Origin: Stegostoma tigrinum
Taxonomy: Eukaryota
DNA length: 64,000 bases
Direction of reading: 5' to 3'
Assembly: GCF_030684315.1 (NCBI RefSeq)
Contig: NC_081382.1
Span: 12,091,267 to 12,155,266, forward strand
Under the pieces are notes generated by a model that saw nothing but the letters and a program-made list of their open reading frames with translations, made no database searches and was not told where the DNA came from. The translations under genes and the position numbers were made by a program. Positions within the stretch are counted from its first letter, which is position 1. Each line of letters begins with the position of its first letter. This document shows, piece by piece, positions 1 to 64,000 of this stretch.

Positions 1-257
1 AGAGTGGAAGCAGACCATTCAGCCCATTGAGGCCATGCTGGCCCTTCAGAGAGCATCCCATCCAAACCCTTCCCGTGCATGGCTAATTCACATAACCTGC
101 ACATCTTTAGACGGCTGGAGGAAACTAGAGCACCTGGAGGAAACCCAAACAGGCACAAGGAGAATGTGCAAATTCCACACAGATAGTGGCTAAATGTGGA
201 ACTGAAAGTGGGTTCCTGGCACTCTGAAGCAGCAGGGCTAACCACTGAGCCACTGTG
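1..257 (-). mobile_element. HE1-like V-SINE (tRNA head, V domain, LINE-derived tail), cut by window edge
   Basis: The reverse complement begins CAGTGGCTCAGTGGTTAGCCCTGCTGC (A-box-like) and contains the V-domain core TGTGTGGAATTTGCACATTCTCC...GGGTTTCCTCCAGGTGCTC...AAAGATGTGCAGGTTA. Similar copies are at 8.3 and 14.7 kb. Confidence 0.8.
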
Positions 258-1565
258 TGTCCATGATGTTTGCATACTGATGAGATGGGTCAAATACGCA
301 AGAGTGTGTGCTCACACACAGTCAATAACAGGTGGGCAGATAGAGAGCACATGGATTTTTGCACCAATCTGCAGTCAACACTGCTTTAATTGCACTTTGT
401 CAATATGGAACACAATTTTTCGACTATCTTTCTCTTCTAACCTCCCATCACAGTTATAAATAAATTTCTCATCTCCTCAGCACTCCGACATCCAATATAA
501 CCTACTCGAAAGGATCAAAAGCTAATCACTGGTTAGTTGCTGGGTGACTTTTTCTGGCTGTCATTGCAATTCTTTGAGTGTTTGTATTTCCTATATTGTT
601 CCAAGCCATGAGAATCTATAGGGAGTCGTATGGCAGGTACTGAAGGAATTATTGCTGACTTCAAGCATTCTGCAGAAATCAGCAGCTCCCAGATACAGAT
701 GCACCAGGAACAATTTCCTTTAGAAAATAGCCATGATTTGGTGAGATAACTGAGACCACTCAAAGCACAGAAAGCTGCGAGAAAAGGGAGGGGAGGGGGA
801 GCGTTCCTAGATGGATACTATATTTACACAGGATGTACAGAAAGCAAATCTCATGACTTTATACGAGTGCTGGCCATTGCATAAGAATGTCCTCACTGAA
901 AATCATCATTTGTTGTAACTGTAACTGGAAACTCAGATCAGAGCAATGATTACATTGCTAGCGGCTATGAGTTTGTATACATCCTCACTCAAATTTTGAA
1001 TAAGAAATGTCACTGAGTTTCTCCATTGAAAAGGAGCTGACTATATTTCCATTTTACCAGAGACAAGAAAGACAGAGTGAGGATAATATTGCATTAAGAT
1101 TATAGTTTTCTCCTCAGCGAAAGGTGCTGGCGACTGAACATGTATCTCTTTTGCAGGTATCACATGTTGCCTTCAAGGAGAACTCATTGTCCCTCAATGT
1201 CCAGCTAGTGATAGGCAGAGTACATTGGAGGTCAATGTCTCATATCCTGGCAGCAGTCATGGCGTCATTATCATGCAGCTGTAACTGAGAGAAGGTTAAA
1301 AAAAAAGGTCTCTCACGTCAAGACCCCATCAGGAATTGCTGAAAGTTAAAGCAAAAGCCCTGTTCATACAGTTGGGAGTTTGATCACACCCATTCAGGCT
1401 GTTTCTAGTATTCCAAGCTTTGAAGTGAACACCCAAAGCTTCACAAGTTTTTAATCTTCTCATACATTGTTTGGCATTCTGCCTTAAACCCTCTCCTGAA
1501 CAAAAACCAGGACAAAATAACCTCCTAATTCCACAACATTAACACAAAGGTTAAACAAAAACACA

Positions 1566-1910
1566 ATGGAGATGTTCAAAACTATGAAGGAGATGGATAA
1601 CAGCTATGAGGGGAATTTGATGAAGATTATTAATCAAAGCGCAATAGTAATTACCAAAGGAGCCCGGGGTGAAATGAAGAGATTTTTCTTGAACTCCAGT
1701 TGCTATGCTCTGACGCACACTGCTGAAGAAACCAATGGAACTAGATTTAATAGTAACTCACAGAAGGGGATTGGATAAATTGTTGAAGGAGAAACCCTTT
1801 GATGGGCTATGGAGAAAGGGTAGGAGATGGAGATAGGTTGCTTATTTCAAGACCTGGTGCAGGTGTGATGGGCTGAGTGGCCTTTCCCTCTGCTGTAATG
1901 TTTTATTATT
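1566..1910 (+). mobile_element. Old CR1-clade LINE 3' fragment
   Basis: MEMFKTMKEMD resembles the CR1 ORF2 C-terminal IEVYKIMRGID motif. The fragment ends in GATGGGCTGAGTGGCCTTTCCCTCTGCTGTAA, a CR1-type 3' UTR. Confidence 0.55.
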
Positions 1911-4900
1911 CCTGCTGCTTTACATAGTAAAATCTGAATCATATTGTTGATTTGCATTCAAAGTTAGATCCATTTAATTGTTTCTCTCTTGCTACAATTA
2001 ATCAGATTTATCATTTCCACTGGAAGAGTTTTCTACATGTGTGGTAAACTAATAATTTAATGGGTTTGCCGCTATACTGCTTGAACAATTTAAATACAAG
2101 TGTTCGAACATAAGCAACTGACATGAGAATAGTGTCAAATAGCTTCAAAGCTGGTTCAACTCAAAGTACAGACTAACACAACATTGCAAATCCATGAAAA
2201 CCTTTTACAGTTTTTCGATATCTAACCCAGTTGCTCAGCAAGACCGACAGTTCTCTTTGATGGTCCACAAGTGTATATTAGGATAATTCCTCTACAATAT
2301 CCAGTGTTAATTCCCAGAATTTCCATCAGTCTCCCCAAACTACCTACATAATGACTACCTGATTATGCAAGTGCTGGATCTCTCTTTGGCAGTACAGGTT
2401 GAAGTTTTGAAAGTTTTCAATGCAATGATGCTCCGGTGAAGCATGAAAAGCAATGCAATGATTGTTTTTTCTGTCATTCTTCGCCAAAGCAGCATCGACT
2501 TTATTCATGAAAATTTCTATGGAAGCAAACAGTATAACTATGACTTGAACTCATGCTTGCAAACCCACGTACACTTCATTCAAAGCCAGCCTTAGAAAAT
2601 GCAGCATTTTTATTGATTCAACTGTTTGAAGGTGTGTGTTAAATGTGATCTATCCTTCAGTTAAGGAACTATCTTGGGACTGGAGCGTGAGCATGATGAG
2701 CATGCCATCCACTTGGATTAACAGTAATTCTTTCACACTTGATCCAAAATTTAGTTGTTCGCAATGATTTGTTTTTTTTTCTATTATGTCTTCTCATATT
2801 GGCTTTTGTTTGGATACTTTTTATTTCCTTTGGTGAAATCATTGGGAGTGCTGAACCAACTGTTATTGAAAATGCTAATAATGACAGCCAAGCTATTAAA
2901 TACTGAATTGAACTTTACGTGTACTCAATAATAAATTGCTAGAATGGAGAAGAATCAGCAGTAGTCAGAGCCCATATGTCCCATGCATCAGAATTGTGGA
3001 TGCATATATTTGACAAAGCATAACATTGACTAGTAGTCTTATTAGTAGTCCTATTATGGGCAAGAATCAAGGGGTATGAGTGGACAAAGAAGTAATCAGA
3101 GCCAAAATAATTTAGACAAATTGCGAGATTAAAGTTAAGCCAGAATTAGATCAATATATTCCTTCATTCTTGACCTGAGAGAGCCATCTATGTTTCAGTG
3201 AGAAAGCTTCCAATCAGTTCTAATAGACTAAGGTCAAAATTAGAAGATTTGATGTGCGATCTGGTGCAATGAAGAATCCCCATTTAGCTTTGGAATTGAG
3301 GCTACATTGTAATAATGCAAAATTTAAATGATCCATGAAATCAAATGTATAGAAGATGCCATTATTAGCTAAAGCTATTATTCTTGCAAAACATGAAACC
3401 AGCAAAAATATTAGAAAATAAGAAAATTAGAAAACATAATGGAATTTTTGATGAAACAAAATAAGCAATATTAAAAAATATGTAGAAAATCTGAAATAAA
3501 AATTAGTATAGTGCTAATATTTGCTTTCAATTTGAGACAACTTACTGGAGGAATAGTTGTTTTGATTGATTCCTGTTCTGAGAATGCACAAATGAAGTGA
3601 GATTCAGGTACATTAACTAGTGTTGCTATCCCTCCAGTGATCAGAGTTGATGTGGTATGAAAATAAATTTTGTGAATTGTTCATCACTTCATGTAGACTG
3701 CAACGGGGATAATGAATCACCAGTAAAGAGGTTATAGGATAAATTCAGGTTTTTGGAGCAAGGTCAATTTTTGCAACAAGGAGACATCAAGTCAGATCAG
3801 TTCACAGTAAACTGAAACTCTTTAAATGCCTCATATTATCATGGAATTTTTCAATCATTCCATTGTTGCTATTTTTCACTGCAGTTTTATCAGAAAGAGC
3901 AATTCTTTACAATATATCATCATTTAGTTTTGTTATTTCTTGCCTAGCATGCTCTTTTTATACAGTATAGAATTGTAATCATGTATATTTCATTTTCTGT
4001 TTCATTAGGTGTTTCAGCAAGTTTGCGGGTGGAACAATGCAAAACAAAATAAGCACAGCTTTAATCTAATCATGATGAGATACTGTATTTGTTGTCATTT
4101 CTGAACAAGTGGAGAGACAAGGAGCCAGAGATAATCACCAGCGCTCAAAGACCAGGAGAGAGGAGAACTCAGAAACCAAGAGAAGTGAACAAGACCTAAA
4201 AGAACAGGGAAGTGATAGACCCAGAGGTGGTTAATATGACTGAAAAGAGTGGGAGAGGAACATACAGAAACCAAGAGAGAATCACCATGAAATAAAGGAG
4301 TTGGAGAGAGGAGGACCCAGGGACAGTCAGTGTAACTGAAAAAAAAACCCTCCAAAAGAGGTCAGGTAACAGAAAAGCAATTTTTATTTTTAATTGAAAA
4401 AGTGGAATTTCGTAAGCAATCACTGCATTATTGAGTATTTGATCATGAGTTGAGCACATATTGCATGTGTTTCTTGGAAAGAAGAAGGCCATCAATGAAG
4501 CAGCGAACGGAGAGACAGGTCACTATCACAACAGGCTCAGACTCTACACCACCTGGAGACCTCTCCTGTATCCTTTGCTCAAACTCAGTCAGGGGTTTAG
4601 TTGCCAGGTTAGTCACGTCAGTATCCAGTCCAAGTGAGGTCTTGCCATCCTATTTCAATCCACCTTCACTCCCAGCCTCTCAAAAACAACAGCTGCATGA
4701 GGAGAGAAGGGAAAATAAAAACGTCACCGTAAAACTGTGAGTTGATTGGTCGTTGAGCAGCTGATGTTAGAGATTGTGTTTCAATTCCGGTAATTTTGAA
4801 TAATGTAAATTTTATAAATTAGCACATGGAAAATAAGAACTCACATTTTTGGATTTTGGAATGCTAACAGTGGTGAGAGTAGCTGAGGTGCTTGACAGTC

Positions 4901-5499
4901 TATCTAGTTTCTATTTAAGTTGTTGAAAGTGTAGAAAATAAGGGATATAAACATCTCCTCAAACCACTGGTAAATGAATATGAATATATTATGAAGACAG
5001 TGCCTACCACTTATAAAATTATCATGTGAAATGGACGATCAACTACATCAGCTATAATACAAGAAAGTGAGCTATTGTATATATTTCAGAGCTGCCTATT
5101 GTATGTTAAGTGCTTCATTTAATTTGGGCCGAATGAAATGCTTACTTGTTATTTCACACCTCAAGACATCGAGCCTGTCTTTCATTACTTTTTTTTCTCT
5201 TGCTTTATTGCGATCTCAGCTACGGACGCTTTTAGCACATGCTGCAATGTGAATTGTAAGTGTCTCTCTCTTGCAGCAGGTTTACAATCTCAGTCATCAT
5301 GCTCTCACATGGAGCAAGCCTTTTTGACCACCCCGGGGCAAGAAGTTCCATCGGATGGCTCCAGGTTATAGTATGTGGAACTGACTGTGTCCCTGAGAAT
5401 TTTCTAGAAGACATACATTGTGGGAGATGATTTTGTTTTGTTTTATAGATGACATCACATTTTATTGTCCATTGTGTTTAATGGGCAAATCAGGTTTAC

Positions 5500-6720
5500 A
5501 GGAACATGCATAGTGCAAACCAGGAGTGCATGTATTACTGCTTGTAGCACCTGGCCAGTTAATGTCAGGAGTTAGTTGGTTTCCAAAAGCAGGATTCCTG
5601 TATAAAAATCTATTCTCATTACTCAAGCCTATTTTATCACTGATACCAACTATCTTCCTTGCAGAAAACAATGCAGCATCCCTTCTACTTGTATTGTCAT
5701 GTCCGTGTCTTCCACAAGAATAAAATTCTTTTATTTCTGCTCAATCCCTTTCTTATCCTGGAACATGAAGTTTTCTATCATCGTATGTCACCAGCTGATT
5801 ACTAAATGTTTCTTTTTTGAGACTTTTTAAAAGATTCTTCTTGACCATAATAACATTACCAAAGGCTTGTGATCTATCTCAACCGCGAGTTTTAGTCCTA
5901 TGATGTTGTTTGTGAACCATTTACGACACCATGTAACAGCTAGCACTTCTTTCTCTAAGTTTGCACACCAGTGCTCAGTTTCTTTCAAGTTCTTCGGTGT
6001 ACAATGGACTGTACTTTAAGTTACTTCACTTTGTACTTAAACAGTAATTGTAACTAGCCATTTGTACGATGCACTCGAAATTACTATATTCAATAAACCC
6101 GGGTTTCATTGTACTAAATGATCAGAAAAGTAGCTCCTCTGTAATCATTTCATAAAGTTGCAGCCTGTTCCTGATTTTCATCTCATCATTTTCTCTTTTC
6201 TTTTCAAAAGGTCTCTTGGAGATTGAGTAAAACTGACTCACTCAAGGATAAAGTTTCCCACCTGAGTCATTGTGCCGAAAAGCACTGTATATTGTTTATG
6301 CAGTTCTGAGCTGGAAACTCACTGATGAGTCTTAAATTCCTTGGATCAACCATGATCTCTGATCATATGATCCAGAAATGTAATTGTCTCACTGCAGAAT
6401 TTGTACTTCTCATTTCCTGTAAGGTCAGTGTTCCATTAATTCTCGAACATAATATCTGATTCTCTGGTCATTCTTTTTCTTTATTTTACCACGCACTAAG
6501 ATATCATCCTTACAGCATATAGATTCCTGTCTCCCTTTGAGGAGTTTGGACATTGGCTTTTGGGTAATCTCTGGTGCGGAAGAGATCCCAAATGGTAGAC
6601 TGTTGAAACAATGATTTCTGAATGTTGTGCTAAGATCCCAGCTGATGCAATTGTTGGACTAGTCAAATTCCAGGTGGAAAGCCAACTTGATAAGTCATAA
6701 TTTATTTTTATTTTAATGGG
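5500..6720 (-). pseudogene. Degenerate Ty3/Gypsy pol fragment (RT, RNase H, possibly start of integrase region)
   Basis: Manual minus-strand translation across stops and frameshifts gives CFNSLPFGISSAPEITQKPMSKLL..CKDDILV (RT), EKYKFCSETITFLDH, VISSASYKWL (ADAS-like) and ETEHWCANLEKEVLAVTW..IIGLKLAVEIDHKPLV (RNase H). Confidence 0.8.
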
Positions 6721-7699
6721 GTGGTCTCTCACTGAAACATAAGCACACCGTGCTATTGATTTGGATTTAACATTTAAACAGAAGCTCACTACACAAAATA
6801 CGAGGTGGAATAAACTAAGCCATGCACACATAACACTAATTTAAAGATTTTGAAACACATGCTAAAATGCAATTTGATTAATCCCAAAGACACTCCTTTT
6901 GCATGCTCACATCAGAGAGAATCCATTTCTATAAGGCTTAATTTTAATGTATTTCCATCTGACAGCTTCAACCATGTGTTTTCATACAGCTGAGAATACA
7001 TATTCTGAGCTTCAAATATAAACTTCAGTGTATTAACCAAACATTTCTGACCTTGTGCTTTTATACTAAACTCTTCACACTGAGGGAACATCTTACTCGA
7101 CAGTTCTAAACTACCTCTTTTTCTCAGGAGTAAGTGCTTTATACATCTAGCAACTTTAGCAAAGTTGCCCAAATTGAAATTAAAGATTTTTTTCCCTACA
7201 TTATAGATGTTTCACCGAATGAAAATGAAAACAAAAAAAACTCTGACCTCCTGAACTGAACCTGATGTACAACTGTTCACTATATTCATTCATAAATCCC
7301 TCCAAACTGAACACAGTTCAATTGTCTCCCCACATTGTCTCTTTCAGATTGCTTTTTATAAATAGAGATCATCTTGGCTACCAAAATATCAAGAAGTTGA
7401 ATTAAATAATTTAATTTAGCTATTAAATTAAATAATTTAAAACAATCATTAAAACTTCAGACACAGAAAACCCAAACGCCTCTCGTTCAAACGTCAAAAA
7501 TACAAAATAAAATATGTTAAAATATGTATTGTAAAGACACTTATAAAAAAGAAATCTGTATTTTTGATTGTGCAGGAAAGAGGGACAGAACTGTTCTGTA
7601 AACCAAGGATTGTTGAAGTATGCTACACCTTTTAAAAAAAACCTGGCAACCATTTTAAGTACTGTTTACACACCTGTTTTTTTAAGTATGAAGGGAAAC

Positions 7700-7803
7700 C
7701 CAGGGAAACACAGGAATTGTTGGAGAAAACAATCAGGCCTGGAAGAATCTGTGAAAAGAAAGCAAAGTTAATGTTTCAGGTACACTGACCCTACTTCAGA
7801 ACC
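7700..7803 (-). mobile_element. Old PLE terminal fragment with a degenerate hammerhead motif
   Basis: Reverse complement TTCTGAAGTAGGGTCAGTGTACCTGAAACATTAAC, similar to the elements at 11.4 and 31.6 kb. Confidence 0.5.
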
Positions 7804-8304
7804 TCAATGGAAGCCTACTTTACAGATGAGCTGGAGACAAGCAGTGTGTTGAATGAACCTTTGGCTCATGATGAATAGCTGTTTGGTCTGTGGGCTAGTG
7901 GCCACTTATCCTTGACAAAGCCCTTGTTACAACACAGCGACAGACAGCTGAACCAAATGAACCTTTCTACCTCTGTATTCACAGCACTGTAAAATTAAAC
8001 CATTGAAGACCACCAACATGTACTTCAAAGGACCTAACAAAACTTTTGAAAAACCAAAATCCTAAACTTTGTGAATAATTATTTCCAGCTACTGGTGTGT
8101 ACCTGAAACAAAAGTCTTAATGAATTATTAAATACAAATAACTTTAGCAGAGAGAAAAATAAATGAAACAACAAGGCAATCTGACCAATGTCAGATCCCA
8201 TTCATATCGAAGGTAGTCTAACTAAATGAGTTTATGGATGAATAAAAGAAATTAGCAAACTGGCCAGATTGCTTAAATGGTTTTGTGATGTATTGTTTCA
8301 CAAA

Positions 8305-8583
8305 CATAGAATCTTGGAATCCCTACAGTGCACAAAGAGGTCATTGAGTCCACACTGACCCTCTAAAGAGAATCCCATCCAGACCCAACTGCCCCCACTC
8401 TCTCCTCTTAACCTTACATTTATCACGGCTAACCTACCTAACCTGCACATCTTTGGACAACGGAAGGAAACTCACGCAAACACAAGGAGAATGTGCAAGT
8501 TCCAGTCACCTAGGCAAAAAGTGAAACCTGTGTCCCTGGTTCTGTGAGCTTGCAGTACTAGCCGTTGAGCCACCATGCCACCC
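8305..8583 (-). mobile_element. HE1-like V-SINE
   Basis: Same blocks as the copy at 1-257 (CCTAACCTGCACATCTTTGGAC, GGAGAATGTGCAAG, GAGCCACCATGCCACC). Confidence 0.75.
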
Positions 8584-9957
8584 ATACTTTGTTTTTTTGA
8601 ACCACTGACAAAGGTCACTTTTTCAGTTTACTCACAAAGTGCTTCTTCTGACTCACCTTTCTAATTTTTGGACTTCCAGTAGTTGGTGTCGGAGTTTAGG
8701 CAGAAAGCTTTCAAATCTTCATGTTGTGTTATCAGCAGTCAAAATGATCTCCTGCATAAAATAAGATTCAAACACCATTTCAACTGTCGTCCTGCCCGAA
8801 TGGACTGAAAGTCCTTTCCTTAGGTTTCATTTACCATTCAACATCTGCCATCTATTTGGACATAAAGCCTCTTCCGGGCTTACCAGAACTAACTCCCAGA
8901 TAATGCCCTTGTTAGTAGCCAACGTTTGTTATCAGTTGAAACACAATGCTCTTCCTGGGATCGCTGCCTCTACAGGAACTCTTTTGATCAATTAACTTAC
9001 AGGCTAGGCCTTACAAACAACAAAACCTTGTTTGGTCTGTTCTTTTCCTTTTACAATTAACTGACTCACAACGTCAACAAGTCATTCTCGGCTACAAACT
9101 AAAATGGCAAAAAAGAATAAGAATGTAGACAATGAACAATTAACAAAGGTTTGACCACCTCCAACCTGCCAGCAATTACATGATAGGGTCCTCATATCTG
9201 AACAGCTTGAAGGTGTGAACATTTTGGCAGAAACCATTGGAGCTCTAGACGAGAAGCAATTATGTTTGCTCTGCAGTTAAAAACATTACAAACCTGAAGA
9301 CAGCTACTTATTTTCCCATTTTCACTTACTGTAAGGTGTAACTTTCAAAAGGTAAGTAAAAGACTTTTGTAAGCTTGTACCAATCACCCTGTGATTCCTG
9401 TTAGCAAGTGAAAGCATTGGAAGAATGAACTCAGAGAAACAATACTCTGATCAGCAAAAGGATCATCTTTGAAAATCTTCTGAACATGGATGACTGGAAT
9501 ATTTTTCAAACCTCCCTTTCCTTCAAACCACCCATTGTTTTTTTTCTGTCTACATGTGTGTGGAGACAGGGAATTTGTAAGTGAGGGGTTTTAATTAATC
9601 CAGTTATTTGTCAATGGTTTAAAATTCTTTACCTATGTTGTAATAAATTGCCATTTTTATTAAATACAGAAATATATCCATGCTTTCTGTCAACCTGGGC
9701 CAAAAAGATAGGTAAATTGAGAATCCTAAGAAAATCACAGAAGTCTATGACCTTCGTCATCCTTATAGTTTCCATATTTTCCCCAACACACCTATCTAAC
9801 TCTTCAGCTCTCCAGCTGAGCTCTAGACGTACTAATTCAATATGTCTTTCCCTTCAGCATTCTTTCATTCCCCCCAACTGATATATTGACTTGACCTTTT
9901 CATAATTGTTACACCTGCTGAAGTGCAGCAGGCTGCCATCTTTTCCTGTAAAGTATA

Positions 9958-10285
9958 GGCAATGGCCTAGCAGTTTTATCTCTAGACTATTAACCCAGAG
10001 ATCCAGGTCATGTTCTGGAGATCTAGGTGCACATACTGCTATGGTGGATGGTGGAATGTGAATTCATTAATCATCTGGAATAAAGAGTCCAATGACGAGC
10101 ACAACACAATTGCCGACTATCAGTAAATCTCAGTTGGTTCACAAACGTCCTTTAGGGAAGGATATAAACCAAGCCTAGTTGGTCTGTGACTCCAAAACCA
10201 CAATAATGTGTTGGATTCTTAAATGCCCTCTGCACAATTAGGGATGGACAACAAATACTGGTGGTGGCATATCCTTGACCATGAA
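9958..10285 (+). mobile_element. tRNA-derived SINE (second family)
   Basis: Aligns by eye with 61179-61500 (GGCAATGGCCTAG...CCAGAGA.CCAGGT...TGACTC.A.ACC.CA..AATGT) and has a Pol III-like head. Confidence 0.7.
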
Positions 10286-11428
10286 TCACTAGATAGGACC
10301 TCAAACAAAATAAATACAAAGGAAGTCTGGTGGAAGTTATCTGCCTTAAAATAAACCCTTCAGCAGGTAAAACATACTTATGACAAATACCACATGGTAC
10401 CTATTATGGTCATCAGGGAAAAGATCACATTCCTCATAGTGGAAATCAGGAGCAAATTCCTTAATAAAATTAATGACAATGGTTAACATGACAGATGCAG
10501 TGAATAATGAAATAAGAAATACTTCACACCCTAATATCTGTGTCTCAAATTGAACTGAGCTAAATATTACAGAAATTCACTTAGAACAAAAAAGAGCCTC
10601 CATCTCTCACTGATATAGAACTTAATTGCAGTCAATCTGCTACAAAAGCTGTTGTCTTGGCAGGAGGTGGTTTGCATATCTCTTCATCAGTTCCCATAGC
10701 AGCAGCGAAATCCTTGGATGAATGATCATCAAAAGCAGTTTTCCTTTTAGACTCAGCTTCAGTATTGATTTTGGCCTGAAGAGGTCTTCACCAAACCAGA
10801 CTTAAAGTATGGCCTTGATTGTTATTCTTTGTGGATACACAAGTTATTTAGAAATGATGAATAATTGAATTTATTATCCATCAATAGTCTGGCTTTATAA
10901 TCTACCTTTCGTTACAAAACTTTTGATAAATGTCTTTTATTACTAATCTCAAATGCGTTCAAGTCTGTTTTTTTAAACTGTAGAATATCTCCTCACCGGA
11001 CTCTGGAATAATATTTTTATAGAATGCACGTGGAAAAGAATTAGATGAAGCTACCGTGTCAGCACAAACTAACAATGTTCATGGGTTACAAAAGTGCTTG
11101 TACTTTTATGCAGAGATTTCATCATCAAAATGCCTAACAAATTGTTTCCACACTACATAACATTTAATTTAGATATTGTTGTGTACAGAATGAGCACCAA
11201 CCAATAGACCTATTAATGTCATTACTTTGTCCTTCACTTCAACAGAGTCTACACATTAAAAGAATGAAACAAGTGACCTCCAATTGATTCTTCATGGCCT
11301 CAGAGGATCTCATTATCCAACAAAGTACATTGAAGCTGATTTGCAAAACAAACAGCAATGGAACAAAAACAGAAGTTGCTGGAAAAGCTCAGCAGGTTTG
11401 GCAGCAACTGAGAAGGAAAATCAGAGTC

Positions 11429-11457
11429 AACGTTTCGGTCCAGTGACCTTTCCTCAG
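11429..11457 (-). ncRNA. Minimal hammerhead ribozyme motif (PLE type)
   Basis: Reverse complement CTGAGGA-AA-GGTC-ACTG-GACC-GAAAC-GTT: CUGANGA and GAAA cores, a 4-bp stem II and a palindromic AACGTT in place of stem III. Confidence 0.7.
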
Positions 11458-11569
11458 TACTGGTGGTGGCTAGGAAAATGTCAGTTTATATGCAGAAGAT
11501 AGGCTGGGGGAGGGGGATAGGTGGGGCTAGAGCGAAAGAGAGAGAAGAACAGTTAGACAGACAAAGAAA

Positions 11570-11662
11570 GACCCTTCTGAAGAAGGCCCAAAACGTCAGC
11601 TTTCCTGCTCTTCTGATGCTGCTTGGCCTGCCGTGTTCATTTAGCTCTTCACCTTGTTATCT
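11570..11662 (+). mobile_element. Short PLE 3' terminal fragment
   Basis: CTGAAGAAGGCCCAAAACGTCAGCTTTCCTGCTC...GATGCTGCTTGGCCTG..GTGTTCAT matches the terminus of the 46-50 kb elements. AGACAAAG occurs on both sides (possible TSD). Confidence 0.6.
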
Positions 11663-11772
11663 TAGACAAAGGAGTTGATAACAATCTTGCCAGGAGGGTG
11701 AAATGTTGTTAATGGGGGCTGTTACTGACTAACGGTAGGTAGCGTGCAATGGCAGACTATGTGATAACAAGG

Positions 11773-11960
11773 AACAAAAACAAAGTTGCTGGAAAAGCCC
11801 AGCAAGTCTGGCAGTCTATCACAGTTCTGAGCAAGGGTCACCAGATCCGAAACGTTAACTCTGTCTTTGCCTTCTCAGAAGCTGCCAGACCTGCTGATCT
11901 TTCTCAGCAACTTTGTTTTTGTTCCCGATTTACAGCATCCACAGTTCTTTTGGTTTTTAT
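11773..11960. mobile_element. PLE-derived fold-back mini-element with 15-bp TSD
   Basis: Inverted arms AACAAAAACAAAGTTGCTG / CAGCAACTTTGTTTTTGTT and an HHR-like motif at 11827-11856. TATGTGATAACAAGG is duplicated at 11758-11772 and 11961-11975. Confidence 0.8.
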
Positions 11961-12002
11961 TATGTGATAACAAGGTCTGGTGTGTGATGATGTGGCAATG
12001 AC

Positions 12003-12245
12003 TGGACAGTCTAATATTAGGTGTTGATTGTGTTCACTTATTAACTAGGACACCAGGCAGAGTTCCAGTGTTGTTTTAATTGTGGCCTGGGATGGTTAAT
12101 ACTCACATTATAAAACAGACAGAACGTTGCTTTATCATCTAGCAGAAAAGATGGCACCTCCTGCAATGCTGCATTTTCTCAATGCCAGAGTGTAATATCA
12201 GCGTTATTGTTGTACTCATGTTCTTTGAGTGAGACTTCAATCTTT
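12003..12245 (-). mobile_element. Deu-domain SINE (SacSINE1/AmnSINE1-like), old
   Basis: AAAGATGGCACCTCCTGCAATGCTGCA and AGGACACCAGG match the reverse complement of the Deu core as I recall it, and resemble 43878-44283. Confidence 0.55.
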
Positions 12246-12544
12246 AATGTCATGTGATTTCAGCTCAACACTGGACACTGGGGGTTGATTCACTTTCCAG
12301 CTGAGACAGCCTTAAGGCTTGCCTTAACTGGTTATGTTATAATAAAGTCAAGGTGTACCTTCTGATATGGAGATCCTTAGATAATTGACAATACAGCTGG
12401 TGAAGCTGAATGCCACTATTAAAATAATAAGAAAAGGAGCTTTTTCCTTTGCTGGACCAATTGTCATCAGGTCAGTTTGCTAGAAATACCAAAGTACATC
12501 GAAACCAAGATTTATATTGTATGTGAGGAAAGCATAGGTTAGTT

Positions 12545-13752
12545 ATAGAGTCATGGAGTCATAGATCTATGCAGGATGGAAATAGATCTTACAGTCCAAT
12601 TCGTCCATTGCAAATAGATATCCAAAATTAGTCTAGTCCCATTTGCCAGCATTTAATCCCTATCGCTCTAAACCCTTCCTATTCATACACCCACCCAGAT
12701 GCCTTTTTAATGTTGTAATTGTACCAGCCTCCACCACTTCCCCAGGCAGCTCATTCCATACAAGCACCACCCTCTGTGTGATAAAGTTGCCCCTTGGGTC
12801 CCTTTTAAACCTTTCCCCTCTTACGTCAAACCAACATTCTCAAGTTTTGGACTCCCCCAATGTAGGGAAATAACTTTGTCTATTTACTTTATTAATGCCA
12901 CTCATGATTCTATAAACTTCTATAGGGTCACCTCTAAGCCTCTGATGCTCTTGAGAATATAGCCCCCAGCCTGTTGAGCATCTCCCTATAGCCCAAACCC
13001 TCCAACCCTGGCAACATGCTCGTAAATCTTTTCTGAAACCTTTCAAGTTTCACAACATCTTCCTATAGGACGGAGACAAAAATTGAATGCAGTATTCTAA
13101 AGGCAGCATTACCAATGTCCTATACAGCCGCACCAGGAACTCCCAACTCCTATACTCAATACACTCACCAACAAAAGCAAGCATCCCAAATGCCTTCTCC
13201 ATTATCCCGTCTACCTGTAACTCTGTTTTCAATGAACTATGAACCTGCACTCCAAGGTCTCTTTATTCAGCAACATTCCCCAGGACCTTTCCATTAAGTG
13301 TATCAGTCCTGCCCTGGTTTGCCTTTCCAAAATGCAGCATATCACATTTATCTAAATCAAACTCTATCTGCCTCTCCTTGGCCCATCCACCCATTTGATT
13401 TAGGTCCCATTGTGCTGTGAGGTCACCTTCTTGGTTGTCCACTACACTTCCATTTTTGGTGTCATCTGCAAAATTAACAATCATACTTCCTATGGCCACA
13501 TCCAAATCATTTATATAAATGATATAAAGCATCGGCCTCAGTACCGATCCTTGTGGTATGCTACTGGTCACAAGCCTCTAGTTTGCAAAGCAACCCTCCA
13601 CCGCTACCATCTATCTCTTATCCTCGAGCCAGCTCTTTATCCAAATGGCTCGTTCACCCTGTTTTCCATATGACCTGTTAACTGTCTACCATGAAGAACA
13701 GTGTCTCACACCTTACTGAAGTCCACATCGATCACATCTACAGCTCTGCCTT
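12545..13752 (-). mobile_element. 5'-truncated CR1/HER1-like LINE (RT C-terminal half and 3' UTR), degenerate
   Basis: ORF fragments IPQGSVLRPMLY..FADDTK, LYRTLVMLPLEYC and LRGDPIEVYRIM, plus a (GACTCTAT)-like 3' tail. Confidence 0.9.
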
Positions 13753-14689
13753 CTTTAATGCAAATTACTTGGCCACTGGAGTCTGATTAATGTAGGACTT
13801 GCCATGTAGAATGCACCAGTTAATAATGACTGAAAATTAACCGATAAGCTTTCCTTAAATCTTAACTCTGAATGGTCCGGACATTATCCTGAGAAATGAA
13901 GCAGAAAGTGACTATAGCTGAATATGTTAAGGTGAAACCCACTGACCAGTGTGTTCTTACTGTACGCAACCAGGGCTCAGTAGATTAATTAACCACAGAG
14001 CAGACCCAACTGACAATTCTAAATTGGTTATCCATGTAATTTTTCACACACTCAGGATTATTTAGCAAGTACTGCAGCATCAAAGAATCACATATAATGT
14101 CGGACATGGCACAATCCTCAAATTCTGTACTACCAAATGATTATTTTATGACAAAATGAAACAAAATTATCGTAAATGAGATCCCAAAGTGCCCCCTGCA
14201 GATTGATTATTTTCCCATTTACCAGACTAGAAAAAGTGTGTGATTTGCTGTTGTCCATGTTGCTCCCAGCAATAAAATTTAAAGTTTCCCCCAAATGATT
14301 TGGCACAAATATATCCATTATTTGGTCATTAATGTCACTCAGCATATTTGTGTTATGTATCACATTATAGCATGACTGTTTGGTTGTCTGTTTGAAACTG
14401 ACAGCATTACTGGATATGAAATATCAATTGTTTTAATGGAGAAAATATTTGATAAAACAAGCTGTTTGTTCACACTCAGCCAGTCTGCATTCCCCAGGAT
14501 GGGTCTCACTTCTAAAGTCTGTAAATTTCCACACAAAATGATGCCAGATATTTATTACATACATGTACATATCAATTACATTTCTGTTAAAATGCAGCAG
14601 GCCTTTTAAAAAATTAGTTGTGTGTACAACACATTAAAATCATTGGGCCATGTCTGTGATTTGTCCTCCAGAGGTCTATTTAAAAAAAA

Positions 14690-15004
14690 TATCAGTGTGG
14701 AAACAGGTCCTTCAGCCAAACAACTCTACATCAAACCCCTGGAGAGCACCCCACCCCTTCCCTTTAACCCTATATTTCCCACCTAATCTTCACATCCCTG
14801 AATGCTATGGGCAATTCAGCATGGCCAATCCACCTAGCCCACACATCTTTGGACTGTGGGAGAAAACCAGAGCACCAAAAGGAAACCAACTCAGACACAA
14901 GGAGAATGTGCAAACTCCTCACAGACGGTTGCCCAAGGGTAGAATCAAACCCGGATTACTGACGCTGTGAGGCAGCAGTGCCAACTACTCAGCCACCATG
15001 CCAC
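14690..15004 (-). mobile_element. HE1-like V-SINE
   Basis: CACATCTTTGGACTGTGGGAG..GGAGAATGTGCAAACTCC..GTGAGGCAGCAGTGC..AGCCACCATGCC. Confidence 0.8.
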
Positions 15005-15239
15005 TTTCTCTTTCAGGATGTCGTTTGCCACCATTTTCTCTTTCACAGAAGTGCTTTTTACCAGGACTAACTTTTTTAAAGAAGTACAACACACAATGAC
15101 AGCAATTGCAGTCTCTCCCTTCTGCTTCTGCTTTCATTGTGTTAGCATACCAAACATTTTTTTGTTGTATTTCACCAGTACTGATATAGTTAGCACTGAA
15201 CAACCAGGCATGACCTGCTGAGATTGTATACCTCATAGG

Positions 15240-15530
15240 CTTATGAATGGAAATACCCTCATGTGGATCTTGAAGATTTGTTTCTCTTACTACCTCCCTT
15301 GGCAGCTGGTTCCAGCCTGGGGTTATCCTTCGGAAGAAAGATTGTTGATGCACGGTCTTTGAAATAAATAGCCTTTGCAGTTTGTGTGGATGTCTTCCTT
15401 AAGTTTTTTTATGCCCAGAATGCACCATGTGCCCACTTCTATTAATTTGACTAGTTCATTCCACATTTTATAGTACATGATAAGTCTATTTTTGCCCCTA
15501 TCTTTGCCGTAGTGATTCATATTCCAATTC
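15240..15530 (-). mobile_element. Very old non-LTR retrotransposon 3' fragment
   Basis: SFFRRITPGWNQLPREVV resembles the SFFxRxxxxWNxLP motif at the end of ORF2 in CR1/L2-group LINEs. Confidence 0.4.
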
Positions 15531-17570
15531 TTCGATCACAAAAGTAGTCGTGGTGTATTTTCCACCCTGGTTCACATAGAATTATGTAACATGTATCATC
15601 TTGTTAAACACAAACAGTTGCTCCCAATGATTTGTTTTATTCTTTATTGCCTTTGAAATTTTACGTGGATGACAATGTCAAACATCAATTTGAAACAAAG
15701 TAGCAGAAACTCAATTTGAAAGAAATGGCAACAAATTATACTGGGTTGACTTTGGATAATGCCATGTCCCATTGAACTGCTGAGTAAGATCACTGAGCTG
15801 AGGGTCTGGACGGGAGCTAGCCTGGCAAAAGTAATCTTTCCAACAATGAGAATCAATTCCTATTTTATGACGTATTAGGTGGCACTCAGAAAATTTGCTG
15901 TTGATATAAATTGTACAGCTCTGTAGACCATTAAAAATGCAAGGTCCTAAAGTCATCAACAGAAGATTTGTGTAACGATCTGATAATCCACTAATTGCTA
16001 TCCATCACTGTGTAACAATGTATTCAGAGCAGTTAATTTACCTCCAACTACCTGTCAAAGAAAGAATGCTAGACACATGAAGTTACATAGCTTCAGGTCC
16101 TACATTGCAAGTTTCTTTTTTTCCCTATTACTCCAGTCACTGAGTTATTTTGCAACTCTGCTTGGAATATTTACTTTGATCAGATATAAATTATAGAATT
16201 ACAGGCCAGACATTTCTTCTCAAATGTGTCTCATCTTTATAAGATGGGTCCCAAAAATTATTGTCAGTCAATTAAAATCAGCTTATTCACGGGCAATGGA
16301 TTGAATCTGAATTAAAATAATGATAATTTGGAAATGCATTTCAACTGTATTCATTAAACTTAACCGAAATATATATTCTGAAACTCTGCTTAATTGTTAC
16401 TGGTTCACAGTAGATTTGGCTCAGGACAAAATGCAGATGACTTTGGGCACAAAATTGGAAAGAAAAGATTTCTCAAAATGAACAGAATTTTGAGCCAAAG
16501 TTGTTAATTGTGCCCAAACTATTCTACAGTGGTCAAATATGAAATTACAGAATTATCTCACAAAGAAAGAAACCATAGGCATATGCTGCTTGTGTTCACT
16601 ATTCAAAAGGTCTGTTCTATTAATCCACTCTCAAGAGTTTTCTCAATTCCCTGCAGCCTCTACAAAATGCATTTGTATTTGTTTTAACAGCAACTTCATC
16701 CAAATATATTTTATATATCCAATTATCTTTATAAATTTACAAAAAAATATGTTTCTACCATATGTTCAGATATTGTGTATCGAGACTTAGGATTATAGTC
16801 ACATATCTGCAAATAAAATGAAATGCCAATGGATTCAAAAGGTCACCAGAATTTTAGAATACTAATGGATTTCAGCTTGGTCAACATAAACTTGTAAAAC
16901 GTTGATAGACAACTACCACCGTGTGTTCCTATTTGCTGTGTTTCCATGGCCAGCTGTGTATGTCTCTGGTATGAAGCAAATAATGTTATGGCATTTGCCA
17001 AAATTTAAATTGCCCTCAAATAGCCACCTTCACTCTGACAAAAATCTAGTCCACAAAAAGCCAAGTGACATTGATACAACAAAATGGTCCATTATAATTT
17101 GCATCATGGGGATACATTTATAGATCTCTCTGTAAATAATCTCCACTCACTGTAAGATGACTAGCTGCTTCCCATCATCTACAGTATAGTTGAGCTTTGG
17201 ATTGCATCAAAAATTCTTTGGCATTAATGTTCAAAATAATTGTTCAATTAATTGGACAAATTCACATTCTTAAAGTCTTGATAGCACCCAGGAAAATTCA
17301 ATTATGAGACATGGGGGTGATAGAGAGTAATGCTGGCAAGTCTTGAGCTAAAGGAATGACCTTGCTCAGATCAGAGACGAGAACATGCCAAGTAGGTGAG
17401 ATAAAGTAAGACTGAAAATGGAAGACAGAGGGTCTGCAATGAGGCTCATGAAGGGCTCTAAAAGAGGGAGAGTGGAAGGAAAGGCAGTGAGGGTCTAGAA
17501 AAGAGAAAAAGGGACAGATGAGATGCAGATTTAATTTTTTTTTCAATAATGGAATACTCAGCTAACTCAA

Positions 17571-17721
17571 ACTGAGAAAGCACAGCAGATCTGATAGCAT
17601 CAGAGGAGCAGGAAAGTCAACGTTTACTTTCCTGCTCCTTGGATGCTTTCTGACCTGCTGTGCTTTTCTAGCCTCTCACCTGTGGACTTTGTCTTCCAGC
17701 ATCTGCAGTCCTTATTGTCTC
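17571..17721. mobile_element. PLE-derived fold-back mini-element centred on AACGTT
   Basis: GGAGCAGGAAAGTC-AACGTT-TACTTTCCTGCTCC with inverted arms extending about 50 bp. The right side carries the tail CCAGCATCTGCAGTCCTTATTGTCTC. Confidence 0.75.
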
Positions 17722-18719
17722 AAAATTGTGAAAATCTGAAGTCACTGAGGCCATGATTTATATTTTAACAGATAAATGTGGATTCTCCAACTTAAGGCTG
17801 CAGAAGTTCAGGACCAACAACTATATGGTATGAAAATGAGGTAGCTCATTTGTAATGAATTCTATTCTTTAGACATTTTAATACTCAACAGGTGTAGTTT
17901 AGAAAAATAAGTCTCTTATGTCTTATCATTTCTTAAAGTGTTTTACATACTATGCATTACTTGAGTTGCAGTGAAATTGTTTTAGGCAAAGAGGCAGCCA
18001 TTTACCTTGACAGTGAAGCAGATTGTCAATTCAGAAGCAGGTTTTACTTGAACTCATCTACTTTCTCGACTCATTTACTCTCTCTCACGTAAGGGTTACA
18101 ATAAAAACTGAAAATAAAAACTTTGACATGTGTTGCACAGGCTGAACTAATGTCTTTTAAAAATTATTGTAACTTGAATGGAACTATGTGTTGTTCCACT
18201 CAATGGTTACACAAGAGTATGAAACTACTGGGGAGATGGGGTTTGATACTTTTGCGGGACAATTGTTGTTTGGTGCCCATGGACTGAAAAATAAATAAAT
18301 CATTCAGTAACAGCTTTGTAATCAATTTTAGATAACTGTTAAAGTCTACAACTGAATCAGATCAGTTAGATCTCTCTCTTTCTCTCCGTGAATGGATGAA
18401 AACTAACATTGAAAGACTGAGAAGAATAATTTCTAACTCAAGCAAAAGACCTTAAACCAACTGACCAGTTATTGAATTGAAGATTGCTATGGTCAGCAAC
18501 AATAAAATGTCATTATCAAAAACTCCAAAGGAATTGTGAGCATCACTTCATGGATTAAAATCTTGATCAATGGACTTTGTTCCTTTTGTCTGTATTTTTC
18601 ACCCACCATAAACCTTCAAATCTTCTGTCTCATCTGCTTTGAATGATTTATTTATTTTTTAGTCCATGGGCACCAAGCAACAATAGTCCCGCAAAAGTAT
18701 CAAAAGTATCTGCTTTGTC

Positions 18720-18897
18720 NNNNNNNNNNNNNNNNNNNNNNNNNNNNNNNNNNNNNNNNNNNNNNNNNNNNNNNNNNNNNNNNNNNNNNNNNNNNNNNNN
18801 NNNNNNNNNNNNNNNNNNNNNNNNNNNNNNNNNNNNNNNNNNNNNNNNNNNNNNNNNNNNNNNNNNNNNNNNNNNNNNNNNNNNNNNNNNNNNNNNN
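18720..18897. other. Assembly gap (178 N)
   Basis: Run of N. Confidence 1.
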
Positions 18898-19973
18898 TTT
18901 AAGTTTGCACATTACTCATAAATGATAAATGAGCAATTTTTGCCATTTGCTAAAGAATACGTTTGTTAGAATAAACATTTTTGCTTGTTCATTGATGAAA
19001 ACTGGTATGTGTTTCTTTTATGTTAGATAATGGTTACAGTCAAGCAAATTATCAATCCTCATGCTTAAGTAGATAATACTTCCTTTTTGTAATGACTGTT
19101 GGAACAGTGGAGCTGGATTTGCAGTCTACACTTCCCACCAGAATCATAACATTACAAGTATTGATTCAGCAGCTCTATGCCTCCAGTGTTTTCTGGTTTT
19201 GTTCCAGAAGTTTTATTTTTTTTTTGTTTTTGTGCTGTCCCATTACTGCTGCATTGCCAAAGATTCATAACCATTAAAAATTATACAGTGATATCTTATC
19301 AACAAAGAAAAGAGTGCATAAAGGCCATGTGATGTAGCAGACACTTTACTGTGGCATCTTATTTCACAATCAAATGGAATTTGAACATATTCAATGTTTT
19401 TGGCTTAGATTTCCAACTGGCATATGGTTCCCAGAATTTACTGCCGTTTGAAGAAGATAATTTTTTTTCAGTTTACTCTTCATAAATCCAGACTTATATT
19501 CTTGTTCAATTAACCCTGATTTTTTTTTAGATGTCCAAACCTTATTATTAATGTTTTATATTCCCTGAGTCTGAGGCTCCCTAATCTTCACTTGCAGCTT
19601 GTCTCCTTTACAATTGGTGTTTCTACAATGGGCTAAATGTTGCATTTTTTGAAAAAAAATTATTGACTTTGGCTAAGTTATTTGAAGGGTTTTTTTTTAA
19701 ATCATGAAATCTTATTAGACGTATCACCCGGTCTTACCAAACATATCGAACGAATTGCCTTCCAACTCCCATGGCGCCTCTTATATCTGGCTTCCACCTC
19801 ATTTCACCATATGCCATGTTGAGAACAACTCAACACTCAGTGGATATCCTTCAAAAGATCAGCAGCTGTTGCATTCATGCTATCTTTTAAAAGGCTGCAA
19901 TGCACCTGGATGAGCACTGTCATTCCAATGCTGCCTTAGTCCATCAAGGACAAAGTCGGAACTTGGCACGGAA

Positions 19974-20205
19974 ATGGAAGAGAATTGCTGTTTTTCTCCA
20001 ACAGGATCCTGAGGCCTTGGGTGGACAGGCTGGTGCAAAAGGCAAAATTCCTCTTCCTGAAAGAGCAGCAGACGTGTTGCCTGGAACTTGCTCAACCTGG
20101 TCAACCTGGTCAGAAGGTGCTACCCAGATCTAAGGGGCCTCCAGAAGATGGAAGATTAACCAGCAGTGCCTCAGACAGGTAGATGACCTTCTCCACTTTG
20201 CCAAG
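19974..20205 (+). pseudogene. Degenerate Myb/SANT-like DNA-binding exon of a PIF/Harbinger transposon
   Basis: Across frameshifts it reads FSNRILRPWVDRLVQKAKFLF...TWSEGATQI*..QQCLRQVDDLLHFAK, followed directly by a GTAAGT donor. This fits the F..E...L...LF..W..I....QC.K...DL Myb/SANT pattern. Confidence 0.6.
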
Positions 20206-20577
20206 GTAAGTGCTACACTCTTCTGTTTGTCACCTCACAGTCTTCTTTGCTACCTCACACTCATGCTATCTCTGCAATGCATATACCTTCTCCATCTGGA
20301 AACGTGTTCAGCACATAGGTGTGTTTTCTTTTGTGACTAGCTGCCTCTTATCATTTTAACCTCCTACAGCATTGTGATGCTTCAAAATATCATTCTGTCT
20401 AATGTTGGCCTCTTCTACATCTCTGATTTTTATCACTTCAACATTGGAAATAATTCCTTCAGCTGCCAAGGCCTTAAACTCTGGAATTCCTTCCAAAAAA
20501 GTTATCTTTCTTCCATTAAAATTTTCCCACTTTTCTTTTCCCAAGCAATGGCTCGGTCAACTGCCCTAAAATCTGCT

Positions 20578-20670
20578 AGAGGTAGTTCTCCTATAACATG
20601 ATAGTTGCATTCTTTTGCAACATTGTGCTATAGAAAATTGCATTGGTGAAAATCACCATAGAAAATTATG
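20578..20670. mobile_element. Possible Tc1/mariner(Tigger)-like MITE left end, truncated at the CR1
   Basis: AGAGGTAGTTCTCCTATAACATGATAG..GCTATAGAAAATTGC resembles Tigger-type termini. I did not find a matching right end. Confidence 0.3.
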
Positions 20671-20758
20671 TAGAACATAGAACATAGAACAGTACAGCAC
20701 AGAACAGGCCCTTCAGCCCACAATGTTGTGCCGACCATTGATCCTCATGTATGCACCC

Positions 20759-23636
20759 TCAAATTTCTGTGACCATATACATGTCCAGCAGTCTCTTAAA
20801 TGACCCCAATGACCTTGCTTCCACAACTGCTGCTGGCAACGCATTCCATGCTCTCACAACTCTCTGCGTAAAGAACCTGCCTCTGACATCCCCTCGATAC
20901 TTTCCACCAACCAGCTTAAAACTATGACCCCTCGTGCTAGCCATTTCTGCCCTGGGAAATAGTCTCTGGCTATCAACTCTATCTATGCCTCTCATTATCT
21001 TGTATACCTCAATTAGGTCCCCTCTCCTCCTCCTTTTCTCCAATGAAAAGAGACCGAGCTCAGTCAACCTCTCTTCATAAGATAAGCCCTCCAGTCCAGG
21101 CAGCATCCTGGTAAACCTCCTCTGAACCCTCTCCAAAGCATCCACATCTTTCCTATAATAGGGTGCCCAGAACTGGACGCAGTATTCCAAGTGCGGTCTA
21201 ACCAACGTTTTATAGAGCTGCAACAAGATCTCACGACTCTTAAACTCAATCCCCCTGTTAATGAAAGCCAAAACACCATATGCTTTCTTAACAACCCTGT
21301 CCACTTGGGTGGCCATTTTAAGGGATCTATGTATCTGCACACCAAGATCCCTCTGTTCCTCCACGCTGCCAAGAATCCTATCCTTAATCCTGTACTCAGC
21401 TTTCAAATTCGACCTTCCAAAATGCATCACCTCGCACTTATCCAGGTTGAACTCCATCTGCCACCTCTCAGCCCATCTCTGCATCCTGTCAATGTCCCGC
21501 TGCAGCCTACAACAGCCCTCTACACTGTCAACGACACCTCCAACCTTTGTGTCGTCTGCAAACTTGCTGACCCATCCTTCAATTCCCTCATCCAAGTCAT
21601 TAATAAAAATTACAAACAGTAGAGGCCCAAGGACAGAGCCCTGTGGAACTCCACTCACCACTGACTTCCAGGCAGAATATTTTCCTTCTAATACCACTCA
21701 CTGTCTTCTGTTGGCCAGCCAATTCTGTATCCAAGCAGCTAAGTTCCCCTGTATCCCATTCCTCCTGACCTTCTGAATGAGCCTACCATGGGGAACCTTA
21801 TCAAATGCCTTACTGAAGTCCATATACACCACATCCACAGCTCGACCCTCATCAACCTTTCTAGTCACATCCTCAAAAAACTCGATAAGGTTTGTAAGGC
21901 ATGACCTACCCCTCACAAAGCCGTGTTGACTGTATTTGATCAAGCCATGCTCTTCCAGATGGTCATAAATCTTATCCCTCAGAATCCTTTCTAACACCTT
22001 GCAGACGACAGACGTGAGACTTACCGGTCTATAATTGCCGGGGATTTCCCTATTTCCTTTCTTGAAGAGAGGAATTACATTTGCCTCTCTCCAGTCCTCA
22101 GGTACGACTCCAGTGGAGAGCGAGGATGCAAAGATCTTCGCAAGTGGCGAAGCAATTGCATTTCTCGCTTCCCAAAGCAGCCAAGGACAAATCTGATCCG
22201 GGCCTGGCGACTTGTCAATCTTAATGTTTGACAAAATTTTCAGCACATCAGCTTCGTCTATCTCTATCCATTCCAGCATGCACACCTGCTCTTCAAAGGT
22301 TTCATTCACTACAAAGTTGGTTTCTTTCGTAAAGACAGAAGCAAAAAACTCATTTAGGGCTTCCCCTACCTCCTCAGGCTCCACACACAAGTTCCCTATG
22401 CTATCCCTGATCGGCCCTACTCTTTATTTTGACCATTCTCTTATTCCTCACGTAAGTGTAAAATGCCTTTGTGTTTTCCCGGATTCCTTCTGCCAAGCCT
22501 TTCTCGTGCCCCCTCCTGGCTCTCCTCAGACCATTTTTGATCTCCTTCCTTGCCTGCATGTAATCCTCTCTAGCTGAACTTGACCCTAGCTTCCTCCACC
22601 TTATGTAAGCTACCTTCTTCCTTTTCACTAGAAGCTCCACCACTCTCGTCATCCAAGGTTCCTTAATCTTACCCCTTCTTGCCTGTCTCAGAGGGACATA
22701 TTTACTCATCACTCCCAACAACTGTTCCTTAAACCGTCTCCACATGTCTATAGTTCCCTTACCATGGAACAACTGCTCCCAGTCCATGCTTCCTAATCGC
22801 ATCATAGTTTCCTCTTCCCCAATTAAATATCCTCCCATTCTGCCTAATCCTCTCCTTCTCCATAGCTATGTAGAATGTGAGGCAGTTATGGTCACTATCA
22901 CCAAAATGCTCTCCCACCACAAGATCTGATACCTGCCCCGGCTCGTTTCCGAGCACCAAGTCTAGAATGGCCTCTCCCCTCGTCGGCCTGTCAACGTACT
23001 GCGTTAGGAAACCCTCCTGAACACACCTTACAAAAACAGCTCCATTCAAATCTTCTGCTCGAAGGAGGTTCCAATCAATATTAGGAAAGTTAAAGTCACC
23101 CATTACAACAACCCTACTGCGTGTACACTTCTCCAAAATCTGTTGACCTATGCTTTCTTCAATCTCCCTGCTGCTATTGGGGGGCCTGTAGTAAACCCCT
23201 AACGAGGTGACTACTCCCTTGCTGTTCCTAATTTCCACCCACACTGACTCGGTAGGCAGATCTTCCTCGACAATGGAAGCTTCTGTAGCTGTGATACCCT
23301 CTCTGATTAGTAGTGCTACACCCCCTCCTCTTTTTCCCCCCTCCCTATTCTTTTTAAATGTTCTAAACCCTGGAACATCCAGCAACCATTCCTGCCCATG
23401 AGAAACCCATGTCTCTGTTATGGCCACAACATCATAGCACCAGGTACTGATCCATGCTCTAAGTTCATCACTTTTATTCCTGATACTCCTTGCATTAAAG
23501 CAAACACACTTTAACCGATCCCTTGGTTCCTTCCCAGGAAAATCCTTCCCACTAGCTGGTCTACCTCTTGCTACTGCCTCACCTGCATCAACGCTCACCT
23601 CTGGTATACAGCTCAGGTTCCCACCCCCCCGCCATA
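20759..23636 (-). pseudogene. CR1-A ORF2 (APE endonuclease + RT) with about 2 frameshifts and 1 stop
   Basis: APE motifs CFNARS, ITETW, GDFN, SDH and RT motifs YRPVSL, DFSKAFD, PQGSVLGP, FADD. Breaks lie near 22790 and 22420, and there is a TGA at 21698-21700. Confidence 0.95.
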
Positions 23637-24560
23637 CTAGTTTAAACCCTCTCGAACTACTCGAGCAAACCTTCCACCCAGGACATTGGTCCCCTTCCAG
23701 TTCAGATGCAACCCGTCCTTCTTGTACAGGTCCCACCTTCCCCAGAAGGCATCCCAATTATCAACATATCTGAAGCCCTCCCTCCTACACCAGCTGCGTA
23801 GCCACGTGTTCAGCTGCGCCCGCTCCCTGTTCCTCACCTCGCTATCTCGTGGCACCGGTAGTAAACCAGAGAACACTACTCTGTTCGTCCTGCTCTGCAG
23901 CTTCCATCCTAACTCCCTGAAATCACTTTTTATATCCTCAAACCTATTTCTGGCTATATCATTTGTGCCAATATGTAACACGATTTCTGGCTGTTCGCCC
24001 TCCCCTTTTAGAACTTTATACACCCGATCGGAGACGTCCCGGACCCTGGCACCAGGGAGGCAACATACCTTCCGGGAATCCCGATCTTGCCCACAAAATC
24101 TCCTGTCGATTCCCCTAACTATCGAGTCCCCTACCACGGGTACTTTTCTATTCTGCCCCCTTCCCTTCTTTGCCACAGTGCCAGAGAACTGACTACTATG
24201 GCTTTCCTCTGGTAGGTCATCCCCCCCAGCAGTATCCAAAACGGTATACTTATTGCTGAGGGGAATGCCCACAGGGGATCTCTGCACTGTCTGTCTGTCC
24301 CCTTTCCTCCCCCTAACTGTAACCCATCTATCCTCGTCCTGAGCCTTAGGAGTGACCAACTCCCGATAACTCCTCTCAATTACCCCCTCTGCCTCCCGAA
24401 TGATCCGTAGTTCATCCAGCTCGAGCTCCATTTCCCTAACACGGTTTTCAAGGAGCTGTAGCTGGGTGCACTTCCCGCAGATGTAGCCAGCGGAGACGTG
24501 TGCCACATCTCCCAACTGCCACATTCTGCAGGAGGAGCAAGCAACTGCCCTCGCATCCAT
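23637..24560 (-). CDS. CR1-A ORF1: zinc finger, coiled coil, SGNH/GDSL esterase; open frame
   Basis: CSSC..CGKC, heptad LENRVREMELELDEL, GDS, GTND and DGLH motifs. ATG at 24560. Confidence 0.9.
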   Translation of the reverse strand: MDARAVACSSCRMWQLGDVAHVSAGYICGKCTQLQLLENRVREMELELDELRIIREAEGVIERSYRELVTPKAQDEDRWVTVRGRKGDRQTVQRSPVGIPLSNKYTVLDTAGGDDLPEESHSSQFSGTVAKKGRGQNRKVPVVGDSIVRGIDRRFCGQDRDSRKVCCLPGARVRDVSDRVYKVLKGEGEQPEIVLHIGTNDIARNRFEDIKSDFRELGWKLQSRTNRVVFSGLLPVPRDSEVRNRERAQLNTWLRSWCRREGFRYVDNWDAFWGRWDLYKKDGLHLNWKGTNVLGGRFARVVREGLN

Positions 24561-24761
24561 ATCCCACTTATCTGAACACCCACTCAATACTAAAGTAGAA
24601 AGCTTACTTCAAGTAATAATAACAAATTAATAACAAGCTTATATTCAATAGAGAAAGTTTAGAATGAACCTTACCTTATTAACTAGGTTAGAGGAGGAGA
24701 GCGGGTGGGAGACACTACAGTTGTCGAGTCTCGGGTTTAGCCGCCTTGCTGATATATATGG

Positions 24762-25054
24762 TCACTGCTTTCCTTCCCGGCTGCCCCTCTGGTCCTCGTC
24801 ACTTCCTCCGCTGCTCCCGCTCCTTCTCTGAAAGAGGAAAAAAAAACACCGCTGCCCGCTATCGGTAAGTAATTTTAAAAATAAACTGCTTTACCTTAGC
24901 TGCAGTCTTCCGGGTCCGTCTTGCCTCCGCTGCTGCTCGCACTCAAAATGGCCGTTGGCGTCGAAGGGTGAGTATTTATACTCACTGCTTTCCTTCCCGG
25001 CTGCCCCTCTGGTCCTCGTCACTTCCTCTGGTGCTCCCGCTCCTTCTCTGAAAG
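24762..25054 (-). repeat. 73-bp direct repeat in the CR1-A 5' UTR (24762-24834 and 24982-25054)
   Basis: TCACTGCTTTCCTTCCCGGCTGCCCC...CTCCTTCTCTGAAAG occurs twice with 2 mismatches. Confidence 0.95.
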
Positions 25055-27250
25055 TCACCCTGTATTCTCATAACATCCTCCTCACATTTCACACTACCAC
25101 CCAACTTTGTGTCATCAGCAAATTTGCTAATATTACTTTTAACGCCTTTGTCTATGTCATTAATATATATTGTAAACAGCTGTGGTCCCAGCACTGAACC
25201 TTGTGGTACCCCACTGGTCACTGCCTGCCATTCTGAAAGGGACACGTTTTTCACTACTCTTTGCTTCCTGTCAGCCAGCCAATTTTCAATCCAACTCAGT
25301 ATTTTGTCCCCAATACCATGTGCCCTAATTTTGCTCACCGATCTCCTATGCGGGACTTTATCAAAGGCTTTCTGAAAGTCCAGGTACACTACATCCACTG
25401 GTTCTCCCTTATCCATCTTCATAGATACATCCTCAAAAAATTCCAGAAGATTAGTCAAGCACGATTTCCCCTTCATAATTCCATGCTGACTCTGACCTAT
25501 CCTGTTACTGCTATCCAAATGAGTCACAATTTCATCTTTTATAATTGACTCCAGCATCTTTCCCACCACTGACATCAGGCTAACCGGTCTATAATTTCCT
25601 GTTTTCTTTCTCCCTCCTTTCTTGAAAACTGGGACAACAGTAGCCACCCTCCAATCCACAGGAACTGATTCTGCATCTTTAGAATCTTGGAAAATGATTA
25701 CCAATGCATCCACAATTTCTAGAGTCACCTCCTTAAGTACCCTGGGATGCAGACCATCAGGTCCCGGGGACTTATCGGCCTTCAGATCTAACAGTCTATC
25801 CAATACTATTTCCTGCCTAATATAAATACCCTTCAGTTTGTCCATTACCCTCGGTCCTTCAGCCACTATTGCTTGTGACTTCCCTCGTGAAGACAGTTCC
25901 AAAGTACCTATTCAACTCTTCTGCCATTTCCTTGTTCCCCATAATAAATTCACCCGTTTCTGACTCCAAGGGCCCAATTTTCATCTTAACCAATTTTTTT
26001 CTTTACACATACCTAAAAAGCTTTTACTATCTTCCTTTATATTTTTGGCCAGTTTTCCTTCATAGCTCATTTTTTCTCTGTGTATTGCCTTTCTGGTTAT
26101 CCTCTGTTGCTCTTTAAAAGCTTCCCAGTCCTCCGGCTTCCCACTCATCTTTGCTATGTTATGCTTCTTCTCATTTATCTTTATACAGTCCTTAACTTCC
26201 CTCATCAGCCACGGCCGTCCCTGCCTCCCCTGAGGATCTTTCTTCCTCTTTAGAATGAACTAATCCTGCACCTTCTGCATTATGTCCAGAAATACCTGCC
26301 ATTGTGTTCCACTGCCTTCCCTGCTCGGACATTGTACCATTGAACTTTGGCCAGCTCCCCCCTCATAGCTCCATAGCTCCCTTTATTCAACTGCAATACT
26401 GACACTCCCGATTCTCCCTTCTCCCTCTCAAACTGCAGATTAAAACTTATCATATTATGGTCACTACCTCCTAATGGATCCTTTACTTTGAGGTCCCTGA
26501 TCAAATCCGGTTCATTGCACAACACCAGATCCAGAATTGCCTTCTCCCTGGTAGGCTCCAGTACAATCTGTTCCAAGAATCCATCTCGGAGGCACTCCAC
26601 AAACTGCCTTTCTTGGGGTCCAGTACCATCCTGATTCTCCCAGTCTACTCGCATGTTGAAATCTCCCATAACAACTGTAGTGATACCTTTGTGACAGGCC
26701 AATTTCAACTCTTGATTCAACTTACATGCTACATCCTGACTACTGTTTGGGGGCCTGTAGATAACTCCCATTAGGGTCTTTCTATCATTAGAATTTCTCA
26801 GCTCTATCCATGCTGACTCTACATCTCCTGATTCTATGTCCCCCCTCGCAAGGGACTGAATATCATCCCTCACCAACAGGGCCACCCCACCCCCTCTGCC
26901 CACCAGTCTGTCCTAGCGATAGCACATATAGCATTGAATATTCATTTCCCAGGCCCTGTCCACTTGAAGCCACGTCTCAGTTATCCCCACAACATCGTAC
27001 CTGCCAACTTCCAACTGAGCCTCAAGCTCATCCACCTTATTTCTTATACTTCATGCATTCATATCTAATATTTTTAATTTGTTTCTCCCCTCACCCTTCC
27101 TATCAATCCCTATTTCACTTGGCCATACTGTACAATCCCTTCTTGAGTTTTCTGCTCTGTTGATTCTGGTATCTTTCTTAACTTCTCTTATTCACACTTT
27201 CCCTTTAACTTCATTCTTAAATTTCCAGTTTGTCCCCTCCCCCATTACTT
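25055..27250 (-). pseudogene. CR1-B ORF2, disrupted and 3'-truncated
   Basis: GGGVALL, YRPP, GDFN, SDH, SPGPDG, YRPVSL, DFQKAFD, PQGSVLGP and FADD are spread over several frames. Confidence 0.9.
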
Positions 27251-28179
27251 AGTTTAAACACACCTGTGTTGCAGTGGCAAACCTGCCTGCCAGAATGGTG
27301 GGCCCCCCCCCACCTATTAAGATGCAAACCGTCCCTCCTGTACAATTTATCCTTACCCCAAAACATACCCCAGTGATCCAAGAATTTAAATCCTTGCTTC
27401 TGGTACCAGTCCCTCAGCCACACGTTCAAGTCCATTATCTCTCTGTTCCTGCCCTCTCCAGCCCGAGGATCTGGAAGCAAACCGGAGATAACCACCCCGG
27501 AAGTCCTGCTTTTCAGCCTTCTTCCGAGTTCTCTGAAGTCCCGCTGTAGAATGCTCCTCCTTTTCTTCCCGACGTCATTAGTGCCGACATGCACCACCAC
27601 CTCTGGCGCTTCACCTTCACCCTCGAGGATTTTCTGCACTCTATCAGTGACATCCTGGATCCTGGCACCAGGAAGGCAACACACCATCCTCAAATCTCGC
27701 CTGTTGCCGCAGAAACCCCTGTCAGTCCCTCTCACAATGGAGTCCCCTGTTACCACAGCTCTCCGTGATGTCTGACTTCTCGGCTCTGCCTCTACACCAA
27801 TTTTTGACTCGCAGACCTGTCCACCTCTCAGACTGGCAGTGTCATCTGTCTCGACAGTTTCCAAGACAGTCAGCCTGTTTACAATAGGTGCTTCCCCTGG
27901 GGTCTCTCGTACATCATTCATGTTGTCCTTCGTCATCGACATTCCACTTCTCTCTTCTGGTATCCTCGGTGTAATGACCTCGCTGAAGGCCCTGTCCAGA
28001 AAATTCTCATTCTCTCGGATGAGCCTGAGGTCATCTAGTTCTTTCTTCAGGGCTGCAACAACCTCCTTCAGAAGCTGAATGTGTACACACTTACCACAGC
28101 TATAGGAGCCAGAAACATCATCAGTGTCCCTGACTTCCCACATCATGCACACAGCACACTGAATCAGCTTGGCAGTCAT
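27217..28179 (-). CDS. CR1-B ORF1 (Zn finger, coiled coil, SGNH esterase); C-terminus probably frameshifted at a poly-C run near 27303
   Basis: CAVC..CGKC, GDS, GTND, DGLH. Similarity to CR1-A ORF1 is lost after LHLNRWG. Confidence 0.85.
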   Translation of the reverse strand: MTAKLIQCAVCMMWEVRDTDDVSGSYSCGKCVHIQLLKEVVAALKKELDDLRLIRENENFLDRAFSEVITPRIPEERSGMSMTKDNMNDVRETPGEAPIVNRLTVLETVETDDTASLRGGQVCESKIGVEAEPRSQTSRRAVVTGDSIVRGTDRGFCGNRRDLRMVCCLPGARIQDVTDRVQKILEGEGEAPEVVVHVGTNDVGKKRRSILQRDFRELGRRLKSRTSGVVISGLLPDPRAGEGRNREIMDLNVWLRDWYQKQGFKFLDHWGMFWGKDKLYRRDGLHLNRWGGAHHSGRQVCHCNTGVFKLSNGGGDKLEI

Positions 28180-28734
28180 GTCTTCACCCTCTTCAACAGT
28201 GGCGTAATTTCCTCACTGAGCCTCTTCGCCGAAAACTCCTGAGCCAAAGACTTGCACTTTACTCACGAGGCACTTCCCTCAACCCTTGTTTTTCGCTGTG
28301 AGTCTGTGGACTCTTAATTAGGTTAGAGGAGGAGGGTGGGACGGGTGGGAGGGAGGCCCTACTGTGTAGGACCTGGGGCCGAGAACACACCTACTTAAAT
28401 AGCACTCACTTACCTTCGCAACTGCCTCTCTGCCCTGACCTCACTTCCGCCCGGCTCACGCTGCTCTCTGCTGCAAAAAGATTTGTTAAAGTCTCTCATC
28501 TTGCACTTATCGTGATAATTTACAATAAAACCACCGTAAATGGAACATCATGCTTATATTTCATGAAAGAGCATATTGATTCGTTGTCAAATGGGCCCTT
28601 ATTGGTAGAGACATTGTTACAGATAATTCATCAGTTAAATGATGACTGATGGTTAACTGCCAAGTTTTGTTTAAATTTATACCAAGTAGATGGATTCTGA
28701 AAGCCATGATTGCCAACCAGTCAAAGTATGTCCT

Positions 28735-28925
28735 TCGCTACCTCGGTTGGCTGGACAACTGGTTTGCAATGCAGAGTGGTGCCAGCGGCATGAGTTCAAT
28801 TCCTACACCAGAAACCTTTCACCTTGCCTGAGGCGTGGTGATCCTTGGATTAAGCCACCATAAACTGTTTGTTCCTATTGAGAGAGCAATCCTGTGGTCT
28901 TGCAATGCTATGTTGACTTTATCTT
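28735..28925 (+). mobile_element. Probable tRNA-derived SINE, old
   Basis: A-box-like CTCGGTTGGCTGG and B-box-like GAGTTCAATTCC, with a short T-rich end. Confidence 0.45.
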
Positions 28926-31582
28926 ATGAAGTAAGTAGTTGTTGCAATATTGAACAATATAGATTATGGGAAAGCTGGCCAACACACTGGCTCAGGTTTT
29001 GTTTTTTATCAGTGGCAAACAAATGATACACGCTGCCTATTGATTTTTCTTGGGCTTGTTGGCAACAATTTATGGTCCCTCGACTCTGATACATTGCAGT
29101 GTGCTCTAGAGGGACCTCTGTGAACTGCGCAAACAAGGAACTATCTCCCTACGAAACAAGCAACTTGAAGAATTATCATTGTAACACTGAGTCTAATCCA
29201 GGAAACGACAGAATATTTAATTTAATGCAGAATAGTTTGCTGAAGGCAAAGGAAAGGTAAGAAAGATTGGATGAAAAGAGAAATGCAAAAACAAGGGAAA
29301 GAAAAAGTATGATTTAATTTTGACAATACCTCAAAGAAAATTTGAAAGAATGTAATGAAACATTTGTAAGAGTTCATTTTTACTGCTAACAAGATTGACA
29401 TTAATTAAAATTTACCATGCCATAAAAATTAGTCTATTATTGAGTGTACACAGCCTGAATTGCTCTGGCATATTTAATGAACTGATGGGTAAGATCAGCA
29501 ACTTTACACACAACATGTATTTTAATACCAAGTTTCGTGATAAGCCCAGCTATTAATAAGTTTGAAGAAGAGCACGTTAAATTGTACATTGACATCCTGA
29601 ACTCCACCCTTCATGGGCTGACATCTGAATTTGCTGTCTGATTTGTTCCATAATAATGATAAGCACTGACTGTCTCTCTGTTATCATCTGTTGAGTATGA
29701 GGGTCTTCACAGGAGGCATGAACTTTGATGTCCTGGGATGCAGAATTATGTATATCTGAAACAGACTAATATTGAATTATTACCCTGAAAATGAATTGAT
29801 CCCTTTAATTTGTCACTGTTACCTTTGTTCACTCTGTGAGATTGCTTCTCATCTGGTAAGAATACACCATGGGGTCTCATTTATCTCACCTGTGCTGATG
29901 TGACACTTGGCTCCCTGCAGGGATCGAGTGTGAGGGAAGAAAAAAGTGAATAATATGAAAAAATATTCTGCTCCTGGGCTTTGCTTCCATTCCAATGACT
30001 GTATATTTGATGGTTTGCTCCGCTGTAATTACATTCTCTTCCATTGTCTGCTCATGTATCTTTTAAGTCAAGTATTGCTGCTTATTCTACCAGCACTAAC
30101 TTTCAAATATTTTCATGGTAAATGATTATTTTACGCTATGCCCATCTTATCGAAGAGCCATATGGGAATCTGGGCTGGTCCAAAATACAATTACCATATG
30201 ACCTTGTGAAACACGTGGGATGGTGTAATCAGTTTCTGTGCCTCTGACTCACTGGACCCTGTCTTCTTGTTGTTGTCACTTCTTGTTCTAATATAGTAGC
30301 TGCATTAAATAGTGACAATTAAAAGTTAAAGCATTTGCAATTCACTGAAACTGAGTTAACAAGGGTCTTGGAAGGAAACCTTGGTAATGAGTCATAACTG
30401 AGGACTGTGCCAACTTTTTTTTCAGATTCCTCTGCTTAGATAATCATGGCCTTCATGTATTCTTTATGTATTGCAGCAGGAGGTAACAGAGGATGATATT
30501 AAAATAAATCGGGTTGTTTAGCTGCTGCTTGTACAATGATAAAGAGGGTCATTAAACATTCACAATGGAAGCTCACCAAGGAGCAAATGCACGTACCTGA
30601 CAGAATGCAGTGTTGAAATATTTACACAAACTATTTATAAAAACTGTATGCCTGAATGTTAGTTAGAGATATAATGCATTGTTGAATTAATGTTTCCCAA
30701 AGCCCTACTCACTGCCAATGTCCTTTTCTTCATGACAGTTAATTCTTCAATTCTACTCACTTCCTTGAATCTCTACAACTGTAATAGTTTTGCACCAATG
30801 GCTCCGAGACTCTGAAAGATGTAATGATGTATCTGGGGATGTCAGAAATGTCAGTGTTAAAAATATCAGTCCAAATGTTGATCACTTTAGGAATATAAAA
30901 TACTTGATGATTTGCAGTTGAGGCTCTTTAAATTATAATGGTGATAAAAAGAAAATAAATTAGATCTTATAGATCTTAAATTGTTGTAGAATAATGTTGT
31001 TGATCTCAAGTATTCTTTAAAGTAAAACTAATGCTCTTTTTGAGACACATCTTTGAAGCGATGTTGTATTTTCAAACTATTGCAGGGAGAGAAGTAAAAG
31101 GAAATAAAAGGTTTCTAGCGAAACATAATAATTTTTATTCGGAGGATGCTTTGTTTTCAGCGATACACTTTCGAACTAAGTCACTCTGTGAGCTGCATCA
31201 CTATTTTGTTGCTGTTATTGCTATGAAAAATGGCGTCACTGATGCATATTGCACTCCCTGGCATTGGGAGGGTGGTCAGCTTCAGACCTCAAATTTTAAT
31301 TCAGGGCCAGAGGGTGTTGATTCATTAGGATAATGTTAGCATGATGCAAATAATTTATAATGCCCAGAAGAATTTTTCTGAAGCCTATTTTTTTTTCAAA
31401 GTGGTAAGTATACAATATTTTAAAACTTTTCCAGATGGCTTTGGAGTTTAACAAGCTTGTCTACTTGATTCCTCTTCAGTATCTACATGTACTGATGATT
31501 TGGAGCTGTCTGATTCTGCCCTTCAGCACCGCAGCTGATTAAACCTGGATATGTTGAAGGCTCTTGAATTTTCAATAACGAT

Positions 31583-31828
31583 CAAGAACAGAAGTTGCTG
31601 GAAAAGCTCAGCAGGTCTGGCAGCCTCTGTGAAGAAAAAATCAGAGTAAACATTTCGTGTCCAGTCACCCTTCCTCAAAACTACCACAATTCTGAGGAAG
31701 AGTCACCGGATCCGAAACGTTAACTGATTTTTTTTCTTCACAGTTGCTGCCAGACCTGCTGAGCTTTTCCAGCAACTTCTGTTTTTGTTTCTAATTTACA
31801 GAATCTGCAGTTCTTTTGCTTTTTTCTC
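31583..31828. mobile_element. PLE-derived fold-back mini-element with two opposed HHR motifs and 11-bp TSD
   Basis: Arms AACAGAAGTTGCTGGAAAAGCTCAGCAGGTCTGGCAGC / GCTGCCAGACCTGCTGAGCTTTTCCAGCAACTTCTGTT. The + strand HHR is at 31692-31721 and a degenerate - strand HHR at 31649-31677. Flanks are TCAATAACGAT / TCAATAACAAT. Confidence 0.8.
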
Positions 31829-34800
31829 TCAATAACAATGTTTGTTATCTGTTAAGGGACAATTAAAAGGAGACTTGTAACACTGGTTATAGATCTTATA
31901 AACATTGCTCTTTAAGCAAATTTAATTAGGGCCTATAGAGCAAGAACCATTGCAGTAACATTCAACTACTCACCTTAAGTTGGACAAAAGAACTGACTTG
32001 TAAAGGGGCATGATGAATTAAAGTATAAACAACAATTGGAAGATAACTTGTGTGCAGTCAATCAAAATTGAGACAAATTTACAAACAGACTGATTAACGA
32101 TCAATAGCCTACTGGGAAATGGATTGTTTGCACTGAAAATTCATTAAAATAAATGAGGTTGGGTAAGTTAACTGGGTTTGAAAGCGATGATGCGTAATAT
32201 TGTGGTTCAAACAGCTCTGCGAGAGAAAGGCTTGCATTTTTTTCATAGAATAGCAAGGGACTCCTGGTGTTAAACTATCCAAAGCCATATGGGACTGTTG
32301 AAGTGATGTATTAGCAGTTACAGATTCTCAATTAAAAGCATGTAAAAATCAAGCAGCTTTGGTCTTTTAGTATTTAAATATTTTGGGCTGGGTTTTTATG
32401 AAAAATACAGGTTCTTGTTTGGAACATGGCATCAGCCTTAATTGATCATATGGCAATATTAATTTGAAGAAAATTGCTTTATGCTGGTATGAAAATTGTT
32501 GATTATATTTTAATATTGACTGTATTTTAAAGATGTCAATATGTTTAGAAATAAATGGATTGAAAGTATATATAATATAATATTGAAGAGATTTATAAGC
32601 AGTGTCCTTGGGGATATCCATAAAAAGATATTGAAAACACATATCTTTTGTGCAAAAGCCTGTTTCTTGTGCAAAATATTACATAATAATTTTGACTGAT
32701 CTCAAAATAAAAGAAAATTGTTATCCAATTACTGTATTTTGAAACTTCAACACAATTCAATAAAATGATCTAAGTATCAACGACATGAATATTAACTGTT
32801 AATACTGACTTACTTCAGTCTACCTTCCATTTTTATTCAACTTCAACAGCAATTTTCCTTTCTGCAGCAACTACTACAAGAATACCAGAAACCAATTTGT
32901 TTAGCTCAACAGAAAGACTGTGATTTTTTTTTACTTTTTACTGATTTTGGAGATCTGTAAAATGGCAATTTTCAGCACAAGATAAGGGTTGTGTTAGTCA
33001 GTTCACTGGCTGCAACCACTGATGTACTTAATATTATTGGGAGGCCATATGGCCACTGTGAATGTTTGGTTGACACAATAATGGAGCATCCCAGAATATG
33101 GAATACCAACTCAAATGTCAGAAGAAAATGTTAATGGTAACTTATTCATTCTCACATGTGGATCCCTTCAACTGATCACTGTTGATAAACACTGCAAACT
33201 GCCTGCCTTTGTATCTACAATAAGGTTAGGGTCAGTTTGGCTGTGCAAATAGGTGAGCCAGAAGAGAAGGATAATGAGCCTGCAAAAAGCAAGAACTGTG
33301 AAAGGAGAGGACACTGAGGTTGAGGGAAAGAATTTTGAAAGAGTTCAAAGTCAATTAACCCACAGAATGACAATACTCTGAAGAGTAAAAACAGATAAAA
33401 GGAACACTTTACTATCAAGAGGGGAAACCCAAGCTTTCGTTGGTGAGCAGCGTGCAGGGGAGGGCAATAGTCCAAAAAAAGGGCAGCTCCAGTGGACACC
33501 TTTCCATTTTAAATCATTATTTAAAAAATAGGTATGGTCCACAGTGAGGCCAGAAGTGGGACCTCTAGAAGTGGTATTTCCCTACAGAACTACAACAAAC
33601 TTGCACATGAAAGAACAATGACAAAAAGTCAACATTTATTTTATGTTGCAGGTCCAGTTGTTGATAATATTTTGCTGACACAAGAATGGAGATTTTTTAG
33701 TCCATATGTTACACCATCATGCAATATTGGTTCAACAATCTACTGTTTGGAATCTCTTTGGCATCAGAGATTTTTCAAAGTGCAATGTCTGGAATTTTGC
33801 AAGGGAAGTGGAGAACCATTTTCCACGTGTATGATATTGAAGCAGAAAATAAATCAGGAATATGAACAAAACATCATCGCAGTATTAAGAAGGCAGGCCT
33901 AACACTAATCAAGAAATGCTGTTCGTCAAGAATGGCAATTACATTTCCAGGACACATATTCCAAGAACAAGGAGTCATGAAGGATCCAAGGAAGACAAAA
34001 TCCATCGATATTTTTTCCAAAACAGAAGTTTCAAATGATGTACAGAATTTGTTCAGCATGGTGAATCAAGTGGGAAAGCTTATCCCGAACTGAGCCAGTC
34101 TAACTTAACCCCTTGGAGACTTTTTGGTAAAAATAGACCAGTGATGATATTGGAATCAGGAACTGACTGCAGCTTTATAACTGTTTAAAAAGGAATAGCT
34201 TTCTACTGATGTTCCAGCATTTTACGATCTAAGCTTATTTCACTATGGTAACCACAGATGACTCTTCACAGGAGATGTGCCCAACAAAGTGAAAATTATT
34301 GGAAAAGAAAACCTATTAATCTCCTAAATTTCAAAATCACCACCCAGTGCACGTGAAAATGATACTAAAAATATTTTTTATAGGTAACAGACAACCCTAA
34401 GTCACAATGCATCTGTGAATGTGCAGGCTAACTCACCTGCACATGTGCAGATACAAAGTAAAATTGGAGTCCCTCTAGTGCATGTCATTTTACTTTACCC
34501 TGGATAATGCACCAACAGCAGTTCCAAACAGCACCAACCTGTAGTGGGATTATATGGACAGTGTTGTCTCTGTTCTGGGAGCTGCTATCCTGTCACTCTA
34601 CAATGGCATGGCACTGCAAGCCTCTGTCTCTACAAATCCACTGTTTCTAAACCACCTAGTGATGGTGTTAATAATAACTGCAACCATACATGTTATGTTG
34701 ACAGCTTTCATGGAAACTGAATCGTCCATTGAAAATATGGAGACGAAAGCATTCACAGTTACATTGCAATGCAAAAGGTTTGCAGTTGATACCCACGGAC

Positions 34801-34888
34801 TGAAATTCCAGGCCAAGATGAGCCACAAGCCTATGAAACTGTTGTTGACATCTAAGGAAATTGCAAAAACATTGTGAAGATTCAGGCT

Positions 34889-35222
34889 TAGACTAATGAG
34901 GAGTCAATTATGAGGGGACATATGTTTAAGATAAAAGGGACCAAGTTTAAAGGACATATGAAAGGCAGGTTTTTTATACAGAGGATGGAAATTGCCTGGA
35001 ATGTGCTGCTGGAGGGTGTGGTGGAAGCTAATACAATAGCAATGTTTAAGAGACATCTTGATAGGTATATGAATTGGCAGGGAATAGAGGGATACAGACC
35101 ACTTAGAGGCAAAGTGTTTTTACTTTAGAAAACTATCATGTGTTGTAACAGCCTTGGTGGGCCAAAGGGCCTGTTCTTGTGTTCTCTCCTTTGAATCTTT
35201 GTTTTTGGTTCTTTGTTCTTTG
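34889..35222 (+). mobile_element. CR1 3' fragment
   Basis: RGHMFKIKG..GRFFIQR..AWNVL..FKRHLDRYM, then GGGCCAAAGGGCCTGTT and a (GTTCTTT)n-like tail. Confidence 0.85.
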
Positions 35223-35340
35223 AGATTAAACTGAAATAACTCCACACAGGCCAATATCCCATTACCAAGTCACCCTATATTTATACATAGAAAATCCTTG
35301 ACATCAGTCCATCTCTTTCAGAGCCAGGTCACAGAATGAC

Positions 35341-35418
35341 TCCTGAGATGCTGCTTGGCCTGCTGTGTTCATCCATCTTCACACTTTATCATCCAGCTTC
35401 ACACTTTATTATCTTGGA
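35341..35418 (+). mobile_element. Short PLE terminal fragment with internal stutter duplication
   Basis: TCCTGAGATGCTGCTTGGCCTGCTGTGTTCATCC matches 50494-50527. CTTCACACTTTAT is repeated twice. Confidence 0.75.
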
Positions 35419-38409
35419 ACGTTTGACATTCCTGTTTTTATCTGTACCCCCAGGCTCCCTGATTGGACCAGATTAACAGCCCCTGTCTGGGAACCCATAT
35501 TCAGTGATGCCCACCTTGCGAAACTTGTTATAATCGCTACACGATAATGTCATAGACTGTGCTCGAGCCAATGCAGAAATAATTGCTAACACAAGGGCAG
35601 CAGTTGACCAAATAGAAAAGAAAGACCTAATTCTTAGTGAAGTAGAATCTTATTGTCTGACAATAGCCTATATTAAGGTGGCAACTGAAGGAGCACTCAG
35701 AGAAATTCATGCAGCTCAAAAATCTGACAACTTGCTCACAAAAGCCAGGCAACTCAGTCCGCGAGGGTTGGTGAATTATACTCTGACATGCAATGAAAAT
35801 TATCCTCACTGAAAACAATACTGAAAGATTGATTGATATATGACCATAAAATGGTCATAGCACATTTGTTGAGGGAACAAATTCTACAGAGACTCCTTAG
35901 GAGACATCTTAACATCACAATGTGCAGAGAAAGCACTCTACCACAAGTCAGATGGGCAGGCATTTCAAAAGATGGGTGCAGAATTACATTTGTTTTGCAA
36001 AATGTTTAGTGTAAACAGCCATATGCTTACACCCATTATAATTTCATCAAAATTTCCCAAAGACACCCTGGGAAAGACCAGCACTGAATATGTTCCATTA
36101 TAGAACATAGAATACTTAGTTTTAGTCAGAATGAATTGAAATGGTAAAGACTTCATTTAACCATGGTTGACTCAGTGATTGGAGCACTGAAAAGAACCAA
36201 TGCAATGTCTTGTTTCCCTGAAGAACCAGGATCAAACAAAGACTTCAATTCATGAATGAGGTACTCAGAAAGTTCCCTTCACAGGCAGGAATTATCCATT
36301 CGGCACTATCACTCACTCTGTGAGGGAATGGTTAGGATTGTAAAGCCACTCATATATAAAAATGCTGATGGGGAATTAGCTCTACTCAGTTACAAAGCAA
36401 TAACATTTAATATAAGTGTGATAATCCCTTTAAGGTCCATGGGGAATTACTAATTAATCTTCCTGTGGATTTTGTTGAGTGTGATTCCCTTTGGCAGCAG
36501 GCAATGGCCTGCTGAACTGGAACTCATCACCTGAACCCTCTATAAAGCAGACCCAGGTATGGGGCTGCAGAACTGTCTGTCTCAGATAGGGACTAGTCTC
36601 TGTACACCACAAGTAATGGCTCTATTTTGGTGTTCAACAATAAATGATGTTCCTTTCCAGTTGGGCTTTCAGAGGCATTACACATGGATGTGAGTAGGCT
36701 GAGTTGTTAATGGGAAGAATATTCCAAACAGACATATAGGTTATAAAGTGCAATCTCAAGAGAAACATTATCTTCCACAACGTAAACAAAAATGGAGAGG
36801 CACCGCAGCAAAAAGCAAAAGTCATACAATTTTAGATAGAGAACAAAAGTGCCACAGATTTTAAAGCGAAGGAAAAAAAAATCTAGTTCAAAAGACAATA
36901 AGAAGCTGGTAGGGGACAGTCTTGAAAGAAACAGATCTTAAACCATCATCATACCTGAAAGGATATCAGGAGAAGTGAGAAAGTATCGATCTTCCTCAAA
37001 GCAAGAAGTAAAACTGAGTCTGATTATCATAGGACGTGGGACATAAGTACCCATGCCATATTGAATAGTGTACAGAGTGGTACAACAATTCTAAACATGG
37101 TTAAATGCCATCACCTTAGTGTGGAAATCAAGTGACACTGATCAGGACGTCCAGGCAGAGTTCCAGATTATCTGAGTCTCTGTGATTTGGACTTTGGGTA
37201 AAGGGAAGAGAGATAATTATCATGGTAGCGATGCTAATTATGTTAATAATGATGGTAAAGATGACAACAACCATGTAAGTAAGTAAATATAAATTGCTGG
37301 AATAATGCAGACAATGTAGAGTGTAACTTTTCACAGATGGAGCACAATGGAATTTGCAATTTACAATGATATAACTGGTGATGTGCCTCTGACATCAGTA
37401 AGAGAGATCAAAGGGTGGTGACAGATTAGAAGAAGCATGTAATGAACATAATCTTACTAATTACACTAGAAAGTTATATTTGGTAACCAGTAGATGTAAA
37501 CAGAAACATGATACAGCATATCATGGGGGGGAAGAATAGCCTGAAGCAGAGTCTTTGGGCAGATACCCACAACCAACAATACTTTAATGAACTATGTAGC
37601 AATGGTCAAAGCAGTATTAGCCAAAAGCATAAAATAACACAGCATTAGAGCCAAACCCAGGGCCGCCCCATCTCCTCTCAGAGGTCACAGGTCAGGATTG
37701 GTAACTATAGATCCTCTGTAGCCCTGAAGGAGAGGACAAGGTCACAATGGAGCTGAGCTCTAGCCCTGTTGCACTGCCTAAAATATGCTAATTCAAAGAA
37801 AAACAAGGTTTTATTCAGAAGACTGAATGATTTGACAATTCTATCAACTGATGTGTGTGATTTTTGTCTTTAGCTTTTCTGTAAACCCTTTGCCTCTCGT
37901 TATATTGATCACATTACAAAGAACATATTTCTAATCCCGTAAATGGCATCAATCAATCGTTTCATGAAATGTTAGCAAGTAAATCAGGTAGTGCCCATGG
38001 AACAGGCAAGACATTACGTCATTTGCAAAGATAAGGTGTCGTAATAGTTCCCAATGTAATGACCATAAATTATAAAAGGCTCTTAGCATCTGCAAGTAGA
38101 AGAAAGAAAGCAGTTAAAAAATGTAATAACTAACCACCATCCCCAATCTTGCCCCTACCATCCTGCAGCTGGCAGCATTCACTGTAATTGGATTTAAATA
38201 AAGTTGGGAACCCGTTTGGATGCACAGTTGACTACGTTTGAGCAGGCTACCAACCAAGAAAAAGTGGGCAATGAATTGAGGGGTAACAATGCAGATTTAC
38301 CTTTTGGCTTGAAGGTTCGCCAGGGCCAATAGTACACTGACGACACACAAACCAGGTGGAGCCCCAGTGAATTTCAATCCAGTAAATTATAATCAGCTAT
38401 ATTCATTTT

Positions 38410-38630
38410 CCACTACACACTGAACTACCTACTATACTGCTGAAATATCTCTCAGATAGGACTTTAAAATGAGGTTCTGCCTGCTGGCTCAATTGAATAT
38501 AAAACAGTAGCACTATTCAGTGAAAAACAGAGGACTATAGCCCAGTGTCTTTGTTAATATTTCTTTTCGAGCCATAATCACTGACACGTTATCTGATTAT
38601 TACCACGCTGTTGCTTGTGGTAGTTTACTT
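38410..38630 (+). mobile_element. Deu-domain SINE fragment, old
   Basis: GCACTATTC..AAAACAGAGG..CCAGTGTC..AATATTT..TTATCTGATTATTACCAC.CTGTTGCTTGTGG. Confidence 0.5.
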
Positions 38631-39239
38631 CAAACATGATAAAAGCTGACTTCAAAAGTAATTAATTCTTTGGAAAATACTTTACATTGTACCGAGGTCA
38701 TGAAGTGCACGATATGGATGTTAGCTTTTCTTTCCATCTTTCTTTCTTTTGACAACAAGCTGATTAAGTGGGCCATGTTTTCTCTCCGGAATGTTTTTCT
38801 GGTGTCTGGATGATGAGGTTCCCATTTATTTGCCTCTTTAAAGGGTATGGTTAAGGCAGTGTTTTGAAGTCTTAGTTTGACAGCCTGCATTTGCAGAATT
38901 ATTAATCAGTCAAAACTTTGGGGTGTTGTCATGCTCATAATTCATTCTGCCTCTGTAAGCACCATAAAACACCAGAGAACAAAATGCTGTGCAGGCACAT
39001 GCAGTAAATCAGCAAACTGCTGGAATTCTGAACAGATGAGCTAGTTTAGAGTTTTATAATAGGATTCACTGATATGAAAGTTTTTTTTGTGGTTTAGTGT
39101 TTTCCTTTCACTTGTGTTGCTGTAAAAAGTAATCATAGTAAACTGCAAATTAAAATGACTGTGTAAATCAAAGGTTACTGCAGGTTTTGTTTTCCATCTC
39201 TTGTTTGTGACTTGTGGTGCATTGAATCACACTGATAAG

Positions 39240-39510
39240 GAATGTGTTTCAAATTAGCTGACAGAAAAATTTATACACTACAAGGTTCCACAATGTAGCG
39301 ATGTGATAATGACTACATAATCTTCTTTTAGCTAATGATGTCAATATTGGCTACAATGCCATGATTAACTTTCTGGATTTTTTCAAAGTAGTGCCGTAGG
39401 GACTAGTTTACCCATGTGAAATGATATGGAACTCCATTTAATGTTTAATTCAGCGATAACATCTCGAATCGCACAGTGCTCCCTCCACACAGCATTGGTG
39501 TGACAACCTA
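39240..39510 (-). mobile_element. Deu-domain SINE fragment, old
   Basis: GCGATGTGATAATGAC, AATATTGGC, TTCAAAGTAGTGCCGTAGG and CAGTGCTCCCTC match the reverse complement of the Deu core. Confidence 0.5.
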
Positions 39511-42500
39511 GCATACACTGAGTTTGCTAACACTTAGCATCATGTGTAGTAGCAGCAAAATCTTTGACATAAATTGAAATAAAAAATGATAAAAGTCCTT
39601 AAGTATAAAAGAAAAAAATTTAAAAAGAGAAAACAATCTATTAAATGCAGCAGTTTTCAAAAAGTTTTTACAATTGGCTTTTAATTGTGTGTGTCTGTGT
39701 ACATGTTAAAGATAAGTTAGAGGTGAGCACACTGCCAGAGATATTTCAACGGGTTCAGACAAGCCATGTACAGGTGGGTCTTGAGCTAAACCCTGCTGTC
39801 CTAAAGGTAGGGACGCTACCACTGCACCATTAGCACGCTTCATGTTTGGTGGGATTTATTCCTGGATGATTGGTGTTAGGAGAAACTCAAAAATGTGTAC
39901 TAAAGTCTCACGAATTGGAACTTGAGCCCACACCCATTTGACAAGAAAAACTACCATTCAGCTGCAACTGCTGTCTAAATAATTAATTTTTATTGATGAT
40001 GGGCAGAAGCCTTAAGCTTTTGAGTTCCTTCTGATTACCTTTCCTGGTCTGTCTGCCAATAGCATCCTGCTAAACCGTGATTCTGCAGGGACTGCTATTC
40101 CCCACCAGTATTTCATCAAACTGAACATTGCATGTGATTTTGAACAACCAACTTTCAAAGACAACTCAACAGAATGGGGCACTTTCTGAATGACAAAGAC
40201 AACCAATGTGGAGTCAATGTTATAAGCTTAATGTCGAAACAGTCTGCTGAATTTAACTTCAAGGTTAGAGACTTTTAGCAAAACTCCATTTTACAGGCAT
40301 TAGAATAATTTATAAATCAGGTTAACTTTTGGATAAGTGCTTTGATATTTATTTATTCATTCTAATATTAGAGTACTTAATGTAATGTGTGAATCTTTCT
40401 GTTTTAAGAAGTTTAGACCAATTTCTTTTAAGTAGGTTAATGGTTCCCCTAAAGTAGCATGCATGGTTTAGATTGGATTATTCCAAATCCAAGGCAAAAG
40501 CCAGTAACTTAATCCCTTTTTTCTTAGTAAAATGTGGTGTGAAATGATCATTCAGCAATAATTCTCTGGGCAGGAGCACCAGGGAGGCTGCCACGCATGT
40601 CCAGTTATAGCAAGCGTTCCATGCATAATTCACTGTTATTTTATAAAAGTCGGAAAAGGCCAAGTGTATTAATGCTACAGCAACTGAACATTTTACAGAT
40701 GTCAATGGAATTATTTTACAGCTGCATCAAGTCTGAAGTTGTTCTCATTTGGAAGGGCTGAATACAAGTGGACAGCTGATCAAATTCTGAATTCTGACAT
40801 CAGTAAGTGAGTTGAGCCAGTTGATCCTTTATCCAAAACCACCTGAAATTAAACTATTATGTACTGAGGAGAAAGTCATTTTCTTTACGTAGCGTCATCG
40901 AATCAGCCTTGTTTGGAAAGCATTCTGAACTCCTCGGTTTTCAAATAATCACTCCAGCTCTTTTCCTCAATGCAAAGCAATTAATTATATAAATTTCAAC
41001 GTGCAAAATGAAAACAATCTTCACTCTGCAAAGATCCTGCCTACTTAGAGATTGGCTTGAAAAGTGAAACAAATCTGTTTGATAGTGTAGGACTTCAGAT
41101 GTAATGGATGGTTTAGATATAACTATTCTGCGGTGGTAAGTGAAGTATTAATTTTTGGTTTGATTGGTGGGTGTTAGTATGGGAAAAAAACTTTGTGCTG
41201 ACTCCCACAGTGGAATACAACAAATCAATCAAGAATGTCTAATTTTGTTTAATCTTTGTATTACAGACCTGCTTCTTTCTGACCTCCCAGTCTCCCAACT
41301 TGAGGAACATGTTCTGAGATGATGCCTTAAGCACAAGCTGCAGCTGCAAGGTGCAGCTCTGAATCATATTTTAAATATTATTAGAAGCTTTAGATTGTCA
41401 GAAATCTTCACCAATGCAGAATATTTGTCACTGCTTTGAGGTAAATTGGCAGGGCATAATCGAATTTATTATAGAGACTTTGTACTCTCAGACATCCATG
41501 TGTTTCACACTGTGGGGCCCGGCACTCTTATTGGAGATGTTAGCTGGGACTAATGGTTAATGTTTATCCTTGTGTTCAGGGGTGAACCGGTGAGTCTGGT
41601 TGTCTCTTAATAGCTCTGCAGTTCTATGCCGTAGAATCACACTGTGCAAAAGAGATCCTTAAATGGCTCTGCAGTAATCTGTACATGTTTCATAATAACC
41701 TTTTATTTATAGACTCATGCTATACACAGCCATGGAACTGCGCCAGGTCAGAAGATCTCCACAAGTTCCCACTCTCAGATCTCCCATTAGTTATTAGATA
41801 TTAAGTTATCATTTCATGATGACCTTGGAGAGTAATGTTGTTAACCCAATAATCCAAAGTAACACTCAAAATACACAGGGGCAGATTAACTCACCTCCAA
41901 AGTTCCAAAAAATCAGGAAAATGTCATCATAAGGAGCAATCAGTTGGAGAAAAGTGATTTCCGCAAGTGTTACTGAGTGACTTTGTGAGGACCTGCTCAT
42001 CCAATCGTACATTAAGATATCTCAGACATTCATTCAGAGTGAGACTGCCTGCAGCAGATGTAAGACAGAAACAGCCTATGATTGGAGCAGTGTAAAGAGG
42101 GTGAGCGGTGACAGTGATTCGACTGACAAGGCCCAGGATGGGTGGGATTTGTAGGGATGGGAAAAAAAATTGGCAAGGCCTCAGGAATGAGGCTGCAAAA
42201 CCAGAAGTGAGTGAGGCCACAGGACTCTGGAGTGTGGGATGAAAGGCTGTGGATGGTGCAGTGGGCTGCAAAAACAGAATGATGTGGTGCAAAGTCTGCA
42301 AAGAGAACAGAGCAAATTTAAATCTTTCAGATCAGGATGCTATTGTAAAGGGCACTGTACTAATTGGATAGCTTAATACAGAATAGTTGATGTCATAATG
42401 TCTTACACTTACGTGTTATCTCAACTCAAGGCATCTTGTATACTATGAATTATTTGAGGTGTAGTGTCGGGATTAGAGATAAACATACAAACAAATTGCT

Positions 42501-42554
42501 TTAACCTAGAGAATCTGTGGAAAGCTGGGTTTTGAAGAGAGGTTATTGTGGGTG

Positions 42555-43555
42555 CATGAGTCAATTATAGTGATGGAGAGTTGCTTTTCAGATTGGATGC
42601 CTGGGATCAGCGATGTGCCACATGGCTCAGCATTGGGTCTACTGCTTTTTGCCATTTATGTAAATGATTTGGATGCGAACATAGAAGATATGGTTAGTAT
42701 GTGTACAGATGGAAATAAAATTGGAGGTGCACTGGACAGTAAAGAAGGTTAGTCACAGTAAAACAGGATCTTGATCAAATGGGCCAATGGCTGATGAGTG
42801 GTAGACGGAGTTTAATTTGGATAAAAGTGAGATGCTGCATTTTGGAAAGGCAAAACAAAGAGACCCTGGAGTGCAAGTTCATTGTTCTTTGGAAGTGGAG
42901 TCCCAGGTCATCAAGGTAGTGAGGAAGGTGCTTGATACGCGTGCCTTTATTGGCCAGTGCATTGAGTGTAAGAGTTGGGAGGTCATGCTGTAGCTGTACA
43001 GGACACAAGTTAGGTCAATAATGGGATACTGCATATAATTCTGGTCTCCCTGCTATAGGAAGGATGTTGTGAAACTTGAAAGGGTTCAGGAAAGAATGTT
43101 GCCAGAGTTTGAGGGTTTAAGCTATAGGGAGAGGCTGAATAGGTTGGGGTTATTTCCTTGGAGTGTCGGAGGCTGAGCGGTGACCTTGCAAAGGTTTATA
43201 AAATCGTGAGGGGCATGGATAGATTAGATAGACAGGGTCTTTTCCCCAGGTTGGGGTAGTCCAAAACTATGGGGCATAAGTTTAAGCTGAAAGGGGGAAG
43301 ATTTAAAAGGGAACTTAGTAGGCAACTTTTTTATTCAGAGGTGGTGCAGTATGGAATGACCTACCAGAGGAAGTGGTGGACGCTGATACAATTGCAACAT
43401 TTAAAAGGCATCTGAGTGCAAATATGAATAGGAAGGGTTTGAGGGATATGGGCCAAATGCGGGGCTCACAGGACTAGGTTTATTTAGGATAGCTGGTCGG
43501 CATGGCTGAGTAGGCCAAAGGGTCTGTTTCTGTGCTGTACGACTCTATGACTCTA
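42555..43555 (+). mobile_element. 5'-truncated CR1/HER1-like LINE, degenerate
   Basis: DVPHGSALGLLLFAIYVNDLD and the tail GACTCTATGACTCTA. Same family as 12545-13752. Confidence 0.9.
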
Positions 43556-43877
43556 AAAAGAAATTTATCTTGTTTACTTCTGCTTCTTATATTGTGCCAT
43601 ATTAACTATGGTGTTGTCTGGAAAATTAATGCTTTCCTTGTGTGTAGTTACTTTAAGTTTAATGGAGTGAGTATGATTGTTGAAGATATCGCTGTGTTCT
43701 TCTAAATTGTTTTTTTCCTGAGTCCAAATATCCCATATCTCAACATAAATACAGAACATAGTGCTACAATGTCACTGCATCACCAGAGCAGTTCGGGAGA
43801 ATGAGAAAGGAGCCCTTGGAAATCAAAGAGCCGTTGGGAGAAAAACATGTTTAGACCCCTGTTTCACAGTTTGCATG

Positions 43878-44283
43878 TCTGAATCAAAAAATTTTAGTTC
43901 ATAGTCTCAATGAGGAGACTTGAGGGTGCAATCTCAGCTGACAATTTAGTGTAGTAGAGAACCACAATAACAGGTGCTGTCTTTGTGATGTTGTGTTAAT
44001 TCAAGGTCTTCACACCCGTTGCTGATAAATTTAAATGTTTTCATGATGCTATGTTGAAGGAGAACATGGGAATTCTTCCCTCTGTCCCGATGAATATTTA
44101 TCCATCAACCAACATCACTAAAACAGGTTGTTTGGCTGTTCTTATACTGCTGTTTGTGGAACCTTGTAGTTCCACATTTTTGACATTACAGCTGTGCCTA
44201 TACTCCAGCAAAGTGTTTAACTGACTGTAAAGCACTTTGGAGCATCCTGAGGGCACTATATAAAAGTAAGCCCTTCCTTTTCT
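43878..44283 (+). mobile_element. Deu-domain SINE (SacSINE1-like), nearly full length
   Basis: GAGACTTGAG..GCTGACA..AGGTGCTGTCTTT..AATATTTATCCATCAACCAACATCACTAAAACAG..TGCTGTTTGTGG..CTGTAAAGCACTTTG..GGCACTATATAAA. Confidence 0.65.
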
Positions 44284-44959
44284 GCCACCACAAAGAAATA
44301 GTACAACGTTGAATCCCAGCTCTATTGACATCGTACGATTTGTTGAGTTGAGATCAGTGGCTGATATAGTGGAACAAAATTCTGCCATGAGTTACCAATG
44401 TATTATAAGAGTCACTACCATACAAGTACATCTTCACACTTATTTCGCTGATCATTAAGGTAAAAATGCTACTTGCTCGTCGTGTTTGTAACTTTCTTTA
44501 TCCACTGAACTTCATTTCTCCTGAGATGTCAGGAGGTACATAATATTAACTGCTAAATAATGCAATCACTTATTGTGAAAACTCACTAATACCCTTCTGT
44601 TATTCGGGTCAAATAACTAATGCTTACATATTTTAAAGTGAATATGGTGCTTTCAAATCACAGGAGAAATGATTTCAGTGGAATGGAATACTTAAACTTG
44701 AAGCACAAGTTTGGAAATGCAAAAATCAATTTAAATGGGTTATTTGTAGAAGCTAAAGTGAGTATAATTTAAATATTTAGGAGATGTAGCTAGAGAGAGC
44801 TCAGCTGTAAAAGAAACATTACATTATGAATGAGAATAATTGTTAATGTGCCATGTTTTTAGCTAAAGAACTTAAGACACAAAAATGCACATTTGTCAAA
44901 CTTAAAAGACTGATCTTTGCCCTGCACCCATCCCAATTCACGCAAATGTAAAACAAAGA

Positions 44960-45112
44960 GCTGCATGTGCTGGAGATCAGAGACAAAAAGAGAAATTACT
45001 GAAAACATCAGTGGGATGGAAGCAGAGTTATTGGTTCAAGTCTGGTTCTGATGAAGGGTGGCTTGACTCAAAATGTTGAGTTTCTCCAGTAACTTGTCTT
45101 TTTTTCCCAGAT
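44960..45112. mobile_element. Highly decayed PLE fold-back with HHR-like motif
   Basis: Tail-like CTGCATGTGCTGGAGATC, then CTGATGAAGGGTGGCTTGACTCAAAATGTT at about 45048-45077, with weak inverted arms. Confidence 0.5.
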
Positions 45113-46590
45113 CACCCAGAAATTGGCTGTCCAATATGGGACAATATCTTTTCCGTGGTGAAAGCTAGCTAAGTGCCATGGCCCATAATCTGCGATAGTA
45201 TCAAAGTTAACAAGAGAATTGAGATAATTCAATAAGTCATTTTATAATGTTATCCATATTTCAAGTTTGCGGATTGTAGTTAAAAAGGAAAACAAAGGAA
45301 TGTTACAGTTTTGAGCTTCTGGAAACCTATGTATTAGTGTTTGAGATGGAATAACTTGAATACAGAAAATGTGCTTAGAGGAATGGCATGTAACTTTATA
45401 CTTTGAGCTTTGCGCGGAAAAGAAAGGACATCTTAAAGAGACAAAAATAAGGATGTATATGTATTCAAACAAAATGGAAGCTAGAGATAATAAAATGATC
45501 TTTGATCAAAAATCTCTTTCTTGGGTCTACCTAGTGCCTCATACTAGACAATCTCAAAAATAATGTCTTCAAATGCTAATGCAATTCGTTTAATAAAATT
45601 TGCTTTACACACCACTCCCATTTTTGCTGAGCAGAAAAGATAATGGAATAAACATTTTTGCCAAATTGTGTGTAGCCTGCTGCTGGTTGTTTTCAGCAAT
45701 CAGTTAAATTGAGTGCAAGATTCCACTTATTCCTGTTGATTTTTAGGCGTTCAGCTCTGACCGAGTTGTTGTACTCTCATTTCTGCCTTAGATGATTGTG
45801 AATTCAATACACAACCCAACAACTTGACTGTTTGATGTAAGCTGATCCTCCAGAGAATGATTTATATGTTTGTATTGATTGGGGAAACAGTGCATTGTCA
45901 GAGGAATCCTCTCAGATTGAATTAGATCCTATGGCATTACTTAATGAAGAGCCAGAAGGTGTTCTTTCCAAAACTTTGTTATTCACAAATGCCTACATTA
46001 AATTATCTGTTTGTACATTTCATTATTGTTTGCAGGAGTTTGCCGCTTACCTACAACAATGCCATCTTCAAAAATAATCAATTGACTCTAAAGACATTGT
46101 ACAAATACAAACTGTCCTTTCTTCTCTGAAAGCTGTTCTTGTATAAAACTATCCCACTGCAGGTTCATTATTTGTACATGTTTTTAACACTGACTCATAA
46201 GCTGGCTTCCAGTGCTAAACCAGCCTGAATGATAGAAAGGAAATATTTCAGAGTGAGATAACAAAGTGTAGAGCTGGATGAACACAGCAGGCCAAGTAGC
46301 ATCAGAGGAGCAGGATCTAGACCCTTCTTGAGAAATGGGGGAGGAGGAGGGGGTTCTGAAATAAATAGGGAGAGAGGGGGAGGCGGACAGAAGATGGATA
46401 GAGGAGAAGATAGGTGGAGAGGAGAAAGACAGGTCAAAGAGGCGGGGATGGAGCCAATAAAAGTTGAGTGTAGGTGGGGAAATAGTATCAGAGATAATGG
46501 GAACTGCAGATGCTGGAGAATTCCAAGATAATAAAATGTGAGGCTGGATGAACACAGCAGACCAAGCAGCATCTCAGGAGCACAAAAGCC

Positions 46591-46618
46591 GACGTTTCGG
46601 GCCTAGACCCTTCATCAG
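46591..46618 (-). ncRNA. Minimal hammerhead ribozyme motif, core intact
   Basis: Reverse complement CTGATGA-A-GGGTCTAGGCCC-GAAAC-GTC. Confidence 0.8.
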
Positions 46619-46842
46619 AGAGGGGGATGGGGAGAGGGAGCTGGAATAAATAGGGAGAGAGGGGGAGGCGGACCGAAGATGGAGAGTAAAGAAGATAGGT
46701 GGAGAGAGTATAGGTGGGGAGGTAGGGAGGGGATAGGTCAGTCCAGGGAAGACGGACAGGTCAAGGAGGTGGGATGAGGTTAGTAGGTAGCTGGGGGTGC
46801 GGTTTGGTGTGGGAGGAAGGGATGGGTGAGAGGAAGAGCCGG

Positions 46843-48731
46843 TTAGGGAGGCAGAGACAGGTTGGACTGGTTTTGGGATGCAGTGGGTGGGGGAGAAGAG
46901 CTGGGCTGGTTGTGTGGTGCAGTGGGGGGAGGGGATGAACTAGGCTGGTTTAGGGATGCAGTAGGGGAAGGGGAGATTTTGAAACTGGTGAAGTCCACAT
47001 TGATACCATATGGCTGCAGGGTTCCCAGGCGGAATATGAATTGCTGTTCCTGCAACCTTCGGGTGGCATAATTGTGGCAGTGCAGGAGGCCCATGATGGA
47101 CATGTCATCTAGAGAATGGGAGGGGGAGTGGAAATGGTTTGCGACTGGGAGGTGCAGTTGTTTGTTGCGAACTGAGCGGAGGTGTTCTGCAAAGCGGTCT
47201 CCAAGCCTCCGCTTGGTTTCCCCAATGTAGAGGAAGCCGCACCGGGTACAATGGATGCAGTATACCACATTGGCAGATGTGCAGGTGAACCTCTGCTTAA
47301 TGTGGAATGTCATCTTGGGGCCTGCGATAGGGGTGAGGGAGGAGGTGTGGGGACAAGTGTAGCATTTCCTGCGGTTGCAGGGGAAGGTGCCGGGTGTGGT
47401 GGGGTTGGAGGGCAGTGTGGAGCGAACAAGGGAGTCACGGAGAGAGTGGTCTCTCCGGAAAGCAGACAGGGGAGGGGATGGAAAAATGTCTTGGGTGGTG
47501 GGGTCGGATTGTAAATGGCGGAAGTGTCGGAGGATGATGCGTTGTATCCGGAGGTTGGTAGGGTGGTGTGTGAGAACGAGGGGGATCCTCTTGGGGCGGT
47601 TGTGGCGGGGGCGGGGTGTGAGGGATGTGTTGCGGGAAATACGGGAGACGCAGTCAAGGGCATTCTCGATCACTGTGGGGGGAAAGTTGCGGCCCTTAAA
47701 GAACTTGGACATCTGGGATGTGCGGGAGTGGAATGTCTTATCGTGGGAGCAGATGCGGCGGAGGCGGAGGAATTGGGAATAGGGGATGGAATTTTTGCAG
47801 GAGGGTGGGTGGGAGGAGGTGTATTCTAGGTAGCTGTGGGAGTCGGTGGGCTTGAAATGGACATCAGTTACAAGCTGGTTGCCTGAGATGGAGACTGACA
47901 GGTCCAGGAAGGTGAGAGATGTGCTGGAGATGGCCCAGGTGAACTGAAGGTTGGGGTGGAAGGTGTTGGTGAAGTGGATGAACTGTTCAAGCTCCTCTGG
48001 GGAGCAAGAGGCGGCGCCGATACAATCATCAATGTACCGTAGGAAGAGGTGGGGTTTGGGGCCTGTGTAGGTGCGGAAGAGGGACTGTTCCACGTAACCT
48101 ACAAAGAGGCAGGCATAGCTGGGGCCCATGCGGGTGCCCATGGCCACCCCCTTAGTCTGTAGGAAGTAGGAGGAGTCAAAAGAGAAGTTGTTGAGTGTGA
48201 GGACGAGTTCAGCTAGGCGGATGAGAGTGTCGGTGGAGGGGGACTGGTCGGGCCTGCGGGACAGGAAGAAGCGGAGGGCCTTGAGGCCATCTCCATGCGG
48301 AATGCAGGTGTACAGGGACTGGGCGTCCATGGTGAATATGAGGTGTTGTGGGCCAGGGAATTGGAAGTCCTGGAGGAGGTGGAGGGCGTGGGTGGTGTCA
48401 CGGACGTAGGTGGGGAGTTCCTGGACCAAAGGGGAGAAAATGGAGTCCAGATAGTGGAGATGAGTTTGGTGGGGCAGGAGCAGGCTGAGACGATGGGTCG
48501 GCCAGGGCAGGCAGGTTTGTGGATTTTGGGAAGGAGATAGAAACGGGCCGTGCGGGGTTGGGGAACAATGAGGTTGGAGGCTATGGGTGGGAGGTCCCCT
48601 GAGGTAATGAGATCGTGAATGGTGTTGGAGATGATGGTTTGGTGCTCGGGTGTGGGGTCATGATCGAGGAGGCGGTAGGAGGTGGTGTCGGAGAGTTGGC
48701 GTCTGGCCTCGGCGATGTAGAGGTCAGTGCG
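46843..48731 (-). pseudogene. PLE RT + GIY-YIG endonuclease, 5'-truncated, one frameshift near 48450
   Basis: LPKIHK, GRPIVS, DAQSLYT, GVAMG, RYIDD, FLDL; Cys linker CNRRKCYTC; VVYCIHCTRC..YIGETKR. Confidence 0.95.
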
Positions 48732-50232
48732 CCTCATATTCACCATGGACGTCCAGTCCCTGTACACCTGCATTCCGCATGGAGATGGCCTCAAGGCCCT
48801 CCGTTTCTTCCTGTCCCGCAGGCCCGACCAGTCCCACTCCACCGACACTCTCATCCGCCTAGCTGAACTCGTCCTCACACTCAACAACTTCTCTTTTGAC
48901 TCCTCCCACTTCCTACAGACTAAGGGGATGGCCATGGGCACCCGCATGGGCCCCAACTATGCCTGCCGCTTTGTTGGTTACGTGGAACAGTCCCTCTTCC
49001 GCACCTACACAGGCCCCAAACCCTACCTCTTCCTACGGTACGTTGATGACTGTATTGGCGCCACCTCTTGCTCCCCAGAGGAGCTTGAACAGTTCATCCA
49101 CTTCACCAACACCTTCCACCCCAACCTTCAGTTCACCTGGGCCATCTCCAGCACATCCCTCACCTTCCTGGGCCTGTCAGTCTCCATCTCAGGCAACCAG
49201 CTTGTAACTGATGTCCATTTCAAGCCCACCGACTCCCACAGCTACCTAGAATACACCTCCTCCCACCCACCCTCCTGCAAAAATTCCATCCCCTATTCCC
49301 AATTCCTCCGCCTCCGCCGCATCTGCTCCCACGATAAGACATTCCACTCCCGCACATCCCAGATGTCCAAGTTCTTTAAGGGCCGCAACTTTCCCCCCAC
49401 AGTGATCGAGAACGCCCTTGACCGCGTCTCCCGTATTTCCCGCAACACATCCCTCACACCCCGCCCCCGCCATAACCGCCCCAAGAGGATCCCCCTCCTT
49501 CTCACACACCACCCTACCAACCTCCGGATACAACGCATCATCCTCCGACACTTCCGCCATTTACAATCCGACCCCACCACCCAAGACATTTTTCCATCCC
49601 CTCCCCTGTCTGCTTTCCGGAGAGACCACTCTCTCCGTGACTCCCTTGTTCGCTCCACACTGCCCTCCAACCCCACCACACCCGGCACCTTCCCCTGCAA
49701 CCGCAGGAAATGCTGCACTTGTCCCCACACCTCCTCCCTCACCCCTATCGCAGGCCCCAAGATGACATTCCACATTAAGCAGAGGTTCACCTGCACATCT
49801 GCCAATGTGGTATACTGCATCCATTGTACCCGGTGCGGCTTCCTCTACATTGGGGAAACCAAGCGGAGGCTTGGAGACCGCTTTGCAGAACACCTCCGCT
49901 CAGTTCGCAACAAACAACTGCACCTCCCAGTCGCAAACCATTTCCACTCCCCCTCCCATTCTCTAGATGACATGTCCATCATGGGCCTCCTGCACTGCCA
50001 CAATGATGCCACCCGAAGGTTGCAGGAACAGCAACTCATATTCCGCCTGGGAACCCTGCGGCCATATGTTGTCAATGTTGACTTCACCAGTTTCAAAATC
50101 TCCCCTTCCCCTACTGCATCCCTAAACCAGCCTAGTTCATCCCCTCCCCCCACTGCACCACACAACCAGCCCAGCTCTTCCCCCCCACCCACTGCATCCC
50201 AAAACCAGTCCAACCTGTCTCTGCCTCCCTAA
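48732..50232 (+). pseudogene. PLE RT + GIY-YIG endonuclease, inverted second copy, 5'-truncated but uninterrupted (~500 aa)
   Basis: DVQSLYT, GMAMG, RYVDD, YIGETKR. There is no natural start; the frame begins at the inversion junction. Confidence 0.95.
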
Positions 50233-50454
50233 CCGGTTCTTCCTCTCACCCATCCCTTCCTCCCACCCCAAGCCGCACCCCCAGCTACCTACTAACCTCA
50301 TCCCACCTCCTTGACCTGTCCGTCTTCCCTGGACTGACCTATCCCTTCCCTACCTCCCCACCTATACTCTCTCCACCTATCTTCTTTACTCTCCATCTTC
50401 GGTCCGCCTCCCCCTATCCCTATTTATTCCAGCGCCCTCTTCCCATCCCCCTCT

Positions 50455-50482
50455 CTGATGAAGGGTCTAGGCCCGAAACATC
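50455..50482 (+). ncRNA. Minimal hammerhead ribozyme motif (GUC changed to AUC)
   Basis: CTGATGA-A-GGGTCTAGGCCC-GAAAC-ATC. Confidence 0.7.
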
Positions 50483-53400
50483 GGCTTTTGTGCTCCTGAG
50501 ATGCTGCTTGGCCTGCTGTGTTCATCCAGCCTCACATTTTATTATCTTGTAGGTGGGGAAGTAGGGATGAGATAGATCAGTCGAGGGAGGAAGGACAGGT
50601 CAAGGGGGCGGGAGGAGGTTAGTATGTAGGAGATGGGAGTGGGCCTTGCAGTGAGAGGAGGGGATAGGTGGGAGGAAGGACAGGTTAGGGAGGCGGAGAC
50701 AAGCTGGGCTGGTTTTGGGATGTGGTAGGGAGATGGGAGATTTTGAAGCTTGTGAAGCCTGATGCTGCCTGGCCTGCTGTGTTCATCCAGCTCTATATTT
50801 AGTTATCTCAGATTGTCCAGCATCTGCAGTTCTGTTTCTGATTGGGATGTGTTAACTCCACTCTAAATTAATATTAATTACAATTAGAAATTGCAGTTCT
50901 CAGAGAAACAGATCTGTAGTTAGTTTTAATCAACCTATTCATGTTACGAACCCAGGCATGTTGTGATATACTTCCAGATCAGGTAGGTCTTAAGCCCAAG
51001 ACTCCAGTCTCTGTGTTAGGGGTGGTACCACTGCACCACAGGAGCTCATTAAATGGTTGTTCATCTGTTGTAGCCAATAATTAACTCGGATTTAACAAAT
51101 TGACTATTGGTAATTCAGAGACAACTTTGCAAAAATGTACATTCAATTTTCCATTGCAAAGATCTTAAATACATTGACATATGTACGAAAGGAGTCATTC
51201 ATCACATGGAAATATGTATATTTGCACTTCGATTTTCAGTTGAACGGGGAAAAAATCAACTGACTACTTTGTAAGCAATAGTTTGCCATTTTCTGTAACA
51301 GCCAGCTGCTAGTAGGGTACGGTTATTTTGTTGTGGATTGCATTATGCAGTTGATGCTCTTGTCTCTGTTATATTGCATGTTTGAAGCAAACCATACAAT
51401 CACAATAAGAAATTTGTGTCTTTTGAAATGTGCCCATCTTGTCAAGGCAAAATAATTCTGAGTATTACTGCACATTAAGCATTGGCACATTGAATGAAGA
51501 TGGAGTCAGTGCAGCTGCAGTAGGTTAAGCATTCGTGGGTGTAATACTGATAAATTGGCAGCTAAATGTGTCATCTTTTGTGAACGAGAGGGGCAATTTG
51601 TATGTAGGACTTAAAGATGAACACTAGGTTTATGTGGTATTTTTGGTCATTGTTCACCAGTACTTTTTCATTGAGATTAATTTTATTTAACAATTAGTGT
51701 GTTGTAAATAATTCAGCATGAAATCTACTCTTCTGCTAATAGTACTTTGTGTAATTCCTTTTACATTGATAGGATTTATACATTCTGTGAATATACTGAT
51801 GCCAAGTGCCAGCCACAGCTTAGTGATAGCTCTGTCACCTGTGAGTTAGAAGCTTTCGGATGCTTTCAGAGATATCAGCACATCTTAACGCTTTCAAGGC
51901 AGTGTTGAGAGGACACTTTGGACCTCATAAGATTGTACGAGGTGTTAAATAAATGAGAATTCTTATTTTTCTGTTAGGCCCATTGCTTTCCATGAGCGGT
52001 CTCTCATGCTACCACAATTCCAGACTTCTTACTTCAGCAGGAAACTGGTCATGATTCATCACAGTACATAGCCCATTCCATAATTAGACCTATTTAATTA
52101 TGAATCTACTCTCCCCTATTAGCATTTTAAATCTAAATATGGTTCCATTGAATCATTGTTCATGCAGCAATGTCAGCCTCTTTACAATCCTGTGGCTGTA
52201 GTTGTATTCTGATAGATAATTCACACTGTTTCATTCTCCACAGCTCATTTATTGATTCGTTGAGCATCTTCTGTTTATTTGTACTCACCTAGAGAAGTTT
52301 GTTGCCTACTTGACTTCATAAAGGAAAAGTTCGCCTGTTATTCTTACTTACCAAGTCACCAAATGGGACTGACATGCAGACGATTAGAAACACAAAATTT
52401 GACCACTCCCTGTCTTCTTGACTCCATTTTTCCCTCTCTTTTATTTTCCTCTGATGCTAAAATATCTCAACAAAAGCTAAAAGTCTGAAACACGTCAAAC
52501 AAGTCAAAACAATGTTCCGCCCCTTAGCATTGCATTCTGATCGGTTTCAAGTAAGTATTCACTTTTCTACTTACAATAATACAATGGTTCCTGCCATAAC
52601 TATTCCATCTTCGAAACAATCCATTCTCCAGCAATTTCTCATGAACATAATTTTTGAAACAGTCCTTCTAATCAATTGAAACATTTAAATTGTTGACCTA
52701 TTGTCACTGACCTTCAAACAGAAGACATAGTCTTTTTTTTAAAATGGTCAGAATAACCTCATTAAATATCTTCCTATCTTCTCTGCTCCAAAGAAAATCA
52801 TCACAGAATCTAAAATTTATCAGCATATTCAGAATTTCTCAAATTTGGTAGCATCTTGATAAATCTTTATTATGTAGCATGAATACCATATTTCTGTTCT
52901 GTACAGAACTCTGATAATGAATTAATCATTGTCTTACACAGTTTGTTCTTCGTTCATGGATCTTAATTCTACTTGCATGGATACAAAGTCCAAAATGTCA
53001 CAGTCTTTGTTTTTATATTCTACCTTTAATTAAATCTTTAATGCACAAAAATATAAAGAAATCACATTTCAAAGGACTGAATTGGAAAGAAACATCTCAT
53101 CATTCAGAAATCTCAGTGAATAGTGAAAAAGATTTTGTTAGTAGTTTAACTCATTTTCATATTTCTTACAGTGTCATTTAACATTGCCAGTTATAATTGT
53201 ATTTGTTTTTTATGTTGTATATATTTCATCTACATAGCACCCAGAAATCAATGACTTGTAATGTCCAGGGAACTGGATGGTACACTGGTAGCTAGACAGC
53301 CACATTCAAACTTGTTTAGAAGCAAATGTGAGGCTTGTTGCAAGATTTTCAATTGGTTGCTCAAAATAATTAAGGGTCACTCAAAAATAATAAAGACAGT

Positions 53401-54539
53401 AGTTCAAAGGTTAAATTGGATAATGGGACAGTCTCTACCAGGAATGCTTGACATTATTAATCATCGCTTGATCAAAATGGTACAGAAATGAAGTCTTTCA
53501 GCTATCACTTGCACTGAAGAGTTTCATATTGACATCGTAATTGGTTATCAATCAACATTATCTTTATTAATTGGCTTTAAATCACACCACTGAAATATTT
53601 ACAAGTTAACCGTCATTTGTTTTCCTTCAATGCTTTTAATTGCCAGAGTGGGAAATCAAGAATATTTGACTAAATTCCTGCAGAAAGAACATTTGAGTAA
53701 GTCTCACTACAATTTGATATATAATCTTGACAATTTTCAATGGTTCTGCAGGCTGAGGGTAAGTGTATCTTAAGAATTCTAACATTTTTATTTCTTTCGG
53801 TGTCTTTGAGATATGCCAAGGCATGCAAATTGACAATGTTTTGATGATTGCTTAATTACATATGATGAAAGTCAATCATGGATTATACTGTACTGTAATG
53901 GTTTATAATACTATAATTTATTGGATAATTAAAATAGTCTATTTGCCTGTGTTCAGTGGGGAATCCATTCAAAAATGCTATTAATTATGTAAGTTAAATG
54001 ACAAACAATTTTGAAACAATCTTATTTTAAAATGGCTTTTAGCCGACTCTCTTATCATGCCCACCCTGTTTCTAACCTTATGTTAGACTGTCTCTTCTCA
54101 TGATTTCAAGTATTCTCCAATGAAAACCAAATGAGGCACAAATGTATGATGTAATTTCATTTCTGTGCTTAACATTTTATAATTTACATAAGTGACAAAG
54201 CGTATGCTGGCCAAAAAGTTGTAGGTTGGTAAGGACAATGTTGACATCTGATGGGGTGAGGAAAGGTGGTGATGTGGTGAGGAAGAATAGGTGCTTTTGC
54301 AGCAGTCAGAGAGAGAAGCAGGTGCCACTTCACCAGCTGGGAGATAGAACTCCATCCCATCCCCAGATCTTCTCCCATGATTGGGTTCTATTGGGACAGA
54401 ATTCTTCCTGATTTACCAAACTGAAACAAAAGGGCATCTGTCACAGTGATTATTCAGACCTTCATTACTTGCATTAGCTGATAGCAGAGTCTCCCATCCC
54501 CTATTATATTGTTAGATCTGGGTCTAAGAGTCAAGGCCA

Positions 54540-54740
54540 AGTTTCTGGATACTTTCAAGAAAGAGATGGATAGAGCTCTTAAAGATAGTGGAATCAAGGG
54601 TTACGGGAATAAGGCAGGAGCAGGATACTGATTGTGGATGATCAGTCATGATCATATTGAATGGTGGTGGGCCAAATGGCCAAATGGTGGGTCAAAGGGC
54701 CAAATGGCCTACTCCTGCACCTATTGTCCATTGTCTATTG
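54540..54740 (+). mobile_element. CR1 3' end fragment
   Basis: TTCAAGAAAGAGATGGATAGAG..GGGCCAAATGGCCTACTCCTGCACC and a (TATTGTC)n-like tail. Confidence 0.75.
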
Positions 54741-54784
54741 GATGCTAGGCAGCTCATTATCTCCAGATCTGGTGCGTGACTATT

Positions 54785-55375
54785 GAGTCATACAGTAGTA
54801 CATCACAGAAACAGACCCTCAGTCCAACTTGTCCATGCCAACCAGACATCGTAAATTAATCTAGTCCCATTTGCCATGATGTATATTCCTCAAAATCTTT
54901 CCAATTCATTTACCCATCCAGATGCCTTTTAAAAGTGGTAATTTTACCAGCCTCTGCCACTTCCTCTGGCCATTCATTCCATACATGTACCACCCTCAGC
55001 ATGAAAAATTTGCCCCATACGTCCCTTTTAAATCTTTCCCTTTCCACCTTAAACTTGTGCCCTCTAGTTTTAGACTCCCCTACTCTGGGAAAATATAACC
55101 TTGGCTATTCACCCTATCATGCCCCTAATGTTTTTATATACCTCTACAAGGCCACCCCTAACCCTCCAACACTCCAGAGAACATAACCCCAGCTTATTTA
55201 ACCCCTTCTTATTATTCAAACCCTCCAAACCCGACAACATCCTTGTAAAAGTTTTCTGAGCCCTTTCAAGTTTAACAACATCATTTCTACAGCACGGAGA
55301 CCGGAATTGAACACAGTTTCCCAAAAGTGGACTAACCAATGCCCTGGACAGCCACAACATGACATTCCAACTCCT
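54785..55375 (-). mobile_element. CR1/HER1-like 3' fragment
   Basis: LVSPLLGNCVQFRSP..LERAQKTFTRML..RGGLVEVYK. Same family as 12545-13752. Confidence 0.85.
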
Positions 55376-55631
55376 GAACAGAACACTTTAACAGCATTAG
55401 GCCATTGTCCACTGTGTACAACAAAAATGATTTCATGGAAGCTGTGGCAATCCACATAAATGAAAGGGGCAATGGATTTTTGTATCCAAGATCTTGATGA
55501 TAAGGCGTTCATGTTTGTTCTCTACAGAACTTTGAATGTTGGACGGAACAGCAACATTGATTGTTTAAATTGGCTTTAAATTGACTGAACAGGCCAATTG
55601 GTCAAAACAGAGCCAGACTTTACACTAAACC

Positions 55632-55826
55632 AGGCTATAGTCCAACAGGTTTATTTATAATCATAAGCTTTTGGAGCACTGCTGCTTTATGAGGTGAAAT
55701 CACATGGCCTGAAGAAGAAGCAGCACTCTGAAAGCTTGTGATTTTAAATAAGCCTGTTGAGCTACAACCTAGCATCATGAGACTTTGGACTTTCTCTACC
55801 CAGTCCAACACCAGTACCTCCACATC
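55632..55826. mobile_element. Fold-back mini-element of a further PLE-like family with opposed HHR motifs
   Basis: Arms CAACAGGTTTATTT..ATCA.AAGCTTT / AAAGCTTGTGATT..AAATAAGCCTGTTG. CTGAAGAAGAAGCAGCACTCTGAAAGCTT lies at 55709-55737, and there is a one-sided tail. Confidence 0.7.
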
Positions 55827-58049
55827 CTCAAAACAGTATATCTGAAATCTAACAGGTAATGGAGTCAACTTAGTTTATGTTTTTAGTGCAAAAGCGATGG
55901 TCTCAGCTGCACAGATATTGCATTGATAATGGAGTTCCACCACATGGTAAAATTCCAACATCACTCCCTGTTTTTGGAAGAGCTTCCAGGCCTCAGTGAT
56001 GATACTAAGATTGGCTACAGTTTCAGTGAAATGGAAATCAAGCCATCCACTAAAATGGAAAGTGCATTTGCATGGAAGCTGAGTGATTACAGGTTCACAT
56101 ATGAAACACCTAAGGTTGACACAAACTATGGGAATGATGGAACTGAGCTATAGCATGAGGATGCAGTTTAAAGAAAATAGAAGCTTTTTTCAATTTGAAC
56201 TTTGACCTTTGTAAAAGGAAACATGAGTTATGTTTACAGACACACATTGTTAATACATGAGTTACATTGAAGCATGGGCTCTATCAGCTCTTGAATCATC
56301 TGAAGTTGAATTTTATAAAGATAGTCTCAAGTTTGTTCTAAGTATAGTCTCTGATTTTTTTTAACGTACTTTTGTGAATTTTGCTAAGCAGTTTCTTTTT
56401 CATATTAAGGTTTTCATTGTCTAGACACAGATGTTTCAGCATCTTGTTTTGGGAATGACTAAAATTCTATGAACAAAAAGATCAGTTGCAATCACTTCTG
56501 ATCTCTCAGATCTAAATCTGTTCAACGGCTAGAAATAATCTTGTGACTCTTACAGAATAAATTCATTTTTGTGAGTGTTATGGGGAAGAATAGTTCTGTG
56601 ATTTTTGTTAGTGAGGTCAATGAGTTATTGTGTCATGTTTGGACTCACAGCAGAAAATTTCCAACAAAAAATTTGTCATAAGAGAATGAAAGTCAATATT
56701 TCTTAAAAAAATATGGTGGACACTTTTTCCAGAAAATGTAGGTGTGCCATTTATAATGAAAAGATAATAAAATGCCAAGTGTGGAAAAATGCTGTACCTA
56801 CAATGTGGCAAAAGATAGTTGGCATAGAAATACTCTGAGGGAAATGTTGTCACAAATAGGATCAAAAATTACAAAGACCAGAAGTGTACAGTTTTGTCCT
56901 GAGCAACAAACAATGGACTGATTCTTGCCATATTTTGGCAAAGAGTAATTTTCTTTCAGTTCAATGAAGGGTTTCTCCTCATGAGGATGAGGAGGATTTC
57001 TTGCCTGTCATCCCCAGTGGACCTCATTTCATGGGTTCCACACCCCTGTGTTGATCTACTCATCTGATACTTACCCAACTCTCCCAGTTATCACTTCTGG
57101 GATGTCCCGTGATATACTGGCATCCCTGACAGTGGCACCATCCTAGAATCTTGACCATATGCTCAGTCAAGAGTTGGCAGTCTAGAGTTGCTGTTTGACA
57201 TCAATGTAGTGCACAGCAGCACAAAACAATGCTGACTCTCCTGAAGCAGAGGTGGCATACCTGAAACATCCCTTTACACAGGGCTGCAAGTTCCTAGATC
57301 TATCTCTGTTTAGGCACAAACTCACATATCTTACCTGTCCTTAACCACATTTCATCTTATACCCTTCTAAGTCAATGCTAATGTTCCTCTAATGCCCACA
57401 ATAACCAACCATGATGTTCTTATTTAATCTGGGGCCAACACAAACAAGGGTGCTGTCAGTGACCTCAAATAATTCTTCTTTTATACATAAATCACCAAAA
57501 TAAACCAACGGAAGCTGCATTTTCCTTTTGGAACAAAAACAAACAGTTTGTATGTCAACCGTTTTACATTCAATGACTGGCCAGTGCACTCAAATATGAG
57601 CTAGAGGAACCTGGTGTCTGAAATGAAAATAGAAATTGTTGAGCCGCTTCACTAGAATTCAATTCTGTCCAGCACCATGCTGCACAGCGCGCATTCCAAC
57701 TCTGCAGCCACAGCTGTGGTGATTATCTATCTCTGCCCCACCCACATCTCCCCATATCCTCCCATTGGTTTCATTATTTTCTCCCTTCACCATTCCTGTA
57801 CCCACCCAGACTGCCCCAGATACCCACCCCTGACTTTCATTCTCCTGACACCCAAATCTGTCCGTGACCCAGTGATCTGACTGATATAGACTGACAGCCC
57901 TGACTAATGACTGACTGATCCTAAAGCATGCTGTTTATTTCCCCACGTATTTTGGTCTTTGTTCTCTTCTAAATGTGCTGTTTTAAATGACAGCATTGTG
58001 CCAAGGCTGTTGGCAGCTTCCTGTCACATGGTGGCTATTCATAGGTAAA

Positions 58050-58766
58050 GTTACTTGGAAGCACCCTCGCCTACACCTCCCCTCTCACATCTGTCCAAAG
58101 CCTCAAACAATCCTTCCAGATCCAGCAGAGATTCATCTACACTTCATCTCTTAATCCTGATGTAGTATCCTCTTTATCGGGAGAACAAATGCAGACTTGG
58201 GAATGGTTCATGGAGCAACTGCATTCTGCACACATCAACCGACCTGACCTTCCAGTTGCCAGCCATTTGAATTTAATCTTCCCATTCTTCTGATTACACG
58301 TCCATCCTTTGCTTCCTCCACTGTCAGAGTCAGGCCAAATGCAAAATGGAGGAACAACACCTGATATTTCACCTTGGGAGCTTACAGCCTGATGGCCTCA
58401 ACATTGACTTCACCAGCTTCAAAATCAATCCACTCCCAGCCTTATTTCATGTCCACTCCTCCACCTCCTGAGTGAACCTAACCTGTCCATCTTCCAACTC
58501 ACCCATCCACCCCACTCTCCCCATGGATTAATCACAATAACCCCCTACCCACTTCCACCTATCACCATCTCTCCTATTGTTCTGCCAGCCCCACCCCATT
58601 CTCTCTATTATTTCCGGGCTCCCCTCTCCGCCCCTTCCCCAGTCCTGATGAAGGGTTTCATCCCAAAACGTTGAGTCTTCTGCTCCACTGATGTCTGACA
58701 TGTTGTGCTTTTCCAGCCTCACACCTATAGATTCTGGCTTCCAGCATTCACAGTCTTATTATTTCT
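58050..58766 (+). mobile_element. Old PLE 3' fragment (GIY-YIG remnant, terminal repeat, HHR)
   Basis: KMEEQHLIFHLGSLQPDGLNIDFTSFKI. CTGATGAAGGGTTTCATCCCAAAACGTT lies at 58645-58672, followed by the tail CCAGCATTCACAGTC. Confidence 0.85.
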
Positions 58767-60609
58767 GAATAATTTAGGATTCAAGCAGCATAACTAAATG
58801 AGACACTCATCTAACTTTGAATAGCTATTTAACTAACAGCCAAAGTTACAAAAGTTACACTTATCAGTATCATAAGACTTAAAACTATCATAATACTTCA
58901 AAGTATATCCAATACTCAATTTTTGAAAAGAAGATATCTTCCATGCTGAAGGCAAGACACCTCAGGTTTTCATACCAAAAGAAGTCCTGAACAAAATCTC
59001 TCTGAAAACTGCTAAAACTCAGACAGAAGCCTTTGGCTAAGTCCTCACTTTTTAGATCAATCTAAACCAGCCTGGGGCAAGTGTGAGTAAATGTACACTC
59101 CAGTTGCCTCGGGATATTTGAAACACTTAAAGCATGACACTTGAAACCCTTATATTGAAGTCTTTTTGAGATTAACCACTGAAGTTATTCTTAAAACCCA
59201 ATTTCTCAACAATATGGTCATGCTTAATTTAATTGGATTTTGTACATGATATCCCAGTGTAAGACCGTAGAATGTTCCATAAAGTTCATCTTATCTTAAA
59301 ATGATCAGTCCCATTTATGAATATATTTGTGTTCTCTGTACAAAGACAGTCCTGGTTAATTAGAATTAATTGGAGGTGTCTTATTTAATTCATTCTCACA
59401 GGCTCTTCATTGTAGTATTAATAAAATCTGTTTTAAATTGCATATAGTTGTTAAGATGCTTTACTTTTAAAAAGTAACAAAATAAAATACAGCATTTATT
59501 CACTGCTGATTATGTGTCGCATATTCTTAAATTAAATGGAAGTTATATGTTGTTAATACCGTCACAAACTGATGCTCGTTTTAGTTTGTCGGTATCCCAA
59601 GACCCCAAAAAAGATCGTCTTTCAAATATAGTGTATTAATTCAAAAAATAATGACCTCCTTCTCATGTAAGGGGTTGCAAAATACATGATTGCAAAAAGC
59701 CTTTTAAAATTACACAATTAACTAAATCTTAAACCAGAATAGGAAACTCCTAAATTACACAAATTCCCTGAACCCTAGGAGAGCATGGGGATCATTATTG
59801 TTTGACAAACATTGACTTATTCTCAGGTTTACGACCCTGATCCTCAAATTTCTTTTTGTCATTTAGTTGAAGTTTCAGATGGCACATTGAAGTTGATGTC
59901 AAAATTTGTTGTCCATGTGTGGCTTCATCAAGAGGAGACTCCCAAGGCATGGGAAATGATTAAGAGATTTGAAGATCAACATCACTGGTTTCCTGAACTC
60001 ATCATCGTTTTTAAAGAACAGATGAAGGTATTGTGCCTTGGGAGCCACATGAAATACAACCTTAGTATTCTTGCTGTTGGGTAAAAGGCCCTTTTTCTCA
60101 TATGTTTTGGGAAGGAGTCAGCAATGATCTGGAGAGGAGCTTTTAGAGCAATTGCACATGCAAAAATCAGCTGCATATTGGAGCTCAATTACTGAAGTTG
60201 AAATAAATGTGATTTTAGTTTTAGATTGAGCAGTAGGTTGAAAGGTGTCCTATCTGTTCTGTAGATTATCTCCACATCTGTGAGCAGCTGAGAAGATGGA
60301 GAAGATAGTCAATATGGCGTTATATTCTGTTTGACCAGAACATGTGATGGTTCTGTTGATGAGGCGTACCACTTGCATGTCTTCTTGGAACAGGCAGAGA
60401 AAGGTGACAAACTTTAGAATTTGGCAAATTTGAAGAAGATACTGAATAAGCACAATCAAATGTTATCCTGAAATCAAAAATGTTCATATACACCAGTTTG
60501 TATTATTTCTTGTATTTTATTAGATTTGCTGCAAGTGAAGATCATATTGGTGCCCACTAATTAGGTAAAGCATGCATTGTGGCTCTGGAAGGAGCAGTTG
60601 CAGGGAGGA

Positions 60610-60824
60610 GAGAGATAATGGGAACTGCAGATGCTGGAGAATTCCAAGATGATAAAATGTGAGGCTGGACGAACACAGCAGGCCAAGCAGCATCTCAGGA
60701 GCACAAAAGCCGACGTTTCGGGCCTAGACCCTTCATGAAGGGTCTAGGCCCGAAACGTCGGCTTTTGTGCTCCTGAGATGCTGCTTGGCCTGCTGTGTTC
60801 ATCCAGCCTCACATTTTATCATCT
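60610..60824. mobile_element. 215-bp PLE fold-back mini-element, near-perfect 89-bp arms, 15-bp TSD
   Basis: Palindrome 60647-60824 centred on TCA|TGA (60735/60736) with one mismatch. CAGTTGCAGGGAGGA occurs at 60595-60609 and 60825-60839. Confidence 0.95.
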
Positions 60825-60849
60825 CAGTTGCAGGGAGGATATGATTGAG

Positions 60850-61830
60850 GAAGGCACTGCAATGACCTTCCTTGTGATAGTCATCAGGAGACTCTTCTGT
60901 AGGTACACCAAACAGACCTGTCTCCTTTCTTCAACTTTATTTTGTCAAATTCTGAACCTCCAGTCTCCAGCAGCAATAGTGTGTCCATATTGCCAACCAT
61001 ACGGCTCATTATAACAAACATCTCTGTAGAGGTCCTTGGCCTCCCAAACAGAAAACATCATGTATAGTATTGCTCAATTGAAAAATCTTCACAAACCACA
61101 AACTTTATTATGTCTCAAGAAAAGAAAAACAGTCTTACAGTTTGAAGCAATGGGATAGCATTGCATCCATTAGTACGAGGAGGCAATGGCCTAGTGGTAT
61201 TATCGCTGAACTGTTAATCCAGAGACCCAGGTATTGTCCAGGGGATCCGGGTTTGAATCCTGCCATGGCAAATCATGGAACTTGAATTTGATAAACATCT
61301 GGAGTTAAGTGTTTAATGATGACCATGAATCCATTGTTAATTGTTAGAAAAACTCACCTGGTTCACCAATATTTTTTAAGGAAGGGATTGCCATCTGTAC
61401 CTGGTCTGGACATATATGACTCTAGACCCACAGCAATGTAGTTGACTTTTAACTGCTTCTCTGCCTGGTTGGCGACACCCTCATCCTGTGAATGGATCAG
61501 TAAAAACAGGAACAAATGGTGATGGAAGCAGTGCAGGCCAACTTACAGATCAATGGCATTTGCAGCTCCTTCATCTCCATCAAGATCTATGGCTCAAGCA
61601 GTCTGAGTGCCAAGCATGAAGGGTAGTTCATCAAGGACAGAGAGGGAGTCTGTCCTCACAAACACAAATATTCTGAAGAACATCTCAACCAAGACTCCTT
61701 GATTTGAAGTAACTACTACTCCTTTCTTAATACCACATTCAGCTTAGTCTTGGCAAATGCCAGGTTTGGAGATAAATTGAACAAGCTGAACGATGAAATC
61801 TTGAAACATCAATGGCATATGCTCCTGCGA
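60850..61830 (+). pseudogene. Possible highly decayed PIF/Harbinger transposase remnant, interrupted by a SINE
   Basis: Fragments SL*RSLASQ..YSIAQL and AR..IEQA..ILKHQWHML resemble HARBI1-type ALxFLA..YxxIA and ARxxIEQAFGILKxRWRxL motifs. Confidence 0.35.
61179..61500 (+). mobile_element. tRNA-derived SINE (same family as 9958-10285)
   Basis: GGAGGCAATGGCCTAGTGG (A box) and GGTTTGAATCC (B box). Confidence 0.75.
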
Positions 61831-64000
61831 TGGCAGCACCATTTCATATTCTTTCTCTGGAAAGATGAGCGTAAGCTGGAGTCTCTCTGGGATTCATTGA
61901 TCATGATTACACGCGTAAGATAAGATTAAAAACTCTGTCCTCCATCAGACTGTGAGAGTAGGTCAATTGAAAATGCCAAAACATAAGAATATTTAGTTAG
62001 GTATGAATGTTAATGACATGAACACCAGGTAGTAAATGGAGTTGAGGTAAAAACTAGCCATGTTCTTAGTATATTACAAGGCAGGCTTGAGAGGTTGAAT
62101 GGCTAACTTTTGTTCCTGTGTTGACTAGCATGCAGTTGCTAGTCCAGCTTCAGTATTTGGACATGTAACCTGTCCAGTACATCATAGTAGGTTGTGACAA
62201 CTAATTATTAAACTGGTGAGCATATTTGTTATCATCTTATTTACTTAACTACAATGACAGCAGCAAAGGTGCCTTTGCTTCGTAGAGCTGGTTGTATGAA
62301 GATCAGTCTTGGGTCAGACTGATGCAAAGTGGAGAGCGGCAGTCCTGCTGATCAAATAAATTGAATTTGTTTTTTCCTCTGCCATTTGCAATACCGCAGA
62401 TATCTACGGTGAAGTGAAAATGGTGGGGGGTAGATAGGAAATATTATTACAAGATCAACATGACTCTGATTAACCTTACTCGTGTTATAAAATGGATACA
62501 CTTCTGGTATTTATTGCGAGTTCCTTGGTAAAGCACCATCATGGAGAATGTAATTGGATGCCTCAAGAAATTTGTTAGCAAATTGGGTTATAAAAATTGC
62601 CTTTCTATGAATTTTAAATGACACATTACATCTTCCCAAGAATAAAATAAGATGAGGCCCTGGGTTTCTTTATTGAAAGTCATAAAATGAATTTGTAGCC
62701 AGGCAGGGAATGAAATTGACTTGACTTGAAGATGTAATATGTAACTGAGAACATATTGATTATCCCCATCACTTTTGCACTCGTAATGTTGCCACCCGTT
62801 TGAACCTGTATTTCACTTCATTATTTATGCTGTAAAAATGCTATTTCAATGATAATAACACGTTCATTTACAACAAGACACATAGAGCATTGATGCTAAA
62901 TAAAATGCAACAGCATTTTGAAAGTGGCTGTCTATAAACTGCTGACCCTGTGGTACATAGCTGTTCTAATCTTTTTATGTTGAATTTCCTTGTTTGATTT
63001 GATACTGCACTGATTAAAGGAGAGCAAATTAGCAGGATTTTTGCTTGCATAAAATAATTCATCTTTTTAAAAAGTCAAAGGCATAATAGTCCATAATTTT
63101 CTATCAGAATAATACGAAAGCCGAAGCGTACTTGTCACTGTTAAAAGACAAATGCTATATCAACTACAGGCAATGACAGATAGAGATTAAACACATAAAC
63201 CAAAATTCATTTTACAGTGTGTGGCTTTTCACTGTTAGTTTTGCAAAATGATATCTTGCTTCCTGACTCACCATTGAATTTCATTGATCAATGTGAAGTT
63301 GTTGTTCTCTGATTGCTACAGACTAAACCTACTATTGTAAAAAGATATATATAGGGTGTTCTGGAGCTATGAAATCTATGTCTATGTAATTAAGTAGTTC
63401 AAGTTAGCAGTCTGGGTTAGCAGTCAGAGTTAAGATAAATCCAGGTTTGACTGGATTAGCAGTCAGAAATCCTTTATTTTTGTGACAATGACAGATAATT
63501 ACTAAAAACCAACCTCTCTGGCACAGAAAAGTTAAGCAAGCCAAGTGAGAACTTCAGATTTTAATTGCTGTTAATTTGACATTTAATTTTTGAGAATGCC
63601 TTTTCTGTTTCCTTGATTTACATCAAACAATGAAAACTTATCTTGCATCTTTAATGTAATGTTTTAAAATGAAATCCAATTGCTTTTCCTCTAATTATTT
63701 GCCATTATGTACTGATTTGCCATTGAGTTCAACCACTCTCAACTACACTTCCTTTTTGAACTGCTAATTGCACATGTTTAAATTGGATGGGATTTGACAT
63801 TCACAGGAATTCGCTGTATAGCTGGAAATATCTTGTGAACTAGTTAATGGGGGGGATACATTTTTCACTGAATTTTACAGGTTAAAAAAAGGCATGGATA
63901 ATATTCTTGCTGATTTTCTGGAAATGGCTACAGATGAGAGAGCAGCTGGTTATGGCATCAGTGCAAAGGTATCCTGGCTTAACTTGAGCAGGTAGAGATT

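Follow-up and report, generated by a model that had tools for sequence, protein, structure and literature searches.

Inverted PLE ends in the window

The stretch of DNA analysed here (the window) comprises 64,000 nt of the Stegostoma tigrinum genome (GCF_030684315.1, NC_081382.1, positions 12,091,267 to 12,155,266 of the forward strand) and contains several insertions in which an end of a Penelope-like element (PLE) is present as two inverted arms (table 1). Arm coordinates are counted from C3 of the hammerhead CTGANGA, which is 0, and the predicted hammerhead cut precedes +28 in family A and +30 in family B. The element at 46487 is the long end of one continuum with the short hairpins; its junction lies inside the RT region and its TSD is 17 bp with one mismatch (46469-46485 and 50548-50564). 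The 604 aa frame within it matches RVT_1 (Pfam, E 1.5e-4, aa 104-230) and GIY-YIG (E 2.4e-3, aa 464-502), both below the curated cut-offs. Family A thus has the single ORF of an EN+ PLE, with RT followed by a C-terminal GIY-YIG; of families A, B, C and E, it is the one to which an ORF was linked. At locus L030, the ATG of the ORF lies downstream of the tail. By resemblance, these PLEs may belong to the Penelope/Poseidon clade.

Another trait of EN+ PLEs, a minimal hammerhead motif in the pLTR, was found by motif scan and in the long copies, and is a predicted ribozyme. Because the Rfam scan of the window gave no match to a hammerhead family, the motif was called against the minimal descriptor as given in the accessible part of PMC4209133; an Rfam scan of four repeated-flank loci gave nothing at the gathering score. 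MFE folding of single motifs did not return the hammerhead fold, a result of little weight as the motif is thought to act as a dimer.

Table 1. Features of the window (positions count from its first nucleotide).
Feature	Position	Strand	Remarks
Hairpin 11773, left TSD	11758..11772		15 bp; exact copy at 11961-11975
Hairpin 11773, tailless arm, family B	11770..11814	-	5' end +55
Hairpin 11773, tailed arm, family B	11822..11959	+	5' end -5; hammerhead motif from 11827; tail ~11926-11959
Hairpin 17571, family E (A-related)	17577..17726		Centre ACGT ~17620-17623; tail on right arm; TSD not found
Hairpin 31583, family B	31577..31824		Left tailless arm -1; right tailed arm -10
Hairpin 44960, decayed, B-like	44950..45115		Tail on left arm; hammerhead motif 45048 on +; weak self-inverted alignment only
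Head-to-head family A PLE, 4 kb	46487..50549		Tail on left arm only; arms of 1,820 nt, 98% alike
Minimal hammerhead core, native context	46591..46618	-	C3 at 46618; predicted cut after 46591
TATA-like TATTTAT	46646..46652	-	At -34, 30 nt above the pile-up site at -4
Stop-to-stop frame, 604 aa, RT then C-terminal GIY-YIG	46843..48657	-	5'-truncated PLE ORF
Hairpin 55632, family C	55607..55826		Tail on right arm; exact 9 bp TSD, 55602-55610 and 55828-55836
Hairpin 60610, left TSD	60595..60609		15 bp; exact copy at 60825-60839; youngest hairpin
Hairpin 60610, tailed arm, family A	60611..60736	-	5' end +3
Hairpin 60610, tailless arm, family A	60735..60824	+	5' end +3; 2 nt overlap with tailed arm

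A preliminary description of the window had proposed that at least six short elements (11773, 17571, 31583, 44960, 55632 and 60610) share one architecture, with a tail on one arm only, clear TSDs at three of them and at least three sequence families. Inverted arms of a PLE terminus are indeed found at all six sites, the tail is one-sided, and at least three families (A/E, B and C) are represented. Five of the six map cleanly onto PLE ends; the sixth, 44960, is decayed, carries an internal deletion and was missed by the census pipeline described below. Exact TSDs measure 15 bp at 11773 and 60610, 9 bp at 55632 and 8 bp at 31583 (31572-31579 and 31829-31836; by eye, 11 bp with one mismatch), and none was found at 17571 or 44960. 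The junctions differ in form: hairpin 60610 is a perfect palindrome on TCATGA (ends +3/+3), while the arms of 17571 end at +21/+22, with the ACGT centre immediately 5' of the predicted cut. At 55632, local alignment stopped at +6/+22 and the arm ends lie by eye at about -7 and -1. The +55 arm of 11773 ends downstream of the cut by some 25 nt, just at the limit (within about 25 nt) first given for the inversion points. The 17571 element also has weak matches to Rfam microRNA families, below threshold.

Abundance and independence of the hairpins

The census joined the window to a 1.35 Mb sample (1.414 Mb in all, 135 blocks), the blocks being placed at round coordinates on large contigs with no formal random draw. 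Arm ends were located by BLAST against real long copies, with a noise of a few nt in old copies, and 29 of 452 copies near block edges were excluded from the hazard tables. A DNA search with hairpin 60610 was left out, because it is biased towards its own junction and because 21 of its 30 loci are one amplified insertion. The 70-nt terminus used by itself as a query gave no DNA matches, probably an effect of the skipping of common words. The census holds 83 head-to-head pairs, a set that still includes one mirrored duplicate pair (L044), and extrapolates to about 185,000 pairs per genome. Most are short (73 of 83 at 300 bp or less) and have one tail (71 of 83). TSDs of 9-18 bp, with a mode of 14 bp, flank 49 of the 83, and the same TSD finder returned 0 of 83 at random places. 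The 3' ends of all copies are bimodal, near +92 and near +127, and the tailless arm ends at the common 3' end of solo copies. An optional tail of 30-40 nt with two 3' ends, together with an inverted 5'-truncated copy and a TSD of variable length, again identifies EN+ PLEs. The hairpins do not fit a MITE or DNA transposon, which would have terminal inverted repeats at both ends and a short TSD of fixed length: here a tail extends beyond the repeat at one end, and the TSDs range from 9 to 18 bp.

The hairpins are real and very common stubs of PLEs in a known layout, and not a new kind of mobile element. The preliminary description saw here a candidate for an under-described system, which is not supported, since the inverted-pLTR layout with a one-sided tail is already published (Arkhipova 2013, Craig 2021; PMC3846280, PMC8557442). 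In the accessible parts of those papers, Pen2a_Av of Adineta vaga (PMC3846280) and the general EN+ PLE scheme (PMC8557442) share with our hairpins the head-to-head 5'-truncated pLTR, a 30-40 nt tail at one end, the TSD and a palindrome at the junction. The hairpins here differ in being very abundant and often reduced to the two pLTR ends; the peaks of 5' ends and the extra G described below are, as far as those parts go, not reported there. It is the counts at two peaks (-4 and +28) that the study of the hairpins adds.

The proposal that these are PLE-derived, retro-made and independent insertions is upheld by the census, in which junctions are mostly unique and just one combination of end positions occurs more than once in 71 pairs. 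The further idea that some hairpins are non-autonomous units, transcribed and re-inserted whole, draws on recurring junctions (a TCATGA centre at 6 independent loci; -4/-4 and AGCT centres) and on the 21 of the best 30 matches to 60610 that are one near-identical copy. Those 21 copies, however, have at least 1.8 kb of flank in common, so they were amplified with a larger repeat. Recurrent junctions occur on different subfamily variants, which speaks against propagation as units, as do the near absence of repeated end-position pairs and the lack of the TATA-like box in short hairpins. One junction with its diagnostic variants at many flanks was not seen in the samples examined, and we consider whole-unit spread very improbable.

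Two classes of arm 5' ends

The 5' ends of arms cluster at the 5' edge of the hammerhead motif (-4), solo copies included. Between +1 and -8 there are 30 ends of family A hairpin arms against 5.0 expected, and 33 ends of solo copies against 8.7 expected; the clustering at the hammerhead first described is thus real, and neither a smooth truncation curve nor DNA-transposon ends were found. Exact counts, taken genome-wide as arms starting at a given position and preceded by two non-reference bases, reach 9,239 at -4 and 112-1,603 at the control positions: 112 at -10; 970 at +12, where the position's own palindromic prefix is excluded by design; 396 at +23; 1,603 at +36, where about 43 of 100 among the matches listed are an older subfamily variant; and 981 at +55, where a tandem array makes 31 of 100 among the matches listed. 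Among long copies, 66 of 85 in family A and 4 of 6 in family B have a TATA-like motif at -34/-35. The base before -4 is G in 82 of 100 among the matches listed (scored by eye), and 18 of 20 junctions with unexplained bases, from 30 loci, end in G. Where the start base is A, G outnumbers the palindromic T by 28 to 9 in an older A subfamily and by 11 to 3 in family C. Since it lies 30 nt below the TATA-like box and usually carries the extra G, -4 is likely to be the start of a capped transcript and not a ribozyme block. For L1 insertions, an extra G at full-length 5' junctions has been published as the mark of capping (accessible part of PMC11702581). The promoter of Drosophila virilis Penelope is described in the accessible part of PMC2377424 as TATA-less and internal, so not all PLEs have a TATA promoter. 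The cap model gives no account of the older A subfamily, in which the base before -4 is A in 63 of 100, and family C arm ends are scattered from -5 to -9 with no single base. Snap-back synthesis contributes in young family A, where G is at the same time the palindromic (snap-back) base and several of the extras read AG or AGAG.

A folded hammerhead that blocks reverse transcriptase might instead set both peaks with neither cap nor cut. The stop rate of solo copies across the motif (+25..+2) is 0.8 per 100 nt against about 0.1 upstream, helix I has its 3' edge at +28, the first place at which the enzyme would run into a block, and in both A and B the start site coincides with the 5' edge of the motif. 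The main peak, however, lies beyond the fold, on its far (5') side, and by then nothing would remain to stop the enzyme; a block also predicts neither the extra G nor the 30-nt spacing from the TATA-like box. Such a block is improbable as the common cause.

A smaller peak lies at the predicted cut, with a genome-wide exact count of 3,552 at +28, and consists mostly of perfect palindromes (a palindromic prefix in 61 of 100 among the matches listed). On C1, these palindromes occur at 0.68 per Mb; two other 4-nt palindromes have densities of 0.05 and 0.10 per Mb, all three values being taken from the matches listed. Of non-palindromic ends there are about 1,400 at +28, only some 1.5-fold the +12 and +36 controls, and the 1.35 Mb census alone has a weak bump at +26..+31 (7 of 81 arms). 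Arm stops at +28 likely mark the predicted ribozyme cut in a minority class, judging from their position. The ribozyme had been thought to set the point of turning back: its cleavage end may set the arm ends of this minority. Its fold as cause of the main peak is not supported, given the peak's place at the 5' edge, its presence in solo copies, the TATA-like box and the extra G.

Taken further, the two classes may form a fossil map of the two 5' ends of the PLE template RNA, in which about a thousand cut-centred palindromes record germ-line self-cleavage and the copying of both cDNAs from the cleaved RNA, and the -4 class records the capped start. We hold this reading tentatively, at somewhat below even odds. 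Helix I of family A is by eye only about 2 bp, and for Poseidon of Anolis carolinensis (PAc) the accessible part of PMC11167929 reports that cleavage is dispensable in vitro and that RNA-seq ends at the cut were not found. If true, it would give in vivo evidence that RNA serving for insertion is cleaved by minimal PLE hammerheads, and that each event involves two cDNAs made by the PLE protein. It bears on how inverted PLE copies form and on whether minimal hammerheads cut in vivo, two questions of the PLE literature (PMC11167929, PMC4209133, PMC8557442). The roughly 185,000 stubs yield predictions that are testable at single-base level, namely capped RNA ends at -4 and 5'-OH ends at +28.

Joining of two cDNAs

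Among the 71 one-tail pairs, the tailless arm is longer in 26, the tailed arm in 26, and the two end within 3 nt of each other in 19; in young pairs, the tailless arm is longer in 9 of 27. Two hairpins (L210 and L222) have arms from two different subfamilies. This 26:26 symmetry and the mixed arms argue for two joined cDNAs and against fold-back of a single one. Each hairpin is, with a probability of roughly 0.7, a dead one-off insertion of an EN+ PLE end in which two short cDNAs meet head to head. The bimodal 3' ends count in its favour, as they match the two RT start sites and the extension of both strands seen in vitro for the anole PLE (accessible part of PMC11167929).

The insertion can be pictured as follows. 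The pLTR promoter, with its TATA-like box at -34, would start a capped RNA at about -4, the 5' edge of the hammerhead, and the hairpin arm would then be the 5' UTR of the element's mRNA. The element's protein would cut both target strands about 14 bp apart, and each cut end would prime a cDNA from one of two internal sites in the RNA (~+93 and ~+128); one cDNA would lack the tail and the other carry it. Where the copied pLTR is the front one of the RNA, the two cDNAs would reach the template's 5' end within about 100-130 nt and run off it, often with a G added opposite the cap. In a minority of cases the template would instead end at the ribozyme cut (+28), or synthesis would stop earlier. End joining would unite the two cDNA ends, either through microhomology or with a few bases added.

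The preliminary description had reverse transcription turn back on itself, and fold-back is in print for PLE inverted junctions (accessible part of PMC3846280): one cDNA would prime itself at the RNA end or the ribozyme stems, or close to them, and the endonuclease would trim one arm to leave a one-sided tail. The palindromic AG and AGAG extras at -4 suit it. Arms are identical over 12 diagnostic nt in 54 of 85 pairs, against 19.5% of random pairs, and near-symmetric junctions occur far upstream of the hammerhead (-51/-53, -148/-146, -477/-473); these are compatible with copying of one RNA as well as with fold-back. Against fold-back stand the many pairs in which the tailless arm is the longer one, the mixed-subfamily arms and the match of the tailless end to the common 3' end of solo copies. 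Fold-back as the general route is therefore unlikely, and the joining of two cDNAs is preferred.

A near counterpart is PAc, in which two internal RT start sites bracket the tail, both target strands are cut and extended, and the hammerhead lies at the front of the pLTR-ORF junction; its ORF begins inside the hammerhead, whereas the long frame here begins after the tail, and the accessible part of that study (PMC11167929) offers no account of inverted copies. The minimal PLE hammerheads of PMC4209133 resemble ours in their type I core, palindromic ACGT, long helix II and short helix I. Opposite-strand pairs 100-700 bp apart were noted there in Schistosoma and, in the accessible part, were not analysed as insertions. 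In the literature searched, which included few subscription papers, PLE hairpins of sharks were not described, nor was a cap G or a start-site peak reported for any PLE.

In L1 twin priming, cDNA is likewise primed from both target ends, with joining by microhomology. What an L1 inversion brings together is two different parts of one RNA, whereas the arms here copy the same segment from two fixed start sites. In genome annotation, PLE hairpins of this kind can be mistaken for MITEs or microRNA precursors.

Hairpins of Penelope-like elements in the window and the genome

Sequence comparison confirms inverted ends of Penelope-like elements (PLEs) at all six window sites described as fold-back elements; families A/E, B and C of the terminal repeat (pLTR) account for five, and 44960 is decayed. 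The layout is less novel than the preliminary description supposed when it called the system under-described: inverted pLTRs with a one-sided tail and target-site duplication (TSD), as well as junction palindromes, are already published (PMC3846280, PMC8557442), and hammerhead pairs on opposite strands are noted in PMC4209133. The hairpins are a further instance of this PLE insertion layout. In the 4 kb insertion the arm junction lies within the reverse transcriptase (RT) region, and a 604 aa frame encodes RT followed by GIY-YIG (neither match reaches its Pfam cut-off); family A is thereby linked to a PLE that carries an endonuclease.

Features of the window and of sampled loci
Feature	Position	Description	TSD
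Hairpin 11773	window 11773		15 bp, exact
Hairpin 17571	window 17571		
Hairpin 31583	window 31583		8 bp, exact
Hairpin 44960	window 44960	decayed	
Hairpin 55632	window 55632		9 bp, exact
Hairpin 60610	window 60610		15 bp, exact
4 kb insertion, family A	window 46487-50549	same layout as the hairpins, head to head; arms 1,820 nt, 98% alike; one-sided tail	17 bp
Host of 4 kb insertion	window 46255-46480 and about 50565-50757	older family A copy	
Short arm	window 50761-50832	inverted, tailed; follows the 4 kb insertion	
Family B and family A arms	window 11362-11543 (-) and 11575-11666 (+)	head to head across a gap of about 30 bp	none found
463 bp element	window 18242-18704	inverted ends of 65 nt, 95% alike; adjoins N stretch; unrelated to PLE ends; possibly a DNA-transposon derivative	
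Compound insertion	L030 1498-2306 (G000:C14)	tailed arm in inverted orientation, followed by arm, tail and the initial 430 nt of the ORF and finally by a second pLTR	11 bp
Mirrored hairpin	L044 8543-8718 and 9329-9525	one hairpin twice, mirror image, about 600 bp apart	
PLE-end-derived tandem arrays	G000:C1:187869899-187870798, 188284615-188285192; G000:C2:58043058-58044747	repeat units 46 bp and 208 bp long	

A census covered the window and 10 kb blocks of the genome, of which 135 of the 160 requested were used. It recovered 452 pLTR ends and, arranged head to head, 83 pairs: 56 of family A, 17 of B, 7 of C and 3 of E. Scaling up from the 78 pairs that lie elsewhere than in the window gives about 185,000 hairpins in the 3.2 Gb genome, or 187,700 when the window pairs are counted in. 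One tail is present in 71 of the 83 pairs, 73 are no longer than 300 bp, and TSDs of 9–18 bp (mode 14) flank 49, against 0 of 83 controls. Positions are numbered from C3 of the hammerhead core as 0, which places the predicted cut before +28 in family A; 3′ ends of all pLTR copies lie near +92 or +127, resembling the two in vitro RT start sites of an anole PLE (PMC11167929).

The main 5′-end peak and a probable transcript start

Junctions cluster at the hammerhead, as had been proposed: 30 ends of family A hairpin arms fall within +1 to −8 where 5.0 are expected, and 33 ends of solo copies where 8.7 are expected. Family A stop rates, taken from a set of 423 non-edge copies, are 8.2 per 100 nt in this interval, against 1.4 and 1.0 on the flanking sides, in the hairpin arms, and 3.2 against 0.8 and 0.14 in solo copies; family B shows the same pile-up. 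This main peak coincides with the motif's 5′ edge and also occurs outside hairpins. Genome-wide counts of exact matches to young family A, made with a single pattern design at every position, are 112 at −10, 9,239 at −4, 970 at +12 (where the pattern deliberately leaves out the palindromic prefix), 396 at +23, 3,552 at +28, 1,603 at +36 (about 43 of 100 matches listed from an older subfamily) and 981 at +55 (31 of 100 listed from a tandem array).

From the sequence features that follow, we infer that cDNA run-off at a capped transcript start would make the peak at −4. Of the long copies, 66 of 85 in family A and 4 of 6 in family B have a TATA-like motif at −34/−35, 30 nt above the peak; in family C all 4 have it at −40 to −43 (arm ends of this family, by eye, scatter over −5 to −9). 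The Drosophila virilis Penelope promoter is described as internal and TATA-less (PMC2377424). At locus L030 a long reading frame starts past the tail, so the pLTR arm is likely 5′ UTR. For full-length L1 insertions, an additional 5′ G has been published as a sign of capping (PMC11702581). By eye, G precedes −4 in 82 of the first 100 matches listed; at 30 loci, 20 junctions contain unexplained bases and 18 of these finish in G, the partner or target itself ends in G in nine more, and one is ambiguous. Mutation of the partner may account for a few of these 'extra' bases. For young family A a snap-back base would be G as well, and extras of AG or AGAG there show that some snap-back takes place. 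With A as the start base, G still exceeds T before the start, by 28 to 9 in an older A subfamily (63 A unexplained) and by 11 to 3 in family C. The second pLTR of the L030 compound insertion begins at −4, preceded by G, a pattern suggesting that synthesis ran off the 5′ end of the RNA and then jumped to a new template. The literature searched, of limited coverage, held no report of two 5′-end peaks or an extra G in PLEs.

The minor peak at the predicted cut

Among the first 100 matches listed at +28, 61 have the prefix expected of a perfect AGCT-centred palindrome, and palindromes are confirmed at 13 of 14 such loci inspected; they are spread over several subfamilies. On contig C1 they number 0.68 per Mb, against 0.05 for the palindrome on ACGT, which lies 5 nt upstream, and 0.10 for the one on the downstream GGCC. 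All three have equal microhomology of 4 nt, so end joining or later deletion does not by itself account for the AGCT excess. Two cDNAs both ending at the 5′ end of a cleaved RNA would yield such palindromes and would explain the excess; stalling at the 3′ edge of helix I would explain the +28 excess as well. Against a strong claim for cutting stand the census, in which just 7 of 81 arms end at the minor peak, the non-palindromic ends at +28, which exceed two of the controls by a factor of just about 1.5, and the dispensability of cleavage in vitro (PMC11167929). As a side result, the RNA start position and ribozyme cutting in vivo are open to test.

One cDNA or two

The preliminary description had reverse transcription turning back where the ribozyme fold or its cleavage end dictates; on such a route a single cDNA would fold back on itself. 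In 26 of 71 one-tail pairs it is the tailless arm that extends further (the tailed arm in 26, within 3 nt in 19; among 27 young pairs 9, 8 and 10), which argues against fold-back as the general route, since a copy of the tailed cDNA cannot outreach its template. Subfamilies match in 66 of the 72 pairs that were typed; at loci L210 and L222 the arms derive from different young subfamilies, and four further mismatches are ambiguous. Arms are identical in 54 of 85 cases against 19.5% among random pairs, so a common template is usual, and some far junctions are near-symmetric; both observations are compatible with fold-back, which may produce some hairpins at most, and both fit two cDNAs made from one RNA, which would be joined head to head. 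Junctions of 32 young pairs comprise 14 with microhomology, 12 with insertions and six blunt.

In the samples compared, hairpins give no evidence of spreading as self-propagating units, the alternative first suggested. Of the best 30 matches to 60610, 21 are a single insertion carried within a larger repeat (common flank at least 1.8 kb in six compared), and the remaining identical junctions sit on different subfamily variants; a single end-position pair recurs among the 71 one-tail pairs. The amplified insertion occupies loci L002–L009, L011, L015–L025 and L027, with at least 21 copies on many small contigs and flanks 99% identical; four loci scanned gave no Rfam match in the host repeat. The mirrored hairpin at L044 is likely a local inverted duplication.
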